Positions 1 through 64,000 of a DNA stretch of 64,000 nt are shown here, one piece after another. The notes under the pieces were generated by a model that did no database searches, had not been told where the DNA came from, and saw only the letters and a program-made list of their open reading frames with translations. The stretch is taken from IMG/VR virus record IMGVR_UViG_3300035505_000313, positions 11,501 to 75,500 of that record. The stretch is one strand, 5' to 3'. Origin of the DNA: a virus. Its lineage: Duplodnaviria > Caudoviricetes. The position numbers and the translations under genes were made by a program. Position 1 is the first letter of the stretch. Each line of letters starts with the position of its first letter.

Positions 1-49
1 CAATACTGTCCTCATTATAATCAGACTTTTTCCTATTCTTTGTTGCCAT
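1..49 (-). CDS. Partial ORF (N-terminus only, runs off the window); possibly a type II topoisomerase B subunit
   Basis: AAGGAGG RBS then MATKNRKKSDYNEDSI. The YNEDSI resembles the start of GyrB/ParE, but only 16 codons are visible. Confidence 0.3.
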   Translation of the reverse strand, partial: MATKNRKKSDYNEDSI

Positions 50-116
50 AAATCTAATCCTCCTTAACTTTTATATAGGAATGTTCTGAAAAACTTTAGT
101 TTCCAAATATTTCGTG

Positions 117-347
117 TTATCCAAGAGAATTTTGTTTCCCAAGGGATAACTCCTTCGCAATCACTTTATTAAAGTAATTTTGAATTTTACTCTCATTAGT
201 GTTGTGGACTGGAAAAATGATTGTCTTCTTTGATGTTGGATTATAGAATTTGTAATGACTGCCATTCTGTCTTACTAACTTATATCCACTGTCCGTTATT
301 AATTTAATCATTTCTTTCCTCTTGTAACTTTTCTTAATTTGTCCCAT
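117..347 (-). CDS. hicA: HicA-family mRNA interferase (toxin-like)
   Basis: 76 aa with GYKLVRQNGSHYKF...IIFPVH, matching the HicA GSH and (V/F)PxH motifs. Confidence 0.75.
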   Translation of the reverse strand: MGQIKKSYKRKEMIKLITDSGYKLVRQNGSHYKFYNPTSKKTIIFPVHNTNESKIQNYFNKVIAKELSLGKQNSLG

Positions 348-450
348 ATTAACCTCTTTTCTCCCTCATCTGAAATTCAGTTAGTTTTGTGGACCTCATT
401 CGTTTTTAGACAAAATGAGAGGTAATGTATTTCTACATTACCTCTCTATA

Positions 451-708
451 TTATCGTTCTTCCAGTTCATATTCAAGTGTATCTGGCACTGTCTCTATTT
501 CTTCATTAATACTGCGATATTCAAATGCTGGATAAAGTTTCTTACTCCAACACTTATAATCACAAGTAATATCAGAACAAGCCAATGCAAATCTACCAGT
601 TTTAGATTCTGCACCAACGTTGTCATCGCTGACCAGCAATCCTCTTCCACACTTAGGGCAAGTACGTTCAATCTTGAACTCTTGCATTGTACTACGGATT
701 AAAGACAT
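451..708 (-). CDS. Small zinc-ribbon protein (topoisomerase C4-finger-like)
   Basis: CPKCG...GRFALACSDITCDY four-Cys pattern; GGAGG-like RBS. Confidence 0.45.
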   Translation of the reverse strand: MSLIRSTMQEFKIERTCPKCGRGLLVSDDNVGAESKTGRFALACSDITCDYKCWSKKLYPAFEYRSINEEIETVPDTLEYELEER

Positions 709-732
709 ATTTAACCCTCCTTTGAGTAATAA

Positions 733-1065
733 TTATTTGTTGTCTGTTACAACTCCCAAGTGCAAATGGTCATCATAAGTCATTTTGGTGTCTTCTTCAG
801 GTTCTTTAATAACTTCAGCTACAATCTTAAGGTCAACATCTTCATCACACACTGATGTAACGAAAATTAATTCCATGTTGTCAAGACCAAAAGCTTTTAC
901 AGTTTCATCATCAAAATCTTCTGGAACTGTAAATTTGATTTCAGTTAAGAAAGAACCGTCTTTATGTCGTACTTCGATGTCTAATTTCAAGTCATTCTGC
1001 GTTGTCTTAATATAATTTGACAGTAACATTCTTAGTTCACTCCTTTTTGTTTTGTTAGTGTTCAA
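733..1065 (-). CDS. Hypothetical protein
   Basis: 110 aa acidic ORF whose start overlaps the stop of the upstream ORF (1062-1065). Confidence 0.6.
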   Translation of the reverse strand: MNTNKTKRSELRMLLSNYIKTTQNDLKLDIEVRHKDGSFLTEIKFTVPEDFDDETVKAFGLDNMELIFVTSVCDEDVDLKIVAEVIKEPEEDTKMTYDDHLHLGVVTDNK

Positions 1066-1505
1066 TAGTTATTGGCAAATAGAACCATACGATTCTGTCG
1101 TAATGATTCTTGACAGTCAATAGCTAATTGGTTTGCAGATTGCCTGTACTTAAATTCTGATGTCATCATCCCCTTATCAAACTTCCCAGAAATTAGAACA
1201 TCAATGCAACTTAAATACTCATGATGTTTACATACCTTCCACTTCTCCTTAGTGAAGAGCCAAAATGTTTTATACGGAAACCTAGCTCTCAATAAGGTAA
1301 GCCAAATTGTCAATTCTTCAACTTCATCCGAAGTTAATTCCCAGTTATCATTGATTACTGTAATTCCAGATGAATGTTCGGCTAACCGTACTAGCTTTGA
1401 ATAAATGTCTCCGTTCATTTCATACTCATCATTCTGGTTAAGATTCAAACAAACTCTCTCTCCCAGACCATAAGCATCCTTACATAAAAAAGTTTTGCAA
1501 TGCAT
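1062..1505 (-). CDS. NrdG-like protein lacking the radical SAM cysteine motif
   Basis: C-terminal FPYKTFWLFT...IDVLISGKF...KYRQSANQLAIDCQESL matches NrdG. No CxxxCxxC is present. Confidence 0.65.
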   Translation of the reverse strand: MHCKTFLCKDAYGLGERVCLNLNQNDEYEMNGDIYSKLVRLAEHSSGITVINDNWELTSDEVEELTIWLTLLRARFPYKTFWLFTKEKWKVCKHHEYLSCIDVLISGKFDKGMMTSEFKYRQSANQLAIDCQESLRQNRMVLFANNY

Positions 1506-1554
1506 GTCGAAGGTCTCCCTTTCTTTTTATTAGTTTGTTTTTATCTTAGAACGA

Positions 1555-2220
1555 TTATAACTCTTCTTTAATCCTAGCTAATTCTTCTTCAACACTGGAA
1601 TTAATATCATCCAGATATTTCTTAGCTAAATCTTCATCAGCATTGCTTTCCTTAATCATCTCAGCTTCAGCTTTTGCTGATTCTGCCATCTTTGTTGCCT
1701 TTTCTTCCATTTCATCAAATGAAGCAATACTTGATTGGTCATTACCATTTGCAGTAATGTTGTTAATGTGTTCTTGTGTCTTAGCAATGCTTACCTGTGC
1801 ATTGATAATACCTTGACGATTCTCTAAATCCTGAATCTTAAGAAGCAAGTTATCATGCTTGTCCTTCATTTCTCTAGCTGCTTTACTTAAAGATTCAGCT
1901 TGTTCCTCAAATGTCTCCAACATCTTCTCATAAGACTGCTTCTTAGCAATAAGCTTCTTAGCGTCTTCATCCTCTTTTGCCTTAACTGCTCTCTTGATTG
2001 CCTTATTATATAACCTAATAGTTTTCTTGCAATCATCACGTTTTCTGTCAGCAGCTTGGCTGTCAGCTAGTAGATTGGCTGTATCCCTTCTAATAACAAC
2101 CAAATCTGTTTTCAAGTCACGAATGATTTGGTCTACCATCTTAGCAGGGTCTTCTGCTTTCTTAAGAAATGAGTTAATGTTTGCCTTTACAACGTTCTTT
2201 GTTCTTTTTAAAATTCCCAT
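1555..2220 (-). CDS. pspA: PspA/IM30 family protein
   Basis: MGILKRTKNVVKANINSFLKKAEDPAKMVDQIIRDL start, coiled coil, FDEMEEK, and a VEEELARIK end. Confidence 0.9.
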   Translation of the reverse strand: MGILKRTKNVVKANINSFLKKAEDPAKMVDQIIRDLKTDLVVIRRDTANLLADSQAADRKRDDCKKTIRLYNKAIKRAVKAKEDEDAKKLIAKKQSYEKMLETFEEQAESLSKAAREMKDKHDNLLLKIQDLENRQGIINAQVSIAKTQEHINNITANGNDQSSIASFDEMEEKATKMAESAKAEAEMIKESNADEDLAKKYLDDINSSVEEELARIKEEL

Positions 2221-2238
2221 GGTTTTATTCTCCTTTTT

Positions 2239-2610
2239 TTACTTTTTAAGATATTTGTTTAATAAGTCATCGTCTACCAAAATTGTATTATGATTAGCAC
2301 TATAATGGTTATAATCATATTTCTTCTTAAATGCGTCTTTGGTAGCACATTTAAGTTTAACTGATGCATCTTTAATAGCATTATCTACTTCATATGAAGT
2401 AACCTTAACTTTATATTTCTTTCTCTTACCAAATGAATCTTTGAGTTCTTGGAATATTACTTTCAATAATATATCACTTTTTCCAGTTGTTAAGGTATAA
2501 ATTATTTCAGCTATTGCCCATATAACTGAAATTATTGCAACTCCTATACATACACCTACAACTATACTTTCAGCAAAGTTCACATTATCACACCCCCTTT
2601 TCATCATCAA
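2239..2610 (-). CDS. Membrane-anchored hypothetical protein (paralog of 2588-2902)
   Basis: N-terminal TM segment. C-terminal KKYDY...ILVDDDLLNKY is shared with the neighbour. Confidence 0.6.
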   Translation of the reverse strand: MMMKRGCDNVNFAESIVVGVCIGVAIISVIWAIAEIIYTLTTGKSDILLKVIFQELKDSFGKRKKYKVKVTSYEVDNAIKDASVKLKCATKDAFKKKYDYNHYSANHNTILVDDDLLNKYLKK

Positions 2611-2902
2611 TATACTTTAGTAATAAATTATCTCTTACCAAAACACTATTCTCTTTATAAGAAATATAATCATACTTCTGTTCAAAGATACTTTGAGCTT
2701 TGGCAGTGACATTTCCTCTCATGGCTAATTCTCTATCAAATTCGGTAATATAAAAATCATATCCTTTTTTCTTATTTTTAAACATACGAAAAAGTACTAC
2801 AAATATACTGACGTTATTATCAGTCATAATTAAATTAGCGAATTCGATAAGTAAATAAGCCAAAAATACAAGAAGACCAACTTTAAGTATTATAGTTGCC
2901 AA
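2588..2902 (-). CDS. Membrane-anchored hypothetical protein (paralog of 2239-2610)
   Basis: N-terminal TM segment; C-terminal QKYDY...VLVRDNLLLKY. Confidence 0.6.
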   Translation of the reverse strand: MATIILKVGLLVFLAYLLIEFANLIMTDNNVSIFVVLFRMFKNKKKGYDFYITEFDRELAMRGNVTAKAQSIFEQKYDYISYKENSVLVRDNLLLKYIDDEKGV

Positions 2903-3097
2903 TATCCATCTAATCCTCCTTTCTCATTAATTTCTTAATAATCTCTACTATCAAGAAATCTTCAATGGGTTTTCCACCATTAATGAAATTTATGGCAATA
3001 TGAAATATTTCAATTATTATAATAAAATCCATAATGCCAATAATAGCAAACACTAATTTACCAACTTCTTACTACTTTCCTTAAATTATTAACAGGT

Positions 3098-3238
3098 TTA
3101 CAGACTTCCGTTTTTAATATCTTCAAATATCATAGCAAAAAGTCTAATAATAAGCATACTTAGAATACCTATAGCTAATATTCCAATTCCTATTGCTAAA
3201 GCTCCTAAAAAGTATAAACCAATATTCAATATTATCAT
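3098..3238 (-). CDS. Small membrane protein (46 aa, not in the ORF track)
   Basis: AGGAGG RBS, then MIILNIGLYFLGALAIGIGILAIGILSMLIIRLFAMIFEDIKNGSL*. Confidence 0.55.
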   Translation of the reverse strand: MIILNIGLYFLGALAIGIGILAIGILSMLIIRLFAMIFEDIKNGSL

Positions 3239-3337
3239 ATGCTAATTCCTCCTTTCTGTTATATTTTTAGTACTATTTAATAATATATAGATAAAAGAAA
3301 GGATAATACCATTTTTAGCATTATCCTTTCCATTCTA

Positions 3338-4237
3338 TTATAAGTGAGTTACACGTTGATTAATTTCCTTCGTCTTACCAAAGTTCCAGAAATTCTCACC
3401 TAAATAACCACAAGTTCTACGTACAACTGTTAATTTATCCTTATCTGTGCAACCACATTGAGGACAAACCCATGTTATACCATCTTCTTTAGTTCCTATC
3501 TCTCCTTCATACCCACAATTACCACAACTATCTGATTTAGTATTGAACTCAAAGTACTGAATATTTTCATACCCATACTTGATTAATTCCTCAATAGCTG
3601 ATATATTTTTAGTAAGTGAAGGAAGCTCAATATAAGAAATGCAACCACCAGTAGAAAGTGACTGAAATTGAGATTCAAACTTAAGCTTATCAAAAGCGTT
3701 AATCTCTTCTCTGACGTCAATATGATACGAATTCGTATACCAATCTTTATCAGTTACATTCTCAATGATACCGAATTTCTCTCTATCAATCTTGTTAAAA
3801 CGATAGCATAAAGATTCAGCAGGTGTACCATATAAGGAGAATCCTAAGTCAGCACCACCCTCTTTTGTTTCTCTCCAAGTTTGACATTTGTCTTTCATAT
3901 ATTTCATAACTTTCAATGCAAACTCAGTTCCTTCAGGTTTTGTGTGTGAACAACCTTTCATAAGGTAAGTCATTTCATAAATACCAATGTAACCCAATGA
4001 AAGTGTTGAATAACCACCAGTAAGATAATCATCAATAGTTTCACCAGCTTTTAATCTAGCAATAGCACCATGTTGCCAATGAATAGGTGAAACATCTGAT
4101 AGTGTACCCTTTAGTTGTTCATATCTACAAATTAATGCTTCCTTACAAAGCTCTAATCGCTCATCAAGAAGCTTCCAAAATTTTTCTTCATCACCATTAG
4201 CTATGATAGCAATCTGAGGTAGATTGATTGAGACAAC
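3338..4237 (-). CDS. nrdD: Anaerobic ribonucleotide reductase NrdD, exon 3
   Basis: Begins VVSINLPQIAI. Contains YGTPAESLC, Zn-binding CGNC/CPQC and the glycyl-radical motif RRTCGYLG. Confidence 0.93.
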   Translation of the reverse strand, partial: VVSINLPQIAIIANGDEEKFWKLLDERLELCKEALICRYEQLKGTLSDVSPIHWQHGAIARLKAGETIDDYLTGGYSTLSLGYIGIYEMTYLMKGCSHTKPEGTEFALKVMKYMKDKCQTWRETKEGGADLGFSLYGTPAESLCYRFNKIDREKFGIIENVTDKDWYTNSYHIDVREEINAFDKLKFESQFQSLSTGGCISYIELPSLTKNISAIEELIKYGYENIQYFEFNTKSDSCGNCGYEGEIGTKEDGITWVCPQCGCTDKDKLTVVRRTCGYLGENFWNFGKTKEINQRVTHL

Positions 4238-5510
4238 CATAAATACCCTGTCTTTCGACATATTTATCTACCTCAGTAAAGGGATTAGAGTACACCATAA
4301 ACATGTAGTACTACTTCTTTTTACGAATTGGAAAAGTATAACCCTTCTCAAGTAATATATCTTGATGGTATTTTCCTACATTAATATTTACTATTGTCTT
4401 TCTTGGTATACCAAGCCTATCAGCAATTTCTCTATGTAATAACGATGTTGTCTTTAATAATTCTGCTGTTTTTAAAACTTGGTCTTCTGTAAGATGACTA
4501 AAACATTTCTTTCTAATTGGATAATCAATACCATCTAAATGGTATGTATCACCTTCAGAAATTTTCTTAATTGTATTAGGATGACAATTAAATTTATTTG
4601 AAATAGCCTTATAACCCAAATCTGAATTCTGAAGTAAATCTATAATTTCAAATATTTGGTCTTCGCTAAAATTAATTTGCTTATTAAAGCCTTGTTCTCT
4701 AATTGGATAATCAATATCACTATAAAACCAAGTTTCACCGCAATTAATATCACTAATCATTTCTCTAGTACAATTAGGGAATTTCTTAGCAATATCAACC
4801 ATAGATAAATCAGTCTCTTTTAGATATTTTCTAATTTTAGCAACTTGCGTCTTTGTTAATTTAACTGTATGAGTAGTTTTACCTCCCATATTGGAGTTAT
4901 ACCCATCTTCATATGAGTTATATTTTCTAATATAATATACCTCTTTCTTATTTAATTCTTTTTCAGGTATATCATCTTCCAATACTTCCCATTTAAAGTT
5001 TTCAGCTCCTAATTTTCTAATCATCTTATAGAACATAGAAAAATACGTATGGTCATTTTTGTTTAAAGCAGATTTTAAATGTTGAGTTTTCCTAGCTTCT
5101 AAATTATTTAGGGTTTGCCCAATATAAACACCATGAATAATAGTGTCTTCTGCTTTGTAAATTAATCCTTTTCTTATTCTTTCCATAGTTAAATCTACCT
5201 CCAATCAAATTTATTATAATTCTTTGTTAGGTAGTTTCAACCGAAGTACTATTTAGTTTGTTCCATTATACTCGTTGAACCTTTTTTGCATTTAAAAATG
5301 CAAAGCTTTGGCTGCTGATTATCCATTGTTACAGTACTTAGGACACCATATTTCTACGATGCTTTTATTTCACCTTATACCATCTTAACTTCTTGTTTCT
5401 GCTTTCGCATCCATACTGTTCTTCGCAGTAGGAGAGTTAAGCTTTAGGAACTCCCAGCATTTTTTGAAACTTTACATCACAATATTTCTATTATGAAGGG
5501 GCATTAGTCT
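4238..5510 (-). mobile_element. Group I intron 2 in nrdD, carrying a homing endonuclease ORF
   Basis: Exon ends GGU and intron ends in G; splicing restores RFNKG/VVSINL in frame. P1 GGGU pairs with GCCC with a U-G pair at the splice site. P7 pair GAGUA (UUCAACGAGUAUAA) / UACUC (AUGGUGUACUCU). Confidence 0.88.
4311..5186 (-). CDS. Intron-encoded GIY-YIG homing endonuclease
   Basis: GLIYK...VYIGQT...RKTQH...YIRKYNSYEDGYN, followed by repeated helix-turn-helix-like DNA-binding modules. Likely start is ATG at 5186 after GGAGG. Confidence 0.88.
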   Translation of the reverse strand: MERIRKGLIYKAEDTIIHGVYIGQTLNNLEARKTQHLKSALNKNDHTYFSMFYKMIRKLGAENFKWEVLEDDIPEKELNKKEVYYIRKYNSYEDGYNSNMGGKTTHTVKLTKTQVAKIRKYLKETDLSMVDIAKKFPNCTREMISDINCGETWFYSDIDYPIREQGFNKQINFSEDQIFEIIDLLQNSDLGYKAISNKFNCHPNTIKKISEGDTYHLDGIDYPIRKKCFSHLTEDQVLKTAELLKTTSLLHREIADRLGIPRKTIVNINVGKYHQDILLEKGYTFPIRKKK

Positions 5511-5939
5511 ACCCTTATTAAATCTTCCTTCCCATTTGTACTTTCCAATCTCACTTTCAGGTTCATTATAATATTCTACATACTCTTTTGTCTTCTTCCA
5601 AGGACTTAAGAATGAACGACAACCCATACATGAGAATACATTTCCTTCATAAATCTCTTTCATCTTCTTAGAAGAAATGTAATCTGGATAAAGTCTCTTA
5701 GCATTACATTCAGCAGCTAAATGAGTAAGGTAATCATATTTCCCATCATTCATCAAGTTGTTAAATGGATATAATACATAGACTAATTTAGGGAAAGCAG
5801 GTGTAATATATACTCCATACTCATTTTTGATTCCCTCTATACGCTGTCTTAGAACTTCCTCAATGATATCAGCATTTTCTTGGATATATTCATCATCTTC
5901 ATCCACAAGATTAAGGAACAACGTTAAAAATGGGGATTG
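5511..5939 (-). CDS. nrdD: NrdD exon 2
   Basis: QSPFLTLF...PAFPKLVY...YPDYISSKKM...SCMGCRSFL...EGRFNKG; 429 nt, in frame. Confidence 0.92.
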
Positions 5940-6366
5940 CAGCCCCCTGACATATATTTCTATACATCCCTAGACTATCTCTTTACCCTCGTTCACGTTA
6001 GGCATATAGGAGACGAACCCTATACGGAATACTCTAATATTTGTATTCGTAGATGGCACTTCAGCAAAAAGAATTTCACTTTAAGCTTACGAATTTCATA
6101 ATCTTATTTCTAAGACCGTATATTCTAGTCGTTACACCCACTAAGAATTCACACTCTTAGCTTGGCACGATATTAGGCATGACTTAAGGTAATATACTAC
6201 TGACATAATATATCATCTCCCTTCATATTTTACAAAGGGAATATTACCTTAAATTTTAGCCATTCGTCGTTAGCTATTGTATAAATATTATACAATAACA
6301 CCCTATATTTATAGGTTCACCATCTCATACTCTATGATGTTTCCACCATAGACAGCCATTATATTA
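5940..6366 (-). ncRNA. Group I intron 1 in nrdD (427 nt, no ORF)
   Basis: Exon ends AAUGGU and intron ends GGCUG; splicing gives TTNG/QSPF. R-like GUAACGACUAGA and S-like AAAGAGAUAGUCUAG elements form P7. Confidence 0.88.
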
Positions 6367-7236
6367 ACCATTTGTCGTCATAAGTGTATTAATCTGATAC
6401 TGAATAGTCTGAACACCAGCTTTTAACTCAGATTTAGTTCTTTCAGCAACCAAATCTTCAAGCTCTTTTCCTGTATAACCCATTTCTTTATATACTTTAG
6501 TATACTTATCTTTAGAAATACGTAAGTACTTACCTAAGTGGCTTAGGTCTACAGACTGCCCACCATACTGATTAGAAGCCACAGCCGCAATTACCTGTGT
6601 AGTAACAGTACAAGCTACTTGGAAAGACTTAGGTGTCTCAATCATTTTTCCATTCATACATGTACCATTATCAAGGATATCTCCTATGTTAATAAGACAA
6701 CAGTTAAACATACCAAACTGTAAGAAGTAATCTTCATCATGGAAATGCAATACACCATCTTCATGTGCCTTAACAATTCTTTCAGGTAACAAAATTCTAT
6801 TAGTCATATCAATAGATGTAGCACCTGCAATGTAATCACGTTCTGTACTTAACAACATAGGATTCTTATTTGAATTCTCTGTGTTAGTATGGTAATCTTT
6901 ATGGTTAACTACATCAATCAATTTTTTATCTGTTGTATTCTTAATCAATCTGAGACTTTCATGTCTCTCTCGATATAAGATATATTTTTTAGCAAGCTGA
7001 AATTTATCCAATTTCATAAGTTCTACTTCCACTCTATCTTGAATTTCCTCAATACTTACAGTTGTAACTTCATTATCCTCTAAGTATTTTAAAATCCTTC
7101 CCTCAATTAAACGAATCTCCTCAATGGATGCTTTGTCAGCAATATCCTCAACATCCTTGTTAGCATTACTGATTGCATGAAAAATCTTTGATGCATCGAA
7201 TTCTACAATGTCACCATTACGTTTCTTAACGTGCAT
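6367..7236 (-). CDS. nrdD: NrdD exon 1 (ATP cone)
   Basis: VKKRNG...FDASKI ATP cone, HFHD...NCCLIN, QYGGQS. The spliced product is 732 aa. Confidence 0.93.
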
Positions 7237-7361
7237 AATTATTATCTCCTTTCATACATATATTGTGCAGTAATAGTTTGTTGTGACAAATTTCGCACTA
7301 AAATCCCCTAGTTTTCCTTGACGGAACATACAAAAAATTAAGATTAAGCAGACATAAAAAA

Positions 7362-7394
7362 GTGAGAAACTGATAAGTTTCATCAGTTTCTCAC
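7362..7394 (-). terminator. Intrinsic terminator
   Basis: 13 bp inverted repeat GTGAGAAACTGAT/ATCAGTTTCTCAC with a U-tract on the minus strand. Confidence 0.7.
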
Positions 7395-7401
7395 CCTAAA
7401 G

Positions 7402-7644
7402 CTACTTTTTCCTTTTCTTTTTCTTAGTAAACTTAGACTTACCAGAACCTCTCCTAGCATTTCTCATTTCTTCTAAGATTAACTTCTTGTTATCTTTGTA
7501 CTCAGGTTTGTATTCTGGTTCATCAAAGCTTTCTTCGTTCTTGTCACTGATGTTAGCAATCAGATTAGCTAATTGCTCTTTTCGTGTGTTGCCACTACCT
7601 ACGATTCCAGTATGTTGTAGCTTTATGTTGTCATCAGTCATCAT
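7402..7644 (-). CDS. Hypothetical protein with basic C-terminus
   Basis: 80 aa ORF overlapping the upstream ORF. Confidence 0.55.
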   Translation of the reverse strand: MMTDDNIKLQHTGIVGSGNTRKEQLANLIANISDKNEESFDEPEYKPEYKDNKKLILEEMRNARRGSGKSKFTKKKKRKK

Positions 7645-7885
7645 CTTCCTCCTCTGTTACACTGTCAGGAAGACAAAACCTAGTAAGACCTGACAAACCA
7701 TGCTTATCATAAGCATCCAAAGCCTGTCTTCCTCTTACATAGTCTCCTAACGTTCCATCTGCGGCTTTCTTCTTAATTCGACCTCTTTCAATATTGTGAG
7801 AAATCTCATCAATATCGACATTCAAGCCAAACCCAAAAAGTCTGCCCTCAATATAGTTACCTTTGTGATTGTTGTGTTCTGACAT
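7634..7885 (-). CDS. Hypothetical protein
   Basis: 83 aa with an AAGGAG RBS. Confidence 0.6.
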   Translation of the reverse strand: MSEHNNHKGNYIEGRLFGFGLNVDIDEISHNIERGRIKKKAADGTLGDYVRGRQALDAYDKHGLSGLTRFCLPDSVTEEEDDD

Positions 7886-7943
7886 AATTAATGTCTCCTT
7901 TCTTTATTTATTACAAATCTATAATATATACTTGTCTTAGAAT

Positions 7944-9293
7944 TTAAACATAGAACTTACTCCAAGACTTCCAGAAATCCTCATCCTTAGTAACGTGATT
8001 ATTAAGGAAATAATTTCGTGGCATGTACATACATAGATTTTTCTCAGCTCTTGTTATTGCTGTGTAAGTTAGTGCTATCTGAGTTTCTGGTTCAAAATTC
8101 CAGAAGATACCCTCTCCAATAAACACTACTCTTTTGTACTGATTGCCTTGTGACTTATGTGTGGTAATCGCATAACCGAAATCAAACTTGTTAACTCTAT
8201 TTCCATCCAATGGAGGAAGGTCTTTTAAAGTTTCAGGCTTTGGATATTTCTTTGGTTGAAAGATTCTTATATCTACAGGAACACCTGAGAATATACAATC
8301 CTTATCAAAATCAGGATGTACCTTTAAGTATATAATATCCATGCTAAAGTCTACTCGTTCAATTTCATCAACGTAGTAGATTCCACCATTAACTAGTGAT
8401 ACATAGTCATCCAGTTTAGGCGAATAGGATATTGTCTGCCAGTTGTTCATAGTGCATAGTAACTTATCTCCTTTAGTTGGTAGGTCAGTAGTTATACCTA
8501 TTAATTCCCTCATCATCTTATTTAACTTCTTACGAGTTTTATTCGTACAACAGATAACTTGTGTTACCAATGGAAGTAGTTCTTTATCTTCTTTAAGCCT
8601 TTCATAATTGAAGATTCCTACTTCACTATTGTTACCATAACTACCATAAGGTAAAGCTTCTCTGTTTCTTATCTTAAATGATAAGTCAACTATTGGTGAA
8701 CTACCATCTTGTCTTACAATCTCATCTAAAAGAGCATCATACTCTTTCATATAAGAATTTACACCTTGTACTGGTGGAAGCTGTCCATCATCACCAAGCA
8801 TAATTATTGGAACTCCGAATGAAAGTAAATCATTGCTAACTTCATCACTAACCATAGAGAATTCATCTACAACGATTAATTTATACTCTTTCTCTAAAAC
8901 ATTTCTCTTAGTAGTCTTAGTATATTTCTTCCAACCGAGAATCTCCTTTTCGTTTATACTTCCATCTTTGTTTTTGCCATAAATAGGCTTCTCATAAACT
9001 TCAGTATGATAAATCAACTTATGAATTGTCTTAGCATCCTTGTTACCTCTTTTCTTAAGGTTAAGAACTGCTGCCCCAGTATAAGCTACAAATACAACAT
9101 CATCAGGTGACAATTTTAACTCCTTGATAATTTCATTCACCATAAATGTCTTACCAGTTCCAGCATAACCGAAGATACGGAAATACTTCTTGAACTCTTT
9201 CTCTACACCCCACCAGAATACAGCTTTTTTCATACATTCTAACTGGCATTTGGTATAATTCTTTGTGTCATTTTTAATAGCTATGTCTTCCAT
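7944..9293 (-). CDS. SF1B helicase, RecD/Dda-like
   Basis: GYAGTGKT Walker A, IVVDEFSMV, LGDDGQLPPV, YAITTHKSQG, YTAITRA. Confidence 0.9.
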   Translation of the reverse strand: MEDIAIKNDTKNYTKCQLECMKKAVFWWGVEKEFKKYFRIFGYAGTGKTFMVNEIIKELKLSPDDVVFVAYTGAAVLNLKKRGNKDAKTIHKLIYHTEVYEKPIYGKNKDGSINEKEILGWKKYTKTTKRNVLEKEYKLIVVDEFSMVSDEVSNDLLSFGVPIIMLGDDGQLPPVQGVNSYMKEYDALLDEIVRQDGSSPIVDLSFKIRNREALPYGSYGNNSEVGIFNYERLKEDKELLPLVTQVICCTNKTRKKLNKMMRELIGITTDLPTKGDKLLCTMNNWQTISYSPKLDDYVSLVNGGIYYVDEIERVDFSMDIIYLKVHPDFDKDCIFSGVPVDIRIFQPKKYPKPETLKDLPPLDGNRVNKFDFGYAITTHKSQGNQYKRVVFIGEGIFWNFEPETQIALTYTAITRAEKNLCMYMPRNYFLNNHVTKDEDFWKSWSKFYV

Positions 9294-9321
9294 TGTTAAT
9301 CTCTAAACTCCTTTCTGTTTG

Positions 9322-10347
9322 TTACTTAAGTGCATAATCCATAGTTTGCTCTAAAATTTCTTGCTGAAGCTCTTTGTCAATCTCATAGAATGACAACCAA
9401 TCTCTAATGTTTTCAGTTACTAAATTACCATTCCTTTCTAAACTTGCTTTCAAAAATGGTTCAAATAAAATCTTTTCCATACTATTACTTAGACTGTAAG
9501 GGAAAGCAGTTGTAATTAATTTATATAATCTAAAGCTCTCACATCCTAATGGAATATCATAAAATGAAATATCGTAATCTACTAAAGTAGATTCATTTAT
9601 AAAATGATTACATTCTTCTGTATAAAACAAAGCTAGCATAAAGATTCGTCTTAATGAATCTATGGTATGAGCATCAGGTTGACAAGCTGCAACATTATCA
9701 GAATACATTTTGAATAATTGGGTTAAATTCCTCTTGTATTGTAAGACACTACATTGCTTAAGTATATACAAATACTTTTTGAATACATATGTCTTACACC
9801 CTTTCATTTGATTTTGAACTGTAACTTCAAATAATGAATATACATCGTTAAATACAGATACAATACCATTGTAACCAACATCTGTTGACTTATATAAGTT
9901 CTTGATATAGTCATCTATACCTTTAGATTGAATAACATTATAAGCACCAAACATGATTTTGGTCATATCAGACATATACAATGCTCTTTCTATTATGCAA
10001 TAACCCATTTGAGATTGATTGTCTGGTAGTTTGTGCGTATATAAGCTTGACATTAGATTAGCTTGTTGACTAGCAGTATCAAAATCAAAATACTCCGAAT
10101 ATGTTTCTGTAATAGCATCAACAGCTTTCATTGATGAAGTTTCATATTGAAAACCATCTTCATCATTAGTTTTAAAACTTACACCTTCAAAAGTATTCAT
10201 GCTATATAATAAATCCATTAAAACTCTTGATATCTGTTCTAAGAAATCCAAGTTTTTACAATTCCAGATTTTATCATGTAACAGTTGACCAGTCAATCTG
10301 TTAAAATCATCTATCATGTTATAACCTCCTTTAATAATATAATGCAA
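9322..10347 (-). CDS. Hypothetical protein
   Basis: Long ORF; likely start is MIDDF after GGAGG. Confidence 0.7.
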   Translation of the reverse strand: MHYIIKGGYNMIDDFNRLTGQLLHDKIWNCKNLDFLEQISRVLMDLLYSMNTFEGVSFKTNDEDGFQYETSSMKAVDAITETYSEYFDFDTASQQANLMSSLYTHKLPDNQSQMGYCIIERALYMSDMTKIMFGAYNVIQSKGIDDYIKNLYKSTDVGYNGIVSVFNDVYSLFEVTVQNQMKGCKTYVFKKYLYILKQCSVLQYKRNLTQLFKMYSDNVAACQPDAHTIDSLRRIFMLALFYTEECNHFINESTLVDYDISFYDIPLGCESFRLYKLITTAFPYSLSNSMEKILFEPFLKASLERNGNLVTENIRDWLSFYEIDKELQQEILEQTMDYALK

Positions 10348-11125
10348 ATTCTTCTAAAAATCTTCTTTTAACTTCCACCTTAAAATCATGAGGAATCTCA
10401 TATTCCTCTAAGATATCTATGATGTTTTCTTTAACATAAACTACAAAATCCTCTTGATAATCCCAAAATGGATTTGGACCTTCACCATAGAGAAAACCTA
10501 AATCATAGATTAAATCATTATGAAAAGTAGTTCTAAACTTATTCCTACCAAGTCCATCACAAGGTTCTAATTCTCTTATATACATAAATTGAACTTTAGC
10601 AATAAGAATTAATATATTCTTGTAAAATAATAGAATTAGAAACATAAAACCAAAATCTTCTATACTCTTATTAGGTATAGAATTGACAAGTGCATTAAAT
10701 GTGTTATCTATTACATAATCAGAAAAGAACCTATTATTCAATAGAGATGTAATGGATTCTTCTATGTTGGAAGGAACTAGAAAGTAATTAGTTGATAGTG
10801 TAATAACTATATTTTTTCCTTTCATTTCATCTGAAATGTCTAAAAATTTCATAAGCTCAATTAGTAAGTTGTAATCGATTTTACCATCTTTAAAGAACTT
10901 GTAAATCTCGTTTACATACTCATGAGCTATATCCTTCTCCTTAAGCATTTTGAAAGTGTTAAAAAACATTTCTTGTGTTAGTTGAACTGTGTCATAAGGT
11001 TTGATAGTGATAATTAAGTTATCTTTACCTGATTCCACTAATTGTTGTTTGTATAGATTTTGAAGGTCAATTCGTTGTCGAAATTCCTTAAAAAACCCAG
11101 TTATGATAGTCCTATAATCTTCCAT
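10331..11125 (-). CDS. Hypothetical protein
   Basis: 264 aa ORF with RBS and an upstream TATATATTAT motif. Confidence 0.7.
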   Translation of the reverse strand: MEDYRTIITGFFKEFRQRIDLQNLYKQQLVESGKDNLIITIKPYDTVQLTQEMFFNTFKMLKEKDIAHEYVNEIYKFFKDGKIDYNLLIELMKFLDISDEMKGKNIVITLSTNYFLVPSNIEESITSLLNNRFFSDYVIDNTFNALVNSIPNKSIEDFGFMFLILLFYKNILILIAKVQFMYIRELEPCDGLGRNKFRTTFHNDLIYDLGFLYGEGPNPFWDYQEDFVVYVKENIIDILEEYEIPHDFKVEVKRRFLEEFALYY

Positions 11126-11217
11126 TAAAAATTCCCCTTTCTAAAAGTTTTTGTTGAAATCTAGTATAATAATATATATATTAACAATAAATAAAAAAAT
11201 AAAGGAGGAAAAACTAT

Positions 11218-11922
11218 ATGGCTACTAATGCAGGTTCAGGACTTGATAACTTAAACTTTGATGGTTTTAAGGTAGCTCAAGTAATGGAAAATTATGATAA
11301 AGATGGTGAAGGAAAACTACAAGTTTATATTCCTAGCATCCAATATGAAAATAAATATAATGAAACTGTAAATGATTCTAAGACAACTGTTAAGAATAAA
11401 GTTCTTAAGAATAAAAATAAAGACAAGAAGTTTACTGGTGGTAAAGTAGTATCATCAAACTATATTACAGCTAGACCACTAACTCCATTCTTAGACGAGA
11501 GAAGTAATAAGGATAACAAATCTGGTCAGTATAGAATACCTATGAAGAAAAGTACTGTTATAGTAATCTTCTTAGATAGTGACCCACAGAAATGTTATTA
11601 TCTTCCTTGGAATCCTACTTCTGAAGGTGATGTTATGGGAGATAGAAACGTTAACTATCCTAAAGATTGGAATAAGAATAAATACAAAGAAAGAATAAAT
11701 ATTGCAAGTGATATGTTCCCTAATGGAACTAGAATAGATGTAAATTGGAATGATGACCATAGCACATTTACAGTAACAGTACAACCTACTACTGGCAAGA
11801 AAATGATATTCCAATTACATGAGAACGGTTTAGCTACTATTAATGGTAGTGAGATAGTTACTGATGCTAATTTCCTGAAGTATTTAAGAAAGTACCATCC
11901 AGTAGGATGGCGATGTGTATAA
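11218..11922 (+). CDS. Baseplate hub/spike protein (gp5/VgrG-type N-terminal OB fold)
   Basis: AQVMENYDKDGEGKLQVYIPSI...IPMKKSTVIVIFLDSDP matches the gp5-OB pattern. Confidence 0.65.
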   Translation: MATNAGSGLDNLNFDGFKVAQVMENYDKDGEGKLQVYIPSIQYENKYNETVNDSKTTVKNKVLKNKNKDKKFTGGKVVSSNYITARPLTPFLDERSNKDNKSGQYRIPMKKSTVIVIFLDSDPQKCYYLPWNPTSEGDVMGDRNVNYPKDWNKNKYKERINIASDMFPNGTRIDVNWNDDHSTFTVTVQPTTGKKMIFQLHENGLATINGSEIVTDANFLKYLRKYHPVGWRCV

Positions 11923-11938
11923 AGGAGGATGATAGATT

Positions 11939-12457
11939 ATGGCTATTAATCTAAGTACAAGTTTATTCTCTAATCTTAAACCTGTGGATTTAAGTAATTA
12001 TAATAGCTCAAGTGGTTTTGTAACATTAGATGATTCATTAGAAGATGCTGAAGATAATAAACTTAACTTTATGAAGATATCTCATAAAATCAATTATGAA
12101 GATACAATGACAATGTATGATGAGAATATCTTATATAATTATAGAAGTTACTTATATGACTTTAGAATTGGATTAGAGATTACAGAAGATTATTTCTATA
12201 AACCTGAGTTAGTATCTCAAGAATTATATGGAACACCAGATTTATGGTATTTAGTAATGTGGATGAATGAAGAAATAGCTAGTCCATTAGAGTTCAATAA
12301 TAGATATATCTGGGTATTTGACCCTAGTAAAATTAATGTATTGAATAAGTTGATTGAGTGTAATAAAGAAAAGCTTGAAGATAATCATTTAGAGCCAGAT
12401 TATGTTGAAGACTTGACTATAAAACCAGTAGTATTGAGTTCTTCTAGGTTCTTATAA
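11939..12457 (+). CDS. Baseplate wedge protein, T4 gp53/LysM-like
   Basis: YKPELVSQELYGTPDLWYLVMWMN motif; adjacent to the hub gene. Confidence 0.7.
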   Translation: MAINLSTSLFSNLKPVDLSNYNSSSGFVTLDDSLEDAEDNKLNFMKISHKINYEDTMTMYDENILYNYRSYLYDFRIGLEITEDYFYKPELVSQELYGTPDLWYLVMWMNEEIASPLEFNNRYIWVFDPSKINVLNKLIECNKEKLEDNHLEPDYVEDLTIKPVVLSSSRFL

Positions 12458-12515
12458 AAAAAAAAGAAACCTTGTTATTAGGTACAGAAAAACTAATGTT
12501 TATTCTGTTTGTGTA
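12457..12515 (-). repeat. Cassette downstream repeat, copy 1 (hairpins plus U-tract terminator)
   Basis: 59 nt identical to 61391-61449. Confidence 0.9.
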
Positions 12516-12525
12516 TATTAGAGGA

Positions 12526-12846
12526 TTATGCTCTTACTAAATCCTCTAATACACTAAAAGTTTCACTCTGAAGTTCCTTCAGAGTCTTCCAAGTTCTTGG
12601 AAGAACCTCCTTAGCTTCGAAGAACTCAACTGTTGACTCATTGAGTTCTCCGAAAAGTTCATGACCTAAACTAAAGTCATGTTCAGAGACTACTTTCATT
12701 AACACACAAGCAACCTCTGAATGTAATGTAGCTGATAACATAATATCAACTTCCTTAGTTGTTGACAGACCTGATTGCATCATATTAACTGCTTTCACGT
12801 CTGCTCCTTCAATAGCTACTTTCATCATTTCGATTGTCTTATTCAT
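12526..12846 (-). CDS. Cassette-borne hypothetical protein (distant paralog of 61452-61808)
   Basis: Shares LS..(L/V)H..V....M.....H, EL..S.V and VLP.T...LK with the second cassette ORF. Confidence 0.7.
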   Translation of the reverse strand: MNKTIEMMKVAIEGADVKAVNMMQSGLSTTKEVDIMLSATLHSEVACVLMKVVSEHDFSLGHELFGELNESTVEFFEAKEVLPRTWKTLKELQSETFSVLEDLVRA

Positions 12847-12977
12847 AATACTACCTTTTACATGAGCTGGACTTGCTCATGTCCTTTCCGCTTTCGCTTT
12901 GATTTGTTTACATGATATTATACTATGTATAATTCAAAGCGATAATATATAAAAAAAAAAGGTAATTTTACGATTTT
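12841..12977 (-). repeat. Cassette upstream repeat, copy 1 (putative early promoter plus structured 5' UTR)
   Basis: Blocks 12841-12862, 12880-12900 and 12920-12977 are identical to 61803-61824, 61840-61860 and 61887-61944. Confidence 0.9.
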
Positions 12978-12982
12978 AATAT

Positions 12983-13018
12983 AAGAGAGAAATCCTAATA
13001 ATATAGGATTTCTCTCTT
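12983..13018. terminator. Intrinsic terminator hairpin
   Basis: 15 bp inverted repeat AAGAGAGAAATCCTA/TAGGATTTCTCTCTT after ORF 13027. Confidence 0.7.
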
Positions 13019-13026
13019 TATAACCT

Positions 13027-14073
13027 CTAAATTAATTGGTTATTGGTTTCATCATAGCATATTAATCCAGCTTCAACCAAAGCATCAACAAGATAGAAAG
13101 GTGCATACTTCAGCTCTTTAAAATCTGATAATCCTTTTACATACTCTCGTTTTTCATAGACTTCAAATATATCACCTATAGTTTTCTTACCTGCTTTTGT
13201 ATAAGCATTGTAGTACCTGTATTGATTGAGAGAACCTTCAGATATAGGCATATTCATTAGGTAATCCCTCTCATGCAAGTATAATAGATACAAGTATTTC
13301 TCTCTGCATCCATTAAAGAACTTTTGTCGTATATCTTGTATAAGCGATATTCTAGAGTGACTTAAAGCTCCAAATGTAAATCTAACGAATTTATCACCTA
13401 AATAATCTTTAGGATATTCTCCATTGTTATAATAATACTGAAACTCTTTCAGATTTACTCCTCTCATTCTTCCCATACGATTTCTATAACATACCTTGTC
13501 AAAGACATTTGAATAATAAAATGTACGAGGAAATTCAGCTTTCAATTCTTCATCTTCTATATAGTAATCACAAATCTCATGTAGTACATCACTGATTTCT
13601 TTAGTGGTTATCTGATTGCCAAACTGATAGAATATAATGAAGCAAAACACTATTCTGAAGTCTTTTATATACTGGGCACTACATACATTATCTCTTACTT
13701 CCAAGGTAGCCTTTTTGAATTCTTCATCACTATGCCACCAATGCAGATTACTGTCTGCTATTTCATAGGTTTCATCAAGAATAGATTGACATAATTCTGC
13801 ATACTTTCTATAACTTTCTCCTCCAATAATATTCTTAAAGTAGTCCGTTAGAACTTTACTAAGATAATTAAACTCCCATTCACTAGGTAATAATTGGCTT
13901 AGAGTTACATCAAAGTAATGCAATTTAGCATCCCAAGATGGTCCTTTATTGGTTGCCATCAAATTCTTGAATTTACCAAAGTTATACAAATCCAATATGA
14001 ATTTGCTTAATGGTGTAGTAAAATCAAGATGTGGAGTTGTCAATTCATTTTTAATTGATACTTCGTCTGTCAT
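13027..14073 (-). CDS. Hypothetical protein
   Basis: 348 aa with an AGGAGG RBS. Confidence 0.75.
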   Translation of the reverse strand: MTDEVSIKNELTTPHLDFTTPLSKFILDLYNFGKFKNLMATNKGPSWDAKLHYFDVTLSQLLPSEWEFNYLSKVLTDYFKNIIGGESYRKYAELCQSILDETYEIADSNLHWWHSDEEFKKATLEVRDNVCSAQYIKDFRIVFCFIIFYQFGNQITTKEISDVLHEICDYYIEDEELKAEFPRTFYYSNVFDKVCYRNRMGRMRGVNLKEFQYYYNNGEYPKDYLGDKFVRFTFGALSHSRISLIQDIRQKFFNGCREKYLYLLYLHERDYLMNMPISEGSLNQYRYYNAYTKAGKKTIGDIFEVYEKREYVKGLSDFKELKYAPFYLVDALVEAGLICYDETNNQLI

Positions 14074-14142
14074 AAGTTACCTCCTAATAATAAAATTGGA
14101 TGAATAGTCATTATAACTATTCATCCAACCAATTATATATGC

Positions 14143-14451
14143 TTATTTAATGCACTTGTTTTCCCATTTCTTGTATGCATCAAAATAAAGTTCTTCTTCT
14201 TCTCCGTTGTATGTTAATTCATAATACATACCATCTGGTAACGGAGTTGATAACAAAGCCTTGTGATTCTTGAGTGACTTTGAATACCATACCACATACA
14301 CATTGTCTGCAGTGATATTAATAGGGTCACCTGATTTGTCATGCTTCTCGTTACAATACTTTGCTACTTCTTCCTTGCACCGACTAATAAAGTCTACTGA
14401 ACCTGCAATTATCATTTTAACTAGCCTCACTTTCTTCTTCGTCAATATCAA
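14143..14451 (-). CDS. Conserved phage protein (DUF6275-like)
   Basis: VYVVWYSKSLKNHKALLST...DGMYYELTYNG...LYFDAYKKWEN, recognised from memory of the family. Confidence 0.6.
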   Translation of the reverse strand: MILTKKKVRLVKMIIAGSVDFISRCKEEVAKYCNEKHDKSGDPINITADNVYVVWYSKSLKNHKALLSTPLPDGMYYELTYNGEEEELYFDAYKKWENKCIK

Positions 14452-16105
14452 TCATTGACTTCTTCTTTGTAGTTGTCTTATTTATTCTTCCACCCTTAAC
14501 TGTGTCACGCTTCTTAGCAGCTTTCTTCTTCCTATGTTCTGCTGGATTAAACTTCTCTAATCCATCACCCTCACTAAGTATAGATAATGAGTTAACCAAA
14601 CCTATATCTGATTTCAATCTCATAGTATTTCCGTCCTCGAATGGATGAGAGAAATACCTGACATCATCTGCAGGTGGCTTACCCCTCTGCTTAAGCTTAT
14701 TGTAAGATAACATCATGTTTCCTGTAACTGAATCTGGTTTCTGTAAAATTGAAATGATGTAATCTGCATTATCCACAAGCTTAACAGATTCACTAATCTC
14801 AGATGTACCAATCTGTTTCAAAGCATCATTCTTATTACTTCTAAATGCTTCAGTGATAATCTTCATAGCACCTCTGTTAAACTGTGTTGCAGTAATGATT
14901 GGAATATCCCATTTCTTTGCAATGTTACATAACTCATCCTCGATTTCACCTTGTTCCTCATACGAATTGTCAATCCTCCTTGAACTTCTAAGTCGTTTCA
15001 AGTAGTCTTGAACTACCATGATTATTCGTTTACCTTTCTTTTCTTCCTCTACAATCATGGCATCAATATCAGTCGGTGTTATACTACCAGATGGTCTATA
15101 TTTGATTGCAATATTAATTCCCTCACAGAATCCATTTTCATTCAAAATCTGTAATACTTCATCCACTGTATGTTTAGCGAAATTGTCATCGTTACCCATA
15201 TAGTGTGACCAAATACGTTCCAAAGTTTCTCTGATTGAATTCTCTTGTGTAAGATACAATACAGTAGGAATTCTTCCGTCATCGAATTCGATATTATTAT
15301 AATCTTTGGCATCAAGACAAATGTTCAGTAACTCACCAGACTTCCATCCACCTTGTAATCCTAAATACAGATATACTCTTGATGCTTCATAACCACCATT
15401 GAGCATTTTATTCTTCATTTTGATACCTGTCTTAATCTTATGTGATGAATGGTTTACATCTTTATGAGATTTCTCAACACATCTTGTCAATGAATAATTG
15501 TCATTGGAATCAAAATCATAATACTTATCACTAGTGATTTCTTCGACTTCATTGAACTTCTCGTGCATACCATTGACTACAACCTTAAACTCATCTGCAA
15601 TTTCTTCAAGTGAGTTATAATCATCCTGTTCAAACTTAGATATAACTGAAGACATTCTGTCCTTATATTTGAACACGAATGAGTAATTCAGGAAATGTGC
15701 TACCATGTTACTAACATACTCGATATCGTCTTCGTCATACAACATATAGTCGTATTCTTCGTCTAACTCAAACTCCTCTGCAATTCCCTCAAATATATTC
15801 TCTACTACTTCTGAGTTTGCTCCCTCACCAGTTAAATGGATTTGTAAAGCACTGTAGTTCGAAATGTTCTTATTACATCGTCCGTCAATAATTCTTCCAA
15901 GAAGTTTATAACGTTCAATCATTTCTTCATCTTCTTCATAATTACGTTCATCAATAGTTTGATAGAACTCATTTAACATATTTAGCTTTCTTGGTGATAT
16001 AAAATCGCTGTATGTTATTCCAAAAAGAATCAGATAGTCCATGTGTAATAAGCTGAGGTTGTAATTGATTTTCTCAATTTTATTCCTGTTCTTCTTCTTC
16101 GCCAA
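14417..16105 (-). CDS. DnaB-like replicative helicase (jumbo-phage type)
   Basis: Variant Walker A GLQGGWKS, LYLTQEN, VVQDYL, PIITATQFNR, SESVKLVDNAD. Confidence 0.82.
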   Translation of the reverse strand: MAKKKNRNKIEKINYNLSLLHMDYLILFGITYSDFISPRKLNMLNEFYQTIDERNYEEDEEMIERYKLLGRIIDGRCNKNISNYSALQIHLTGEGANSEVVENIFEGIAEEFELDEEYDYMLYDEDDIEYVSNMVAHFLNYSFVFKYKDRMSSVISKFEQDDYNSLEEIADEFKVVVNGMHEKFNEVEEITSDKYYDFDSNDNYSLTRCVEKSHKDVNHSSHKIKTGIKMKNKMLNGGYEASRVYLYLGLQGGWKSGELLNICLDAKDYNNIEFDDGRIPTVLYLTQENSIRETLERIWSHYMGNDDNFAKHTVDEVLQILNENGFCEGINIAIKYRPSGSITPTDIDAMIVEEEKKGKRIIMVVQDYLKRLRSSRRIDNSYEEQGEIEDELCNIAKKWDIPIITATQFNRGAMKIITEAFRSNKNDALKQIGTSEISESVKLVDNADYIISILQKPDSVTGNMMLSYNKLKQRGKPPADDVRYFSHPFEDGNTMRLKSDIGLVNSLSILSEGDGLEKFNPAEHRKKKAAKKRDTVKGGRINKTTTKKKSMIDIDEEESEAS

Positions 16106-16706
16106 TGTAACTATCCCCCTTAATAAATTCTAGCTCTCCATCTTCATTGAATAAGAAGTCGCCGTCTTCACCTAGTAAATAGTTGTAATATCTTTTAAAC
16201 TCTAATTCTCCATTTTTATTTGGAAGAGCATAATAGACATTCAATGTCCTAAAATCAACTCTGAAAGCGACCTCATCTAATGTTATCTCAAGCATATTAA
16301 GGTCATCATCTAACCAATGCACTTTATCTTCTCGTACTATCGTATCCCACTCACATTCATCTGGTTTAAATATCTCAATATCTACCTCAAAGGTTAAATC
16401 AATGAGGACTTTGATTTCATTATATGCAATACCCATCCAACAATACTCCTTTGGAGATAAAGCTTTAATGGATAATACATGTGAGATATTATCAACCTTG
16501 TAAATAATGCTGTTAAAGCACTCGTTAAATTTAGATAATGCTTCAACTTTATTGATGTCCAAATTAAAACACACAATGAACGGATAGTTTACCTCTAGTA
16601 TTATATAACGATACTTAGGTATATTTGTATCTTTGTTAAAGTCCATTAGGATGATATCACCAACTGATAGTTCATCTACTCCAATAGATTGGTAACAAAT
16701 ATTCAT
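16080..16706 (-). CDS. Hypothetical protein
   Basis: 208 aa with an AGGAG RBS. Confidence 0.65.
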   Translation of the reverse strand: MNICYQSIGVDELSVGDIILMDFNKDTNIPKYRYIILEVNYPFIVCFNLDINKVEALSKFNECFNSIIYKVDNISHVLSIKALSPKEYCWMGIAYNEIKVLIDLTFEVDIEIFKPDECEWDTIVREDKVHWLDDDLNMLEITLDEVAFRVDFRTLNVYYALPNKNGELEFKRYYNYLLGEDGDFLFNEDGELEFIKGDSYIGEEEEQE

Positions 16707-16871
16707 TGTTTTCTCCTTTCACTTAAACAAATTATTGTAATAAGGAAATATCCTCCTGTTACGAATTATTTTTCTTTTTCTACTTTTTTACTTTTTGGTA
16801 AAGAGATTATGCTTTATTTTTCTTCAAACAGATATCCGATAACACCACCAAGTGTTATCGGATAATTTTTG

Positions 16872-17990
16872 TCAATCAGCATCAGGTGTCACAATCTCGA
16901 CTATTTCTTCTTTGCTAATTTCAAAATTGTGTTTCTGTTTGATGAATTCCTCAATGTTCTCAACTGGTTCACCTTTCAAGAAGTCAGTCTCTTTCTCATC
17001 TTTATCCTCTAACAACTTATCTTTAACTGAACTAAGTTCAATCTTGATAGTATCTGTTTCTGAGAAGACTTCTCTAAGGATTTTCAAGTCAGCTACAGAA
17101 ACATCATCTTTACCGACTTTAATCCTGAAATGTGAGTTGTCATTCTCAGTTAATAAGGATTGAAGATTGTCAACAGTTTCCTCTATTGATTCATCATCTG
17201 CTTTATCCAATGTAACAGTCTCATACTGTTCAGCTTCAGTGTTCTCAATAAATTTTACTTTCTGACTTTTGTCTTCTAAATTAGTAAGAGAGACTAAGAA
17301 TCCTTTTGGCTTCTCCTCACCAAAACACCAACGTGAATAAGAACCTATATAATACAGCTTCTTATGTTTATTCCTTGTGTGAATGTGACCAAAGATGATT
17401 AAACCATCTTTTACTGCATTTTCCCATTCATTGTACTTAAATACAGGAGAACCATGAATCAAACGTTCTGATTCTTGAATTTGGTTCTGGAAAGCAAACA
17501 CATCCCAAGTTCCATGACCTATGATGTAATTGTATTCCCTTTCCTTATACTCTGCATAGAAAGCATTTTGGTCATTCATATATTCTTCAGGAACATACAA
17601 AATTTTGACACCACAATATTCTTCTTCAGAAATCGTGTTAATAATCTTCAAGTTCTTAAAAGTTTTCTCATAAGTCTTGAAGTTGTCTAACTGATTAAAA
17701 TCATGTGTCTTAGTACCCTTAATTATACGCACTTCAATGTCCTTTTGTTTGCAAAGTCTTAGCAAACCATGAAAAAATTTGTTTGCATATATGGATGCAG
17801 GTTCAGTTAGCGATATCTTAGTATCGAACATGTCTCCATGAATAAAGATAAAATCAATAGAACTTCCATGTTTCTTGACATAATCAATAAAGATATCAAC
17901 TAACTCCTTATACATCTTTTTAGGGGATATAGCACCCCAGTGTATATCCCCAATATGCAATGCCTTGAATTGTCCTTCATTCTTAAGCAA
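16872..17990 (-). CDS. SbcD/Mre11-like metallophosphoesterase nuclease
   Basis: DIH, GDMFD, GTKTHD and GHIH motifs. Confidence 0.85.
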   Translation of the reverse strand: MLKNEGQFKALHIGDIHWGAISPKKMYKELVDIFIDYVKKHGSSIDFIFIHGDMFDTKISLTEPASIYANKFFHGLLRLCKQKDIEVRIIKGTKTHDFNQLDNFKTYEKTFKNLKIINTISEEEYCGVKILYVPEEYMNDQNAFYAEYKEREYNYIIGHGTWDVFAFQNQIQESERLIHGSPVFKYNEWENAVKDGLIIFGHIHTRNKHKKLYYIGSYSRWCFGEEKPKGFLVSLTNLEDKSQKVKFIENTEAEQYETVTLDKADDESIEETVDNLQSLLTENDNSHFRIKVGKDDVSVADLKILREVFSETDTIKIELSSVKDKLLEDKDEKETDFLKGEPVENIEEFIKQKHNFEISKEEIVEIVTPDAD

Positions 17991-18981
17991 TGCTTTTTTC
18001 CTCCTTGTCTTTTAATACCAATGATGTATGAACTGCCCATGTAGCAGTTTCAGGAATTACTACAACAAGACCAAGATTGTCAAAGTGAATTCTGTTTCCC
18101 ATAAACTGCATACCATTTTGTTTTCCATTGAATGTTGTACTAGTTACATACATAAAATCCAATGAACCATCACCATTGTCATGTGCTATAATAGTATGGT
18201 TATATGTTTCTTTTGCCCTTAAATAGTAATTAAACCTACCCCTAGAATACAGTAAGATAGAGTTGTCTGGAATTTTCTCGTTTTTAACTTTCTTACATAA
18301 ATCCAGACCAAGAAGCTTATCATTAAGCTGAACCACTTCTACTTTCTTACCATTTAGTAGTGTACCCTCATCAGATTCACTTACAAAGATATCCATAATA
18401 ACACGTACTTCATCATCTATGCTATTAAGATAATTTTCAAGGTTCTCAACTTTTCTTCCTTTTCTTGGTCTAGGCTTTGGTCCAGATAACTTCTTCAAGC
18501 TTTCTTTAGGTTGAATTACCTCCTTTGGTTTATTGTCTTCTTCTTCATACTCGTCATCAAATAATTCATCTGCGTCTAAACTGAAGAACTTATTTAGTAA
18601 CATTAAGCAAGCATGGATAAGACCATAAGCAAATCTTGTACATATTTTTCCTCCTTGTTTAACTTCTTCTTCAAGGTGGCTTACATCTACTCTTTCATAG
18701 CTTTTGGTCTTTTCATTATAATAACCAATCCATTCAATACACTTAGTTAATCCACTAAAAATACATTTTTCAATAATGTCTAACTGTGTACCATCACAAA
18801 AGTTGTCTAATCGACCTTGTTTTCCATTATAAATCTCTCCTTCCAAAGATGATGGAATAAGAAAACATTCGTCAACTATCCATCCAGTGGGAACTCCTGA
18901 GAAAGTAAATTTTCTCGTAACATATAGAGATTTAATATTCTCTTTGTCTGATTGAAATTCATAAAGTTTTTGTGTGTTCAT
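17983..18981 (-). CDS. Hypothetical protein
   Basis: 332 aa ORF in an operon with the nuclease. Confidence 0.7.
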   Translation of the reverse strand: MNTQKLYEFQSDKENIKSLYVTRKFTFSGVPTGWIVDECFLIPSSLEGEIYNGKQGRLDNFCDGTQLDIIEKCIFSGLTKCIEWIGYYNEKTKSYERVDVSHLEEEVKQGGKICTRFAYGLIHACLMLLNKFFSLDADELFDDEYEEEDNKPKEVIQPKESLKKLSGPKPRPRKGRKVENLENYLNSIDDEVRVIMDIFVSESDEGTLLNGKKVEVVQLNDKLLGLDLCKKVKNEKIPDNSILLYSRGRFNYYLRAKETYNHTIIAHDNGDGSLDFMYVTSTTFNGKQNGMQFMGNRIHFDNLGLVVVIPETATWAVHTSLVLKDKEEKSIA

Positions 18982-18983
18982 AT

Positions 18984-19559
18984 TTACAATACCCCTTTCG
19001 TTCTTCTGATTCTTGAATTCCTAATAGGATATTCAAACATTGCTAAATGTTCTGTGTGTTCAACAACTGTAAAATCACCAGTATCTTTAGCAGCTAGTCT
19101 ATGAAACTCTGCATAAGCTTGATGTTTTATTTTCTGATAATTTTCTTTATAATACTTTACAGCAGTATCTCCTACCTCAATTTTCTCCTCAAGTTCTTCT
19201 GGTACTTTTACTTGTACATTTATATAAGCCAACTTTGTATAATATCTCAAGTATAACTTATATTTGTATGAATAAGCATCAGTCTCAAGTCTTTCACATT
19301 CTCCCAAGTAAATAAGACCTTTCTTAATGTCTTCATCGAATTTGAAATTGTTTTCATAGAAATATTTCATATCAATAAACTTGAGATAACCAGTTTTGTA
19401 ATCCTTAAGCACAGATTTAATACCGAGATAATTTTCACCTAATCCATAGGATTTAAACATTTCTATTGCTTCATCCAGTGAAGTAACTTTATTATTAACA
19501 AGTTCCCAATCAAAATCTGCATATACTTCACATAAAACTGGTATGGTTAAAAATTTCAT
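18984..19559 (-). CDS. Hypothetical protein
   Basis: 191 aa with an AGGAGG RBS. Confidence 0.7.
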   Translation of the reverse strand: MKFLTIPVLCEVYADFDWELVNNKVTSLDEAIEMFKSYGLGENYLGIKSVLKDYKTGYLKFIDMKYFYENNFKFDEDIKKGLIYLGECERLETDAYSYKYKLYLRYYTKLAYINVQVKVPEELEEKIEVGDTAVKYYKENYQKIKHQAYAEFHRLAAKDTGDFTVVEHTEHLAMFEYPIRNSRIRRTKGVL

Positions 19560-19911
19560 AAGTAAGTTCCTCCTTTCGTTTTTAATTTTCTAATAATAAA
19601 AGTCCTTTGTTGTTAATATCACATGGATGGAAGTTGATTAATTTTATTGAATCTTCAATAAAATCAATAGCATCATCTGCACTTTTAAATTTCTTAGGTA
19701 AATAAACAAATCCTTCATCATTACCCTTCACAAGTAACAGTTAAATGAAATTTCTTGGTTTCTTCTTGTTTCATAAAATAAATTCCTCCTTTTTTTTACT
19801 ATAAGTTTTATTATAAAATGCTTTTTAATAATATATATTTAAGGAAATTTTTAGAATGTTAAACTCTATGAACAAAATAATATAAAAATATATAGAAAGG
19901 AATAAGGAATT

Positions 19912-20856
19912 ATGAAGCATTTAGGAGATACTTTCTTGTATAAGAAGACAAAAGTTAATAACTTTACTAAAGAAGTTGCTAAAATTAACTTCAATACAGA
20001 AAGAGTTGATATTAAAGAGATTGAAGAAAATCTAAAGATTATCTCAAGAAGATTTGCTTATTCTTTGAAAACTCAAGCTATCCAAAACCTTGAGAATGAC
20101 CGTACAATTTGTATTTATCCTAATGATAATACCCTTACAAAGACGCTTCCAGTATTCTTAAAGTCTAATCCAAAAGTAGATGGTGGCATATCTGCTATCG
20201 TAAACTTAAGATTGCATGGAACTAGGACTAAGGATGGTTATATCAGTATAGATAACCGAACATTGTATGGGTTATTAGAGGATGCTCTTATTTACAGATA
20301 TCTTTGGCTTAACTGGGGACAATTCGAGTATAACACACAGATTATGAGATTGTCTACTAAAATATATGTGAAACTGTTTAATAAGATTCTGGATAGATTA
20401 TTTGGTTTGAACTTATCACCAACTGAATCAGACCAGATTAACTACTGTATCGGTAAGTTTTTCTTGCTTGGTATCATAGAAAAACCTGCAAGTGATATAG
20501 TAAATGACTTAGCTTATTCATGTATCTTCAATCAATCTACTAAGAATATGGTAATTGGTTGTGACGATGAATTTTCAAATGAAGCTTATTTAGATATAAA
20601 TGAATTTATAGGAAATCTTAGAGAAAGATTTCCGATTTTATCTAAGCTTAACATGAGGAAATTCCTTGAAACTTGGATGACTATGTTTGGTGATGCTAGT
20701 ATGTTTGCTATGGAATATTATCCATCTTTACTAGAAATGGTATTCTGCGGAGCTATTATAGGTTGCAGATTAACTGCTAAAGATAGCTTTATAGATAACT
20801 TAGTTGGTAAGGATGCTTTAAGCTTACATACTGAAATTTCTAAATTAATAAAGTAA
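19912..20856 (+). CDS. Probable virion structural protein
   Basis: First gene of the plus-strand structural operon, behind an AACA-N6-TA motif. The function is inferred from context only. Confidence 0.45.
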   Translation: MKHLGDTFLYKKTKVNNFTKEVAKINFNTERVDIKEIEENLKIISRRFAYSLKTQAIQNLENDRTICIYPNDNTLTKTLPVFLKSNPKVDGGISAIVNLRLHGTRTKDGYISIDNRTLYGLLEDALIYRYLWLNWGQFEYNTQIMRLSTKIYVKLFNKILDRLFGLNLSPTESDQINYCIGKFFLLGIIEKPASDIVNDLAYSCIFNQSTKNMVIGCDDEFSNEAYLDINEFIGNLRERFPILSKLNMRKFLETWMTMFGDASMFAMEYYPSLLEMVFCGAIIGCRLTAKDSFIDNLVGKDALSLHTEISKLIK

Positions 20857-20870
20857 GGAGGATAAGAATA

Positions 20871-23800
20871 ATGCCTAATAATAGTAACGACTCTAATGAG
20901 AGTGTTATTGAGCCTGAAGAATTAGATTTAGACTATAATGAAGATGAAGATAACGAAACAGAAGACACTGAAGATTCTTATCTTGATAGCATGGGTGATG
21001 ATACATTAGAAGATGATGATACCGAAATCATTGATGAAACTCCATCAGGTTCTACACCAGATACTAGTGAAGAAGAAGATGTTGATTTCAAAGAAGATGA
21101 AGATAGGTATAATGATTCTGGTGATGTTATTAATACACTTGGAGAGCTTGTAGATTATGAATATACCTATTCAGTATCTAAGGAATCTGCAGTAGATAAG
21201 TATAAGAAGAAGATTAAACCTTATACTAATAACACACAGTTGTTAGAGAATCTTCAAAAGATGATTAATATTGATATCGACTATATCAGAAAGTTTATGG
21301 TAGCATCATCACGTATTGCATACCAGAGAGATTGGACACTTGATGTAGTTGATAAGTATGTATACAAAGAGACTTTCAATAATGATAGTCACTTATATAA
21401 CTTTCATGAAGATAAAGTTATGTTGGTTTATGCTGATTATACAGTTTTTTCTCAGCATTATGACTTTAAGCTTTATGTATATCACAATGGTAAATTACTT
21501 AGTGACAAGTATTACTTTGATGTACCATCTGATAAGCATTACAACTTCAAGAGTGGAATGAGAAGACTTTTCATTGAGAAAGAGATTTTTTCTGATGGAG
21601 ATAAGATTTCTATTGTTGTTAAGAAGATGAAGAAACTTACTTCATATCAGCAGTATATTCACATTGATAACGTATCTATCGTTGACTATAAGTTTGATAA
21701 AAGGTCTATTGGTGATTTCAATGGTCTTGTAGAAAACTTAGTTGTATTCAAAAAATACAATACTGCAGAGAGTACATTCATGTTAGTAGACCCTGACTTT
21801 TACAGTATTGTAGAAGATGGTAATTATTTATGGTTTACTATTAATGAAGATGTTACTCTGGATAGTTCATATGTGATTATAAATACATTGAAAGAGCTTG
21901 AGATTAAGTATACTACAACTGAAGAAGTTGATAATGAATTATCTGATGCTGAAAATGATGGAAAGCTTACTAGAGATGATTACCTTAAGCATGAAGCTAC
22001 ATTACGTTATGATTTAGTAACTAATGTACAGATTGATAAGGGTACAAAAGCTATTGGTACAGCAGATAACATCATTGAGTATCTTCCATTACCAGTAAGT
22101 TGTGCTGAAGAAGTTGAATGTTATGTGAATGGATTAAGATTGATTCCTAATATTGACTTCAAAGTAGTTAGTGATGATGGAAGTCCTTATCAGATTGAAT
22201 TCTATGGAATCATTAAGCAAGGTTCTGAGATTCTTATCAGAAATAGAAATTTCATGGCTAATAAGTACTATGGTTTCTATAAGCATCTTAATGCTATTGA
22301 TGAAGAAGGATTTGTATCACTTGCTGAATTGATGTTACCTATATCTGAGCAATATATTGAAACCTTTATTGGTAGACGTAGAGTACCTGCTGCAGAAAAG
22401 AGATATGTTGCTGATACTATTATCAAATTTGATAATCAGACAGCTTTTAATAATTGTGAAATCTTCCCAGAGATTGAATTTATGCCTATGACGATTCAGG
22501 TATTATCATACTTCAATCAAGCAAAGCCTACATTACCTAGATTGGCTGATATCTATCGTGATGAACTTACAACTAACTGGTTGGAATATAATGACTTGAA
22601 TCCTAATACAGATACTAATGATGAAGTATATACTCAAGAGGAAATCTTCATGGGTAGAATCTGTAAGATTGAACTGTGGGCAAATCCGACAGTTGCTATT
22701 GAGGGTAGAGAACCTGAATTCACTGTTATTGGTAAGTATAATGATGACGACTATGGCATTGATATCACATCTTCATGTGAGATTTCAATGTTCAATAAGT
22801 TCCAGTTAGGAACTCAAGTTGTTACAGCTTACTATAAAGAGGGTGGTGTAGAATACTCTGATAGTGTAGAGATTGAAGTTATATATAAAGGGCTTGTCAA
22901 TATCAACATTGTTACAGCTACTAATCTTTATATTATCGGTGATACGATTAAAGATGGTGTATCAGTTGTTGCTACATTTGAAGATGGTTCTACTCAAGTT
23001 GTTACAGATAGATGTACCATTGATTGTCCGTTAACTGCTAGAGAAGTAGGTGCAGAGACAATTAAGGTTTCATTCGAATACAATAATCAGACCATTACAG
23101 CTACTAAGTCAGTCTTAGTTAGTGATGCTTCTGATAGAAAGATTGATAGTATCGAAGTAGTTCTTGATAACTATGTTAAGGATGATACTTCTAATTACAG
23201 TACTATGAAATTCTTTGCTAAGTTTAATAATAACTTTGTACAAGAACTTGACCCAGAGTGTATGGATGTTTACTTAGTATCTAATGATTCAACTAAAGCT
23301 GATACATTGATTGAAGATATCAGTAATGTATCACTTCCTTTAAATGAAGATGTTAGACTTAGAGTTGACCTTTATACATCATCTGAAAAAGCAGAGCTTA
23401 TTCCTTATGTTAAGGATGGAGTTCAATACATCACTATTCGTGTACTTAGAAATGATATTGATAGCCAGAGCAGACTTATCATCTTTGATAATTCTGTATA
23501 TTCTATTTCACAGGATTATACAATTCCTGAAGGTGCTAAGTATTATCGTATTAAGGATGCTAGTACAGGAATTTATGTATCCGTTGGTGAAAATGAGGTT
23601 GGTGAAGATGCTATCGGATTTGCTAATCTTGAAAATGACCAGTTACTTATTGTTGAATTCCTTAATGAAGAACATGAGAACATTGAACAACTTTTGTTTA
23701 AGGCTAGAAGTGCAGTTTACTATAAAGAGACTGTACATGCTAACATGGTTGGTAGTGTTACTCAAGGATTCACAGTTCAAGTTAACAAGATTTCTCTTGG

Positions 23801-24464
23801 AAAAGAGTTAGTTGATATTGACTTAGATAATGTAACTCTGTTAAATGCAGATAATGAAGTTATCTGTAAATTCAATAACCTTAAAGGTGATACTGTTAGA
23901 GAATCTGACAATGTTATCTGCTTCCACTTCTATGACTTTAATACAACAGATGGTAGTGTTACTGTCATTGCTGATTACTTATACAATCATCCTGATGATG
24001 AAGTATTTGTATTGGATATTCTTAACTGTGATAAACAGGTTAGTGTTAAACTTCCAAATACCAATATTACTAAGGTTGGTTGGAATAAGATGTCATTTGA
24101 AGTTGATAATGAAGGAAACTACTATCTAAATATTACACCTGATACAAGCTATATTGATTACTCTAACAAGATTAAGTTCTTGACAACTTATGAAGCTAGA
24201 CCTAATATCAATAATCTGCTTCATGTTGAAGGTTATAATGTTGCTAAGATATTAGCTGATACAACCTTTGAATTATTAGTACCTAAGACACGTTATGGTG
24301 TCAATAAATACATCTTTGTATATACAGATAAATCTGAAAATGAATACTATATTACTATGGATGTTACTATTGGTTTGGATGCTAATAACAAGGTTAGAGT
24401 TACTCATGTCAATGGTCAATTTATTAATTCTGATGATTACTTTAATGCAAGCATTAATCAGTAG
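20871..24464 (+). CDS. Large virion/tail protein with Ig-like domains and an acidic N-terminus
   Basis: 1197 aa. Contains YVNGLRLIPNIDF and tandem Ig-like (Big_3-style) segments such as V.ATFEDGSTQVVT...VGAETIKVSFE. Confidence 0.55.
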   Translation: MPNNSNDSNESVIEPEELDLDYNEDEDNETEDTEDSYLDSMGDDTLEDDDTEIIDETPSGSTPDTSEEEDVDFKEDEDRYNDSGDVINTLGELVDYEYTYSVSKESAVDKYKKKIKPYTNNTQLLENLQKMINIDIDYIRKFMVASSRIAYQRDWTLDVVDKYVYKETFNNDSHLYNFHEDKVMLVYADYTVFSQHYDFKLYVYHNGKLLSDKYYFDVPSDKHYNFKSGMRRLFIEKEIFSDGDKISIVVKKMKKLTSYQQYIHIDNVSIVDYKFDKRSIGDFNGLVENLVVFKKYNTAESTFMLVDPDFYSIVEDGNYLWFTINEDVTLDSSYVIINTLKELEIKYTTTEEVDNELSDAENDGKLTRDDYLKHEATLRYDLVTNVQIDKGTKAIGTADNIIEYLPLPVSCAEEVECYVNGLRLIPNIDFKVVSDDGSPYQIEFYGIIKQGSEILIRNRNFMANKYYGFYKHLNAIDEEGFVSLAELMLPISEQYIETFIGRRRVPAAEKRYVADTIIKFDNQTAFNNCEIFPEIEFMPMTIQVLSYFNQAKPTLPRLADIYRDELTTNWLEYNDLNPNTDTNDEVYTQEEIFMGRICKIELWANPTVAIEGREPEFTVIGKYNDDDYGIDITSSCEISMFNKFQLGTQVVTAYYKEGGVEYSDSVEIEVIYKGLVNINIVTATNLYIIGDTIKDGVSVVATFEDGSTQVVTDRCTIDCPLTAREVGAETIKVSFEYNNQTITATKSVLVSDASDRKIDSIEVVLDNYVKDDTSNYSTMKFFAKFNNNFVQELDPECMDVYLVSNDSTKADTLIEDISNVSLPLNEDVRLRVDLYTSSEKAELIPYVKDGVQYITIRVLRNDIDSQSRLIIFDNSVYSISQDYTIPEGAKYYRIKDASTGIYVSVGENEVGEDAIGFANLENDQLLIVEFLNEEHENIEQLLFKARSAVYYKETVHANMVGSVTQGFTVQVNKISLGKELVDIDLDNVTLLNADNEVICKFNNLKGDTVRESDNVICFHFYDFNTTDGSVTVIADYLYNHPDDEVFVLDILNCDKQVSVKLPNTNITKVGWNKMSFEVDNEGNYYLNITPDTSYIDYSNKIKFLTTYEARPNINNLLHVEGYNVAKILADTTFELLVPKTRYGVNKYIFVYTDKSENEYYITMDVTIGLDANNKVRVTHVNGQFINSDDYFNASINQ

Positions 24465-24481
24465 AGAGAAAGGAAGATATT

Positions 24482-24760
24482 ATGACAACTAATGAGAGTT
24501 TTGTAATTTATGTAGAACCTACTATAGTTGGCTGTAAATTATCCTTATCTGTACTTGAAAATAAAACTTACTCTAGTTGGGCGGTTAAAGACGCTTTTAA
24601 TGGCTTAACTAGAGAAGTTTCAATAGATGAAAGTATTGAAGGGTTCTTCACAGCAAATTCAATGGTAGACCTTTATATTTTTGATAATAACCATAAGAAT
24701 TCTATTATCAAGAATGTCAAAATCTTAGAGAAGAATGATGAGGTGAGTGAGAATGTATAA
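24482..24760 (+). CDS. Hypothetical protein in the structural operon
   Basis: 92 aa with RBS. Confidence 0.55.
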   Translation: MTTNESFVIYVEPTIVGCKLSLSVLENKTYSSWAVKDAFNGLTREVSIDESIEGFFTANSMVDLYIFDNNHKNSIIKNVKILEKNDEVSENV

Positions 24761-26297
24761 GAATAGTATGGATGGTGCAACCATTATGTTTATTGGTGAC
24801 ACTTATTGTAAAGCTTATAATATCTCTTACCTTAATGCAAACTACAATAAGATTATGTGTAATCTTCAAAGTGTTAAGAAGATTTATTATAAATGCAATG
24901 AATCCAGAAACAGTTGGATTAACTATAAGAAAGCATTAGTTAAAGAACAGAATAAGAATCTTTCTTATATTGAAAGAATCTTACGAGGTCTTAAGAATGA
25001 TTTCTTATCTGAAGAAGAGTTTCAGGATATGCCTGAATGTGAGTATACTGATTATTGTGGATTTACTTATACAATAGGTGCAAGAGATGGTTTAGATGAT
25101 GCTACATCTGTTAAACAACTTAAGCAGATTTATCAGAACAATATTCAGAAGAAGATTGAGTATGATGTTAATGAAGAATGTTATAGACTTACTGTTAACT
25201 TTAGAACTCCTATTGATGACAGTTTAGTTACATTCAATGGCTTATTTGAACCATTTGAAAGAATTAAGGATGCTAAGAAGACTACTATGATTGTCTATTA
25301 TGAAAGAGACGGTCTTGTATTCCCTAAAGATAGTGATGGAAACTATAAGGAAGATTGGTGTTATATCTTACCTTATGTTTGGAATGGTGTCACTATTGAT
25401 GAGGAATTCATCTATCCAATTAGGAGAGAAGATGAATGGTTAGTCTTCAATGAAGAAATTGATTCTAGTTATTTGATTGTATATAATAAGTGCTTATATC
25501 AATATGAAGTGAATAAGTATGATTCACATTACATTAAGATTGGTGGTGGCATTGATATCGGTAATTCTAACAACTTTAAGTTAGAAGATATCTATGCTAT
25601 TAAGCTTAGAAGTGAAGATGACCAGTTGATTAAGCAACAGAAGTTAATTGGCTTCTATAATGAACATGATGATACAGTATACTTCCCAGAAAGTATTGAA
25701 AATGCATTGATTACCTATAATGGTATTCATCATAGCTATATGATTAAGCCTAATAGGAAATCAATTAAGTTTAAGATTCCAGGTGACCTTGTATTAGATA
25801 CTATTACAGGTGTTGACGAAGAATCTCATATCATTGCAGTTAACTTGTATACTGGACCTTCTCCTGTAGCTGCAGTAGATTTCCCATCTTCAGATTTAGC
25901 TAGAGCTGCTAATCAGATGATTGATATCTATCGTAATAAGCTTAAGCAAGCTGAAGACAGAGTTACTGCATTGGAGAAGACTAGAGATTTGATTTATGAT
26001 GACTTTAATGAACAATTAGAGTTCTCTTATGATAATCCTACTACATTTACATTAAGTTATATTCCAGACCCTAAGTCTTTACGTTTGTATATTAATAATG
26101 TTGAGTATGAGAAAGATATTTACTTTACTTATGATGCAGACAATAAGTCTATTGAGTGGATATTTACTGAAATGAATGATGGTTTTGACTTATCTCCTGA
26201 AATGGAAATCAATGTTGTTTACGATTTGTACTATTCTGTGAATAATATAACAGATATAGATACATTTAAAGAATATATTGATTCTGTACAGTCATAA
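24747..26297 (+). CDS. Probable virion structural protein
   Basis: C-terminal LYINNVEY...IEWIFTEMNDGFDL...INVVY module is shared with 29089-30540. Confidence 0.5.
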   Translation: MRMYKNSMDGATIMFIGDTYCKAYNISYLNANYNKIMCNLQSVKKIYYKCNESRNSWINYKKALVKEQNKNLSYIERILRGLKNDFLSEEEFQDMPECEYTDYCGFTYTIGARDGLDDATSVKQLKQIYQNNIQKKIEYDVNEECYRLTVNFRTPIDDSLVTFNGLFEPFERIKDAKKTTMIVYYERDGLVFPKDSDGNYKEDWCYILPYVWNGVTIDEEFIYPIRREDEWLVFNEEIDSSYLIVYNKCLYQYEVNKYDSHYIKIGGGIDIGNSNNFKLEDIYAIKLRSEDDQLIKQQKLIGFYNEHDDTVYFPESIENALITYNGIHHSYMIKPNRKSIKFKIPGDLVLDTITGVDEESHIIAVNLYTGPSPVAAVDFPSSDLARAANQMIDIYRNKLKQAEDRVTALEKTRDLIYDDFNEQLEFSYDNPTTFTLSYIPDPKSLRLYINNVEYEKDIYFTYDADNKSIEWIFTEMNDGFDLSPEMEINVVYDLYYSVNNITDIDTFKEYIDSVQS

Positions 26298-26315
26298 CAA
26301 ATAAATAAGAAGATA

Positions 26316-26346
26316 TAGGCATAGGAAGTATTTCTTCCTATGCCTA
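26316..26346 (+). terminator. Intrinsic terminator
   Basis: 13 bp stem TAGGCATAGGAAG/CTTCCTATGCCTA followed by CTTTT. Confidence 0.7.
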
Positions 26347-26390
26347 CTTTTATTTTATTTCATTACATTATTATTTTATATCAAAGGTAG

Positions 26391-27134
26391 GTGAATCATA
26401 TGCCATATAATTATAAAGGCAAGACAGCATCACCTAAAAATCAAAAGTTGATAAGCTTAGACCAATTAGCTGATGGAAAGGCTATTTCCAAAGCATTGTC
26501 TAAAATTGAAGAAATTGCAGGATTAGTAAAAGCTAAAGAATTAGAGAATGTTAGAACTAAAGATGAAGCTATTACTATGGACGATTTAGGTCAAGATGTC
26601 ATTGATTTACTTGAAGGTAATCGAGATGATTCATATTTACGTAAGAAAATAGCTTCTCTTGAGAAACTTCTTATAGGTAAAATGGATAGAACAGACCTCT
26701 TAGGATATCGTAAAAATGCAGTTCCTATCAACAAAGGTGATTTAGATGCATCCCTTATTAAATTTATCGAAGATACTCCTAAAAATTACTTTGATAGTAC
26801 TGTAAATTCTCAGATTGCTTCATTGAAAACATCTAAAGCAAATAAGAGTGACACTGGATGTGTCAGTGAATTAACACATGACTTTAAAAATATTCTTGAG
26901 AATGAATATGGTGAAGTCAATCTTGTTAATGCTTTGAATTATATTTTTAAGCTGAATGTGAATTATTACAGCGTTGAAGATAGTGGATATCTTGAAGTTG
27001 ATAATGAAAATGTGACAGTGGAAGTAGTAGATTCTGGTGTTATTTCAGATGATGATGACCCATCTACTCAGAATGTAGAAGTTCACGACTTCGGTACATT
27101 ATTCCCTGAAGATTCTACGATTCAATACGAATAA
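26391..27134 (+). CDS. Tail-fibre-associated protein
   Basis: DDSYLRKKIASLE and LVNALN fibre-type motifs; upstream of the fibre gene. Confidence 0.45.
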   Translation: MNHMPYNYKGKTASPKNQKLISLDQLADGKAISKALSKIEEIAGLVKAKELENVRTKDEAITMDDLGQDVIDLLEGNRDDSYLRKKIASLEKLLIGKMDRTDLLGYRKNAVPINKGDLDASLIKFIEDTPKNYFDSTVNSQIASLKTSKANKSDTGCVSELTHDFKNILENEYGEVNLVNALNYIFKLNVNYYSVEDSGYLEVDNENVTVEVVDSGVISDDDDPSTQNVEVHDFGTLFPEDSTIQYE

Positions 27135-27157
27135 AATTGAAAGGTTGGTGTAAATAA

Positions 27158-29074
27158 ATGGGTGATTATGCTAAGGCATACCTTTTACGTAAAGGTACTG
27201 CAGAAGAACATAAAAAATTTACTGGTCTCCTTTCTGAGTTAACATTTGATACTACGAATAATAGACCAGTTGCTCACGATGGAAAAACCAAAGGTGGTTT
27301 TTCTCTCGCTTTATTGCAAGATATTATTGGATTAGCTTCAGAAGCATGGGTTAGTGAAAACTTTAGAAGTGCTAATGAGAAGATTTCCATTGATGATATC
27401 AGTGACGAATTAACTAGTATTCTTTCTTCTGAATATGATGATTCCGTACTTACTGCAACTATTGAGGAAATTAAAGCTCAAATGGTTACACAGGAAAGTC
27501 TTGGTAACTTTGTTACTAAAGAAGCTCTTGAAGGAATTACAGTATCTCAGTTGGATGCTAGTTTGCAAAGAAAGATTAATTCAATTATTGAGAATGGAGA
27601 ACTCCGTTTATCTAATATTGAAATGTCCTATTTAACTAAGGATGCGTTAAATAGTGTAATGAGTGGCTTCTTAACTGTTACATCTAAGATTGGTATTGGC
27701 AACTTAGATGACAGTATTGTTACTTTACTAAGTGAAGCACAGAGTAATACATCTAGTATTGGTGTGCTTAGTGCATCATTAGAAAGGCTTCAGCAAGAAG
27801 TTAATGATAGTGAGATAGGTGACTTCACTCAGCTTACTTCTAAGATAAATGAAATCGAGAGTAAGATTGAAAAGAACGCTCTTGTCTATGATGACACAGA
27901 GATTCGTAATAATCTTGAATCTCTTAGTAACATCGTAAATACAGCTAATGCTGCTATTGAAATCCTTAATAAAGAAGTTAAGGATAATGTTTATGATGAT
28001 ACTCCTATCAAAGACCAGATTAATGATATTTATGCTAAGCTTAATGATTTAGACTTAGGTGATTATGATGATTCAGCTTTACGTCTGTCTATTAATAATC
28101 TGTCTAAAGAAAATGAGACTATGGCTGCAAATATCAATACTTTGAATAATCAATATAAAAATCTTGTTACTAAGATTAGTGAAATCCAATCAAAGGGTTA
28201 TGATGATAGTGAGCTTAAAAAGAGCCTTGAAGACCTGACTAGTAATGTAGCAGACATCTTAAATGAATTAGATGGATACAATAGCAAGATTAGTACATTG
28301 GACTTCAATGTATCTGATATTACAGCTAGATTGAATTCTATTTCTTCTGACTATATTAACTTCTCTGCTTCTGTAGAATCTGCAGTTAATGAAGTTAGTA
28401 ACTTAGTTAAAGTAATTAATGGATTACAATCTACAGTAGATAATATGCAGCTTGAAATTACTTATCTTAAAGATGTAGTTAAACAGCTTCAAGATACAAC
28501 ATCACAACTGGTTGAAGCTGTGAATAATGGTAGTGATTCTAATATTGAACAGCCAGAATATCCTTCAGAACCTGTGATTCCTGAAGAACCAGATAATAGT
28601 GGTGAAGATAACAATGGAGGGGATACAGAAGTGCCTGACAATAATGACAATACTGTTACTGAACCAGAAATTCCATCTAGTCCGACAGATGGTTTAGATG
28701 CTGTGGGTATCTGGTCTAATAAGTATGGTGAAACAGCTAAAACTGTATATGAAGGATTAGTTACAAACTTCAGAGGAGGATTCCTTGCTCTTAGCAAGTT
28801 TGAAGGTTGTCCTATTACTGATGCTCAAACTCTTGAAGATATGTTCTATGATGGTGACAAGGTTGAATTATGGTGTCTTGGACCAACAGGTTCAACTGTC
28901 AGTGTTAATCCGTCATATGTTCCTACAGATGAAGAAGGTGACACTGAGTTTACAGAGAGTGTAAATGTAGGTAAATACTTCTACAATGCTGGATGGGATA
29001 GAGATACATCTAGATGGTCTATTGAGCCTGGACGTACAGTTGACTATACAATCAAGCTTGTTATCTATAGTTAA
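27158..29074 (+). CDS. Tail fibre protein with Mtd-like N-terminal domain and YDD(S/T) coiled-coil repeats
   Basis: LRKGTAEEH..FTG...ELTFDT......HDGKTKGG N-terminus; five YDD(S/T)xxx repeats; Pro/acidic linker and a C-terminal globular domain. Confidence 0.7.
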   Translation: MGDYAKAYLLRKGTAEEHKKFTGLLSELTFDTTNNRPVAHDGKTKGGFSLALLQDIIGLASEAWVSENFRSANEKISIDDISDELTSILSSEYDDSVLTATIEEIKAQMVTQESLGNFVTKEALEGITVSQLDASLQRKINSIIENGELRLSNIEMSYLTKDALNSVMSGFLTVTSKIGIGNLDDSIVTLLSEAQSNTSSIGVLSASLERLQQEVNDSEIGDFTQLTSKINEIESKIEKNALVYDDTEIRNNLESLSNIVNTANAAIEILNKEVKDNVYDDTPIKDQINDIYAKLNDLDLGDYDDSALRLSINNLSKENETMAANINTLNNQYKNLVTKISEIQSKGYDDSELKKSLEDLTSNVADILNELDGYNSKISTLDFNVSDITARLNSISSDYINFSASVESAVNEVSNLVKVINGLQSTVDNMQLEITYLKDVVKQLQDTTSQLVEAVNNGSDSNIEQPEYPSEPVIPEEPDNSGEDNNGGDTEVPDNNDNTVTEPEIPSSPTDGLDAVGIWSNKYGETAKTVYEGLVTNFRGGFLALSKFEGCPITDAQTLEDMFYDGDKVELWCLGPTGSTVSVNPSYVPTDEEGDTEFTESVNVGKYFYNAGWDRDTSRWSIEPGRTVDYTIKLVIYS

Positions 29075-29088
29075 AAATAAAAGGAGGA

Positions 29089-30540
29089 ATGAAAGTTATG
29101 GCTGAAGAATGTCTTTGCAATGTGGTAGCTTCTGGATATGGTTATAGTAGTACCTATGATACTGATGGAAGTTGCCTTTGTAATACAGTTCGTGTAAGAA
29201 AATATCTTTCTACATATGGTTCTTGTGAAAGTGGAGTTATTGCTGGTTATGGTGGTTGTGGTGTAGATACTAGTTCATATAGTAGCTATGGAACTACAAA
29301 TAGCAATAATTCTTCTAGCAACTCATATAGCTCATGTGATGGAACTGTTTGCTCATGCAATTCTAGAAGTAAATTAACTTCTTATGCAGATAGTATTTAT
29401 GGTTCTTGTGGCTATTGTACATGTGATTCTAGAACAGGAACTAAATATGTAGCAGATACAGTGTATGGTAGTTCAAGTTCTTCAGTAACTTGCTCATGCA
29501 ACTCTAGAGTAACGACTACTTATAGTTCATGCGATAACACAAACACTGATACAAATAGTTCTTATGGTTTATGTGGTGATTATAGTTCTTGTAGTAATAC
29601 AAGTTCTTCTTGTTCATGCAACTCTAGAGTAACAAATACAACATCTTCAGGAAGCTCTTATAGTTCTTGTGGGGATTATGGTTCATGTGGTGGTTCTTAT
29701 AGTTCTTATGGTTCTTGTGGAACATATGCTAGTTATACATCATGTGGAACACCTTGTGCATGTAATTCTAGAACTCTTAAAGGTTCTTCTAATACAGATT
29801 CAGAGGATGATAAGACAACTGATGTTGTTGATATTCCAGAAGGAAAGAATATTCCTGAATTGACTGAAACAGATATTGAAGATGTTCAATATAATACACT
29901 TTGGGATACTACTGAAAACAACTCTAAGCTTCCTGCTACTTCTTCAAATAGAACTAATAAAGCTCTTAAGACTTCAAATAAGAGAATAATTACTGCTATT
30001 AATGAATTAGTAACAAGTAATTCAAGCTTAGACAAGAAGATTGACGAGTTTAATGAACGCTTCAATCAAGTAATGGGTAATGAAGTTACTGACCCATCAC
30101 TTCTTACTGATGTAAATGAGTTAGGTGGAAGTGCTTTAGCAGCTATTACAGGTCTGTATAATCTTCTTAAAGAATATGATACAAATCTTACTAAAGCAAC
30201 ACATGATATGCAGTCACTTAAAGCTGAATTGACTGAGAAGATTGAAAGTCTTGAAAGTTCAATTAGCAATGGTGGTGTATCAACAACTTCTACTGCTAAT
30301 ACAATTACAGAACTCGTTACTGAAGATAGATTTAATGAAGCAGCTCAGATGATTACATTAGCAGCTATTCCTAAAGATAGTTCTAATGTTAAGCTTTTAG
30401 TAAATAATGTACAGTATTTTGCTGGTGTTGACTTTATTGTTGATGGTGATAGCATTTACTGGGCATTTACAGAAAATAATGGTGGATTTAATCTTAATCT
30501 TACTAACTACGACATTCATGTTATTTATGAAGTTGGTTAA
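29089..30540 (+). CDS. Chimeric protein: Cys-rich CxCNSR repeats plus a tail-fibre-type C-terminal domain
   Basis: N-half has CSCNSR/CTCDSR/YGSCG repeats. C-half has LKTSNKRIITAINEL and VNNVQYFAGVDF...NGGFNL. Confidence 0.7.
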   Translation: MKVMAEECLCNVVASGYGYSSTYDTDGSCLCNTVRVRKYLSTYGSCESGVIAGYGGCGVDTSSYSSYGTTNSNNSSSNSYSSCDGTVCSCNSRSKLTSYADSIYGSCGYCTCDSRTGTKYVADTVYGSSSSSVTCSCNSRVTTTYSSCDNTNTDTNSSYGLCGDYSSCSNTSSSCSCNSRVTNTTSSGSSYSSCGDYGSCGGSYSSYGSCGTYASYTSCGTPCACNSRTLKGSSNTDSEDDKTTDVVDIPEGKNIPELTETDIEDVQYNTLWDTTENNSKLPATSSNRTNKALKTSNKRIITAINELVTSNSSLDKKIDEFNERFNQVMGNEVTDPSLLTDVNELGGSALAAITGLYNLLKEYDTNLTKATHDMQSLKAELTEKIESLESSISNGGVSTTSTANTITELVTEDRFNEAAQMITLAAIPKDSSNVKLLVNNVQYFAGVDFIVDGDSIYWAFTENNGGFNLNLTNYDIHVIYEVG

Positions 30541-30584
30541 TAAAAATGGAGGATATGGTAGAAATACCATATCCTCTTATATTT

Positions 30585-33122
30585 TTATTTAAAGCTAAGA
30601 CGTACAAGAACTTTTCCAGCTCCACCGCCTGAACCAGTTAATGCAATACCAATAATATCTTCAGCAAGATTCTTATCAGTTACATAAGCTTTACCTTTAC
30701 CAGCATTTTCAGATGACATAACTACATATTCACCAGATTTTACTGCAGAATCTACATTTACTTCATGTATACCTGCTGTAACTACTGGATAATTCTTAGA
30801 AGTGTCACCACCTGCTGCAATACCTATATTATCATCAAAAATACCAAATGGAATACACCTAGATGTATCACTCTTTAATGCTTTCTGAATATAAATATCT
30901 TCTTCAGCTCTACCTGCTAAGATACCAACAATATCACCATTCTGGAAGGAATGTGCTAATACATCACTCTCAATAGTAACAAAGTTACCAAGTCCTTTAT
31001 TATCAGAGTTATAACGAGTAGACTGTAAGTAACCATTATAACTTAAAAATTGTGTACCTGTACATTCAATTTTGGATTTATACCAATAACCATCTTGCAC
31101 AGTTTCTTGTGTTCTATCCCAATTATAATGGTACTTCAAGAACCTTTCTCTTGTCTGAATACGATAAGGATTAACAAGCATAAGCTTGAACTTACCACAA
31201 TAACTACCAGAGTTATATACTTTGATACGTGTTTCAGTAGCATCTACTGAAATCTCACCAACCATACAGTCAATTTCATTGATGTTATTTCCTGATACAT
31301 CAGGTGTAACAGAAATCAAGAATGGTACATTAGATGTAATACCATGAGGAATCAACGTAGGGTCATCTGAACCAGAGAAGTAACCTGTTAATGATAAAGA
31401 TGTATCATAATCATCAGTATTAAATGCTGCCCAATGGAATTTGGTCTTAGCATCACCAGTATTATATACATAGATGTTTTCAGCATCCCAATCAAAGTAA
31501 TACTCACCTAAGTCACCAGTTGGATTCTCCCAAGCTTGTACTGTAACAAAGTCAGGAATCTTAGGAAGTCCATGAGGAATAGTAAGTTTATCACTATTAC
31601 CAATGAAGTTCTCAAATCCATAATTAACTGGTTCAGAACTATCAAGATTCTTAATTGCAACCCAATCGAATTCTGTATTAGCAATACCTGAGTTATGTAC
31701 ATAGATGTATGTATCATCCCAACTAACCCAAGTCTCACCTAAGTTACCACCATTATCAGCTGCAGGATTCATGACAACAAAGTCAGGAGTTTCACCAAGA
31801 TTATGAGAAATCCTTAACTCTTGTCCTAAACCTAAAAACTGGTTTGTACCTGTTTTAACATTAAACCTACTAGTTGTAATGTCTTCTTTTAAGTTATCAA
31901 GTTCATTATTGATAGCATCAATTCTATCCTTAGTCCATTGTGTAAACTCAGCATATATGTAGTTAATAAATTCATCTACAATCTTCTGATATAATGAATA
32001 AGCATAGTCCTTAATAATAATATCTTGTGAATCAACATAATACTTTTCTACAAGTCTATCATTGATATCAAGAATCTGCTGTTCTATATTATTATAGAAA
32101 TTCAAATCACCATTTAAAGCTGTAGTAACTTGCTTTAAGCTCATATACTCAGTATCTTGCTTATCAGTATTACTTCCTAAAACTGCATTTGTTAAAACAT
32201 CCATTGATGAATCATAACTATAGATATCGCCTAAATCTCTATTCTTAAGAACCTGTACTAAACCATACTTCAATGCAAATTCATCTTCATAGTATGATGT
32301 TCCATTAAGAGGTAATTGATTTCTATTAGAAGTTGACTTAGGTTTAAAGTCATGAAGTACTTCAAGAAGCATATCTTGGTCGTTAAGATTAGTGACATCA
32401 TATCCTCTCATAGTACTAATAATCTTCAAACCAATGTTCTGAAGAAATTCAATATCATAATAAGAATTAGGAGATAAATAAGGGTCATTCTCAAGGACGT
32501 TCTTAAATACTCCTGGATTTGATACTTGGACTTTCATATCCAATGTATCTAATTCAACTTCTGCAATAGAATCACCTATTGAGATATTTCTCTGAGTTAA
32601 GACATCCAAGAAACCTACACGAATAAGAGCATCCTTATTCCTATAAGCATACTTAGCATCAAGTTGATACAAAGCATCAATATCATCAATCTCTGTAATA
32701 ATTTCAGTTGGAGTAATAGGATTTGATTGTACTACCAGATTATATAACATTTCTACATCATAAAAATCGTAGTACTTAACATTTCTTAAATCAAGAACTC
32801 TCTCGAATCCAACTCTCATAAGAAAATATGTGTAATAATAAGCATCTGAATAAGTTCTAAAGAACTTAGTAGATTCATCTACACCAACCTTATTTACGAT
32901 TGCACTCTTATCTTGAAAATGGATAGCAGCTTCGTCAATCATTGTACGAACTTGATTGAAGAAATTGTAGATATCTTCAATGGATGTAATATCGAGCAAT
33001 GTTAACTCATCTGAAGTAAGATGTTTAAGTTTATCTATTAAGATTTCTCTGTCGTATTCATTACGAGCTACAAAGTACTTCAGGAGTTCATCTATTTCAA
33101 ATTGTTCTGGTCTTAATCCCAT
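30585..33122 (-). CDS. Probable virion protein with three gp53/H-lectin-like repeats and a C-terminal cement-like domain
   Basis: Three copies of I(S/P)H(N/G)L...P.F...G(N/D)LGE...IYV.N(S/T)G, then V.SGEYV...GK...IIGIAL. Likely start MGLRPEQ at 33122 after AAAGGAG. Confidence 0.55.
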   Translation of the reverse strand: MGLRPEQFEIDELLKYFVARNEYDREILIDKLKHLTSDELTLLDITSIEDIYNFFNQVRTMIDEAAIHFQDKSAIVNKVGVDESTKFFRTYSDAYYYTYFLMRVGFERVLDLRNVKYYDFYDVEMLYNLVVQSNPITPTEIITEIDDIDALYQLDAKYAYRNKDALIRVGFLDVLTQRNISIGDSIAEVELDTLDMKVQVSNPGVFKNVLENDPYLSPNSYYDIEFLQNIGLKIISTMRGYDVTNLNDQDMLLEVLHDFKPKSTSNRNQLPLNGTSYYEDEFALKYGLVQVLKNRDLGDIYSYDSSMDVLTNAVLGSNTDKQDTEYMSLKQVTTALNGDLNFYNNIEQQILDINDRLVEKYYVDSQDIIIKDYAYSLYQKIVDEFINYIYAEFTQWTKDRIDAINNELDNLKEDITTSRFNVKTGTNQFLGLGQELRISHNLGETPDFVVMNPAADNGGNLGETWVSWDDTYIYVHNSGIANTEFDWVAIKNLDSSEPVNYGFENFIGNSDKLTIPHGLPKIPDFVTVQAWENPTGDLGEYYFDWDAENIYVYNTGDAKTKFHWAAFNTDDYDTSLSLTGYFSGSDDPTLIPHGITSNVPFLISVTPDVSGNNINEIDCMVGEISVDATETRIKVYNSGSYCGKFKLMLVNPYRIQTRERFLKYHYNWDRTQETVQDGYWYKSKIECTGTQFLSYNGYLQSTRYNSDNKGLGNFVTIESDVLAHSFQNGDIVGILAGRAEEDIYIQKALKSDTSRCIPFGIFDDNIGIAAGGDTSKNYPVVTAGIHEVNVDSAVKSGEYVVMSSENAGKGKAYVTDKNLAEDIIGIALTGSGGGAGKVLVRLSFK

Positions 33123-33254
33123 AGTATAAGTCTCCTTTCTAAATAAAATAATAATCTTATAATTTATTGTTACAGGATAAGTAATACACCTAAAGGAACT
33201 TATGTCCTTTAGGTGTATAAAATATATCATATAAATAATAATATGAAGGCTAAT

Positions 33255-34154
33255 TTACTCAAGTCCAAGCTTTCTTAATCTCTCATGATGAGTGTTGTAA
33301 GCTCTTGAACGGATATCATAAATGATATTTGATGTCTCTGTCTCATTGTCACATCGATTAATGTCATATAGTCCATCTTGATGGGAAATGTCATCACCAG
33401 AACGTCCATAACTTTCAGCTACGACTTTACCAGAAGCATCACGAATATAACTTCTTACATCTTCTTTAGGTTTAACCCAGTTAAATAAATCAACACTGAT
33501 TGGCTCTTCAAATTCTCCATTACAGATTCTCTGAGAAAGCAAATCCATTTCATAGTTAAACCTCTCAATGTAAGGTGGAAGCAGAGGTACAACTGATTCT
33601 ACAGTACCAATACCAAACTCTCTAATACCTAACTTATAAAGGTCATCAATGCTTGAGTTAAGATAACCAATATTCCAAGGATGAGTGGTAATATGAACAC
33701 CTAAGTCATAAATACCTGCTTTATGTAAAGCTTCAATATTCCTAACTACAGTGTTATAAGTATTTGTACCAGTACCTTTGAATACTCTGAACATATTAGC
33801 TAATGGATGACCATCCATACTAATAGCAAAGTGCACTCTCTCTGTCTTAAGCATATCAATCAATTCGTTATTGATAATAGTTCCATTAGTGGTGATTGTG
33901 AAATCAACATCCAAGTTAGGATACTCATTAGTAACATATATTACTGTATTTCTAATGTTATCCCAAGCCATCATAGGCTCACCACCTAAGAACTCAATTC
34001 CGAATGAATCAGAAGTTCTAAACTTGATAATATTATCTAAAGTCTCTTTAACTTCTTCCCAAGTGTATGTGCTTGTCTTATCTTGTTCATAGCAGTATTT
34101 ACAAGCACAATTACATGCTTTAGTAACATGTAAAACATATGTTTCTCTTGCCAT
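33255..34154 (-). CDS. Radical SAM enzyme (anSME-like core, no SPASM domain)
   Basis: CNCACKYC, FLGGEP, ITTNGT, ISMDG. Confidence 0.88.
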   Translation of the reverse strand: MARETYVLHVTKACNCACKYCYEQDKTSTYTWEEVKETLDNIIKFRTSDSFGIEFLGGEPMMAWDNIRNTVIYVTNEYPNLDVDFTITTNGTIINNELIDMLKTERVHFAISMDGHPLANMFRVFKGTGTNTYNTVVRNIEALHKAGIYDLGVHITTHPWNIGYLNSSIDDLYKLGIREFGIGTVESVVPLLPPYIERFNYEMDLLSQRICNGEFEEPISVDLFNWVKPKEDVRSYIRDASGKVVAESYGRSGDDISHQDGLYDINRCDNETETSNIIYDIRSRAYNTHHERLRKLGLE

Positions 34155-34165
34155 AGTAAATCCTC

Positions 34166-35395
34166 CTAATCTTCTACAGTTGAATGGTGACCAGCAACAT
34201 TAACTACGTTACAGTTCTCATACTCATCCTTAATAGGCTGTAGATTTTCATCAATAAGACCAGCTTCAACTAATCTGTCTTTTACCCAATGCTGAACATC
34301 ACGCTCAACATGTGACATCATACAACGTTCTCTCCTAATAGTCTGGAAGAGATTCTGATGTCTTCCCCAGTTATCAGCAATACATCTATAACAATGGAAG
34401 CAATCACAAGTAGGATTCTCTGTTGCACAAGACATATCAGAACCATCATAATCATTGTATAACAAATCCTTCATTTCATCAATACCATCATCCAGATTAC
34501 CAATAATAGTATAGTTGTCTGGGTCATTATAATAAATTTGATGACAAGGTGAAATCAAACCTGATGCAGTAATTGATACGAAGTTCTTACCTGCACCACA
34601 CGGAGCACCAAAACCATTGATACACATAAGTGTTTTATCAATCGGTGCATAAGAATAAATGTACTGTAAATCACGTTCTTCGATAGCTTTATTTACAAGC
34701 ACTTCAGCAATCTTAATTAACTGCTCTTTGTAACTTCTTACACTTTCAATAGTATATCCATTATCAGAATGGATAGGCATAAACCAAATCCAAGGACATT
34801 TCCATTCCTCTACAAAGAACTTATAATTCTCAAACAGATACATCATGTTATCAGAAGTCAAACAAGAGTGAAGACACAATCTATTATTGAACGTACCCTC
34901 TTCTCCAAGGATTCTCTGCCAGAACTTTACACCCTCGGCAACCTTATCAAATGTACCTTTACCATCAATGGTAACACGATTCTGGTCATGACACTCCTTA
35001 ATACCATCAACAGAAATCTGTACATTGATATGACATAAATCCTTATACTTTGTAAACAGTTCCTCATACTTATCATTGAAGATAGTACCATTTGTAATAA
35101 TAGTTACTACAAATACAATACCAGTTTCCTCATCAAGCTGATGACCTATTTCAAATGCTTTTTTCATACCCTCATAATTTAATAAAGGCTCTCCACCAAA
35201 TGCTGTGATTGATACACAATCGTCACCAGTAATCTGAGCATTTTTATATAAAAAGCGAATAGCCTTTTCAACTGTCTCAACTGACATGTTCTGATTATGG
35301 TGAGCACCCAGTTCGAAACAGTACTTACAGCGTAAATTACATTGTTCGGACAAGAGTAAACTTGCCGCTGTTGGATAACAACTCATAACCAACAT
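34166..35395 (-). CDS. Radical SAM/SPASM peptide-maturase-like enzyme
   Basis: CNLRCKYC, FGGEPLL, ITNGT, QISVDG; SPASM CGAG...ISPCHQ...CDCFHCYRC...C. Confidence 0.9.
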   Translation of the reverse strand: MLVMSCYPTAASLLLSEQCNLRCKYCFELGAHHNQNMSVETVEKAIRFLYKNAQITGDDCVSITAFGGEPLLNYEGMKKAFEIGHQLDEETGIVFVVTIITNGTIFNDKYEELFTKYKDLCHINVQISVDGIKECHDQNRVTIDGKGTFDKVAEGVKFWQRILGEEGTFNNRLCLHSCLTSDNMMYLFENYKFFVEEWKCPWIWFMPIHSDNGYTIESVRSYKEQLIKIAEVLVNKAIEERDLQYIYSYAPIDKTLMCINGFGAPCGAGKNFVSITASGLISPCHQIYYNDPDNYTIIGNLDDGIDEMKDLLYNDYDGSDMSCATENPTCDCFHCYRCIADNWGRHQNLFQTIRRERCMMSHVERDVQHWVKDRLVEAGLIDENLQPIKDEYENCNVVNVAGHHSTVED

Positions 35396-35400
35396 CCTCC

Positions 35401-36378
35401 TTACTCAATAATTCCTAAATTTTTATAGGTCTTCTTGAACCCTGGACCATAGTCCCAATCATCACAAAGACCTTCAACAGTTGCCCAGTCGAACAAGATT
35501 TCTTGGTCATCATTATGACGACATCTTTCAACTGCAGAACTGCAATCCATAACGGAAAAGCTATACTTTTTGTCAAGTACTTCTTCCATGATATCATAAA
35601 CCATACCATCATCATAAAGATGATAATAGAAATCCTTAAATGCACGATACTTGTTATCAGCATAGTACTTCATAATAGCATCACGATTTCCGGGACTTAT
35701 CTGTACTTCTACAAGGTCAAGATGCTTTCCTCCTACACTATCCAGAATAGGAAGCATTTCGAATAACTTATCTCTATGTAAAGACCATGAAGGTTCTTCA
35801 ACAGTGATTCGGAATCCCATGTTAGCAGCCTTTTCCATGTTATTATAAACCTGTTTAGAGAAGAATGAAGCTGAAACATGGAAACGAAGTTCCTCAACTC
35901 TCATCTCTTTCATTCTCTTAAGATTCTCCTCATTACACAGAATACCATTTGTATATACAAAGTAGTAATGGTTAATACCATTACGGTCTCCAATATCATT
36001 CAGAATCAAAGCAAATTTCTCTAACTCATCAAGGTAAGCTACTGTCTCACCTGCGGACTGATAAGAAAAGATTGTAGGCTTGAAATTCTGAAGATTCTGT
36101 GACATAAAGAACCAATCAGCAAGCTTGCTGTTAATGGAATCCATTGTTTCCTCACCTCTATTAATATCATAATAGCAATAAGGACAGTTACACATACATT
36201 TAGTTCCAATCTGAACTCCTGAACCTTGTTCTCCAGTAAAACATTTACGACATCCTGGAGATATCTTTCCAATATGGAAAGCATGACCATTAGCGTGCAT
36301 TTCAGCACCTTTCTTGAGAAGCTCTTGCTGTCTAGCAAACTTCTCCAACTGAATCTCCTGATAAGGTACAACTCGCAT
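35401..36378 (-). CDS. Radical SAM enzyme, COG2108-like (PFL-activase-related)
   Basis: GKISPGCRKC...GTKCMCNCPYC, YTNG, ELRFH. Likely start MRVVPY at 36378 after AAGGAGG. Confidence 0.75.
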   Translation of the reverse strand: MRVVPYQEIQLEKFARQQELLKKGAEMHANGHAFHIGKISPGCRKCFTGEQGSGVQIGTKCMCNCPYCYYDINRGEETMDSINSKLADWFFMSQNLQNFKPTIFSYQSAGETVAYLDELEKFALILNDIGDRNGINHYYFVYTNGILCNEENLKRMKEMRVEELRFHVSASFFSKQVYNNMEKAANMGFRITVEEPSWSLHRDKLFEMLPILDSVGGKHLDLVEVQISPGNRDAIMKYYADNKYRAFKDFYYHLYDDGMVYDIMEEVLDKKYSFSVMDCSSAVERCRHNDDQEILFDWATVEGLCDDWDYGPGFKKTYKNLGIIE

Positions 36379-36406
36379 AATAAAATCCTCCTTCATATTA
36401 TTTTTC

Positions 36407-37294
36407 TTAATATACAAAATTGCACTTTTTGAATAACTCTTGTAAAAAAGGGTCATATTTGATTATACGCAAATTTTCTTCTCGGTAATCATTAGTCCAA
36501 GCATTATCTGGACTCTGCTTCTCACAAGCAACCCCTCCAAAGTGGAAGAAATAAGGATTCCAATTAACTCCTTGTTTACCAAGATAATCTGCAGTAGAAT
36601 AATAAATTTTTCTTCTCAATATTTCATTAAAAAAGTATGTTCCGCTATCATAACATCCATACAAGTATCTAGAATATTTATCGTTTACTTCTTTGCTTTC
36701 AATATTATCAAAGTATAAATGTTCTTTGTCTATAAGTAATTGAATGTCCATAAAAGCTAATCCCATCCAAATTCTTTTATGATAAACTTTATCATTATAT
36801 CTTTCTAATGTTAAAGGGCATATATCAGGATTATTGCTATTAAAAATATCATCATAGTTATGATTTGGAATAGAAAATATTGTTTTATCTAATATACCAA
36901 TAATATTAGCTTTTTTATGTATTACTTCTTTGAACATTATTTTTAGTGTTGCTTGACTTTTGATAATAATGTCACCATCTAAGAATAAAGCATACATAAC
37001 ATTATTTTTATGTGCATATAAGAAACATTCATTGTAAATCTTATTTACTCTAACGGTAATATTCTTTTCATCATTACTAAACCTTGACCATGTTATAACT
37101 TTATAACCTTTACTTTCCGCCCAAGCTTTAGTATCATCTGTAGAATCATCATCAAAAATAACTATGTTATCTTTAAACATAGGATAAAATGTTAGTACAG
37201 ATTCACTAGCAAGCTCAAGATATGGTCTTATATTCTTACCAGAAATAAAAATATAAAAACCTCCTAATTCTTTTAATTCTCTTATATAATCCAT
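36407..37294 (-). CDS. Divergent GT-A (GT2-like) glycosyltransferase
   Basis: IVIFDDDSTDDT, LFLDGDII (DxD), YDSGT, FFHFGG. Confidence 0.7.
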   Translation of the reverse strand: MDYIRELKELGGFYIFISGKNIRPYLELASESVLTFYPMFKDNIVIFDDDSTDDTKAWAESKGYKVITWSRFSNDEKNITVRVNKIYNECFLYAHKNNVMYALFLDGDIIIKSQATLKIMFKEVIHKKANIIGILDKTIFSIPNHNYDDIFNSNNPDICPLTLERYNDKVYHKRIWMGLAFMDIQLLIDKEHLYFDNIESKEVNDKYSRYLYGCYDSGTYFFNEILRRKIYYSTADYLGKQGVNWNPYFFHFGGVACEKQSPDNAWTNDYREENLRIIKYDPFLQELFKKCNFVY

Positions 37295-38397
37295 TATCTT
37301 GCATACTCCTCTATTAAATTTGTATCAATATCTTCTACTTTACCAAACTCATCAGTTATATCAAAGTTGAAGTGCTTTACAATAAATTCTGCTTTACTAT
37401 ACTTTCTAATAGTTCTTATATTATTAGCTAAATACATTTCAGCAGTACTTTTATTATTATTAATTTCATCTTCTCTTATCTTATTTTCTCTAGAAAAATT
37501 TTCTTTAAGTTTTAGAAATGATGACCTAAAACCTAAATGGCATAAATAAGGTTTACCATAAGGAAAATTATCTTTGCTATCATTAGATTTATCAGCATTT
37601 ATTGTATATTCAAACTTAGAAAATGGAATATTAAATAGCCTTACATCACGATAAAATAAAGAACCACTATCCAAATAAGGTGGATTAGATAGACACTCCA
37701 AATAAGGGTCATCTAATGGGTCAAATAGCATATTATTTTCCTTAAGAGTTGATAAATCTAATAAACCATGAAATAAATGAATCCTATATGGAAGAATTCT
37801 TTTACATTCAGGTTTGTAATTATCTAAAGTATCATGAAGCGTTTGTATATAATCTTTAGGAACACCTTTTGATGGTGCTTCATCATATACATTACTTCCC
37901 ATAGATGAAATATTAACAACCATAGCAGAATTATCTAAATACATAGTATCAAACATAGTGTCTAAAAAGTAATCGAAGAAAAATACATCACCATCATTCA
38001 TAAGTAAATATCTAGTTTGTACTTGTTCAAATATATCATTGAACATCACATTTACTTTATATGAATAACATAATGAACCATACTTTGAACTCATTCTTTC
38101 TTCATAGTTTTCTATATATTTCCTATATTTAGGAGACCATGTAATAACTCTAATATCCATTTCTTCTAAAGCTTCTCTAGTTCCATCATTTGAATCATCA
38201 TCAAATACAACTATATTCTTTTTAAGATATGGATAAAAATACAAGAATGAATTAATAGCAAATATTAAAGTTCCTTTAATATTCTTAGCTGAAAAAGCTA
38301 CTGTTAAATCATCATACACATGCCTATTAAATGTATAGTGAATCAAACTTTTAAGCTTATCCTGTTCTGAATAAGGGGTGTTTTCAAATTGAATCAT
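37294..38397 (-). CDS. Divergent GT-A (GT2-like) glycosyltransferase, paralog of 36407-37294
   Basis: IVVFDDDSNDGT, LLMNDGDVFF, YLDSGS, LCHLG. Confidence 0.7.
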   Translation of the reverse strand: MIQFENTPYSEQDKLKSLIHYTFNRHVYDDLTVAFSAKNIKGTLIFAINSFLYFYPYLKKNIVVFDDDSNDGTREALEEMDIRVITWSPKYRKYIENYEERMSSKYGSLCYSYKVNVMFNDIFEQVQTRYLLMNDGDVFFFDYFLDTMFDTMYLDNSAMVVNISSMGSNVYDEAPSKGVPKDYIQTLHDTLDNYKPECKRILPYRIHLFHGLLDLSTLKENNMLFDPLDDPYLECLSNPPYLDSGSLFYRDVRLFNIPFSKFEYTINADKSNDSKDNFPYGKPYLCHLGFRSSFLKLKENFSRENKIREDEINNNKSTAEMYLANNIRTIRKYSKAEFIVKHFNFDITDEFGKVEDIDTNLIEEYAR

Positions 38398-38419
38398 AAA
38401 TTATCCTCCTAGTCAAAAT

Positions 38420-38455
38420 AAATGGGATAAGATTACGAATAATCTTATCCCATTT
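38420..38455. terminator. Terminator-like hairpin inside the Cys-repeat/radical SAM locus
   Basis: 16 bp inverted repeat AAATGGGATAAGATTA/TAATCTTATCCCATTT. Confidence 0.65.
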
Positions 38456-38458
38456 ATT

Positions 38459-39145
38459 TTATTTGTTAAGTCTGTCTTCAATACGTCTTAAAGATGTAAG
38501 AATAGCAGTTAAACTCTGAATCAACAAAGTTTCTGTTTCTTCATTCTCAATAACAGCAGATGTTTCTTCTTTCTTACATCCACAGTTACATGATTCTGCT
38601 TCTTTAGCAGCTTGTTGTTTTCTAAGTTCACCTACAAATGTTCCGTCACCATAAACTTTTTCACTATTACGTTCCATGAATTCCTTTACAGTTTCGTTAA
38701 TATGAGGGAAATTATCTTCATTCCATTTAGCTTCTTCTTGTTTATCAAGAAGGTCTTCTGGATAATGAACTCCTTCTGGGTCTTCATATCTTAGATAATC
38801 TGGATTATGAGATAAATCATCAACAACTTGATATTTCTTAGGATTATATTCTTTCTTCTTAGGTTCTTCACCAACACGAACAACAACATCACATCCATTG
38901 GACGTATCAGGATTATTTACGAATGGACTTCTGTCTACAACATCACACCCATCAGCAGTATCAAATTCAACTTCCCTACAATTACTGATGAAATCTTTAC
39001 TTACTTGGTCATCGTCATTAATAGGAACACATACTACAACATCACAGTTACTAGTATCAACGTCTCCTCTGCATTGACAATCACATCCAACTTCATCTAC
39101 AGAGTAACCTCCAGGATAGTATTTACTTCTATCAAATAAAGCCAT
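38459..39145 (-). CDS. Acidic protein with DT(S/A)xG?CDVV repeats
   Basis: GCDCQCRG, three CDVV motifs and SCNCGC. Confidence 0.65.
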   Translation of the reverse strand: MALFDRSKYYPGGYSVDEVGCDCQCRGDVDTSNCDVVVCVPINDDDQVSKDFISNCREVEFDTADGCDVVDRSPFVNNPDTSNGCDVVVRVGEEPKKKEYNPKKYQVVDDLSHNPDYLRYEDPEGVHYPEDLLDKQEEAKWNEDNFPHINETVKEFMERNSEKVYGDGTFVGELRKQQAAKEAESCNCGCKKEETSAVIENEETETLLIQSLTAILTSLRRIEDRLNK

Positions 39146-39210
39146 AATAAGATTCTCCTCCTAATTTTATTTTTAATAAATTATTTCTTCTAGCTTTTAA
39201 AGATTAAACT

Positions 39211-39537
39211 TTATTTACAAGCAGAGCTTACAACTTTGTTAGAGCTTCCACAACCACTATATGTAGGTGTGCTACAAGCAGAAGAAGTTACCTTATTAGA
39301 ACTTCCACAAGAACCATAAGTAGCTGTAGATGGTTTAACTGTACCACATGAAGATGTAGTAGACTTAGAAGTAGAATTCTTAGTCTCTACTACCTTAGTA
39401 TCTACAGTCATACCACACTGACCATAAGTAATAGTAGTTGTCTGAACCAGCTTCTTGAGGTTCTTAGAGTTACATGCTGAATAGGTTGATTCTGGAACTT
39501 TTACGTTCTTCTGTCCATACTTATAAAACTTAGCCAT
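39211..39537 (-). CDS. Short Ser/Thr/Cys-rich protein (precursor-peptide-like)
   Basis: Start MAKFYKYG after AAGGAGG. Repeats YGSCGSSNKVTSSAC and YSGCGSSNKVVSSAC. Confidence 0.7.
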   Translation of the reverse strand: MAKFYKYGQKNVKVPESTYSACNSKNLKKLVQTTTITYGQCGMTVDTKVVETKNSTSKSTTSSCGTVKPSTATYGSCGSSNKVTSSACSTPTYSGCGSSNKVVSSACK

Positions 39538-39559
39538 AATGTTTTCCTCCTTAAATCTT

Positions 39560-41155
39560 TTAATTATCATATGGTGCATACATATCTACAACATTGCAAG
39601 AACATACATCATTACATGCACAAGTTGTTCTAGTTTCACATAAGGGAACTGAACGAGAATTACATCCACATGTAGTAAAGCTTGTTCTATCTACACAATC
39701 ACAGCTTTGACTAGAAGCAGTACGTGATACACAACTATAATCAGTTGAGTAAACTGTTCTAGCTTCACATATTGTATCTAATGCAGTAGTTGTACGCACA
39801 TTACATGTACAATCTACAGCTTGTGTTGTACGTGCAAGGCATACTTTATCAGCAGCATAAGCTGTCCTTGATGCACAATCCGAACTGTATTCTATATAGT
39901 TTGTTGACGTTCTTGATGTACAAACTGACTTTTGGGTTGTTCTACTATTACAAGTACATATTTCTTTGTAGTCAAAAACTTGGTCATTTTTGTCTATATT
40001 ACAACTGCAAGAAACTCCTATATATGCTGTAACTGATACCCTAGATATACAAGTATAATATGAGTAAGTACGTGAATTACAAGTGCAATTAGCTCCACTA
40101 TCAGAGCAAGCAGAATAACTTCCAGAATATCCTGAAGCTATTTTTACAGCATTACATGTACAAGCAAATATACTATCAGAAGTATTTACTGAATTACAGT
40201 CACATGCTGGAACATATTGAGTTGTAGTTCTAGCTGGACATACACTATTATTTGAATTTGTACGTGTGTCACATAAGCAACAACTATTATATTGCTTAAA
40301 ACTAAGTGTATCACTATAACCAACAGTATTACAAAAACAAGCTGGTTTTACTGCAGATGTACCTACAGTATTACATTTACATGAAGCACCTACTCCATAA
40401 TCAACTGAAGTCCTAGTATTACATTCACATGATTCTGAGTAAGTAGTTCTAGATACACAATCGCATACATCTAAAACCTTACCATCTTTGTCAGGTGCTA
40501 TTCTAGAAAAACATGTACAAGTTGTTCCATAAGTAATATCTTTCTTAGGTTCTTGAACTATACTAACTCTTGAACCACATAATATAGCATCTTCATGGTC
40601 ATTTGCTGTTCTAGAATCACAATCACAAGTTACTACACCTAAATCAATATATCCTGCTGTTCTAGAATCACATACACAAGTTATTCCATACACATTAGGA
40701 GAGTACTCAGAAGTTCTAGAATTACACATACAAGCTTCATCAGCATGAATTCTAGAATTACATTCGCAACTTGCATAATAATAAGTCCTTGCTTGACAGA
40801 TAGGAGTAGAATATGGTTTCTCAACTTCTTCACATTCCAAAGTTCTAGAATTACATTCACAAGTGGATGTATTATAAGTAACTATAGTTGTTCTAGACCC
40901 ACATATCATTGTGGTATTTGGTATAAAGTTTGTGACTTCTTTTAAATCTGCTGGTGTCTTTTCCATTACATGATGAATATGACCATTACAATCAGCTCTA
41001 TCAATAGCTTCTCTACGATTATTCATATCTTGTACTAGATTCTTAAGCTGATTTAAAGAACCACGAAAGTTAGCAAAAGGGTCATAACCACGAAGCTTAA
41101 CCATTTCTTCATGTATATCACCTAATGATATTTCTTTTTTATTCCATTCAGACAT
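39560..41155 (-). CDS. CxCxxR repeat protein with shared N-terminal domain
   Basis: 531 aa with many CxC(N/D)(S/T)RT motifs after SLGDIH...SLNQLK...CNGH. Confidence 0.85.
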   Translation of the reverse strand: MSEWNKKEISLGDIHEEMVKLRGYDPFANFRGSLNQLKNLVQDMNNRREAIDRADCNGHIHHVMEKTPADLKEVTNFIPNTTMICGSRTTIVTYNTSTCECNSRTLECEEVEKPYSTPICQARTYYYASCECNSRIHADEACMCNSRTSEYSPNVYGITCVCDSRTAGYIDLGVVTCDCDSRTANDHEDAILCGSRVSIVQEPKKDITYGTTCTCFSRIAPDKDGKVLDVCDCVSRTTYSESCECNTRTSVDYGVGASCKCNTVGTSAVKPACFCNTVGYSDTLSFKQYNSCCLCDTRTNSNNSVCPARTTTQYVPACDCNSVNTSDSIFACTCNAVKIASGYSGSYSACSDSGANCTCNSRTYSYYTCISRVSVTAYIGVSCSCNIDKNDQVFDYKEICTCNSRTTQKSVCTSRTSTNYIEYSSDCASRTAYAADKVCLARTTQAVDCTCNVRTTTALDTICEARTVYSTDYSCVSRTASSQSCDCVDRTSFTTCGCNSRSVPLCETRTTCACNDVCSCNVVDMYAPYDN

Positions 41156-41170
41156 ATATTCTTCTCCTTT

Positions 41171-42148
41171 CTATTTATTAAATATACTAACTCCACCATC
41201 ACAAGTGCATACTGATTGGCAAGCACATGATACTCTAGATTCACATTCGGAAGTTGAACGAGAATTACAATAACAACCAAAGTTAGTAGTTCTATCAACA
41301 CAGCTACATGAGAATACTTTAGTTACTCTAGAGTTACAAGCACAATCCGTTATTCTTGCAGTTCTATTATTACACTCACAAGATTCTGTTGCTGTACTTC
41401 TAGAATTACATGAACATGTTACAACTGTTCTATTCTCGCAACTACATCCAACATAAGTTAAAATCTCATCAGCATTACATTCACAGCCTTTAGGAGCTTC
41501 TTTATCTATTTGTATTCTTGAATCACAAGTACATACTTCGACTAACTCTGACGGACAGTCGGAGTTAGGATATTTTACATAAGATGTAACACTATCCATA
41601 GTGTTAGTTACTCTTGATTGACAGGTAATTATAGGTGTATATGTATAACCACTTCTGTCATTACATAAACAATCACTTTCATTACCATATATAGAATCAT
41701 CTCTATAAGTAGTTCTAGCTAAACAAGTTACATCAGGAACATAATTAGTCCTAGATGAACAAACAGTATCAACGCTATATGTAGTCCTAGAGCTACATAT
41801 AGCGGATACTTGTGGATTTGTTACTTTATCACACGTTAAAGTTCTAGTGTGACATTCACATGTAATATTATTATTGCAATCACATGTGTATAACTGTTCA
41901 GAAGAACAGAGAGATTTTATATTTGGTAGTCTTTTAAATACTGTGTTAGTATTTACTTCATTTCCGTAATTTTCTACTGGCATTGAAAAGTCAGTATGTT
42001 CAGGACAATAACTTTCATTTCTTACTTCATTCATAGAATTAAGCATTTCTTTTAGCTCATTCAAAGAATCGTATTCTTCAGTTTTATATCCACCCTTACT
42101 TTTCAATCCACCATGTAAATCACCTAATGAATCTCTATAATCAGCCAT
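41171..42148 (-). CDS. CxCxxR repeat protein with shared N-terminal domain
   Basis: 325 aa; SLGDLH...SLNELK...CPEH, then repeats. Confidence 0.85.
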   Translation of the reverse strand: MADYRDSLGDLHGGLKSKGGYKTEEYDSLNELKEMLNSMNEVRNESYCPEHTDFSMPVENYGNEVNTNTVFKRLPNIKSLCSSEQLYTCDCNNNITCECHTRTLTCDKVTNPQVSAICSSRTTYSVDTVCSSRTNYVPDVTCLARTTYRDDSIYGNESDCLCNDRSGYTYTPIITCQSRVTNTMDSVTSYVKYPNSDCPSELVEVCTCDSRIQIDKEAPKGCECNADEILTYVGCSCENRTVVTCSCNSRSTATESCECNNRTARITDCACNSRVTKVFSCSCVDRTTNFGCYCNSRSTSECESRVSCACQSVCTCDGGVSIFNK

Positions 42149-42170
42149 ATATAAAACCTCCTATGAATTA

Positions 42171-43853
42171 TTATTCATATTTAATTACTTGGTTACAGCT
42201 ACATATATTTGACATACTAGCTGTACGTGATGGACACAATGAACCAGTTCTTGTATTACAACCACATGATGTAGCGATTGTTCTAGAAGCACAATCGGTA
42301 ACAACATTAGTTCTTGTATTACAAGTACAATTTGCAGTATATACAGAATCATACACTCTATCTGGTTCATCAACTGACCCCATCTCAATCTTATTATAAG
42401 TACCTTGTGTTCTTTCAACACAATCACAAATACTAGTTGAAGCTACACGACTAGCACAAATGTCTGAATAAACATAAGCAGTATTAGCTGTTCTGTTTAC
42501 ACAAGGACAATCTGCTACAGATGTAGCTACCGTTCTTACATTACATATACAATCCACTTTAGCAGTTGTTCTAGATGCACATGTTACTTGAGTTAAGTTA
42601 ACTGTATGAGAACTACAACCACCATCACATGTTCCATAACCAGTACCACATACACTATAATAACTAGTACCACAAGAGGATATATAACCGAATGTATCAC
42701 ATTCTGAATAATAAGAAGAAGCCATACTATCATTACCTCCATTTAAACTTTGATTACTACTACATACACTATAGACCACTGTATCAGTGTTACTATTATA
42801 GTAAGCAAAACTACCACCACCATATAGTTCAACGTAACTATCTGATACTGGTACTACGTTTGAAGGACAACTATAAGTAGTCCTTGCATCACACAAACAA
42901 TTATCATTTGTGCTTTCATATATTGTATCACTTCCACCATAAGCGATATTCTTTGTACAATCAACAGTTGCTACTGTATTGCAAGAACAGCCAGTTCTTC
43001 CATTACATATACAAGTAGTATCTGTTTTATTATATGAATAATCAGGAACAGTTATCTTATCAGAAGTATAACCAGTTCTTGAATTACATACACAAGTAGT
43101 TCTAGAATTACATGAACACATTTCACATGCACTGTAATCCACAACACTGTCATTAACTTTATCACTATCAACTGTTGTTCCTACCCTTGAACCACATACT
43201 GTTTTTGTTCTAGAGTTACATGAACAATCTCCACATCCACTAGTTAACCAGTCAATAGCATAATCACTAGTTGTAGAATAAGTTACCCTTGAACCACATA
43301 CTGTTTTTGTTCTAGAGTTACATGAGCAATCTCCACATCCACTAGTTAACCAGTCAATAGCATATTCACTAGTTGCAGAAGTTCCAGCTCTTGAACCACA
43401 TACTGTTTTTGTTCTAGAGTTACATGAACATGTTCCACATCCACTAGTCAAATAATCTGCAGCATATGTGTTACTAACTGAATAAGTTACCCTTGAACCA
43501 CATACTGTTTTTGTTCTAGAGTTACATGAACATGTTCCACATCCACTAGTCAAATAATCTGCAGTATAAGCCTTAGAAGCTGTAGTTCCAGTTCTTGAAC
43601 TACAATCTACAGCTGTTCTAGATGAACATACAGAAGCTGCAGATGTTGATGTTTCAGTAGTTGTTCTAGATACACATGCACAAACATAATCTCTAGAGTA
43701 AGAACCACCTACATAGCTTGATGTATAAGCACCACCAACATAAGTTGTATAATAAGCACTACCTACATAATTAGTAGTATAAGCACCACCAACATACACT
43801 GATGTATAAGTATTTCCATATGTAGCGGTATAATAACTTGCATAAGAACCCAT
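42171..43853 (-). CDS. CxCxxR repeat protein with Tyr/Gly N-terminal repeats
   Basis: 560 aa. Four YVG(G/S)(A/S)Y 9-mers, then four 34-aa (102 nt) repeats. Confidence 0.85.
   Translation of the reverse strand: MGSYASYYTATYGNTYTSVYVGGAYTTNYVGSAYYTTYVGGAYTSSYVGGSYSRDYVCACVSRTTTETSTSAASVCSSRTAVDCSSRTGTTASKAYTADYLTSGCGTCSCNSRTKTVCGSRVTYSVSNTYAADYLTSGCGTCSCNSRTKTVCGSRAGTSATSEYAIDWLTSGCGDCSCNSRTKTVCGSRVTYSTTSDYAIDWLTSGCGDCSCNSRTKTVCGSRVGTTVDSDKVNDSVVDYSACEMCSCNSRTTCVCNSRTGYTSDKITVPDYSYNKTDTTCICNGRTGCSCNTVATVDCTKNIAYGGSDTIYESTNDNCLCDARTTYSCPSNVVPVSDSYVELYGGGSFAYYNSNTDTVVYSVCSSNQSLNGGNDSMASSYYSECDTFGYISSCGTSYYSVCGTGYGTCDGGCSSHTVNLTQVTCASRTTAKVDCICNVRTVATSVADCPCVNRTANTAYVYSDICASRVASTSICDCVERTQGTYNKIEMGSVDEPDRVYDSVYTANCTCNTRTNVVTDCASRTIATSCGCNTRTGSLCPSRTASMSNICSCNQVIKYE
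43185..43590 (-). repeat. Coding tandem repeat, 4 x 102 nt
   Basis: ACCACATACTGTTTTTGTTCTAGAGTTACA recurs at 43191, 43293, 43395 and 43497. Confidence 0.9.
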
Positions 43854-43867
43854 TAATCACACACCTC

Positions 43868-45019
43868 CTAACATCCACCATAACAAGCAGAGGAACTTGA
43901 AGAATATGTGTTAGTATTGCAATAACAATCAGTTCTAGAATTACATGAACATACACTATTACAAGAGCAAGCAGCATTACATGTACAAACACTTTCACAT
44001 GTGCAACAAGCAGAAGTACTTGTTCTACCATTACAACTACAAGTAGTGCTGTAATTAGTTCTTCCATGACAACTGCAAGATGTTACTGAACTTGTTCTAC
44101 CATTACAACTACAAGAATAAGTAGTACTTGTTCTACCATTACAATCACATACACTTCTTGAACCACATTGAACTGTAGCTGATGTGTATGAATAAGATGT
44201 AGTTCTTGATTCACAAGTACAACCATAACAAGCTGAATAAGTAGTATCTGTATAATTATAAGTTCTAGAATTACAAGAACAAGCAGTTCTAGCATTACAA
44301 GAGCATCCTGTGTCTGTATCATAATAAGTTTTATCAGAAGCATAATCTGCTGTTACAGTAGATGTTGTTCTGGAATTACAAGAACAGGTTGTTCTAGAAT
44401 TACAAGTACATTTAGTATCTTCACTATAATATGACTTATCAGCAGTATATAATGTGTCACCATAATTATATGTCCTAGCATTACATGTACAAGTTGTTCT
44501 GGAATTACAAGTACATTTAGTATCTTCACTATAATATGATTTATCTGATGTGTAATCTGCTGTTACATTAGATGTTGTTCGACTACCGCATACAGTAAGT
44601 GTTCTAGAATTACAAGAACATTTAGTATCTGTATCATAATATGAATTATCAGCAGTATATAATACATCACTAGTACCTTTTGTTCTAGTATTACATGAAC
44701 AAGCAGTTCTAGAATCACATGTACAAATTGAATTTCCATATACATCATCAAAATAAAAATCTCCACATGAAGAACTATAAGCTGAACGTGATGCACAAGC
44801 AACCCCAGTTCTAGAATTACATGAACACTCTCCACAACCACTAGTATAAAAATCTTCTGTATAAGTACTTGAATTTGTATAAGTAGTTCTAGCTGTACAT
44901 ACAATAGATGTTCTAGTATTACAAGTACATTTAGTACCTACACCATAAGAATAATCTGATACTTTATCACCTTGACTTATTGCATAAGTAGTACGTGAAT
45001 TACATACACAATATGACAT
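43868..45019 (-). CDS. CxCxxR repeat protein
   Basis: 383 aa beginning directly at a motif (MSYCVCNSRT); four D(K/N)(S/T)YYxxDT(K/G)C units. Confidence 0.85.
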   Translation of the reverse strand: MSYCVCNSRTTYAISQGDKVSDYSYGVGTKCTCNTRTSIVCTARTTYTNSSTYTEDFYTSGCGECSCNSRTGVACASRSAYSSSCGDFYFDDVYGNSICTCDSRTACSCNTRTKGTSDVLYTADNSYYDTDTKCSCNSRTLTVCGSRTTSNVTADYTSDKSYYSEDTKCTCNSRTTCTCNARTYNYGDTLYTADKSYYSEDTKCTCNSRTTCSCNSRTTSTVTADYASDKTYYDTDTGCSCNARTACSCNSRTYNYTDTTYSACYGCTCESRTTSYSYTSATVQCGSRSVCDCNGRTSTTYSCSCNGRTSSVTSCSCHGRTNYSTTCSCNGRTSTSACCTCESVCTCNAACSCNSVCSCNSRTDCYCNTNTYSSSSSACYGGC

Positions 45020-45049
45020 AATATTCCTCCTTTCATTTAGTATTATATT

Positions 45050-45080
45050 ATGTGGTAAACAAGAATCTTGTTTACCACAT
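45050..45080. terminator. Hairpin between Cys-repeat genes
   Basis: ATGTGGTAAACAAGA/TCTTGTTTACCACAT inverted repeat. Confidence 0.6.
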
Positions 45081-45090
45081 AATCTTAAAT

Positions 45091-45591
45091 CTATCTAGCA
45101 GAGCCATAAAGCCTTACATTGCAATCGCATGATACCCCACATTCTGAATAAACATCAGTTGTTCTAGCATCACAATCGCATGTTCCGCCACATGCTGTAT
45201 AAACATAATTACTTCTAGTATTACATGAACAAGCATCACCACATGCAGTATATGCTGTTGATGTTCTTACATTACAAGTACAACTTGCTGCATAAGTACA
45301 AGCTGAGTAACCTCCAGTTCTTGAATGGCAGTCACAACCTGTTTGGCACATAGTATAAGCATAAGTTCTACTAGCACATAAAGTAGCATCACCACCACAA
45401 TGCGTATAATAAGCAGTTCTATTATTACATGAACATACTTGTTGTACGGAAGTTCTAACATTACAAGAACATTCAACAGTTGTTGCTGTCCTTGATTCAC
45501 AAGTACAACTTACGCCACCTCTAGAAACACATGAACATGAGGCGTAACTTCCAGTAGCATAAGCAGTTCTACCATTACAACTACAAGACAT
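45091..45591 (-). CDS. CxCxxR repeat protein
   Basis: 166 aa with 27 Cys and ten CxCxxR motifs (counted by hand). Confidence 0.85.
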   Translation of the reverse strand: MSCSCNGRTAYATGSYASCSCVSRGGVSCTCESRTATTVECSCNVRTSVQQVCSCNNRTAYYTHCGGDATLCASRTYAYTMCQTGCDCHSRTGGYSACTYAASCTCNVRTSTAYTACGDACSCNTRSNYVYTACGGTCDCDARTTDVYSECGVSCDCNVRLYGSAR

Positions 45592-45606
45592 ATTATCACC
45601 CCCTTC

Positions 45607-46779
45607 TTAACAAGCACTACTACAACTGCTATCTGCAACTAAAGAAACACAATCGCTATATGAATAAGTATAATAAGAAGTTCTAGACTTACAATCACAA
45701 CCAGATGTATAAACATTACCCAAACAGCATGAAGCATAACCTGTTCTTGATGCACAATCTGCACCAACATATTGATTTACATTGCCACTACAATCTGCAT
45801 AAGCAACAGTTGTTTTTGTTTCTGTTCGGGAAACACAACTACATTCTTTCTTTGTTGCACTAACTACATTAGTTCTAGTTTGACATAAAGACACTGCAAC
45901 ATAAGTTTTAGTTTCAGCTAAATTATCTTTACATACGCAACCAGTCCAATATGCTGTGGTATTCTTATCTCTAGATTCACAAGCACAACCTTCATAACAA
46001 GCTGAGTATACATATTCAGCTCTTGAATTACAACTACAACCAGTATATGTAAATGTAATTTGTGAAGTTCTTGATTCGCATAAACATGAATATGTTGTAG
46101 GAGTATTAACTACATCAGATGTTGTTGTATAAGTGGTTCTATTTTCACAATCACATGTACTATTAGCATAAGTTGTACCTGTTCTTGTGTTACAATCACA
46201 GGCTGGAGTTTCAGTACCATTTAAGTTTGCTACTGTATTACAACTACAGTTGTAATCAGTTGTCTGTCTTGTATTACAACTACATACTGTAGTTTGTGTA
46301 TCTTTAGTTGATACTGTATTACAAGTACAGCCATACCCAGTACCTACACTTGTTCTAGTATCACATTTACAAACTGAATTAGTAGTATCACTATAAAGTG
46401 AATCACTTTTATTTATATAAGTAGTATCAACTTTAATCCCCGATACTTCAGAACACTCAGAAATTCTAACATCACAAGCACAAATATTATCATCAACTTT
46501 TTGGTCATAAGTAGACACTAACTTCTTAGTTCCAGCTTTTTGCAAGGACTTATTTATATCCATCAAACTAAGATTAGCTGAAGTCAAACTAAAGTCTTGA
46601 TGAGAAGCACATTGCACTGGTAAACCATCTACAATATCAACAGTCTGAGAACGTGTTTTATTCATACTGTTTACCAAATTTCTTAACTGATTAAGAGATT
46701 TGTATTTATCAGTATCTATTTCAAAACCTTGCTTAAGTTCAGCTTCTTGATGAAGTTCATTTAATGAATTTCTACTCAT
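45607..46779 (-). CDS. CxCxxR repeat protein with shared N-terminal domain
   Basis: 390 aa; SLNELH...SLNQLR...CASH, then repeats. Confidence 0.85.
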   Translation of the reverse strand: MSRNSLNELHQEAELKQGFEIDTDKYKSLNQLRNLVNSMNKTRSQTVDIVDGLPVQCASHQDFSLTSANLSLMDINKSLQKAGTKKLVSTYDQKVDDNICACDVRISECSEVSGIKVDTTYINKSDSLYSDTTNSVCKCDTRTSVGTGYGCTCNTVSTKDTQTTVCSCNTRQTTDYNCSCNTVANLNGTETPACDCNTRTGTTYANSTCDCENRTTYTTTSDVVNTPTTYSCLCESRTSQITFTYTGCSCNSRAEYVYSACYEGCACESRDKNTTAYWTGCVCKDNLAETKTYVAVSLCQTRTNVVSATKKECSCVSRTETKTTVAYADCSGNVNQYVGADCASRTGYASCCLGNVYTSGCDCKSRTSYYTYSYSDCVSLVADSSCSSAC

Positions 46780-46849
46780 AAGGTAGACCTCCTTTCAGAA
46801 AATATAATATTATTAATATAATGAATAGTTCTTATTATATAAAATGAAT

Positions 46850-46882
46850 ATGAGATATACTAGATAAACTAGTATATCTCAT
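46850..46882. terminator. Hairpin downstream of 46896-49043
   Basis: ATGAGATATACTAG/CTAGTATATCTCAT inverted repeat. Confidence 0.6.
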
Positions 46883-46895
46883 ATTTTTTATTTAT

Positions 46896-49043
46896 TTAAG
46901 ATGTATGACTTGTACATACATTTTTGGTTTCTGTAGTATTCTTATTAACTGTATTAACTGATGCAGTTGTATACTGATTTACAGCATTACAATAGCATTT
47001 AGCACTACATCCTACAGTTGTTCTTGATGAGCAGATAGTAGATGTTGTTGCTGATGTTCTAGATACACAATCACAAGTGGTTGTGTAGTTAGTTCTACCA
47101 TCACATGAACATGTAGAAGTTGTACCTGTTCTAGAAGTACATTCAGAAGATGTTATATAATAAGTTCTACCATCACATGAACATGTAGAAGTTGTACCTG
47201 TTCTAGAACTACATTCAGATGTTGTGGTTTTATTAGTTCTAGAATTACATAAACAAGCTACTGTTCCACCTGTTCTAGAACTACATTCAGACGTAGTAGT
47301 ACTTGATGTTCTACCATCACATGAACAAGCTACTGTTCCACCTGTTCTAGAACTACATTCAGATGTTGTGGTTTTATTAGTTCTAGAATTACATAAACAA
47401 GCTACTGTTCCACCTGTTCTAGAACTACATTCAGATGTTGTAGTGTTATTAGTCCTAGAATTACATAAACAAGCTACTGTTCCACCTGTTCTAGAACTAC
47501 ATTCAGATGTTGTAGTGTTATTAGTCCTACTATCACATAAACAAGCTACTGTTCCACCTGTTCTAGAACTACAATCAGCAGAACTATAATATTCAGTTCT
47601 TACATCACATAAGCATGAAGTAGTTGCACCAGTTCTAGAACTACATTCTGAAGACGTATATGAATAAGTTCTAGCTGCACAAGTACAAGAATAAGCATAA
47701 GTAGTTCTAGAAGTACATGTAGAATCATATGCTGAATAGTAACCAGAAATTCTACCATTACATGAACAAGAATAACTTGATGAATAACCAGAAATTCTAC
47801 CATTACATGAACAAGAATAAGCTGAATAGTAATATGTTCTAGCATTACAAGAACAAGAATAACCTGATACTGAGTTACAACTACATGCAGTTCTACTACT
47901 ACACACTGTACTACCTTCAAGAAGATAATAACCAGAACAATCTCCATATACAAATAAATCATAAACATATACATAATAACTTCCACAAGGAATACTAGCT
48001 TGATAGTAAAAAATTTCCCAACTACATCCTACTTTATTACAACTACAATTATAAGTTGCTCTACTAGAACATGTATAATAAGAATATACTCTAACATTAC
48101 AATCATATCCTGTAGCTGTATATGTTCTAACATTACAATCATAATTTGTAGTAGTAGTTGTTCTAGTATTACAATCATAAGATGTAGCTGTATATGTTCT
48201 AGCATTGCAATCAGTATAACTATAAGTTCTAGCATTGCAATCAGTATAACTATAAATTCTACTAGAACATATACCAGTTCTAGATGAACAATTACTACCT
48301 TGATAAGTACTTCTACTAGAACATATAGCTGTTCTACTACTACAATCACTACCTATATCTGTAGTTCTTGCTGTGCATATAGCTGTTCTACTACTACAAT
48401 CACTACCTATATCTGTAGTTCTTGCTGTGCATATAGAAGTTCTACTACTACAATCACTACCTATATCTGTAGTTCTTGCTGTGCATATAGCTGTTCTACT
48501 ACTACAATCACTACCTTGTGTATAAGTTCTACTGGAACATATAGAAGTTCTACTACTACAATCACTACCTATATCTGTAGTTCTTGCTGTACATATAGCT
48601 GTTCTACTACTACAATCGCTACCTTGTGTATAAGTTCTACTAGAACATATAGCTGTTCTACTACTACAATCACTACCTTGATAGTAAGTTCTACTAGGAC
48701 ATGTTCCTGTATCTGTTCCATATGTAGTTCTACTTACACAATCACATGAATCACTAAATTCATATTGTTTAACATTGTGAGCACTACATTTTAAGTTCGT
48801 TATATTACTTGCTGTATCTTTAACAAATCCCATACTTAAAGGGGAAGAAGACGTAATGGTAAAATTCTTATGACCACTACAATCAACTGTATTTCCACCA
48901 AAAGTAGAAGCATTTCGTTCTGAATTTAAACTAGTTAAAGCTGAAGTTAAAGTTTGTAAATCTTTATATCCTGAAGAATAAGAACTACTAACAGACCCTT
49001 TAGCGTCTATTAAATTTTGTAGCTCTTTATAAGAAATTCCCAC
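46896..49043 (-). CDS. Largest CxCxxR repeat protein, with mirror-symmetric repeat arrays
   Basis: 715 aa: shared N-domain, 8 x 18-aa array, aromatic-rich centre, then a 24-aa array. Confidence 0.85.
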   Translation of the reverse strand: MGISYKELQNLIDAKGSVSSSYSSGYKDLQTLTSALTSLNSERNASTFGGNTVDCSGHKNFTITSSSPLSMGFVKDTASNITNLKCSAHNVKQYEFSDSCDCVSRTTYGTDTGTCPSRTYYQGSDCSSRTAICSSRTYTQGSDCSSRTAICTARTTDIGSDCSSRTSICSSRTYTQGSDCSSRTAICTARTTDIGSDCSSRTSICTARTTDIGSDCSSRTAICTARTTDIGSDCSSRTAICSSRSTYQGSNCSSRTGICSSRIYSYTDCNARTYSYTDCNARTYTATSYDCNTRTTTTTNYDCNVRTYTATGYDCNVRVYSYYTCSSRATYNCSCNKVGCSWEIFYYQASIPCGSYYVYVYDLFVYGDCSGYYLLEGSTVCSSRTACSCNSVSGYSCSCNARTYYYSAYSCSCNGRISGYSSSYSCSCNGRISGYYSAYDSTCTSRTTYAYSCTCAARTYSYTSSECSSRTGATTSCLCDVRTEYYSSADCSSRTGGTVACLCDSRTNNTTTSECSSRTGGTVACLCNSRTNNTTTSECSSRTGGTVACLCNSRTNKTTTSECSSRTGGTVACSCDGRTSSTTTSECSSRTGGTVACLCNSRTNKTTTSECSSRTGTTSTCSCDGRTYYITSSECTSRTGTTSTCSCDGRTNYTTTCDCVSRTSATTSTICSSRTTVGCSAKCYCNAVNQYTTASVNTVNKNTTETKNVCTSHTS

Positions 49044-49102
49044 TTTATTTTCCTCCTTTTTCTTTTTTTAATTTAATTATATATTATACAATATAAAAAT
49101 TC

Positions 49103-49144
49103 TAATTTTTTGTTATTATATCATGGAATTTTAACAAGTTTATA
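49103..49144. promoter_or_regulatory. Divergent pair of AACA-N6-TA (AR9-type late) promoter motifs
   Basis: Minus AACA-AAAAAT-TA at 49103-49114 faces the Cys-repeat operon. Plus AACA-AGTTTA-TA at 49133-49144 faces the lysis genes. Confidence 0.55.
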
Positions 49145-49199
49145 AATAAGTTTTCATAGTGAAAGCTTTATTTAATCTTTAAAAAGGAGGATTAGTATT

Positions 49200-49685
49200 A
49201 TGACAGCTAAAGAAAAAAGAGCTAAAGTAAAGAAAGCATTATTGTCTAGAGTAGGTAAAAATACATATACTCAAGGTGCTAATAGAACTCAGGTTGGTTC
49301 TGGGTATGGTGACTGTTCAGCTACATCAAGATGGGCATATCTATCTACTCATAAGATTGATATTGGTATCAATACTGAAGCTCAGCTTAAATCTTCTAAG
49401 AGTAAGAAAGTCGATGTTAAGATTACGAATGGTATTCCTCAGAAGTCTAAACTTCGTGTCGGTGACTTATTCTACTTTAGAGGAACAAATGATTCTCGCT
49501 ATCAAGGGGTAGGACATGTTGAGGTTTATATTGGTAATGGTAAGCTTTGTGGTCATGGTTCTGGTAAAGGACCTACTATCAAGGATATGGAAGCTTACTG
49601 TAAGTATAGACAAAATGCCAAGTCTACTTCTAAGCTTAAGAATCAAGGTCTTATTGAAGTAAAACGTGTATTCTTTGATGATTAA
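49200..49685 (+). CDS. NlpC/P60 cell-wall peptidase (endolysin-like)
   Basis: YTQG...GDCS, GDLFYF, GHVEVYIGNG..CGHG catalytic Cys/His/His. Confidence 0.82.
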   Translation: MTAKEKRAKVKKALLSRVGKNTYTQGANRTQVGSGYGDCSATSRWAYLSTHKIDIGINTEAQLKSSKSKKVDVKITNGIPQKSKLRVGDLFYFRGTNDSRYQGVGHVEVYIGNGKLCGHGSGKGPTIKDMEAYCKYRQNAKSTSKLKNQGLIEVKRVFFDD

Positions 49686-49711
49686 TGTAAAATATAAAGG
49701 AGATAAAACAA

Positions 49712-50437
49712 GTGGATATTAAAGGAAAGCATATAGAATTTGCAAAGATTTTAGTAGGCTGCTTAGTGGTTATTTACTATGTATTTTATGTATTTTCAAT
49801 AATATACTGGTTTAAGGAAGATAGATATATCGAGGATATGCTTGATTATATCTATCGTCCTTTTGCTGTTGTAGTTTCGGCTTACTTAATTCAATCTTCT
49901 TTGCAAAACAAAAATGATATTAAAGCAAATTATACAGAAGAAAAGAAAAAATCTTTCACTTTTTCTAAGTTCCTAACGATTCAAATCATTATTGCTTTTT
50001 TAATATCAATTATATTCTTTTCAATATCATGGATATTCTTAGATAGATTTCCTACAGCTTTATTTAATTATATTTCTTTACCTTTTATGACTATATTACC
50101 ATCATATATAGCTAAAGATATTATAGAAAAAAGAGCTATATCTAGAAATGATATTAACACAATAGGAAATATAGTTGATATTATTTGTGATGTATATCAA
50201 AATGGAAGTTCTTTTGGAAGTACTTCTCATACTGATGCTTTACAAAACATTAGAGGAGCTTTAAGTGGAACTCAAGAAGATGATGATAATGAGGAACAGG
50301 AGGAATTTTCTGAAGAAGAAGATACTTATACAGAAGAAAGTGAAGAACCAATAGAAGAAGAAGTTGAAGAAGAAAAGCCTAAAGTAAAGAAAAAGAAAAG
50401 TAAGAAAAAAACTGAAGAAGAGGAAGGAACTGAATAA
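49712..50437 (+). CDS. Membrane protein with a duplicated holin-like two-TM module and an acidic/basic tail
   Basis: Two similar F(A/S)K...TM...DR...(D/N)YI..PF...Y modules; next to NlpC/P60. Confidence 0.5.
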   Translation: MDIKGKHIEFAKILVGCLVVIYYVFYVFSIIYWFKEDRYIEDMLDYIYRPFAVVVSAYLIQSSLQNKNDIKANYTEEKKKSFTFSKFLTIQIIIAFLISIIFFSISWIFLDRFPTALFNYISLPFMTILPSYIAKDIIEKRAISRNDINTIGNIVDIICDVYQNGSSFGSTSHTDALQNIRGALSGTQEDDDNEEQEEFSEEEDTYTEESEEPIEEEVEEEKPKVKKKKSKKKTEEEEGTE

Positions 50438-50692
50438 ATGCAACCGTTTAGAAGTGAAACAGATAGACCTATTTCACCTTGTAAGGATTGTAAAGATAGG
50501 TCTATAGAACCTGTTAACTGTCATACTAATTGTGAGGCTTACTTAAAATACAAGAAAGAAAATGATGAGTTTTCTGAAAAGTATAAAAATTTTAGAATAA
50601 ATGAAGCTGACCTTGTAAAGAGGAAAGCTGTTCTAAAAGCATTAAAAAAGAGACGTGAATCTAAAAGTAAACCTTACAAAATATTTTTCTAG
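50438..50692 (+). CDS. Small Cys-rich phage protein
   Basis: PCKDCKDR...CHTNCEAYLKYK. Confidence 0.55.
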   Translation: MQPFRSETDRPISPCKDCKDRSIEPVNCHTNCEAYLKYKKENDEFSEKYKNFRINEADLVKRKAVLKALKKRRESKSKPYKIFF

Positions 50693-50704
50693 GAGGATTT
50701 TATT

Positions 50705-51058
50705 ATGTGTAATGGTTTAATTATAGCATTAGCTATCGTTGCTATTGCTGTTATTTTGGCTGTTGTAGGAGTTATACTTCTTTGTAAGTATAATTCAAAC
50801 TTCAAGAAGATTATTCTGCCACAGTTAGCTCGTTTAGCTGTAGTAGAAGCTGAAAAGTATCTAGGTAGTAATACTGGTAAATATAAGTTTAGTTATGCAA
50901 TGAATTACATATACGGAAAGTTACCTGCATTGATTAAGACTTTTATTTCAGAAGCAGAACTTACAACTATGATAGAAGATTCAGTTACAATTTTGACTAA
51001 CTTCTTAGCTTCTGGTGGTGACTTATCAGATTACCTAACTAAGACTTCTGATGTATAA
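50705..51058 (+). CDS. Holin, LL-H-like
   Basis: N-terminal TM, then LAVVEAEK....TGKYKFSYA...LTTMIEDSV. Confidence 0.7.
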   Translation: MCNGLIIALAIVAIAVILAVVGVILLCKYNSNFKKIILPQLARLAVVEAEKYLGSNTGKYKFSYAMNYIYGKLPALIKTFISEAELTTMIEDSVTILTNFLASGGDLSDYLTKTSDV

Positions 51059-51167
51059 TATATAAATTTGAGAGGAATGATGAAACTACATCATTCCTCT
51101 CTTTTTGTCTAAAAATTTATGTTAACACAATCATAACTATAAAACTTAGAGAAAAGGAGTAAGTAAA

Positions 51168-52247
51168 ATGCCAAATATTATTATTAACACAGCGTGTAAC
51201 TTAAGATGTAGATATTGCTTTGCAGATGATTGTAAAGCAAATAATGTAAATATCAATATGACTATGAAGAACTTCAAGAAAGCATTAGACTTTGTTTCTA
51301 GAACAGATAACTATATTGGTATTCTTGGTGGTGAACCTTTGATTCATCCAGATATTGATTCTATGATTATGCAAGTTATTATGGATGACCGCTATGTAAG
51401 TACTACTATTTTTACTAATGGTATTGAAGTAGATAATCATCTTGGTATCTTTGCTAATCGTAAAGTAGGATGTCTTATCAACTTCAATTCAGAAGAAAAC
51501 ATTGAGAATAAAGAGAATGAAGAACGAGTAATTGATAACATTGGTCAGCTAATTGCTCTTAAGAAAGACCAAGATTGTAATGACCCTAATGTTCCTAAAC
51601 CAGACAATCAAATCAATATGGGTTGTAACATTTGGAAACCTGACCAGAACTTTGATGTATTGATTGATACATTGCATAAGTATGATAGACATAATTTAAG
51701 AATATCTACTGTAGTTCCCAATTCAACTGGTAAGAAAGGTATGAACCCTATTGCATATTTCAAGGAAATGAAACCTACAGTAATGAGGTTATTTGATATG
51801 CTTTATGAGATTGGTTGTGTTCCTAAATCAGATTGTAACTATATTCCTACATGTGTATTTACAGAGGAAGAATTAAATGATTTGGAAAGACGTTTTGTTC
51901 CATTAGCACAGAAATATAATCTTGATTTCAATATCACAAGAAACACTACATGTCAGATGGGTCCGATTGATATCTATCCTGACCTTACTGTTGCAAGATG
52001 TTTTGGGTTCTCTGAGCATGATAGACAGAATATTGATGACTATTTTGATATCAATGGAATCAGAAACTATTTCATTAAGACAGTAACGAATCTTGTTCAT
52101 TACGTTCCTTCACAAGAAGAATGTAAGGATTGTTATTCATTCAAAACACTTCAGTGTACTGGTGGATGTTGTGCATATAAGACTGAAGAAGTAGATAGAT
52201 TGAGAGGTGAGATGGATGCCATTAAAGGACTTGATAACGATAGGTAA
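51168..52247 (+). CDS. Radical SAM enzyme with a C-terminal SPASM/twitch-like domain
   Basis: CNLRCRYC, ILGGEP, IFTNG; CQMGPIDIYPDLTVARC...CKDC...CTGGCC. Confidence 0.88.
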   Translation: MPNIIINTACNLRCRYCFADDCKANNVNINMTMKNFKKALDFVSRTDNYIGILGGEPLIHPDIDSMIMQVIMDDRYVSTTIFTNGIEVDNHLGIFANRKVGCLINFNSEENIENKENEERVIDNIGQLIALKKDQDCNDPNVPKPDNQINMGCNIWKPDQNFDVLIDTLHKYDRHNLRISTVVPNSTGKKGMNPIAYFKEMKPTVMRLFDMLYEIGCVPKSDCNYIPTCVFTEEELNDLERRFVPLAQKYNLDFNITRNTTCQMGPIDIYPDLTVARCFGFSEHDRQNIDDYFDINGIRNYFIKTVTNLVHYVPSQEECKDCYSFKTLQCTGGCCAYKTEEVDRLRGEMDAIKGLDNDR

Positions 52248-52809
52248 TATAGTACTATTAAGTATTATATTTCCATTGATTATTGTCAGTATTGTTCTTT
52301 TTGTTAAAAATATTAACTTAAACAAAGATAATAATAATTTAACTTCTTTAGTTCAGCAATTAAGACTTAAAGCTACTACATATACATTTGAAAAAGATAT
52401 GGAATTCTTACAATACCTTATTGGATATAAATGTAATATGTATGTCTCTATTTATTTAGACCCGATAGATAAGATTCGTTCTAAGATTATCAATGGTGAC
52501 GAATTAGATGAAGCTGTAGAGACTATAGTTACTGACATTGAAGTTTCCATGTCTGAAAGTTATAGGAATACTTTACATAAGTACTTCTATGTAAGCCAAG
52601 ATGAAAAACACGATATGTTAACTAATTACATTACTGAAATCGTTCTTGATACTATGACGAAAGTGATAAATGAGAAGAACGGAAAGAAAATGCGTAGTTG
52701 GAAGATTACTGAGAATCTGGAATCTAACAAAGAAACTATCTTTGGTAGACATTCAGATATTGATGAACCATCTGACAGCACAACCCAAGCAACTAATAAA
52801 ACTACTTAA
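52207..52809 (+). CDS. Membrane-anchored hypothetical protein
   Basis: N-terminal TM segment; 200 aa. Confidence 0.6.
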   Translation: MRWMPLKDLITIGNIVLLSIIFPLIIVSIVLFVKNINLNKDNNNLTSLVQQLRLKATTYTFEKDMEFLQYLIGYKCNMYVSIYLDPIDKIRSKIINGDELDEAVETIVTDIEVSMSESYRNTLHKYFYVSQDEKHDMLTNYITEIVLDTMTKVINEKNGKKMRSWKITENLESNKETIFGRHSDIDEPSDSTTQATNKTT

Positions 52810-52970
52810 GATTTGCCATTGTATAGTAGAAAAACTCCTAAAGATTAGTTATCTCGGTAACATTAAGAGTAATGTAATTTGTTATATAAGCCGCTTAGAA
52901 TCGAAAGGTTCTAAGCGGTTATTTATTGTAAACAATTCTATAAAGTACTTTATAGAAAGAGGGTGTTACA

Positions 52971-53678
52971 ATGAAAAAACCCAAGAATATGGCAACTACA
53001 AAGAAATGTCCAGAGTTAACTAAGGAAGAAGAAGTTGTCGTAGAAATTACAGAGACAAAACCTTATAATTGGTGCTTCACTGATTATGAAGATGATAAGA
53101 AGGTTTTGAATTATATTAAGTCTATTGAACGTTTAGTAAGAGGTTCTTTGGAGTATAGAAACTATATCAAATACTTAAAAGAAGAACAAGACCTTACACA
53201 ATGTGCTTTTTTTAAGAATATTGATATTAGTAAGATTAATGGAGTTACGATTGAATTTCATCATTATCCATTTAATCTATATGAAATTGTAGATACAGTA
53301 TTGAAGGCTCAAACTGGTTTCTATTCTCACTATGTAAATACATTCGATATTGCAAATGAAGTAATGAGACTACATTATGAAAACATGGTTGGTTTAGTTC
53401 CTTTATCAACCACTGTACACGAGTTAGCTCATAATGGTGAGGTATTCATTAATTTTGATGCTGTTTATGGTAATGTACAAGGATTCATGGATACTTACCA
53501 TGATTACATAGACCCAGAACTTATTTCAACAATCAAGAGATTGGATGAATTAAGTGAAAAACATGCAATGCAATCTAACAATTTTATACTTAAAAAGAAG
53601 TTTCAAAAAATTATTATGGAAGACAGAGAGATTAAAACTTATACTTCCAATAATGGTGAAGCTAAACTTATAGCTTAG
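52971..53678 (+). CDS. HNH-like protein (paralog of 60616-61350)
   Basis: IEFHHYPF...VGLVPLSTTVHELAH. Confidence 0.5.
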   Translation: MKKPKNMATTKKCPELTKEEEVVVEITETKPYNWCFTDYEDDKKVLNYIKSIERLVRGSLEYRNYIKYLKEEQDLTQCAFFKNIDISKINGVTIEFHHYPFNLYEIVDTVLKAQTGFYSHYVNTFDIANEVMRLHYENMVGLVPLSTTVHELAHNGEVFINFDAVYGNVQGFMDTYHDYIDPELISTIKRLDELSEKHAMQSNNFILKKKFQKIIMEDREIKTYTSNNGEAKLIA

Positions 53679-53681
53679 TAG

Positions 53682-53893
53682 ATAGAGCTTGCTATGATAT
53701 ATAACTACTTACTTTTGAATAAATTTCATTATTTTCCATTATAGTATACTTTGGACATGATATACTAATAAGAAGATTGTTTGTGCTTCTTGTTGATGGA
53801 GACCTCCTATACTAAGTTTTTTTGACTACGCAAAATTACTGCTTACATTTCGATTTACAAATTAACACGCACCACTTATATCATAGCATCTAT
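53682..53893. ncRNA. Candidate structured non-coding RNA
   Basis: ORF-free region closed by a 12 bp perfect terminal stem (53690-53701 with 53877-53888), with internal hairpins. Confidence 0.35.
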
Positions 53894-54001
53894 TTTTCAT
53901 ATATTTGCGAAAGTTCCCTTAATGCTTACATAGCATTAAGGGGATTTTATTGCAAAATATATCAAATAACACTTTATTATATTAAAAGGAGGTAAAAATT
54001 T

Positions 54002-54835
54002 ATGGCAGATAATTCAGTTTCAATAGTTATTCCTGCTTACAATGCTGAAAATACTATTGAAAATACTTTAGATTCTATTAAGAATATGAAATTCCAAAAT
54101 ACAGAAGTAATCATAGTTGATGACGGTTCTAAAAATGGTTATAACTATTTAAAAGAAAAGTATCCTACGTTAGACATAAGAATTTTTAAAAATCCTGAAA
54201 ATTTAGGTGTTGCACTCACTAAAGATGTTTGTCTTTCAAAAGCCAATTATAAATGGGTAACTATAGTTGATTCTGATGACTTAGTTACACCAAACTTTTT
54301 AGAAGAATTTTCTGATGAAGATTTTTGCAATCATCTTGAAAATGTTGGGTTAGTTCAATATTCTGCAATGTGTATTGGATGGAGACAAGAAAATTGTCTC
54401 CAAAATTTTACAAAAGAACCTAAAAAATTAGACTTACCTAATATTTTTAAAATTGCTGATACATTTTCATCTTTAATTGAAAATCCTTTATTATCTTGTA
54501 TTCCTGTACACCCTTTGATAATAGAACAAGGGTTTGATAATACATATGAAAAAAATTGGGATAGTTACAATTTTAAAATGGTTCAACCTGAATGTGAATA
54601 CTTTGAACATGGTAAAATATATAGAACTGAATCAATTAGACAAAGAGGAATTGTGCATGAAATAGGTTTGCCTTTTGGAGAGGACTATAAGTTTAATATG
54701 TTATATAATGAATATATGCTTAAAAATCAAGAAAATACATTAACTATGTGTAAAATTGGTTACATATATTGTAGAAATGTAGATTCTATAATGGCTAAGT
54801 ATGAATATAAAAAAGGAGGAGATGACAATGGATAG
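54002..54835 (+). CDS. GT2 glycosyltransferase
   Basis: VSIVIPAYNAE, IIVDDGS, IVDSDD, GEDYKFN. Confidence 0.88.
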   Translation: MADNSVSIVIPAYNAENTIENTLDSIKNMKFQNTEVIIVDDGSKNGYNYLKEKYPTLDIRIFKNPENLGVALTKDVCLSKANYKWVTIVDSDDLVTPNFLEEFSDEDFCNHLENVGLVQYSAMCIGWRQENCLQNFTKEPKKLDLPNIFKIADTFSSLIENPLLSCIPVHPLIIEQGFDNTYEKNWDSYNFKMVQPECEYFEHGKIYRTESIRQRGIVHEIGLPFGEDYKFNMLYNEYMLKNQENTLTMCKIGYIYCRNVDSIMAKYEYKKGGDDNG

Positions 54836-55979
54836 AAACTCGGTTTCAATTATTATTCCTGCTTATAATGCAGAAAACACTATAGATATCCCTTTACGTT
54901 CTATCAAGAATATGAAATTCAAAAATGTAGAAGTAATCATAGTCGATGATGGTTCTAAAAATGGATATCATTATCTCAAGAGAAAATATCCTTCTCTTGA
55001 TATTAGAATCTTTGAGAATGACCACAATCGTGGTGTATCGTATACTAAGGACTTTGGTGTATCTAAAGCTAAATGCCCTTGGGTTACATTCTTGGATTCT
55101 GATGATGCTGTAAGTAGAAATTTCTTAGAGGAATTTAATACTAGAGATTACTGCTTAAATGGATTTCCAGAAAAATTGCTAATTGAATATGCTCATATTG
55201 ACATTCGTCAGTTCATAGACGTTCATCAGTTAGTAAAAAGAAAACCTAGCAAATTATTTTTAAAGAGTGACATGGACATCTTAGTTGAAAAATTTAATCA
55301 AAACATATCATCATTCTTTACTAGTAATGGCACACCTGACAGCCAATATCCTATTATGGAATGGAGAAATGGTCAGATTTATGCTTTGTCACATGACCCT
55401 ACTAGATTGTGGGTAGAACATGGCAAAGTATATAGAAAAGCTCTTATTGATAGATTCAATATCACTCATCCAGAGGGTGTTACATTTGGTGATGATACTT
55501 ATTTCAATAAGTTATTTTTCTATCATTGCAAACCTAAAGAAATTTATCAGGTTCATAGAAATGGTTACATTTATATGTATACCAAAGGTTCTTTGACTAA
55601 TTTAGTAGATAGTGATGCTTCTAGTCAGAATTACTTTGAAAAGTCATTTATACCAGAGAATCTTAAGATGGCTTGTATGTTGAACAAAGCTCTTAGAAAT
55701 GAGCTTAATCTACATCCTGACTATAATAAGAAAGCTTCAGATGTAGATATTATCACATTTGCATTGAATATCTATCTATTTGGAAATAATGTTAAGAATA
55801 TTGATTCCATTAAAGAATATGCTTTCCCATTCTTCTTAGAAGAATTACATATTATAGATAAGAGAGATTTAAGTGAAGTTCTTAGTAAGAATCTAAATAT
55901 GGATGACTACAAAGATAAAGAAAAAGAGATTGATAATTTCTGTGAATATTATCACTTATGGCTTGATAGCCTTCGGTAA
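54801..55979 (+). CDS. GT2 glycosyltransferase (tandem paralog)
   Basis: VSIIIPAYNAE, IIVDDGS, FLDSDD, GDDTYFN. Confidence 0.88.
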   Translation: MNIKKEEMTMDRNSVSIIIPAYNAENTIDIPLRSIKNMKFKNVEVIIVDDGSKNGYHYLKRKYPSLDIRIFENDHNRGVSYTKDFGVSKAKCPWVTFLDSDDAVSRNFLEEFNTRDYCLNGFPEKLLIEYAHIDIRQFIDVHQLVKRKPSKLFLKSDMDILVEKFNQNISSFFTSNGTPDSQYPIMEWRNGQIYALSHDPTRLWVEHGKVYRKALIDRFNITHPEGVTFGDDTYFNKLFFYHCKPKEIYQVHRNGYIYMYTKGSLTNLVDSDASSQNYFEKSFIPENLKMACMLNKALRNELNLHPDYNKKASDVDIITFALNIYLFGNNVKNIDSIKEYAFPFFLEELHIIDKRDLSEVLSKNLNMDDYKDKEKEIDNFCEYYHLWLDSLR

Positions 55980-56067
55980 AAAGGTATTGAATTGAATGGG
56001 TTGAAGGTGTAGAAATCTTCAACCTGTTTTTATTCATATATTATTAAACCGAAAGGAGGAATTAAAC

Positions 56068-56820
56068 ATGAAATATTTCCTATTGACACTTGTTAACATG
56101 GACTGTAAAAGCCTATGGGTAGAGGAAAATAACATTCCTTTCCGTAAGAAATATACACGTCCACAACACTCAGTTGTTTATGAGGACTGTTTTTTCAATG
56201 TAGATAACATTGATATTTTAAGTAGTAAGCCTGAATCCCTTACTATCGTAGGTGAAGACCACATCAATGACAAATTACATATCTCAGATGTGTATAATGT
56301 GTATTCAGATGGTGGCTCATTTAATAACGGTGGTAGAGACAAGGACTTACCAGTCTTCGGTAGTACAGCTACTATTGTAACTCGCAATGGTAAAGAAATT
56401 TGGAAACATAAGAAGGCAAAGGAAGATGTTACTAATAACTATTGTGAGTTAAAAGCTGGAATCTTAGGTGTGAAATATATACTTGAGAAATGTAATCCAG
56501 CTTTGGGTTCTGTTATTATTATGAACTCAGATTCTCAGTATTTAATGAAGGGAATCAATGAATGGTTAGCTAATTGGGTAAAAAGGGGTTGGAAAAACAA
56601 TGAAGGAAATCCTGTATCCAATGCTAAACTATGGAAAATGGTTGAGAAGTACATCAATGATAAATCGTTTAGTCTTCTTACATGTTGGGTGAGAGGTCAT
56701 CAGGAAGTTGGTGATTCTAAAGTAGTAGAATACAATAACGAATGTGACTACATGTGTAATGAAGCTCTGAATGATATTCTATTAGAGAATGGACTTCCAA
56801 CTAGAAAACTTAAAAGGTAG
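56068..56820 (+). CDS. rnhA: Ribonuclease HI
   Basis: YSDGG, TNNYCEL, SDSQY, WKNNEGNPVSNAKLW, WVRGH, NNECD. Confidence 0.88.
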   Translation: MKYFLLTLVNMDCKSLWVEENNIPFRKKYTRPQHSVVYEDCFFNVDNIDILSSKPESLTIVGEDHINDKLHISDVYNVYSDGGSFNNGGRDKDLPVFGSTATIVTRNGKEIWKHKKAKEDVTNNYCELKAGILGVKYILEKCNPALGSVIIMNSDSQYLMKGINEWLANWVKRGWKNNEGNPVSNAKLWKMVEKYINDKSFSLLTCWVRGHQEVGDSKVVEYNNECDYMCNEALNDILLENGLPTRKLKR

Positions 56821-56830
56821 GTGACACTAA

Positions 56831-57721
56831 ATGGGGAAAAACCAGATTAATCTGGAACACAAATTTGAAACATTACGGAGTGCCACAATTAGATATCCAC
56901 TATCTAGATTCAATATAAGAGATTTAGAAGGGATACCACTTCGTAATAAGTGCAGAATTGAGGTAACTGGTAAGAATAAGAATTCTGCTAAAGAAAAGGA
57001 CATCAAGTTTGAAGCCTTGTTAACTGACAAGACACAAAAGAAGATTCAAAGTTACAAGAAGTTTAGACCATCTGTTACAACAGATTACAATGAGAAGCTT
57101 AATAAGTACATAATGATTTACTCTGATGGTGGCGTATTTAATCATGGGTATTCATTATCAGACCAGTGTGATAAGACATTTGGTGCAGTAAGTTGTGTTA
57201 TCATCAATGAAAAAGGTGAGAAACTATATGCAGGTGCAAAACTGGTTGATGGTGAATTTACATCCAATGAGTTAGAGGTATATGCGTGCTTACTTGGCTT
57301 AAGATGGTTGTTTAAGAATAATATTGGTTTATTTACTGAGGACAATAAAACTCCTATTATAGTAAACACAGATAGTGAGTTCTTGTTCTCATGTATTACA
57401 GATAGGTCAATATTAGACAAGAATGTCAAACGATGTATCAGGAGAACTGAGAATAATAACGTTTGGAATGAGAACTTGAAAATATTGTTGACTGAATTAA
57501 GCTATATGTTAACTACTCCTTCTAAGGGTATTTATGGTAGTTGGGTTAGGTCACATAGTAGAGGTAATGACAATATCCATGATTATAATATCTTGTGTGA
57601 TGTGGTTTGTAATATGCTTATCAATAAACACTTAGATGACATTAACATGGATGACACTAAGAAACGTCGTATATCTGATGACTTTAAGAGATATATGGAC
57701 ATGATTGAGGAGGAAGAATAG
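56831..57721 (+). CDS. Second, divergent RNase H-family protein
   Basis: YSDGG, TSNELE, TDSEF, WVRSH, NILCD. Confidence 0.75.
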   Translation: MGKNQINLEHKFETLRSATIRYPLSRFNIRDLEGIPLRNKCRIEVTGKNKNSAKEKDIKFEALLTDKTQKKIQSYKKFRPSVTTDYNEKLNKYIMIYSDGGVFNHGYSLSDQCDKTFGAVSCVIINEKGEKLYAGAKLVDGEFTSNELEVYACLLGLRWLFKNNIGLFTEDNKTPIIVNTDSEFLFSCITDRSILDKNVKRCIRRTENNNVWNENLKILLTELSYMLTTPSKGIYGSWVRSHSRGNDNIHDYNILCDVVCNMLINKHLDDINMDDTKKRRISDDFKRYMDMIEEEE

Positions 57722-58190
57722 TATGGATGATAATAAGAAAGCACAGATAAACAAGGAATTTGAAACACTTGAAAACCAACTTAAGGATATAAATTCCAAG
57801 TTAAGTAAGCTTAATACTGACTTAGATACATATCAATCAAACGTTAACACTAGCAAGAAAGATTTTGATACTATATCTTCAATATTAACAAATAGCAAGA
57901 ACGTATCAGATTTTGATTATGAATCTTTAAGCCAAATTAAAAGTTTACTTGATGATTTAATACTTCATGGTAAAAAATATGACCATAATAATCATGTAGA
58001 ATCTATTGAAGACATAGTAACTAGTTATCCAATGGTACGTTCTTTAAATGTATCAAACGGACCAAGTGCTGAAACATTTCAAAGATATACAAGAATAATA
58101 ACTTTACATGATGATAAGGTTAATAAATTAAAAGAACTTATTAAAGTAATAGTTAAGAGTGCTGGCATATCTATTGATGATTTAATTTAG
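57705..58190 (+). CDS. Coiled-coil hypothetical protein
   Basis: 161 aa with heptad periodicity in the N-terminal half. Confidence 0.6.
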   Translation: MRRKNSMDDNKKAQINKEFETLENQLKDINSKLSKLNTDLDTYQSNVNTSKKDFDTISSILTNSKNVSDFDYESLSQIKSLLDDLILHGKKYDHNNHVESIEDIVTSYPMVRSLNVSNGPSAETFQRYTRIITLHDDKVNKLKELIKVIVKSAGISIDDLI

Positions 58191-58203
58191 GAGGAATAAT
58201 AAC

Positions 58204-58398
58204 ATGAATAAGAAAATGTATTACAGAGACATCGAGGGTAACTTCCCAGAGTTTGATGAAGAAGATATTGTAGAGGTTCTTTACCCAGTTAAGAGTAAGA
58301 CTTACAATCCAGATGATGAAGAAATGTATCGTGTAAAACTTGCAAACGGTCATGAGATTGATGCTCTTGCCGAGGAAATGGTTGTATATGAAGCATAG
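58204..58398 (+). CDS. Small hypothetical protein
   Basis: 64 aa with an AGGAGG RBS. Confidence 0.6.
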   Translation: MNKKMYYRDIEGNFPEFDEEDIVEVLYPVKSKTYNPDDEEMYRVKLANGHEIDALAEEMVVYEA

Positions 58399-58407
58399 GA
58401 GGTTATT

Positions 58408-58638
58408 ATGGCAAAACAGGATATGATAGAACTTGAAGGTATCGTTACTGACAATCTTAGGGGAGATATGTTCAAGGTAGAGGTTACATTAAATAATGGA
58501 AAAACACATGAAGTATTGTGCACTATCTGTGGTAAGATTCGTAAGAATCATATCAAGATAATTCCTGGTGACAAGGTGGATGTTGAATTAAGTCCTTATG
58601 ATTTAACAAAAGGACGTATTTCATACAGATATAAATAA
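58408..58638 (+). CDS. infA: Translation initiation factor IF-1
   Basis: [11 protein letters not shown]...[35 protein letters not shown]. Confidence 0.96.
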
Positions 58639-58657
58639 TAACAAGGAGGAACTTACT

Positions 58658-59320
58658 ATGGGTTTTGAAGATTTTATGAATTTACCAGAGGAAAGCAATA
58701 AAGAGTTTGTTAAGGTTAACGAATTCTTTGATTTGAAGGATGACAATGCTATCAATTTGTGTATTATCACTGGACCAAGTGGAAGTGGTAAATCAACATT
58801 TGAGAAATGCTTAACAACTGCTTTTGCTAACCACGAGCTGTTCTTCAAGCTTCCTCAAGTAACAACAAGAGATATCAGAGAAAATGAAACTGGTGATGAA
58901 TACTATTTCATCAGCAAAGAAACCTACAACAATTTAGATGGAATTCTAATTGGTAGAGTTACTGCTGATAAAGATAGTTTTATGAACTATTATGGTACTT
59001 TGCCTTTATATCGAAAAGGTAAGATAAACACACTAATATTAGCTCCAGAAGGTATCAATGATACTTTGGTTTTGTTAGAGCAGTATAAAAATTTGAAAGT
59101 GTTAATTATTAATCTTGATATTGAGTGGAATGAAGTTGACCCATCAGGTTTCAGAGAGGGAAGGAATGAGGAATTCTTTCAACGTGAAAGAGAAGGAATC
59201 GAATACGTTATTAGGTCGTGTAAACGGAGATATCCTAATCTTGTTAAGATTATAACTCATAAACATTCTGATTGGGGAAGATTTCCACTTGCAACTGACA
59301 TTTTTGATTTTACAGAGTAA
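58658..59320 (+). CDS. Guanylate kinase-like P-loop kinase
   Basis: ITGPSGSGKST, QVTTRDIRENE...YYFIS...F, YYGT. Confidence 0.75.
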   Translation: MGFEDFMNLPEESNKEFVKVNEFFDLKDDNAINLCIITGPSGSGKSTFEKCLTTAFANHELFFKLPQVTTRDIRENETGDEYYFISKETYNNLDGILIGRVTADKDSFMNYYGTLPLYRKGKINTLILAPEGINDTLVLLEQYKNLKVLIINLDIEWNEVDPSGFREGRNEEFFQREREGIEYVIRSCKRRYPNLVKIITHKHSDWGRFPLATDIFDFTE

Positions 59321-59331
59321 GGAGAATTTGA

Positions 59332-60096
59332 ATGAGTAATCTTTATAAGAAACACAATTACCTTAATAAAGACATACTCACTCTTAGAACTACCATCAGA
59401 GAGTATGATATGTCTGAAGCAGGATTTTCACTTATTAAAGAATACTCATTACTTCCAGATGATTTGATTGAACATTTGGAGAGTGATTTCAGTAAGTCAG
59501 AAAGGACAAAGGAAATCGGAAAGCTAATGATAAACGATAAAGATTTGTCCGCTGACTTAATGAAGTCATTTGTTAAGGCAAGAAAAGGTTTCTTCTTAGC
59601 AAATGAAATTCAAGATGAAGATGTATTAGCAATTAAGAAAGACGCTATATTCATCATTGAAAAAAGATGTGAGTATCTAGAGTTTGGAGACTATATAGTA
59701 TTCAAACCAAAGAATAGGTATTCTTCATATTTGAATCTTGCAAACAAAGAGTTCTATTATTCCATATGGAAAGATGAACTTCACACAAAAGGATTTGGAG
59801 ATATACAAAGTCCAATGTTTGATGATATCAAGCATATTATGAAAATGAATGAAACGGTTAAGGACAGAAATAAGTTCTATAAAATCGTTCAGGAATATCG
59901 GAGAGATTATCTGAGTAGAGAGTTAGAAGTAGAAACTTATAGGGAACTGAATCATCAGAACCAGTTTAAATTAACTTGTGAAGCAGATACATTTGCAATC
60001 TACGCAGATTTCTTTGATGAAGAAAACGATTATATGCTAGACATCACTTATAATTACTTGACGTATATCATTCCATTAATCAATATTTTAATTTAG
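59332..60096 (+). CDS. Putative split family-B DNA polymerase catalytic fragment (jumbo-phage type)
   Basis: IREYDMSEAGFS is motif-A-like and IKKDAIF is motif-C-like. Recognition is pattern-based only. Confidence 0.5.
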   Translation: MSNLYKKHNYLNKDILTLRTTIREYDMSEAGFSLIKEYSLLPDDLIEHLESDFSKSERTKEIGKLMINDKDLSADLMKSFVKARKGFFLANEIQDEDVLAIKKDAIFIIEKRCEYLEFGDYIVFKPKNRYSSYLNLANKEFYYSIWKDELHTKGFGDIQSPMFDDIKHIMKMNETVKDRNKFYKIVQEYRRDYLSRELEVETYRELNHQNQFKLTCEADTFAIYADFFDEENDYMLDITYNYLTYIIPLINILI

Positions 60097-60108
60097 GAGG
60101 AAAGAAAA

Positions 60109-60594
60109 ATGGGCAATGTTTCAAAAGTAGATTTCATCAATGGAGGAAAGAAAGTTGATGAAGAAGTAGAGGAAAAGAAGACTTATGTGGATAAGGAAAC
60201 CACAGAAAACAAGGAGTTAATTGATACTCCACTGGAGGAAATCAGTGATGATGAACTCAAGAAGCTTGTATCTAACTTAAGCTTGTCTGATAGAGAGGGT
60301 AGAAACCTTATCTTCTTTAATAGAGATGAAGCTAAGATTTATGGTATGCAGTTGATGAAGAACATTCCTGATATCCGTTTTGTACGTATCATTGAGTGTT
60401 ATTCAATGAGATTCGGTGCAGAGAGTTTCTTCCAGATTGAGCCAATGTCTACTGAATACTTTGCAAATAATGCAAAAGTAGATGGATTTCAAAATGACGA
60501 CTTCGTTGTTTGTCCAGAGGGTATTTTAGCAGCTATTGTAGAATTGGCTAAGCGTGAGAACGCTAAGAAGAAAGAAGAAAATAAAGAGAAATAA
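60109..60594 (+). CDS. Hypothetical protein
   Basis: 161 aa with an AGGAGG RBS. Confidence 0.65.
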   Translation: MGNVSKVDFINGGKKVDEEVEEKKTYVDKETTENKELIDTPLEEISDDELKKLVSNLSLSDREGRNLIFFNRDEAKIYGMQLMKNIPDIRFVRIIECYSMRFGAESFFQIEPMSTEYFANNAKVDGFQNDDFVVCPEGILAAIVELAKRENAKKKEENKEK

Positions 60595-60615
60595 TATTTA
60601 GAGGATAATGACTTT

Positions 60616-61350
60616 TTAGTCATTATCCTCGTTTTCTTCATCTTCTTCTAACATATCTCTAAGAGATTTAATTTTTTTATCATCATCTTCGTCTTCTTCA
60701 AGTTCATCGTCATTAACGATTCTGTCATATAAAGCTAATATATCATTTTCACTATAAGGTTTGTTTGCTTTACTCATTTCTACCAAACCATTGTATATAG
60801 TAATATAGTCACTGTCTGGTTGATATTCTTCAATAAATTTATCATATCTTCCATATACCATATTCAAGTTAATGAATATCTCACCTGCATGAACTAATTG
60901 ATGTACTGTTTTACATAAAGGAACTAAACCAACTTTATGCTCTCCATGTAATTGCATTACTTTCTTAGCTACTAAAAAAGTAGATACAGGTTCTTTATTC
61001 ATTAACATATTCTCAGTTACAATAGCTACTATATCATATAAGGTAAATGGATAATGATGAAACTCTAAAGTCAATTTAGAAGTCTTTTCTTCATTAGAAA
61101 CTACATTACCTAAGATAGCACATGAGTTTAAACCTTTATCATGTAATATACCTAAGTAATGTGAATACTCATCAGAACGTCTAACTTCTTTTTCTACACC
61201 TTTGACAAATCGTTTGAAATCCTTTTCATCAAAGATAGATTCTGTATAATAAGGCAATTTAAAATAAGATTGGTCTGATGATATACCTACATTGCCATTC
61301 TTCTTAGCAAATGAACTTACGTGCATAATATTACTTCCATTAGGTATCAT
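60616..61350 (-). CDS. HNH-like protein (paralog of 52971-53678)
   Basis: CAILG...LEFHHYPF...VGLVPLCKTVHQLVH. Confidence 0.5.
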   Translation of the reverse strand: MIPNGSNIMHVSSFAKKNGNVGISSDQSYFKLPYYTESIFDEKDFKRFVKGVEKEVRRSDEYSHYLGILHDKGLNSCAILGNVVSNEEKTSKLTLEFHHYPFTLYDIVAIVTENMLMNKEPVSTFLVAKKVMQLHGEHKVGLVPLCKTVHQLVHAGEIFINLNMVYGRYDKFIEEYQPDSDYITIYNGLVEMSKANKPYSENDILALYDRIVNDDELEEDEDDDKKIKSLRDMLEEDEENEDND

Positions 61351-61390
61351 AATAAAATCCTCCTTTATAAAGTAGTTTTTCGGAACATAG

Positions 61391-61449
61391 AAAAAAAAAG
61401 AAACCTTGTTATTAGGTACAGAAAAACTAATGTTTATTCTGTTTGTGTA
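61391..61449 (-). repeat. Cassette downstream repeat, copy 2
   Basis: Identical to 12457-12515. Confidence 0.9.
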
Positions 61450-61451
61450 GC

Positions 61452-61808
61452 TTACGCTACTGCTTCTGAAGCCTTCTTATAGGCAAACTTAAGTTGCCTA
61501 TAAGTGAGAGGAAGCACATCAGTTAAGTCTACATAAGACAACATTAACTCACTAATGATGTCTGCTGTACACTTAGCCAGATGGCTATCTTTCTTAGCCA
61601 TCTGGAAGGTGGTTACAAAACGATGTACTTCTTCTGATAACTGTACATCATTTGCATAACCACTATGCTTCCTATCTTGACTATGGTAAGAAAATCTACC
61701 ATAATCCAGAAGGTCATTTGTCTGCCATAATACTTCATTTAAATGGCAAACAAATTTCTGGAACTCTTCAACTACTTCAGAAAACTCAAATTTAAAAATG
61801 TCATTCAT
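61452..61808 (-). CDS. Cassette-borne hypothetical protein (paralog of 12526-12846)
   Basis: Likely start MNDIF at 61808, because AAAAGGTAGTATT-ATGAAT is identical to copy 1. Confidence 0.7.
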   Translation of the reverse strand: MNDIFKFEFSEVVEEFQKFVCHLNEVLWQTNDLLDYGRFSYHSQDRKHSGYANDVQLSEEVHRFVTTFQMAKKDSHLAKCTADIISELMLSYVDLTDVLPLTYRQLKFAYKKASEAVA

Positions 61809-61944
61809 AATACTACCTTTTACACTGCTGGACAAGCAGTGTCCTTTCCGCTTTCGCTTTATATTTTTTATACTACAACATGAACCATACTATGTATAAT
61901 TCAAAGCGATAATATATAAAAAAAAAAGGTAATTTTACGATTTT
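61803..61944 (-). repeat. Cassette upstream repeat, copy 2
   Basis: Matches 12841-12977 in three identical blocks. Confidence 0.9.
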
Positions 61945-61986
61945 TAAAAACAGGAGAATACACATAATAGTGTATTCTCCTTTATA

Positions 61987-63366
61987 TTACAGATTGAACT
62001 GATGGATACCAAGAATTTGGTCTCTATCAAGTGAAAGTTTATTATTAAACTTACCATCATTGTTACTTATGAACATAACGTCTGGTGAAAAGATATGATA
62101 GAAGATTCTCTTTAACTCGTTATCCATAATTGCAAAGATGTTACATACATCACCATCATAGTCACCTGCAATCAAGCGTAGTAGTGAGTTATGAATACTC
62201 ATACTTAAATCGCTATAATCTTTCTTAACTCTCTTAATGGTCAAGTATAGCATACTTCCTCTGGCAATCGTAGGATTTCGATTGAGAATCATTCCACATC
62301 CATACTTTGTCTTATTTACTAATTCCATACAGATAGTGTATATCTCAGGATTGAATACTGCTTGTGCATCCAAGACATACTTCTGTGCTTCAATCAAGCT
62401 AATCTTTTTCAATTTGCTCAAGATGTTAACAATCTGGAAGGAATATAATTCTACAAATGTAAGATATGGTAATGCTACATCTGTAATTCCTCCACCAGAT
62501 TTAAGTGGTGTTATTACGTTTCTTGCTGAGAAGTTAACACGATTTCCTAACAGATTCCCCCTAATAAAACCTGTCTTACTTGATAAGTTCTCAAGTACCT
62601 TCAAGAATACTGTATTGAACTTCATCTGAATTGTATATAAGTTAGGAAGTGTTACTAACTCAAAATCTTTGTTCTCTTTATTAATCATATTTGATAATTT
62701 GATAATAAAGTTGTAACTGTTGTTAATCTCGTCAAACTTGAATACTGGTTTGTCGGATTTGTAAGAGACTGTTGCTGGTCGCAGTGATGGGTCATATACT
62801 GGAATCTTAGAGATAAATATCTCATCTTTATGTCGGTATAAGAGATTAAGGATTTCTAACTTGTCTTTATAGTCCGACTTTTGATAAAGGTACTTAATGA
62901 TACATTCTCCTTCAAATAGATTCTCTTTAAAGTACACCATACCCACATTACTGTACATTTCATCTTCGTCTACAATATTTCCATCCCTATCAATCTTCTT
63001 ATCATAACTGATAATCTTATTCAGTTTAGCTGGACCTTTAGCCAACTTTGCAAGAAGATAATAGAAGATTGGATTGATGATGTAATACTTTCTCAAATCA
63101 ATCCAGACGAAGTTCTTTAGTGAAGATTGTGTTTGTTTTACATCACTGTCACACTCTTCACAATGAAATCCCTTAAGAAATTTTCCTTTGTACTTGCCAC
63201 AATCACATTGCCAAGTAACACCTTCAGAACTACCCTTTTTACCAAAGAATAACTCTGAAAATAATCCGTCAGGAGAAAATTTCTTATCCTTAGTTAAAGG
63301 ATTAGGATTTGTTACTACCCTAGTGGGGTCGAAACGTTCTTCCATGTTGATAATTTGTGTTATCAT
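61987..63366 (-). CDS. Phage multisubunit RNA polymerase beta' N-terminal subunit (AR9/phiKZ-like)
   Basis: Zn finger CDCG...CEEC, GNRVNFSARNVI, LNRNPTI, catalytic GDYDGD. The chain ends shortly after, so beta' is split. Likely start MITQI at 63366 after AGGAGG. Confidence 0.9.
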   Translation of the reverse strand: MITQIINMEERFDPTRVVTNPNPLTKDKKFSPDGLFSELFFGKKGSSEGVTWQCDCGKYKGKFLKGFHCEECDSDVKQTQSSLKNFVWIDLRKYYIINPIFYYLLAKLAKGPAKLNKIISYDKKIDRDGNIVDEDEMYSNVGMVYFKENLFEGECIIKYLYQKSDYKDKLEILNLLYRHKDEIFISKIPVYDPSLRPATVSYKSDKPVFKFDEINNSYNFIIKLSNMINKENKDFELVTLPNLYTIQMKFNTVFLKVLENLSSKTGFIRGNLLGNRVNFSARNVITPLKSGGGITDVALPYLTFVELYSFQIVNILSKLKKISLIEAQKYVLDAQAVFNPEIYTICMELVNKTKYGCGMILNRNPTIARGSMLYLTIKRVKKDYSDLSMSIHNSLLRLIAGDYDGDVCNIFAIMDNELKRIFYHIFSPDVMFISNNDGKFNNKLSLDRDQILGIHQFNL

Positions 63367-63407
63367 ATTAAACCTCCTGTAATAATATTTTTTCCTTAAT
63401 CTATTGT

Positions 63408-63417
63408 ATAATATATA
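63408..63417 (-). promoter_or_regulatory. TATATATTAT putative early promoter upstream of the RNAP subunit
   Basis: The same 10-mer lies upstream of genes at 3280, 7921, 11169, 12942, 19828 and 61909. Confidence 0.5.
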
Positions 63418-63464
63418 TTTAAAGGAAAAATGAGGGAATAGCATATCAGCTATTCCCTCTATGA

Positions 63465-64000
63465 TTATTTGAATAATTTTTCGAAGAGTCTTTTGAAGAA
63501 ACCTTTCTTATGTACTTTAGTGATTTCATAGCAGCATTGACAATCTTCTGGGTTTCCATTAGTATCGTCGCCTGACGTTTCTTCTTCAGAACATTCTTGT
63601 TCATCTGTTTCTTCTTCACATTCATCGTCATCATCTTCTCCTACAACTGAAACATCTGTAGTTTCATTGTAATCAACATCTTCTTCCTCATTTACTTTCT
63701 CATCTTCATGTTCTCCATAAAGAAGAGCTTCGATAGCATCCTTATTAGTTTCATCAACATGGAAATAAGTTTCTATCTCATCATATACACACTTAACCAA
63801 TCTGTAAGCATAAGATGGTCCAAGACCTTTAATACAAAAGAGATTAAATGATTCAATGAAGATAATAAGTTGTTCAATAGTAAGAATATTGTTTTTCTGA
63901 ATAATAGATACAATATTCTTAGGAAGCGAAGCTTCAATACCAGGAAGAGTTCCATCATCAATCAAGCGAACTTTTCTTGCAAATTCTAACTTGTTAACAA
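63465..64000 (-). CDS. Protein with an RNAP alpha-CTD-like (HhH) domain and acidic tail; 5' end lies outside the window
   Basis: LPKNIVSIIQKNNILTIEQL...IKGLGP. The frame stays open to the window edge. Confidence 0.45.
   Translation of the reverse strand, partial: VNKLEFARKVRLIDDGTLPGIEASLPKNIVSIIQKNNILTIEQLIIFIESFNLFCIKGLGPSYAYRLVKCVYDEIETYFHVDETNKDAIEALLYGEHEDEKVNEEEDVDYNETTDVSVVGEDDDDECEEETDEQECSEEETSGDDTNGNPEDCQCCYEITKVHKKGFFKRLFEKLFK

Follow-up and report, generated by a model that had tools for sequence, protein, structure and literature searches.

The open reading frame at positions 29089-30540 of a giant-phage metagenome contig encodes a two-part chimera, in which a leaderless cysteine-repeat array is joined to a complete member of a fibre-type protein family. 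Judged from the homologies described below, the array is grafted via an acidic linker to the N-terminus of an otherwise complete family protein of ~220 aa. It is thus a CxCxxR array on a fibre-family protein, a naturally occurring fusion by which the repeat family is linked to the tail apparatus. The reading that we favour, with a probability of roughly 0.55, is that the family part attaches the chimera to the tail or to a fibre, and that the N-terminal array is stapled by enzymes of the phage itself into a rigid, reduction-resistant module. The family part would oligomerize via its long helix and dock on the tail or on another fibre, by which the array would be carried on the particle. The C-x-C-[N/D] units would be substrates of phage PapB-like radical-SAM/SPASM enzymes that are encoded 2.7 kb away, and these enzymes would form thioether staples between a cysteine and an acceptor residue. 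The product would be a rigid, reduction-proof and protease-resistant surface module, which is possibly also glycosylated.

Genomic setting

The window analyzed here is a stretch of 64,000 nucleotides, comprising bases 11501-75500 of a 75.5-kb viral metagenome record with a CheckV completeness of ~31%. It stems from a low-GC (~31%) giant phage and encodes the beta subunit of a multisubunit RNA polymerase (phrog_2987). The gene at 19912-20856 is a homologue of the virion structural protein gp280 of Bacillus phage AR9/PBS1 (34% identity) and heads a plus-strand block of large genes, at the end of which the chimeric ORF is located. In AR9, gp280 is followed in gene order by the virion and tail proteins gp279-gp275. 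It had been predicted from the sequence that the chimeric gene lies right after a tail fibre gene, and this is borne out by the neighboring ORF 27158-29074, which contains an Mtd_N domain (PF18454, 29.6 bits at a cut-off of 26.3) and also has a match in the tail protein family phrog_9648. The coordinates of the relevant features are compiled in Table 1.

Table 1. Features of the chimeric ORF and of related elements in the window
Feature	Position	Strand	Description
Second copy of helix and beta-sandwich	25917..26234	+	C-terminus of ORF 24747-26297
Upstream tail-fibre-type gene	27158..29074	+	Mtd_N N-terminus, long coiled coil; stop codon 14 nt before the chimeric ORF
Chimeric ORF	29089..30540	+	483 aa from ATG 29089; probable start ATG 29098, giving 480 aa
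Cysteine-repeat array	29089..29793	+	Residues 1-235; 25 Cys, seven C-x-C-[N/D], ten Y[G/S]xC
Linker, acidic and Thr-rich	29794..29865	+	Residues 236-259; family relatives begin inside this stretch (alignment A1)
Family head domain, helical	29866..30123	+	Residues ~260-345; motifs VQYNTLW and NKALKTSNKRIITAINEL; pLDDT 91-97
Single long helix	30133..30270	+	Residues 349-394; probably coiled coil
C-terminal beta-sandwich	30289..30537	+	Residues 401-483; motif LxNNVQY...YWAFTENNGGFNL; pLDDT 96-98
Two-way terminator hairpin	30548..30577	.	Between the chimeric ORF and the convergent 881-aa gene
Three radical-SAM genes	33255..36456	-	Two PapB-like peptide maturases; candidate modifiers of the array; ORFs 33255-34154, 34166-35395 and 35401-36456
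Cluster of eight Cys-rich ORFs	39211..49043	-	Seven with CxCxxR, one small YG[S/Q]CG peptide

On the minus strand, a second transcription unit converges on the chimeric ORF at their shared terminator. In the order of transcription, it consists of the repeat proteins, two GT2 glycosyltransferases, three radical-SAM enzymes and the 881-aa protein, the latter of which has a 66-residue segment in common with a tail fibre of another large phage (G003, see below). A promoter comparison of upstream regions gave no informative signal.

The cysteine-repeat array

All 25 cysteines of the chimera are found within residues 1-235, where they account for 10.6% of the residues. Five CxC[N/D]SR units are located at positions 88, 110, 135, 175 and 223 (CSCNSR three times, CTCDSR and CACNSR once each), and two further units of the type CLCNxV are located at positions 8 and 29. 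Asparagine or aspartate is thus present three residues past the first cysteine in 7/7 C-x-C units, and arginine follows at +5 in five of them, while the Y[G/S]xC units are interspersed. When the N-terminal part was shuffled 20,000 times with its composition preserved, no shuffle reached five CxCxxR motifs, and the maximum was three.

Throughout the window, the C-x-C-[N/D] and Y[G/S]xC motifs are confined to the chimeric ORF and to the minus-strand ORFs at 39211-49043, which lie 8.7-18.5 kb away beside the PapB-like radical-SAM genes. The original prediction of a likeness between the CSCNSR and YGSCG repeats of the chimera and these distant ones is thereby confirmed. In BLASTP comparisons of the N-terminal part with the paralogues of the window, E-values of ~1e-5 were obtained, and the best matches are the leaderless ORFs at 43868 and 42171. 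At the DNA level, the similarity of the array to the minus-strand repeat genes amounts to only 71-79% over 50-110 nt, and a recent duplication of the array from these genes is therefore ruled out. A word-indexed protein search with the N-terminal array, the C-terminal half or the family alignment recovered only the chimera itself or two known family members.

The repeat proteins that are encoded beside PapB-like radical-SAM genes can be described by several C-x-C-[N/D]-x-R units within a region rich in Cys, Ser, Thr and Tyr, by an N-terminal helical leader that ends in C-x-x-H, and by a gene that shares its operon with the radical-SAM pair. The chimera displays the units, but it possesses no helical leader, as the repeats begin directly at its N-terminus, and its gene is placed on the opposite strand in a convergent unit, 2.7 kb from the nearest radical-SAM gene. 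The leaderless state and the separate, convergent transcription unit count against the reading that we favour. The leader is found in four of the seven CxCxxR paralogues of the cluster and also in repeat proteins of two other phages (L018 and G002), whereas the remaining three paralogues are leaderless.

Arrays embedded in proteins of other phages

A DNA pattern representing a pair of adjacent CxCNSRT units was used to scan viral contigs, and arrays of this kind were found embedded in other phage proteins; a second scan with a TGC-start variant of the pattern resulted in chance matches only. The clearest context is provided by G002, which is a complete 183-kb phage with terminal repeats. Here, a 1727-aa protein, one of two phrog_877 paralogues, contains an insert of ~12 CSCNxRTx units (residues 981-1074), and the downstream paralogue does not contain the array. 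The gene of the 1727-aa protein comes after baseplate-wedge, tail and virion-structural genes, and the front part of the protein is homologous to the protein encoded behind baseplate J in Listeria phage LP-048 and in other Herelleviridae, which is annotated as a “putative tail protein”. G002 also encodes a radical-SAM pair and a leader-type repeat protein, ~30 kb from the array gene. In the second case, the 99-kb fragment G003, the array covers residues 1125-1276 of a 2036-aa protein and matches the array of the chimera with an E-value of 7e-11, YGxC units included. This gene is located 4 kb from one that encodes a 1638-aa protein, which has numerous matches to tail-fibre PHROGs. Homologous arrays have thus been embedded independently in proteins from the tail or baseplate region of other phages.

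In the smaller phages L006, L007 and L018, a minimal cassette consists of a radical-SAM enzyme, a repeat protein and a second radical-SAM enzyme. An embedded or grafted array co-occurs with a radical-SAM pair in both genomes in which this could be checked (G000 and G002). As a tentative proposal, for which we would claim somewhat less than even odds, the array could be a portable cassette that is thioether-stapled by phage radical-SAM enzymes and that has become attached to unrelated tail proteins on at least three separate occasions, namely in the chimera, in G002 and in G003.

Candidate modification chemistry

Two of the radical-SAM enzymes are closest to PapB and other peptide maturases that form thioethers; their best family is PapB (NF047865), with 156.5 bits (E 1e-45) and 104.8 bits (E 5e-30) at a cut-off of 340, and the model TIGR04463 (CrpC family) gives 46.8, 69.8 and 21.1 bits for the three phage enzymes at a cut-off of 525. 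None of the curated family cut-offs is even approached, which counts against the reading that we favour. Radical-SAM thioether stapling is established for small secreted peptides. PapB/PapA (freyrasin) and the ranthipeptides resemble the phage system in that PapB is the top-scoring family for two of the phage enzymes and in that their substrates contain repeated Cys-acceptor motifs. However, ranthipeptide precursors are short, secreted and leader-bearing, whereas the candidate substrate here is a leaderless 480-aa protein from a phage tail block.

At the protein level, stapling with thioethers by a radical-SAM enzyme was first shown in 2026 for one archaeal protein, the 29-kDa CrpA of Methanococcus voltae, on which CrpC installs thioethers at C-X-X-Q/D motifs, where the cysteine comes first and the acceptor follows (PMC13692751). 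Like the chimera, CrpA is a large protein with repeated Cys motifs that have the acceptor at +3 (C-X-X-Q/D there, C-x-C-[N/D] here), and both are encoded near a radical-SAM/SPASM enzyme, which in the case of CrpC forms thioether (ranthionine) cross-links. The invariant C-x-C-[N/D] of the chimera fits the CrpA pattern, since the N/D is at +3 in every unit. The systems differ in that CrpA/CrpC is archaeal, cellular and possibly concerned with metal handling, and the phage enzymes match TIGR04463 weakly. CrpA also has a 47-residue leader, in contrast to the leaderless chimera with its fusion to a fibre-type protein.

An alternative is that the array is an unmodified zinc- or iron-sulfur-binding or disulfide domain, in which case the only substrates of the enzymes would be the leader-bearing proteins encoded in the enzyme operon. 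Metals are commonly coordinated by CxC pairs, and the position of the leaderless chimera outside of the enzyme operon would agree with such a role. A metal-binding role was also considered for CrpA by its authors (PMC13692751). However, three of the seven clustered paralogues are leaderless as well, the constant N/D at +3 together with the recurrent arginine at +5 fits an acceptor motif better, and array and radical-SAM pair are found together in G000 and G002. We therefore think that an unmodified array is unlikely.

The fibre-family part

The back part of the chimera, comprising ~226 residues, is a complete family member with a helical head, a long helix and a C-terminal beta-sandwich. A HMMER search with residues 236-483 against 1.84 billion representative proteins matched 71 proteins, most of which are stand-alone proteins of 200-250 aa that align from end to end with the last ~226 residues of the chimera (alignment A1). 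All ten invariant columns of A1 are preserved in the chimera, including those of head, helix and beta-sandwich, and the family profile matches it with an E-value of 1.6e-65. The full-length identity to P0002-P0022 and other members is 21-37% (24-40% in the HMMER table). The chimera contains the head motif Q-x-D/N-x-L-W ... N-K-x-L-x-T-x-x-K-x-I-I-x-A-I-N-E as well as the long central helix and the sandwich motif N-G-x-x-Y ... W-x-F-T ... G-G-F-D/N-L. The LKTSNKRIITAINEL segment, to which the repeats had been predicted to be joined, indeed falls inside the conserved family domain.

What sets the chimera apart from its relatives is the N-terminal extension. In nearly all relatives, the match begins 3-19 residues in, before the conserved Q-Y-D-x-L-W, whereas in the chimera alone it spans residues 233-480 of the 480-aa form. 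Nearly all other members start at the head domain, and all of those found are cysteine-poor, with a family median of 0.25% Cys, but the chimera carries a 255-residue cysteine-repeat extension with 25 Cys and is the sole Cys-rich protein among the 71 matches. A fusion to cysteine repeats was thus seen in the chimera only among the 71 matches from the 1.84 billion representatives, and none of the other relatives detected carries the repeats.

The chimera has no match in Pfam, PHROGs or NCBIfam, and no characterized member was found among the family relatives. When cultured phages were searched by tblastn, zero matches were obtained for the C-terminal half of the chimera, for the family member P0012, and for the ORFs 20871-24464 and 24747-26297. 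A scan for related loci found nothing with the single sequence of the chimera and three loci only with the alignment.

The assignment of the family comes from its head domain. The first ~105 family residues are likewise found at the N-terminus of long proteins (400-2800 aa), in which the head is followed by Phage_fiber_2 repeats (P0065, E 1e-19) or by collagen repeats (P0053, E 1.4e-19, and P0033, the latter with many tail-fibre PHROG matches). In P0024, the middle region behind the head matches minor tail proteins of cultured phages. On three viral contigs (L003-L005), head-domain genes are found inside fibre clusters, where they adjoin Mtd_N-type fibres. As the head domain starts long fibres and occurs in fibre clusters, the family is assigned by homology to the tail-fibre apparatus. 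The profile search with the C-terminal half that had been proposed as a check of the original prediction has thus linked the family to tail fibres, and no non-structural family was matched by the C-terminal domain. The repeats are therefore fused to a tail-fibre-type part within the structural block, as had been claimed.

The broader claim, that the repeat family is associated with the virion, has been strengthened by the fusion to the fibre family, by the tail-block context of the gene and by the array within the baseplate module of G002. The actual presence of the repeats on the virus particle is inferred from homology and gene context.

The C-terminal beta-sandwich

An AlphaFold2 model based on a 56-sequence alignment has a mean pLDDT of 92.4 and consists of the helical head, a 46-residue helix and an 80-residue beta-sandwich, the latter with a pLDDT of ~97. 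As predicted from the sequence, the C-terminal module is common to the chimera and to ORF 24747-26297 (38% identity over 79 aa, E 3e-10), and the family profile matches the last ~100 residues of that ORF with an E-value of 2.3e-22. ORF 24747-26297 is likewise the last gene before a terminator (26316-26346). Another match of the profile lies at the end of a 517-aa ORF from the large phage G003. Since helix and sandwich are found at the ends of these different proteins, they represent a shared module.

In a Foldseek search against the PDB, the best matches of the sandwich are the N-terminal domains of CBA120 TSP4 and the N-terminus of T7 gp17 (E 2e-3, probability 1.0), and in the predicted viral structure library BFVD most of the matched structures are the N-terminal domains of either tailspikes or T7-type fibres, with deviations of 2-3 A across ~80 residues. 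VIA-align 2, which is independent of Foldseek, ranked the DT57C neck (Z 7.7), a Carin1 tail/fibre assembly (Z 7.6) and CBA120 TSP4 (Z 7.2 and 6.8) high, and almost all beta-domain matches among its top 30 are parts of phage necks, tails or baseplates; these fold matches range from Z 6.5 to 7.7, and according to the tool a Z below 8 may reflect a common arrangement. The small sandwich of the chimera may be similar in fold to the N-terminal anchor of T7 gp17 and to the XD domains of CBA120 TSP4 (Z 6.5-7.2, 2.4-2.9 A, 64-65 residues), and T7 and CBA120 use domains of this kind to attach their fibres or spikes to the tail or to one another. Their domains are N-terminal, however, whereas that of the chimera is C-terminal, and a Z below 8 does not establish homology. 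As the Z values are below the level of trust, the C-terminal domain of the model is read as a virion-type beta-sandwich and possibly a docking domain, and homology is not claimed.

Sequence-based comparisons contributed little to this point. The chimera has no Pfam hit to Phage_T7_tail (PF03906), for which a protein atlas gave a weak lead with a score of 0.77; all atlas scores were below 0.9 and are taken as leads only. The family profile detected only coiled-coil noise among PDB sequences, and a fold search with the helical head, a part that it barely covered, found no clear match.

The original prediction had pictured the chimera as a possible anchor of the Cys-repeat fibres on the particle. 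In such a model, which is compatible with the data, the array would bind or be cross-linked to the free cysteine-repeat proteins, and the chimera would tether them to the tail as an adaptor. The chimera is the sole repeat protein in the window with a recognizable fibre-type part, it has repeat units in common with the leaderless paralogues, and a module on two proteins is what would be expected of shared docking. It was also considered that the helical leader of the four leader-bearing paralogues corresponds to the head domain of the fibre family, but this was rejected at a profile-profile probability of 0.2, and the leader is unrelated to the family. Together with the arrays of G002 and G003, which reside inside large tail-region proteins where no adaptor is needed, this makes the adaptor function rather unlikely in our view.

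Another explanation is that the 220-aa family comprises non-structural assembly factors, i.e. fibre chaperones that help to fold or mature fibres or repeat proteins and are absent from the particle. A small gene right behind a fibre gene is the usual place of a fibre-assembly chaperone; the gene of the chimera is located directly 3' of a fibre gene, and the family members are small and none of them has a characterized function. This view is disfavoured by the head domain, which starts long proteins with collagen repeats, Phage_fiber_2 repeats or tail-fibre PHROG matches that are structural fibres, by the modest resemblance of the beta-sandwich to virion parts, and by the absence of matches to known chaperone family models in Pfam, PHROG and NCBIfam. 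We consider a chaperone role improbable.

The fusion as a gene

The sequence GGAGG at 29083-29087 ends 1 nt before ATG 29089 and 10 nt before ATG 29098. It is too near to the first start codon and well spaced for the second, which makes the 480-aa product the likelier one, and the database representative of the chimera (P0001) is the 480-aa form. The ORF is the last gene of its block, and the stem of 13 bp that forms the two-way terminator starts 7 nt past its stop codon. An artefact, whether by misassembly, by a frameshift that joined the ORF or by low complexity arising from chance, can be excluded for practical purposes, as at least seven contigs, assembled by two independent sources, encode the identical fused protein, which rules out misassembly, as the reading frame is uninterrupted and equipped with a strong ribosome-binding site and a terminator, and as the shuffles never reproduced the motif count.

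Implications

Literature searches yielded no paper on phage cysteine-repeat virion proteins or on their radical-SAM maturation. The analysis newly defines a modular fibre family, the head domain of which starts long tail fibres, and a C-terminal beta-sandwich that is common to two proteins of this phage. With its array of ~235 residues and seven motifs, the chimera represents a compact, leaderless test substrate. Should the proposal of a portable, stapled cassette be true, no virion structural proteins matured by RiPP-type radical chemistry would have been known before these, and the chimera would be the simplest construct for a proof. If phages staple their own tail parts, this would constitute a new class of virion maturation, with possible effects on the stability of the particle in the gut and on host recognition.

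Fibre-like domains around the repeat and enzyme genes

The 881-aa ORF contains three copies of a domain of about 100 aa with the pattern ...PDFV...LGE...W/FD...IYV.N.G. A 66-aa stretch of it also recurs, at 48% identity (E 1.7e-12), at the C-terminal end of a protein of G003, a 99-kb phage fragment; PHROG matches support that protein as a tail fibre. As this ORF ends the minus-strand unit and resembles a tail fibre, the enzyme cluster is transcriptionally joined to a fibre-like gene. Further genes of the same enzyme classes, including a fourth radical-SAM gene, are found on the plus strand past the repeat cluster.

In a complete 183-kb phage (G002), two adjacent phrog_877 paralogues follow the baseplate-wedge genes; about 12 CSCNxRTx units are inserted in one of them and none in the other.

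Within ORF 29089-30540, the codon of Leu253 is an in-frame TTG at about the same place as the start of the stand-alone fibre-family relatives, and a weak GAAGGAAAG lies upstream of it. Initiation there, which would yield a short form of the protein without the repeats, is a speculative possibility. Both ORFs that end in the helix plus beta-sandwich module are immediately followed by a strong two-way hairpin.

Locations of the features described
Feature	Location	Strand	Remark
881-aa ORF	30585-33230	-	final gene of repeat/glycosyltransferase/radical-SAM unit
TTG (Leu253)	29860-29862	+	in ORF 29089-30540
Terminator hairpin	26316-26346		directly after ORF 24747-26297
Terminator hairpin	30548-30577		directly after ORF 29089-30540
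Fourth radical-SAM gene, two more GT2-type glycosyltransferases	51168-52247 and 54002-55979	+
NrdD-like region	3338-7236	-	anaerobic ribonucleotide reductase
NrdD-like N-terminus	6364-7236	-	ATP-cone
NrdD-like C-terminus	3338-4261	-	CxxC pairs, RRTCGYLG
GIY-YIG-type endonuclease-like ORF	4311-5204		between NrdD-like parts
phrog_877 paralogue with array	L042:10245-15425 (locus in G002)		behind baseplate-wedge genes
Two consecutive head-domain genes	L003:8388-10954 (viral contig)		528 and 324 aa

An apparently divided reductase gene

The NrdD-like reductase appears to be divided among several ORFs, and the interruption may represent an intron or a homing-endonuclease insertion.

The fibre-family head domain

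In the fibre cluster of another viral contig, the fibre-family head domain forms the N-terminus of two consecutive gene products, and Mtd_N-type fibres are encoded next; this suggests that the head is an attachment module common to several fibres of one phage.

Follow-up and report, generated by a model that had tools for sequence, protein, structure and literature searches.

The window, the whole 64,000-nucleotide stretch analysed here, comes from a contig deposited as a virus record, and its Dda-like and DnaB-like helicases and phage multisubunit RNA polymerase beta subunit identify the contig as a phage. This is a large gut phage with seven Cys-repeat proteins adjoining radical-SAM genes, whose products are of the type known to staple Cys residues in peptide antibiotics, and the features of the locus are as follows:

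46896-49043, minus strand: Cys-repeat protein, 715 aa, with N-terminal family domain (HMM E 2.9e-14)
46846-46886, minus strand: hairpin of 17-18 bp with a T tail, in the gap between repeat genes 1 and 2
45607-46779, minus strand: Cys-repeat protein, 390 aa, with N-terminal family domain (E 1.6e-27)
45091-45591, minus strand: Cys-repeat protein, 166 aa, without N-domain
43868-45019, minus strand: Cys-repeat protein, 383 aa, without N-domain, 18 CxCxxR units
42171-43853, minus strand: Cys-repeat protein, 560 aa, Tyr-rich start, without N-domain
41171-42148, minus strand: Cys-repeat protein, 325 aa, with N-terminal family domain (E 9.8e-33)
39560-41155, minus strand: Cys-repeat protein, 531 aa, with N-terminal family domain (E 3.7e-31), 25 C..R units
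39211-39579, minus strand: small Lys/Ser/Cys-rich protein, 122 aa, or 108 aa from a later ATG
38459-39145, minus strand: acidic Cys protein, 228 aa, carrying a single CxCxxR-like unit, three CDVV units and a helix at the C-terminus
38415-38460, no strand assigned: perfect 20-bp palindromic hairpin, between the repeat and acidic-protein genes and the enzyme genes
37294-38397, minus strand: GT2 glycosyltransferase, 367 aa (PF00535 29.9 bits, cut-off 23.3)
36407-37294, minus strand: GT2-like protein, 295 aa (PF00535 22.3 bits, just under the cut-off)
35401-36456, minus strand: third radical-SAM protein, 351 aa, CX3CX2C at residues 87-94
34166-35395, minus strand: core radical-SAM/SPASM enzyme, 409 aa, without RRE
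33255-34154, minus strand: core short radical-SAM enzyme, 299 aa, with one cluster motif
30585-33230, minus strand: 881-aa protein with three tandem knob domains at residues about 455-690
30548-30577, no strand assigned: bidirectional terminator hairpin at the end of the minus-strand unit
29089-30540, plus strand: 483-aa fusion of an N-terminal half with five CxCxxR units, a coiled coil and a C-terminal domain

The preliminary description had reported eight co-oriented Cys-rich reading frames at 39211-49043, and all were found as described on the minus strand, with intergenic gaps of 14-116 nt. Seven of the eight carry C-x-x-R units, again as reported; the exception is 39211-39579, whose product has no C..R unit and contains YGSCG and SSAC units instead. 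The genes that follow 3' on the same strand also agree with the earlier list, i.e., an acidic Cys protein, for which we found no family match, two GT-A (GT2-like) enzymes and three radical-SAM proteins, one of them with a SPASM domain. The hairpin at 38415-38460 is a possible attenuator, and the one at 46846-46886 a possible partial terminator.

The seven repeat proteins (3070 aa) together contain 156 C..R, 89 C.C..R and 124 C..RT units, whereas 2000 residue shuffles of the same proteins gave means of 19.3, 2.2 and 3.0 and maxima of 32, 7 and 10, respectively, an excess over the shuffles of at least eight-fold. The predominant form is CxC(N/D/V)(S/A)RT, and the same CxCxxR consensus recurs in other lineages. 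When the fusion 29089-30540 is included, 161 of 185 Arg residues (87%) lie exactly three residues C-terminal of a Cys, with Thr after the Arg in 126 of these 161 units and Ser or Ala before it in 118. The repeats are rich in Tyr and nearly devoid of Pro (1.2% of residues). The 46896-49043 protein alone has 48 C..R units, 14 of them as CxCxxR, while the much shorter 45091-45591 product has 10 CxCxxR units, 16% Cys and no Lys at all. An AlphaFold2 model of the 41171-42148 protein shows a helical region at residues 1-82 (pLDDT 60-80), but the repeats yielded no usable model (pLDDT about 30), so the prediction is silent on whether the donor and acceptor residues proposed below can meet.

The N-terminal domain is the hallmark of a so far unnamed family comprising 114 independent clusters, 95 of which have at least three CxCxxR units, and the family layout is an N-domain, CxCxxR repeats and a C-terminal CxCNxxxxF end. 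Four window proteins match the N-domain profile with E-values of 1e-14 to 1e-32, being themselves part of that profile, and the window has the traits of the family (N-domain match, at least three CxCxxR units, radical-SAM neighbour). The domain is missing from four of the eight Cys-rich window reading frames. A reverse search from family members found a radical-SAM neighbour of about 300 aa in both of the two informative contigs.

Both core enzymes match the radical-SAM family PF04055 above its cut-off of 29.5 bits and contain CX3CX2C (34166-35395 at 48.5 bits, 33255-34154 at 58.6 bits). The short enzyme 33255-34154 has no SPASM cysteines, and its orthologues in the cassettes checked are 36-43% identical. 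In 34166-35395, the seven-Cys SPASM motif (two auxiliary 4Fe-4S clusters) is present as Cys 266, 284, 323, 330, 335, 338 and 358, invariant across eight orthologues; the Pfam SPASM model is not among its matches at E<=0.01. Among NCBIfam models it scores highest with the PapB ranthipeptide maturase NF047865 (156.5 bits, E 9.9e-46, residues 10-332), followed by SCIFF, CcpM, CefB and CXXX-repeat maturases, and its closest solved structure is CteB (PDB 5WGG, 1.9e-29, query 10-372 against chain 98-449). Because this alignment begins at chain residue 98, the radical-SAM and SPASM parts are present and the RRE is absent. All maturase-family scores are far under the curated cut-offs. Membership was thus rejected for the PapB family, of which the enzyme is not an equivalog (cut-off 340), for the SCIFF maturase TIGR03974 (113.6 bits vs 425, with a match that starts at profile position 98 and lacks the RRE), for TIGR04463, the CrpC family (69.8 bits vs 525, N-terminal half only), and for the anaerobic sulfatase maturase (anSME) TIGR03942 (83.1 bits vs 349), whose substrates carry the tag C/S-x-P/A-x-R. 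In 10 of 13 orthologues the C-terminal tail of the SPASM enzyme has a CLCDxR unit of its own, which points to recognition of the CxCxxR motif.

The 881-aa protein 30585-33230 has no PHROG or Pfam match. Its knob, however, shares 35-44% identity with the C-terminal domain of PF12571/PHROG tail-fibre proteins, and elsewhere this domain forms the C-terminal end of the tail fibre adjoining the cassette. The AlphaFold2 model of the knob (pLDDT 93.8) resembles AP22 gp53, R-pyocin fibre tips and H-type lectins with TM scores of 0.55-0.72 (E 0.03-0.1). The C-terminal domain of the fusion 29089-30540 is common to the adjacent 516-aa protein 24747-26297. The earlier linking of the repeat proteins to fibres is supported both by this repeat-fibre fusion and by prophages in which the cassette lies behind Baseplate_J and tail-fibre genes, the knob-ended fibre proteins (PF12571, PHROG tail fibre) being located behind Baseplate_J.

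The proposal that radical-SAM genes and CxCxxR proteins form a unit holds up in other genomes: wherever the DNA continues beyond the SPASM orthologue, in 12 of 12 lineages, the adjacent gene encodes a CxCxxR protein. The lineages with this adjacency (L007, L008, L009, L012, L017, L036, L043 and L046-L051) are jumbo phages and prophages of Clostridia with GC contents from about 28% to 47% and higher. The usual order, conserved across unrelated phages and prophages, is a tail fibre with a lectin-like knob end, a SPASM radical-SAM enzyme, a CxCxxR-repeat protein and a short radical-SAM enzyme without SPASM. In L007 and L008 both the knob and the N-domain are missing, with the two enzymes and the repeat protein retained; elsewhere the N-domain and the fibre knob co-occur. 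This comparison also served to look for radical-SAM genes without repeat proteins in related genomes, and among those 12 lineages there were none. Only more distant SPASM enzymes, i.e., matches from L052 down (about 36% identity or less), have no CxCxxR repeat protein. The window is an extreme case, with seven repeat paralogues, one repeat-fibre fusion and three tandem knobs, and it adds a radical-SAM gene and two glycosyltransferases to the usual set.

These additions qualify the preliminary description, which had treated three radical-SAM genes and the glycosyltransferases as one system. Two of the radical-SAM genes are core, but 35401-36456, a weak radical-SAM match (PF04055 22.9 bits, under the cut-off), is accessory, with two orthologues, in L051 only. 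The glycosyltransferases are present as described, and the 37294-38397 orthologue in L049 (35% identical) is even located between the repeat gene and that of the short radical-SAM enzyme; nevertheless, they are lineage-specific accessories with no orthologues in four near-complete jumbo genomes bearing the cassette, and both they and 35401-36456 are missing from most cassettes.

The same gene set stands beside tail-fibre genes in many phages, which suggests that phages probably modify their own fibre-associated protein. We lean towards reading the window as a greatly enlarged version of a conserved phage module, as yet without a name, whose radical-SAM enzymes modify a Cys-repeat protein that works with the tail fibre. 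The repeat genes would be transcribed first, from a divergent promoter region near 49100, and the enzyme genes after them, behind the 38415-38460 hairpin. Since 34166-35395 lacks an RRE, it probably reads the C-x-C-(N/D/V)-(S/A)-R-T unit directly, and it would form a ranthionine-type thioether linking the Cys sulfur with the side-chain carbon of a residue slightly further downstream. Candidate acceptors are Thr at +4 or the residue at +3, which is Asn/Asp/Val when counted from the first Cys and Arg or Val when counted from the second. The short enzyme may carry out a second step on the same CxCxxR units, and in the window lineage additional modifications may come from the third radical-SAM protein and the two GT2 enzymes, perhaps as sugars attached to the Ser/Thr/Tyr-rich spacers. 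The helical N-terminal domain is more plausibly an assembly or docking domain than a RiPP leader, since it is absent from half of the window substrates and from L007/L008. The earlier suggestion of RiPP-like maturation therefore fails in its strict sense: the enzyme has no RRE, the "leader" is absent from some substrates and the cassette has no protease.

The modification probably consists of Cys thioether staples, by analogy with CrpC, which puts ranthionine bridges on C-X-X-(Q/D/M/V) units of the 29-kDa CrpA in Methanococcus voltae (PMC13692751, 2026). In both systems a SPASM gene neighbours the gene for a substrate of protein size that contains numerous short Cys repeats; paralogous substrates share an N-terminal domain, the acceptor (a proposed one in the phage) comes about three residues after Cys, and AlphaFold predicts the repeat region poorly. 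In contrast to the window enzyme, CrpC has an RRE, CrpA carries C-X-X-Q/D in 17-residue units rather than CxCxxRT, and the archaeal genes are chromosomal, whereas the phage genes stand in a tail-fibre context and obligatorily include a second radical-SAM enzyme without SPASM. PapB, which makes freyrasin from PapA, is likewise a compact SPASM enzyme (the window enzyme covers NF047865 positions 4-306 of 330) acting on repeated short Cys-Xn-acceptor units, but PapA is a peptide of 40-50 residues with six C-X3-D units, whereas the putative window substrates have as many as 48 units, over 715 residues, and show no evidence of leader cleavage. CteB, the SCIFF (thermocellin) maturase acting on CteA, is structurally closest across the radical-SAM and SPASM domains and forms a Cys-to-Thr side-chain thioether, Thr being the commonest +4 residue in the window repeats; unlike the window enzyme, it has an N-terminal RRE of about 97 residues.

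That the enzymes act on the repeat proteins by another chemistry (conversion of Cys to formylglycine in the manner of the anSME family, epimerisation, a Tyr/Arg carbon-carbon crosslink or another oxidation) seems unlikely to us, though it has several points in its favour. The anSME family was also matched (TIGR03942 1.9e-23; PDB 4K37 2.4e-10), its members are SPASM enzymes without an RRE that read a short Cys...Arg tag on a full-size protein, much as 34166-35395, which has no RRE either, would read a short motif, and the C-x-(S/A)-R unit resembles the C-x-(P/A)-x-R tag of sulfatases. The presence of two or three distinct radical-SAM enzymes moreover implies more than one reaction, and the repeats are rich in Tyr. 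Nevertheless, the thioether maturase matches are much stronger (PapB 1e-45, CteB 1.9e-29), the window Arg is at +3 rather than +4 in units without Pro, a sulfatase has one tag where a window protein has many units, and the sole protein-scale SPASM precedent on Cys repeats makes thioethers (PMC13692751).

A quite improbable alternative is that the repeat proteins are unmodified metal-binding or disulfide-rich proteins, and that the radical-SAM enzymes have some other target, such as a cofactor, a small molecule or the fibre knob. CxC-rich proteins may do no more than bind metals, CxC units being typical of metallothionein-like sites, and 12-residue Cys/Thr repeats, a further point for this reading, occur in disulfide-braced beta-solenoids. 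Metal binding would, however, leave the invariant Arg and Thr beside Cys unexplained; the enzyme-repeat adjacency is strict across lineages sharing little else, including the knob-less L007/L008; and the CLCDxR tail unit also argues against this reading. We consider it very unlikely that the modified proteins are a released or intracellular late product (e.g., a bacteriocin-like agent, host-takeover factor or metal scavenger). In favour of this, RiPP-type clusters usually yield secreted products, lysis genes adjoin the cassette in L007/L008 and L050, CrpA has been connected with growth on pyrite and possibly with metal binding (PMC13692751), and nothing in the analysis signalled incorporation into virions. 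Against it, the cassette has no protease or exporter, its location directly behind the tail-fibre gene is conserved, the N-domain is found together with the fibre knob, and the window has repeats fused to a fibre-type C-terminal domain.

On the favoured reading of a fibre-working modified protein, we infer a virion location, and the products would be rapidly diversifying, fibre-associated surface modules. Assembly or cap proteins of myophage and R-pyocin fibres likewise have a conserved N-terminus and a variable remainder, and are encoded directly behind a fibre with a small lectin-like knob tip; the known ones are nevertheless not Cys repeats and have no radical-SAM partners, and no sequence or fold similarity between them and the repeat-protein family was detected. 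The statement that no such phage system had been described holds in that we found no published description of the radical-SAM/CxCxxR module in phages in the literature searched; it needs amending in that an archaeal SPASM enzyme performing protein-scale thioether stapling was reported in 2026 (PMC13692751). More tentatively, phages might build interchangeable receptor-binding caps for their tail fibres, with a scaffold stapled by many thioether rings per protein, glycosylated in the window lineage and displaying loops rich in Tyr, Ser and Thr; in the window phage, the three tandem knobs together with the four paralogues that have an N-domain would then be a combinatorial host-range device evolving by gain and loss of repeat units. 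Such caps would be a new class of virion protein, cross-linked post-translationally, and the largest known radical-SAM peptide-type substrate, with 48 units in one chain. Repeat diversification itself is indicated by the 42171-43853 gene, one 34-aa unit of which is absent, in frame, from a 99.96%-identical variant of the phage.

C-x-x-R units make up seven of the eight Cys-rich ORFs that lie closely packed on the minus strand of the window, and the enzyme genes follow 3' of the repeat genes on the same strand, separated by gaps of 5-65 nt or overlapping.

Genes and signals of the minus-strand unit and of the fusion gene next to it
49043 down to 39211, minus strand: eight closely packed Cys-rich ORFs
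38459-39145, minus strand: acidic Cys protein, 228 aa
37294-38397, minus strand: GT2 glycosyltransferase
36407-37294, minus strand: GT2-like protein, score just under the cut-off
35401-36456, minus strand: radical-SAM protein, weak match
34166-35395, minus strand: radical-SAM/SPASM enzyme
33255-34154, minus strand: radical-SAM enzyme, 299 aa, without auxiliary-cluster cysteines
30585-33230, minus strand: 881-aa knob protein, last gene of the minus-strand unit
30548-30577: bidirectional terminator closing the minus-strand unit
29089-30540, plus strand: fusion of five CxCxxR units, a coiled coil and a C-terminal domain

The seven repeat proteins (3070 aa) contain 156 C..R, 89 C.C..R and 124 C..RT motifs; residue shuffles of the same proteins gave means of 19.3, 2.2 and 3.0 and maxima of 32, 7 and 10, respectively. 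The co-oriented Cys-rich ORFs of the preliminary description, seven of them with CxCxxR-type units, are present, with motif counts that exceed all shuffles. When the fusion protein is included, 161 of the 185 Arg residues stand exactly three positions behind a Cys; units without the Arg mostly have Val instead (CxCNxV). The consensus unit takes a two-Cys form, C-(S/T/D)-C-(N/D/V)-(S/A)-R-T, and a one-Cys form, C-(S/G/T/A)-(S/A)-R-T, with 12 residues as the most frequent unit-to-unit spacing. The repeat proteins are rich in Ser and Thr (15% each), Cys (10%) and Tyr (7%), with Pro, Trp, His and Phe almost absent. The eighth ORF (39211-39579) is rich in Cys, Lys and Ser and has no C-x-x-R unit. 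Two other readings of the motif can be set aside: N-S-R-T is not an N-glycosylation sequon because its position +2 is Arg, and C-x-S-R was rejected as a sulfatase tag on account of its spacing. A phage variant from another metagenome sample, 99.96% identical elsewhere, lacks exactly one 34-aa in-frame unit of the 560-aa protein (42171-43853 versus L003:2303-3883; L-numbers denote other loci compared with the window), indicating that repeat number changes in natural populations.

Using the SPASM enzyme and the short radical-SAM enzyme (33255-34154) as queries, we searched for orthologues in viral contigs and, among prokaryotes, in one genome of each species. At 30-45% identity, these were found in phages, both jumbo ones (138-235 kb) and smaller ones of higher GC, and in the genomes of Peptostreptococcaceae, Tissierella, Thermoanaerobacterales, other Clostridia, Dethiothermospora halolimnae SD1 and one Prolixibacteraceae MAG. 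The preliminary description had proposed that the phage modifies its own repeat proteins, and took radical-SAM genes without repeat proteins in relatives as an observation that would speak against this. The available DNA reaches past the SPASM gene in 12 lineages, and in every one of them we found a CxCxxR-packed protein directly adjoining the SPASM orthologue. A radical-SAM gene of about 300 aa, with a start like that of 33255-34154, comes next in 11 of the 12; L051, the exception, has the third radical-SAM type (35401-36456) there instead, in two copies. Among SPASM matches at 36% identity or less (L052 onward), no CxCxxR neighbour was found. On this test, the comparison favours a coupling of the radical-SAM enzymes with the repeat proteins, the main result of the analysis.

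The cassette is also tied to tail fibres. In nine lineages, the gene immediately upstream of SPASM terminates in a lectin-like knob domain; L012 has the knob within the cassette. The knob-bearing genes of L012 and L036 match PHROG tail-fibre families, the gene upstream of SPASM in L046 matches Phage_tail_fib (PF12571), and in both L046 and L050 the knob gene is located behind a Baseplate_J gene. In the window, the 881-aa protein carries three tandem copies of this domain of about 70 residues, which AF2 models as a small beta sandwich (pLDDT 93.8). The nearest structures, at TM scores of 0.55-0.72 and weak E-values (0.03-0.1), are the phage AP22 tail fibre, the fibre tips of R1/R2 pyocins, the receptor-binding domain of a cyanophage tailspike, and H-type lectins. 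Matches of the knob protein in the ESM Atlas score at most 0.86, and that of its C-terminal 190 residues to Peptidase_G2 and preneck-appendage proteins is a lead only. The C-terminal domain of the plus-strand fusion is also found in a neighbouring 516-aa protein (38% identity, 3e-10). One cultured isolate, Dethiothermospora halolimnae SD1, has the complete cassette within a tail module of the myophage type (L050, NZ_JBAKFX010000018.1), in the order Baseplate_J, knob fibre, SPASM, two repeat proteins (motif CxCxxRC), short radical SAM and M23 peptidase.

The top family for the window's SPASM enzyme is the PapB ranthipeptide maturase (1e-45, nearly the full profile), followed by SCIFF, CcpM, CefB, QhpD and CXXX-repeat maturases; since it scores far under the curated cut-offs, it is a member of none of them. 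Among solved structures, the thioether synthase CteB is nearest (1.9e-29), and as this alignment starts only at CteB residue 98, the RRE leader-binding domain is missing from the phage enzyme. A single substrate-like unit, CLCD(V/S/C)R, occurs in the C-terminal tail of 10 of 13 SPASM orthologues (L036, L037, L012, L017, L009, L043 and L046-L049), usually behind GNNPxNP and roughly 30-60 residues past the SPASM domain; the window's copy is degenerate (34166-34230). The presence of the unit in these tails suggests that the active site recognises the unit itself, and the tail unit could be a pseudo-substrate or a self-modification site.

Of the two glycosyltransferases and three radical-SAM enzymes proposed for this unit, the second glycosyltransferase scores just below the cut-off and the third radical-SAM match is weak. 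For the GT2 at 37294-38397, L049 has an orthologue of 35% identity, placed with the repeat gene on one side and the gene of the short radical-SAM enzyme on the other, and four near-complete cassette-bearing jumbo genomes have none. The third radical-SAM type recurs only in L051, and a different third radical-SAM gene is present in L009 and L043. A perfect 20-bp hairpin (38415-38460) divides the substrate genes from the enzyme genes. Attenuators separate the two in many peptide-maturation operons, and the hairpin appears to be placed like them. L043:5965-8286 encodes a fusion of the SPASM enzyme with an acidic extension some 370 residues long, which contains two CLCxxR units and one GCDIV unit and has a helix at its C-terminus. 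The window's acidic protein, which loosely resembles this extension, was considered as a split-off form of it; the BLAST comparison was not significant, and the CDVV/CDIV and CxCxxR units common to both are only a hint at a relationship.

Four window proteins share an N-terminal domain (N-domain) of about 95 residues. The 166-aa repeat protein (45091-45591) has no such domain and contains no Lys. A word-indexed protein search for relatives of the repeat proteins returned only 2 and then 9, all unnamed, and an exhaustive profile search was needed to reveal the N-domain family, 114 clusters among 1.84 billion representatives. The domain is nearly always N-terminal; 108 clusters have at least three CxC and 95 at least three CxCxxR, with medians of 239 aa and 8 units, and many of the proteins end in a conserved C-x-C-N-x-x-x-x-F tail. 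No source gave a name for any of the members looked up. In the genomic contexts reached from two members, a short radical-SAM gene was again adjacent. All well-matching hits are shorter than the 715-aa protein of the window (one marginal hit, 925 aa without Cys repeats, is longer), whose unit count is equalled by no single family member. At the loci examined elsewhere, repeat genes never number more than two. A related AT-rich phage (L005:52-5303 and L006) has at least five tandem N-domain paralogues with few CxxR units and very Tyr-rich middles, in which long Tyr runs alternate with Ser, Thr and Val; substrate-gene expansion is thus not unique to the window.

The N-domain is probably not a classical leader, because the enzyme has no RRE, half of the window's Cys-rich ORFs have no N-domain, and the L007/L008 lineage has both enzymes with a repeat protein that starts straight with CxCxxR units, N-domain and knob both being absent. 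N-domain and knob occur together in 11 lineages and are both missing in one, a distribution that would fit a docking role, although only one independent loss underlies it. AF2 predicts a helical N-domain with moderate confidence, and a fold search gave a best Z of 4.6, nothing over background for helical domains. The complex prediction for the N-domain (residues 1-95) with the three knobs (residues 440-665) scored 0.00, which is evidence neither way. The repeats of a 325-aa repeat protein are modelled at pLDDT of about 30, without an interpretable fold.

Small antibiotic-like peptides are known to be stapled through thioethers by radical-SAM enzymes; PapB acts on C-X3-D and CteB joins Cys to Thr. 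At the scale of a protein, there is one published case of thioether stapling by a SPASM enzyme, from 2026: CrpC and the archaeal protein CrpA, where CrpC acts at C-X-X-Q/D/M/V (PMC13692751). By analogy with PapB, CteB and CrpC, each Cys of the phage repeats may be linked to a carbon in the side chain of the third or fourth residue after it. A double unit would then form two overlapping small rings, one connecting the first Cys with Asn/Asp/Val at +3, the other connecting the second Cys with either Arg/Val at +3 or Thr at +4. Such an arrangement would account for the fixed spacing and for the near-exclusive Arg at its position. In contrast to CrpC/CrpA, the phage SPASM enzyme lacks an RRE, the repeat motif is different, a second radical-SAM enzyme is obligatory, and the context is that of a tail fibre.

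No description of a phage radical-SAM/Cys-repeat system was found in the literature searched. Against GenBank phages, megablast of the 15.8-kb region gave no match, tblastn of the 390-aa repeat protein likewise gave none (the low-complexity filter may hide matches), and the SPASM enzyme gave only matches below 30% identity, e.g., to Phass-1 and CP220-like Campylobacter phages. The window is the most expanded instance here, with seven candidate substrates, a fibre-protein fusion and added glycosyltransferases. A thioether-maturase-type enzyme is tied to the viral host-recognition apparatus in more than 100 sequence clusters, none of them annotated. If the proposed chemistry holds, it would be a known reaction in a new role, explain how fibre tips are hardened or diversified in some phages that infect anaerobes, assign functions to several frequent phage genes now labelled "hypothetical", and offer protein engineering attractive enzymes that read a seven-residue tag without a leader. 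With its cassette-bearing prophage region, the cultured host D. halolimnae SD1 makes the question testable.

Divergent from the minus-strand unit is a block that other phages do not conserve together with the cassette, and which we left out of the system.

Other genes of the window
49200-55979, plus strand: divergent block with an NlpC/P60 peptidase, a fourth radical-SAM gene and two more GT2 genes
51168-52247, plus strand: the fourth radical-SAM/SPASM-like gene
52971-53678, plus strand: 235-aa protein, PHROG 12252 (unknown function), 5e-62 over full length
54002-54835 and 54801-55979, plus strand: the two clear GT2 genes
56068-57721, plus strand: two adjacent RNase H-like genes (PF00075), the second weak
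61987-63444, minus strand: phage multisubunit RNA polymerase beta subunit (phrog_2987, 1.5e-72)
14417-16105, minus strand: DnaB-like helicase
7944-9293, minus strand: Dda-like helicase

With a length of 75.5 kb, the contig seems to be a piece of a large phage genome. Five short contigs from an animal-gut metatranscriptome run of 2025 match the window with zero mismatches (33233-33646, 44971-45186 and 45579-45947), which, while not proof of transcription, shows that the phage was present in that gut sample.

Follow-up and report, generated by a model that had tools for sequence, protein, structure and literature searches.

A phage family of cysteine-repeat proteins linked to radical SAM enzymes, and a suggestive mirror order in the two repeat arrays of a 715-residue member

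Protein-sized targets of radical SAM/SPASM enzymes are known from Methanococcus voltae, where CrpC installs ranthionine cross-links on CrpA, a Cys protein with 10 repeats that has an N-terminal region in common with its paralogue CrpB (PMC13692751). In the NCBIfam CXXX-repeat system (TIGR04115), too, a target with Cys repeats has a SPASM maturase dedicated to it, which resembles the arrangement described here, although its Cys residues recur at every fourth position, as opposed to the CxCxxRT pattern of the present proteins. For phage fibers, the tail fiber protein gp37 of T4 is a structural point of reference. Its chain runs to the receptor-binding tip and back, and residues 811–881 and 1010–1026 form one collar domain; the needle is lined with metal sites, and along the shaft liganding residues follow one another in a regular row (PMC6957217).

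Here, we analyzed a window of 64,000 nucleotides of viral DNA (IMGVR_UViG_3300035505_000313:11501-75500), and all positions given below are counted from its first nucleotide. The source record is a 75.5-kb IMG/VR virus that is 31% complete according to CheckV. The analysis centered on a gene at 46,896–49,043 for a 715-residue protein with two arrays of Cys-containing repeats. The product is most likely an enzymatically cross-linked, fiber-associated protein.

The open reading frame is a real gene, and its product is the largest of eight paralogous Cys-repeat proteins encoded by a large uncultured phage. Table 1 lists the parts of the gene together with its neighbors. The protein contains 75 Cys, 138 Ser, 130 Thr, and 49 Arg residues. 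C-x-x-R accounts for all but one of the Arg residues (48/49), and CxxR or CxCxxR motifs, which number 48 and 14, respectively, hold 62 of the 75 Cys residues. The elementary unit is thus C-x-x-R-T, in many cases lengthened to C-x-C-x-x-R-T. Tandem Repeats Finder called the N array as 54 bp × 8.1 copies (48,257–48,695) and the C array as 72 bp × 8.1 copies (47,089–47,673), and it also gave higher-order periods that span two and three units. The 18-residue units of the N array carry two Cys residues each, whereas the 24-residue units of the C array carry three. The aromatic non-repeat stretch (residues 341–366) is close to the inter-array midpoint at about residue 361, in line with the central position assigned to it in the first-pass annotation, and look-alike CSSR..CSCN segments flank it at residues 325–339 and 381–396.

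Table 1. Features of the 715-residue repeat protein gene and of associated genes in the window.
Feature	Position	Strand	Remarks
Gene with N-terminal CxCNSR repeats, at the end of the plus-strand structural block	29089..30540	+	C-terminal module shared with 24747-26297
Short radical SAM enzyme, 299 aa	33255..34154	-	Constant second partner
Radical SAM/SPASM enzyme, 409 aa	34166..35395	-	Nearest to PapB, SCIFF, CcpM, and CteB; orthologues in nine family loci
Third, divergent radical SAM enzyme	35401..36456	-	Homologue in L020 only
Two GT2 glycosyltransferase genes	36407..38397	-	Homologues beside family members in L008 and L018
Seven more Cys-rich genes in the same orientation	39211..46779	-	Six CxCxxRT proteins (390, 166, 383, 560, 325, and 531 aa); the seventh, a small Cys protein of 122 aa, lacks the motif
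Terminator-like 17-bp hairpin	46847..46885	-	Directly past the stop codon of the 715-aa gene
Gene for the 715-aa Cys/Ser/Thr-rich repeat protein	46896..49043	-	Start GTG at 49043
C-terminal tail, aa 657-715	46899..47075	-	CYCNAVNQY as the end motif of the family; extended
C array, eight 24-aa units, aa 465-656	47076..47651	-	One CxxRT and one CxCxxRT per unit
6-17-aa CSCN(A/G)R... units past the center, aa 381-464	47652..47903	-	
Aromatic-rich non-repeat center, aa 340-380	47904..48026	-	Similar CSSR..CSCN segments on either side
Short 8-12-aa CN(A/T/V)RT... units leading to the center, aa 259-339	48027..48269	-	
N array, eight 18-aa units, aa 115-258	48270..48701	-	Two CxxRT motifs per unit
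N-terminal non-repeat domain, about aa 1-95	48759..49043	-	Common to three paralogues and the wider family; invariant C-x-x-H
Shine-Dalgarno sequence AGGAGG	49052..49057	-	8 nt ahead of the GTG start

An N-terminal domain of about 95 residues is common to four of the repeat proteins in the window, namely those of 715, 390, 325, and 531 residues. The C-terminal module that the plus-strand gene with CxCNSR repeats has in common with the gene at 24,747–26,297 (E = 3e-10) occurs in genes that both belong to the structural block. When 1.84 billion representative sequences were searched with a profile of the N-domain, 27 proteins matched. Most of the 25 that were retrieved consist of the N-domain, a run of CxCxxRT repeats, and a CxCNxVxxF end; the exceptions are P0017 and P0019, which have few or no CxCxxRT repeats, and P0012, which is truncated. 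The repeat protein contains 10 to 16% Cys with regular CxC spacing. The N-domain is marked by SL..L, by L..LK.LLN.M..R, and by an invariant C-x-x-H, and the 715-residue protein and its three paralogues align with these features. For P0011, a member of 238 residues, an AlphaFold2 (AF2) model based on an alignment of 25 sequences had pLDDT values of mostly 80 to 94 in the N-domain (lower at residues 41–60), below 40 in the core, and 67 in the last strand. The 715-residue protein has the N-domain, the C-x-(C)-x-x-R-T core, and the pair of radical SAM genes, and we assign it on these features to an undescribed phage family with a predicted folded N-domain of about 90 residues, a C-x-(C)-x-x-R-T core, and a CxCNxVxxF end.

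Searches with Pfam, PHROGs, and NCBIfam gave no family for the 715-residue protein or its paralogues. The 715-residue protein had no match by tblastn among GenBank phages (50,697 deposited genomes), in a word-indexed search for homologues of the whole protein, or in a sequence search of the PDB, and the short radical SAM enzyme had none in the GenBank phage genomes either. Because there is neither a family model nor a match in deposited phage genomes, the family is invisible to routine annotation. In viral contigs, a degenerate DNA pattern for the aromatic center found nothing, and the N-domain alignment yielded no confirmed match. Back-translated patterns of the 715-residue protein gave 70 candidates in metagenome contigs, of which none was confirmed. 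A fold search with the P0011 model reached a best Z of 4.1 and gave no match in BFVD, and our literature searches turned up no account of a phage system of this type.

Orthologues of both radical SAM enzymes stand beside a CxxRT protein in all nine family loci that have enough flanking sequence (L006, L007, L010, L011, L012, L015, L016, L018, and L019). Across these loci, identity is 30 to 45% for the SPASM enzyme and 36 to 50% for the short enzyme (E values of 1e-58 to 1e-93). Among the 79 genome loci retained for having relatives of the SPASM enzyme, the five closest all adjoin a repeat protein, and none of the other 74 does. Searches that started from the enzyme and searches that started from the repeat protein reached the same cassette.

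In three prophages, the cassette comes after genes for the baseplate or tail fiber. In L010, which belongs to Thermoanaerobacterales, it is preceded, in this order, by genes for the tape measure, baseplate J, and Gp48 and followed by those for an amidase and a holin; in L016, a Peptostreptococcaceae prophage, a baseplate wedge gene and a tail fiber gene precede the cassette. The cassette follows a minor tail protein of 1036 residues in L019, an Izimaplasma contig, and is located between the major head protein and an endolysin in L006. Judged by gene order alone, this prophage synteny supports the suggestion made earlier that the 715-residue protein has a role in the virion, possibly in receptor binding. 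The named hosts of the five cassette-bearing genome loci are apparently strict anaerobes (Clostridia, Peptostreptococcaceae, and Thermoanaerobacterales), which fits with oxygen-sensitive enzymes.

The SPASM enzyme is placed in the radical SAM/SPASM superfamily by its matches to PF04055 and PF13353. Its best family match is PapB (NF047865; 156.5 bits, E = 1e-45, profile positions 4–306 of 330), at a score below the cut-off of 340. Further matches, to SCIFF, CcpM, CefB, and QhpD, are all under the curated cut-offs as well; the TIGR04115 maturase model was matched with 103 bits (cut-off 350), and the CrpC-type model TIGR04463 with 69.8 bits by the SPASM enzyme and 46.8 bits by the short enzyme (cut-off 525 bits). 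The closest solved structure is that of CteB (5WGG; 2e-29), in an alignment that covers CteB residues 98–449. The match thus begins at residue 98, and an N-terminal recognition domain of the CteB type (residues 1–97) is absent from the SPASM enzyme. The CxxxCxxC radical SAM cluster motif is present with invariant residues C19, C23, and C26, which are kept in four orthologues, as are the C-terminal Cys columns of the SPASM region. The two radical SAM genes are on the same strand as the 715-residue gene, 11 to 16 kb downstream and behind the paralogues.

Taken together, these data suggest that the radical SAM enzymes would cross-link every motif locally by linking the sulfur of its Cys to a carbon in a residue close by. 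Conservation makes Arg at position +3 and Thr at position +4 the obvious candidates for the acceptor. The GT2 enzymes may add sugars to the Ser/Thr-rich spacers, and the expected product would be a virion protein that resists reduction and protease and is putatively associated with the fiber. The two arrays themselves are young, lineage-specific tandem expansions that arose through a few duplications of one or two units each.

The order of units in the two arrays was then compared. The first-pass annotation had described two unit types, Q and I, in the N array and had noted that their order recurs in reverse in the C array. Both arrays and their unit order were recovered as described: the N units, in register, read Q,Q,I,Q,I,I,I,Q, and the C units, read forwards, CLC,CLC,CLC,CLC,CSC,CLC,CSC,CSC, which gives a match at 7 of 8 positions in mirror. 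With this binary coding, P = 4/56 = 0.07, rising to 16/56 = 0.29 once both orientations and both mappings are allowed. Two other codings matched in mirror at 8 of 8 positions, namely a finer coding that compares N unit type with "Ser before Arg" in the C units, and an independent one in which N units 3 and 5 (RTSI) are paired with C units 6 and 4 (NKTTT).

For a comparison that uses the whole of both arrays, the nucleotide distances of all 28 unit pairs were taken in each array, and the N and C matrices were compared by a Mantel correlation. The correlation was 0.81 in mirror order and −0.05 in forward order, and the mirror value was reached by 58 of 40,320 permutations (P = 0.0014). Among the 16 dihedral maps (rotations and reflections), the exact mirror alone stands out, the next best value being 0.31. 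With the edges dropped, the inner six units still gave a mirror r of 0.76 (8/720 permutations; P = 0.011); shifting the unit phase left r lower yet positive (0.34–0.83), and adding the flanking degenerate units left the mirror axis unchanged, with r of 0.90 to 0.93. Given the distance-matrix test, setting the order aside as plain chance on the strength of the binary P values would be too dismissive.

The permutation null is, however, too generous for tandem arrays, because a few duplications make most of their structure. Some units are nearly identical: N2–3 and N4–5 differ at 3 of 108 nt, N6 equals N7, and C4 equals C6. When independent arrays were simulated with tandem duplications of one to three units, r was at least 0.81 in mirror in 1.6 to 15% of runs, and in 3 to 28% of runs if either orientation was counted. 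Since 2 to 15% of independent arrays match in this way, the mirror order is suggestive and not proven: the pattern is real, at roughly the few-percent level, and the test of it is post hoc. In addition, the ages of mirrored partners are at odds in places. N2 and N4 differ at 2 of 54 nt, whereas C7 and C5 differ at 18 of 72, and N6 and N7 are identical, whereas C3 and C2 differ at 5 of 72.

One reading of this order is that the chain folds back on itself, with the N array running outward, a tip at the aromatic center, and the C array returning, such that N unit i would lie against C unit 9 − i. The unit types would then be complementary and the arrays would expand in register, and stapling by radical SAM enzymes within motifs would be compatible with such a path. 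We regard this as a possibility of less than even standing. It would account for the mirror correlation and the lack of a forward one, for the high values at the exact mirror axis only, flanks included, for the result with the inner six units, and for the two independent codings. The resembling segments on both sides of the aromatic center, the conserved N and C ends and variable middle of family members, and the last strand of the P0011 model, which is predicted with more confidence than the core, also speak for it, and the out-and-back chain at the tip of T4 gp37 is a precedent (PMC6957217). What weighs against it, next to the post hoc nature of the test, the simulations, and the disagreeing ages, is that two paralogues have a single array of about four copies of 34 to 35 residues and no partner array. 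Modeling of the full chain by AF2 without an alignment gave an unusable result (mean pLDDT of 36.9, uninterpretable), and an Atlas model for one of the paralogues, itself of low confidence, looks like β-solenoids, whose neighboring units are stacked on each other. Complex prediction for the family N-domain with the C-terminal 42 residues scored 0.03, which is evidence neither way; by a rough hand calculation, symmetric long-range internal duplicates about the core center of family members show a weak, non-significant tendency, and no search route returned a close homologue carrying these arrays in which matched gain or loss of units could be followed. The one-to-one Cys ladder between the arms that had been proposed at first fits poorly, because unit lengths and Cys per unit are unequal; antiparallel packing as such is not contradicted by this. 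The location of 48 of the 49 Arg residues in C-x-x-R, together with the radical SAM neighbors, points to cross-links within motifs rather than from arm to arm. The data neither show nor exclude an antiparallel pairing of unit i with unit i from the end. A fully functional mirror order, with each unit of one arm paired to a unit of the other and an aromatic tip that binds the receptor in a fold-back fiber, thioether staples made by the radical SAM enzymes, and repeats gained and lost in register, appears still more doubtful to us. A coincidence of two alike duplication histories is the more likely origin of the mirror order than arm-to-arm pairing, of which the order would be no proof, but with P = 0.0014 for the eight units and 0.011 for the inner six, coincidence is not a comfortable explanation.

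Two other readings leave the radical SAM enzymes without a direct role in cross-linking, and both seem improbable to us. The CxC and CxxR units could be metal sites (Fe, Zn, or Fe–S) that rivet a fiber in the manner of the His sites of T4 gp37, while the radical SAM enzymes act elsewhere or only aid folding. The high Cys content with its regular CxC spacing, the invariant CxxH in the N-domain, and the seven iron sites along the gp37 needle (PMC6957217) would suit such sites, but a radical SAM pair flanks or adjoins the repeat gene at every one of the nine loci, the nearest relatives of these enzymes all make Cys thioethers, and an invariant Arg-Thr after every Cys is an unusual pattern for a metal ligand. 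Alternatively, each array could be an independent β-solenoid with one unit per coil and ordinary disulfides, as in insect antifreeze proteins, the radical SAM genes being unrelated neighbors. Units of 18 and 24 residues are typical coil lengths, which counts for a solenoid, as do the one or two strands per unit and the solenoid-like structural neighbors of the low-confidence models. CrpA has likewise been modeled as a β-helix (PMC13692751). Ordinary disulfides are, however, hard to reconcile with proteins made in a reducing cytoplasm of apparently strictly anaerobic hosts, and the conserved linkage to the radical SAM enzymes argues against unrelated neighbors. Considered as a whole, the account we favor (a family with two radical SAM partners, local cross-links in the motifs, a fiber-associated virion protein, and a mirror order that arose by coincidence) is in our judgment somewhat more probable than its alternatives combined. 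Against this account stand the sub-cut-off scores of all radical SAM family matches and the lack of a CteB-like recognition domain; in this phage, moreover, at least 11 kb separates the repeat genes from the enzymes, and the plus-strand structural block does not include these repeat genes.

If radical SAM enzymes of the kind known from peptide antibiotics do staple whole virion proteins, RiPP-type chemistry would reach into phage structural biology, and such stapling could account for the stability of fibers in phages of anaerobes. What is new here is that the mirror-ordered pair of arrays turns a structural idea into a specific prediction: a true mirror register would entail specific cross-links and matched changes in the copy number of both young arrays. 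A functional mirror order, if it exists, would be a new building principle for a host-recognition organelle of phages.

Among known systems, T4 gp37 has no match in sequence or fold to the protein described here, for which a fold-back is only proposed; gp37 is also a trimer with His-Fe sites that depends on chaperones rather than radical SAM enzymes. PapB/PapA (freyrasin) and CteB/CteA (SCIFF) provide the best family and structure matches to the SPASM enzyme and, as here, have repeated short Cys motifs as targets. The PapA and CteA substrates are, however, peptides of about 45 to 50 residues with a cleaved leader, whereas the putative substrates in the window have 166 to 715 residues. Unlike the PapB and CteB systems, the present one has a second, obligatory radical SAM partner, no domain like CteB residues 1–97, and scores below the family cut-offs. 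The closest system with experimental data is CrpA/CrpC: in both cases a protein-sized substrate, putative in the present case, starts with an N-terminal region common to paralogous substrates and continues with Cys motif repeats, a radical SAM/SPASM enzyme is encoded nearby, and a β-helix is predicted with low confidence. The motif is C-x-x-Q/D in CrpA and C-x-x-R here, and the system described here differs from CrpC (TIGR04463) in being phage-borne, in its location in the tail region, and in combining two or three radical SAM enzymes and GT2 enzymes with eight candidate substrates.

Across the whole 715-residue Cys-repeat protein, 48 of the 49 arginines lie in a C-x-x-R motif, with a cysteine at Arg-3, and arginine is nearly absent outside it. 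This confinement implies that Cys-Arg(-Thr) would be a functional unit of the protein. The two segments that border the aromatic centre are alike and form a direct repeat around it.

Long-range direct duplicates are also present in several members of the family (P0005, P0008, P0011, P0013, and P0014), with one copy directly after the N-terminal domain and the other directly before the C-terminal motif. The duplicate comprises 25 residues at 80% identity in P0011 and 48 residues at 70% identity in P0014. Placement is approximately symmetric about the core centre, but by a rough estimate not significantly so. Two neighboring paralogues that lack the family N-terminal domain carry one array each, with units of 34–35 residues (102 and 105 bp). 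Both arrays begin with YTAD and show a higher-order period of two units.

Features of the window and of related contigs
Feature	Location	Strand	Remark
Cys-repeat protein	window 46896-49043	-	
CSSRATYN-CSCNKVG	window 48027-48071; aa 325-339	-	one side of aromatic centre
CSSRTA-CSCNSVSG	window 47856-47903; aa 381-396	-	other side of aromatic centre
Leaderless paralogue array	window 43172-43604	-	~4 units
Leaderless paralogue array	window 44252-44725	-	~4 units
NlpC/P60 peptidase gene	window 49200-49685	+	matches PHROG "tail protein with lysin activity"
Fourth radical-SAM gene	window 51168-52247	+	2 kb beyond NlpC/P60 gene
Third radical-SAM enzyme	window 35401-36456		
Its homologue	L020:1609-2493		43% identity, E 7e-78
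SPASM orthologue	L019:6001-7497		ORFs 6001-6579 and 6640-7497
GT2 glycosyltransferase gene	window 37294-38397		
GT2 homologue	L008:2062-2544		45% identity; directly adjoins family member
GT2 homologue	L018:3285-4058		36% identity; directly adjoins family member

The NlpC/P60 peptidase gene is transcribed divergently from the Cys-repeat gene. On L020, a 4.2-kb contig from a Prolixibacteraceae MAG, the homologue of the divergent third radical-SAM enzyme adjoins a SPASM orthologue, and a motif filter picked out no CxxRT protein there. The SPASM orthologue of the Candidatus Izimaplasma contig L019 is listed as two ORFs under table 11, despite a tblastn alignment spanning 396 residues; the split could be due to a stop or frameshift, or to another genetic code. 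The contigs L008 and L018 are unrelated, and since GT2 homologues adjoin family members in both, this gene order suggests glycosylation as a possible accessory step that recurs.
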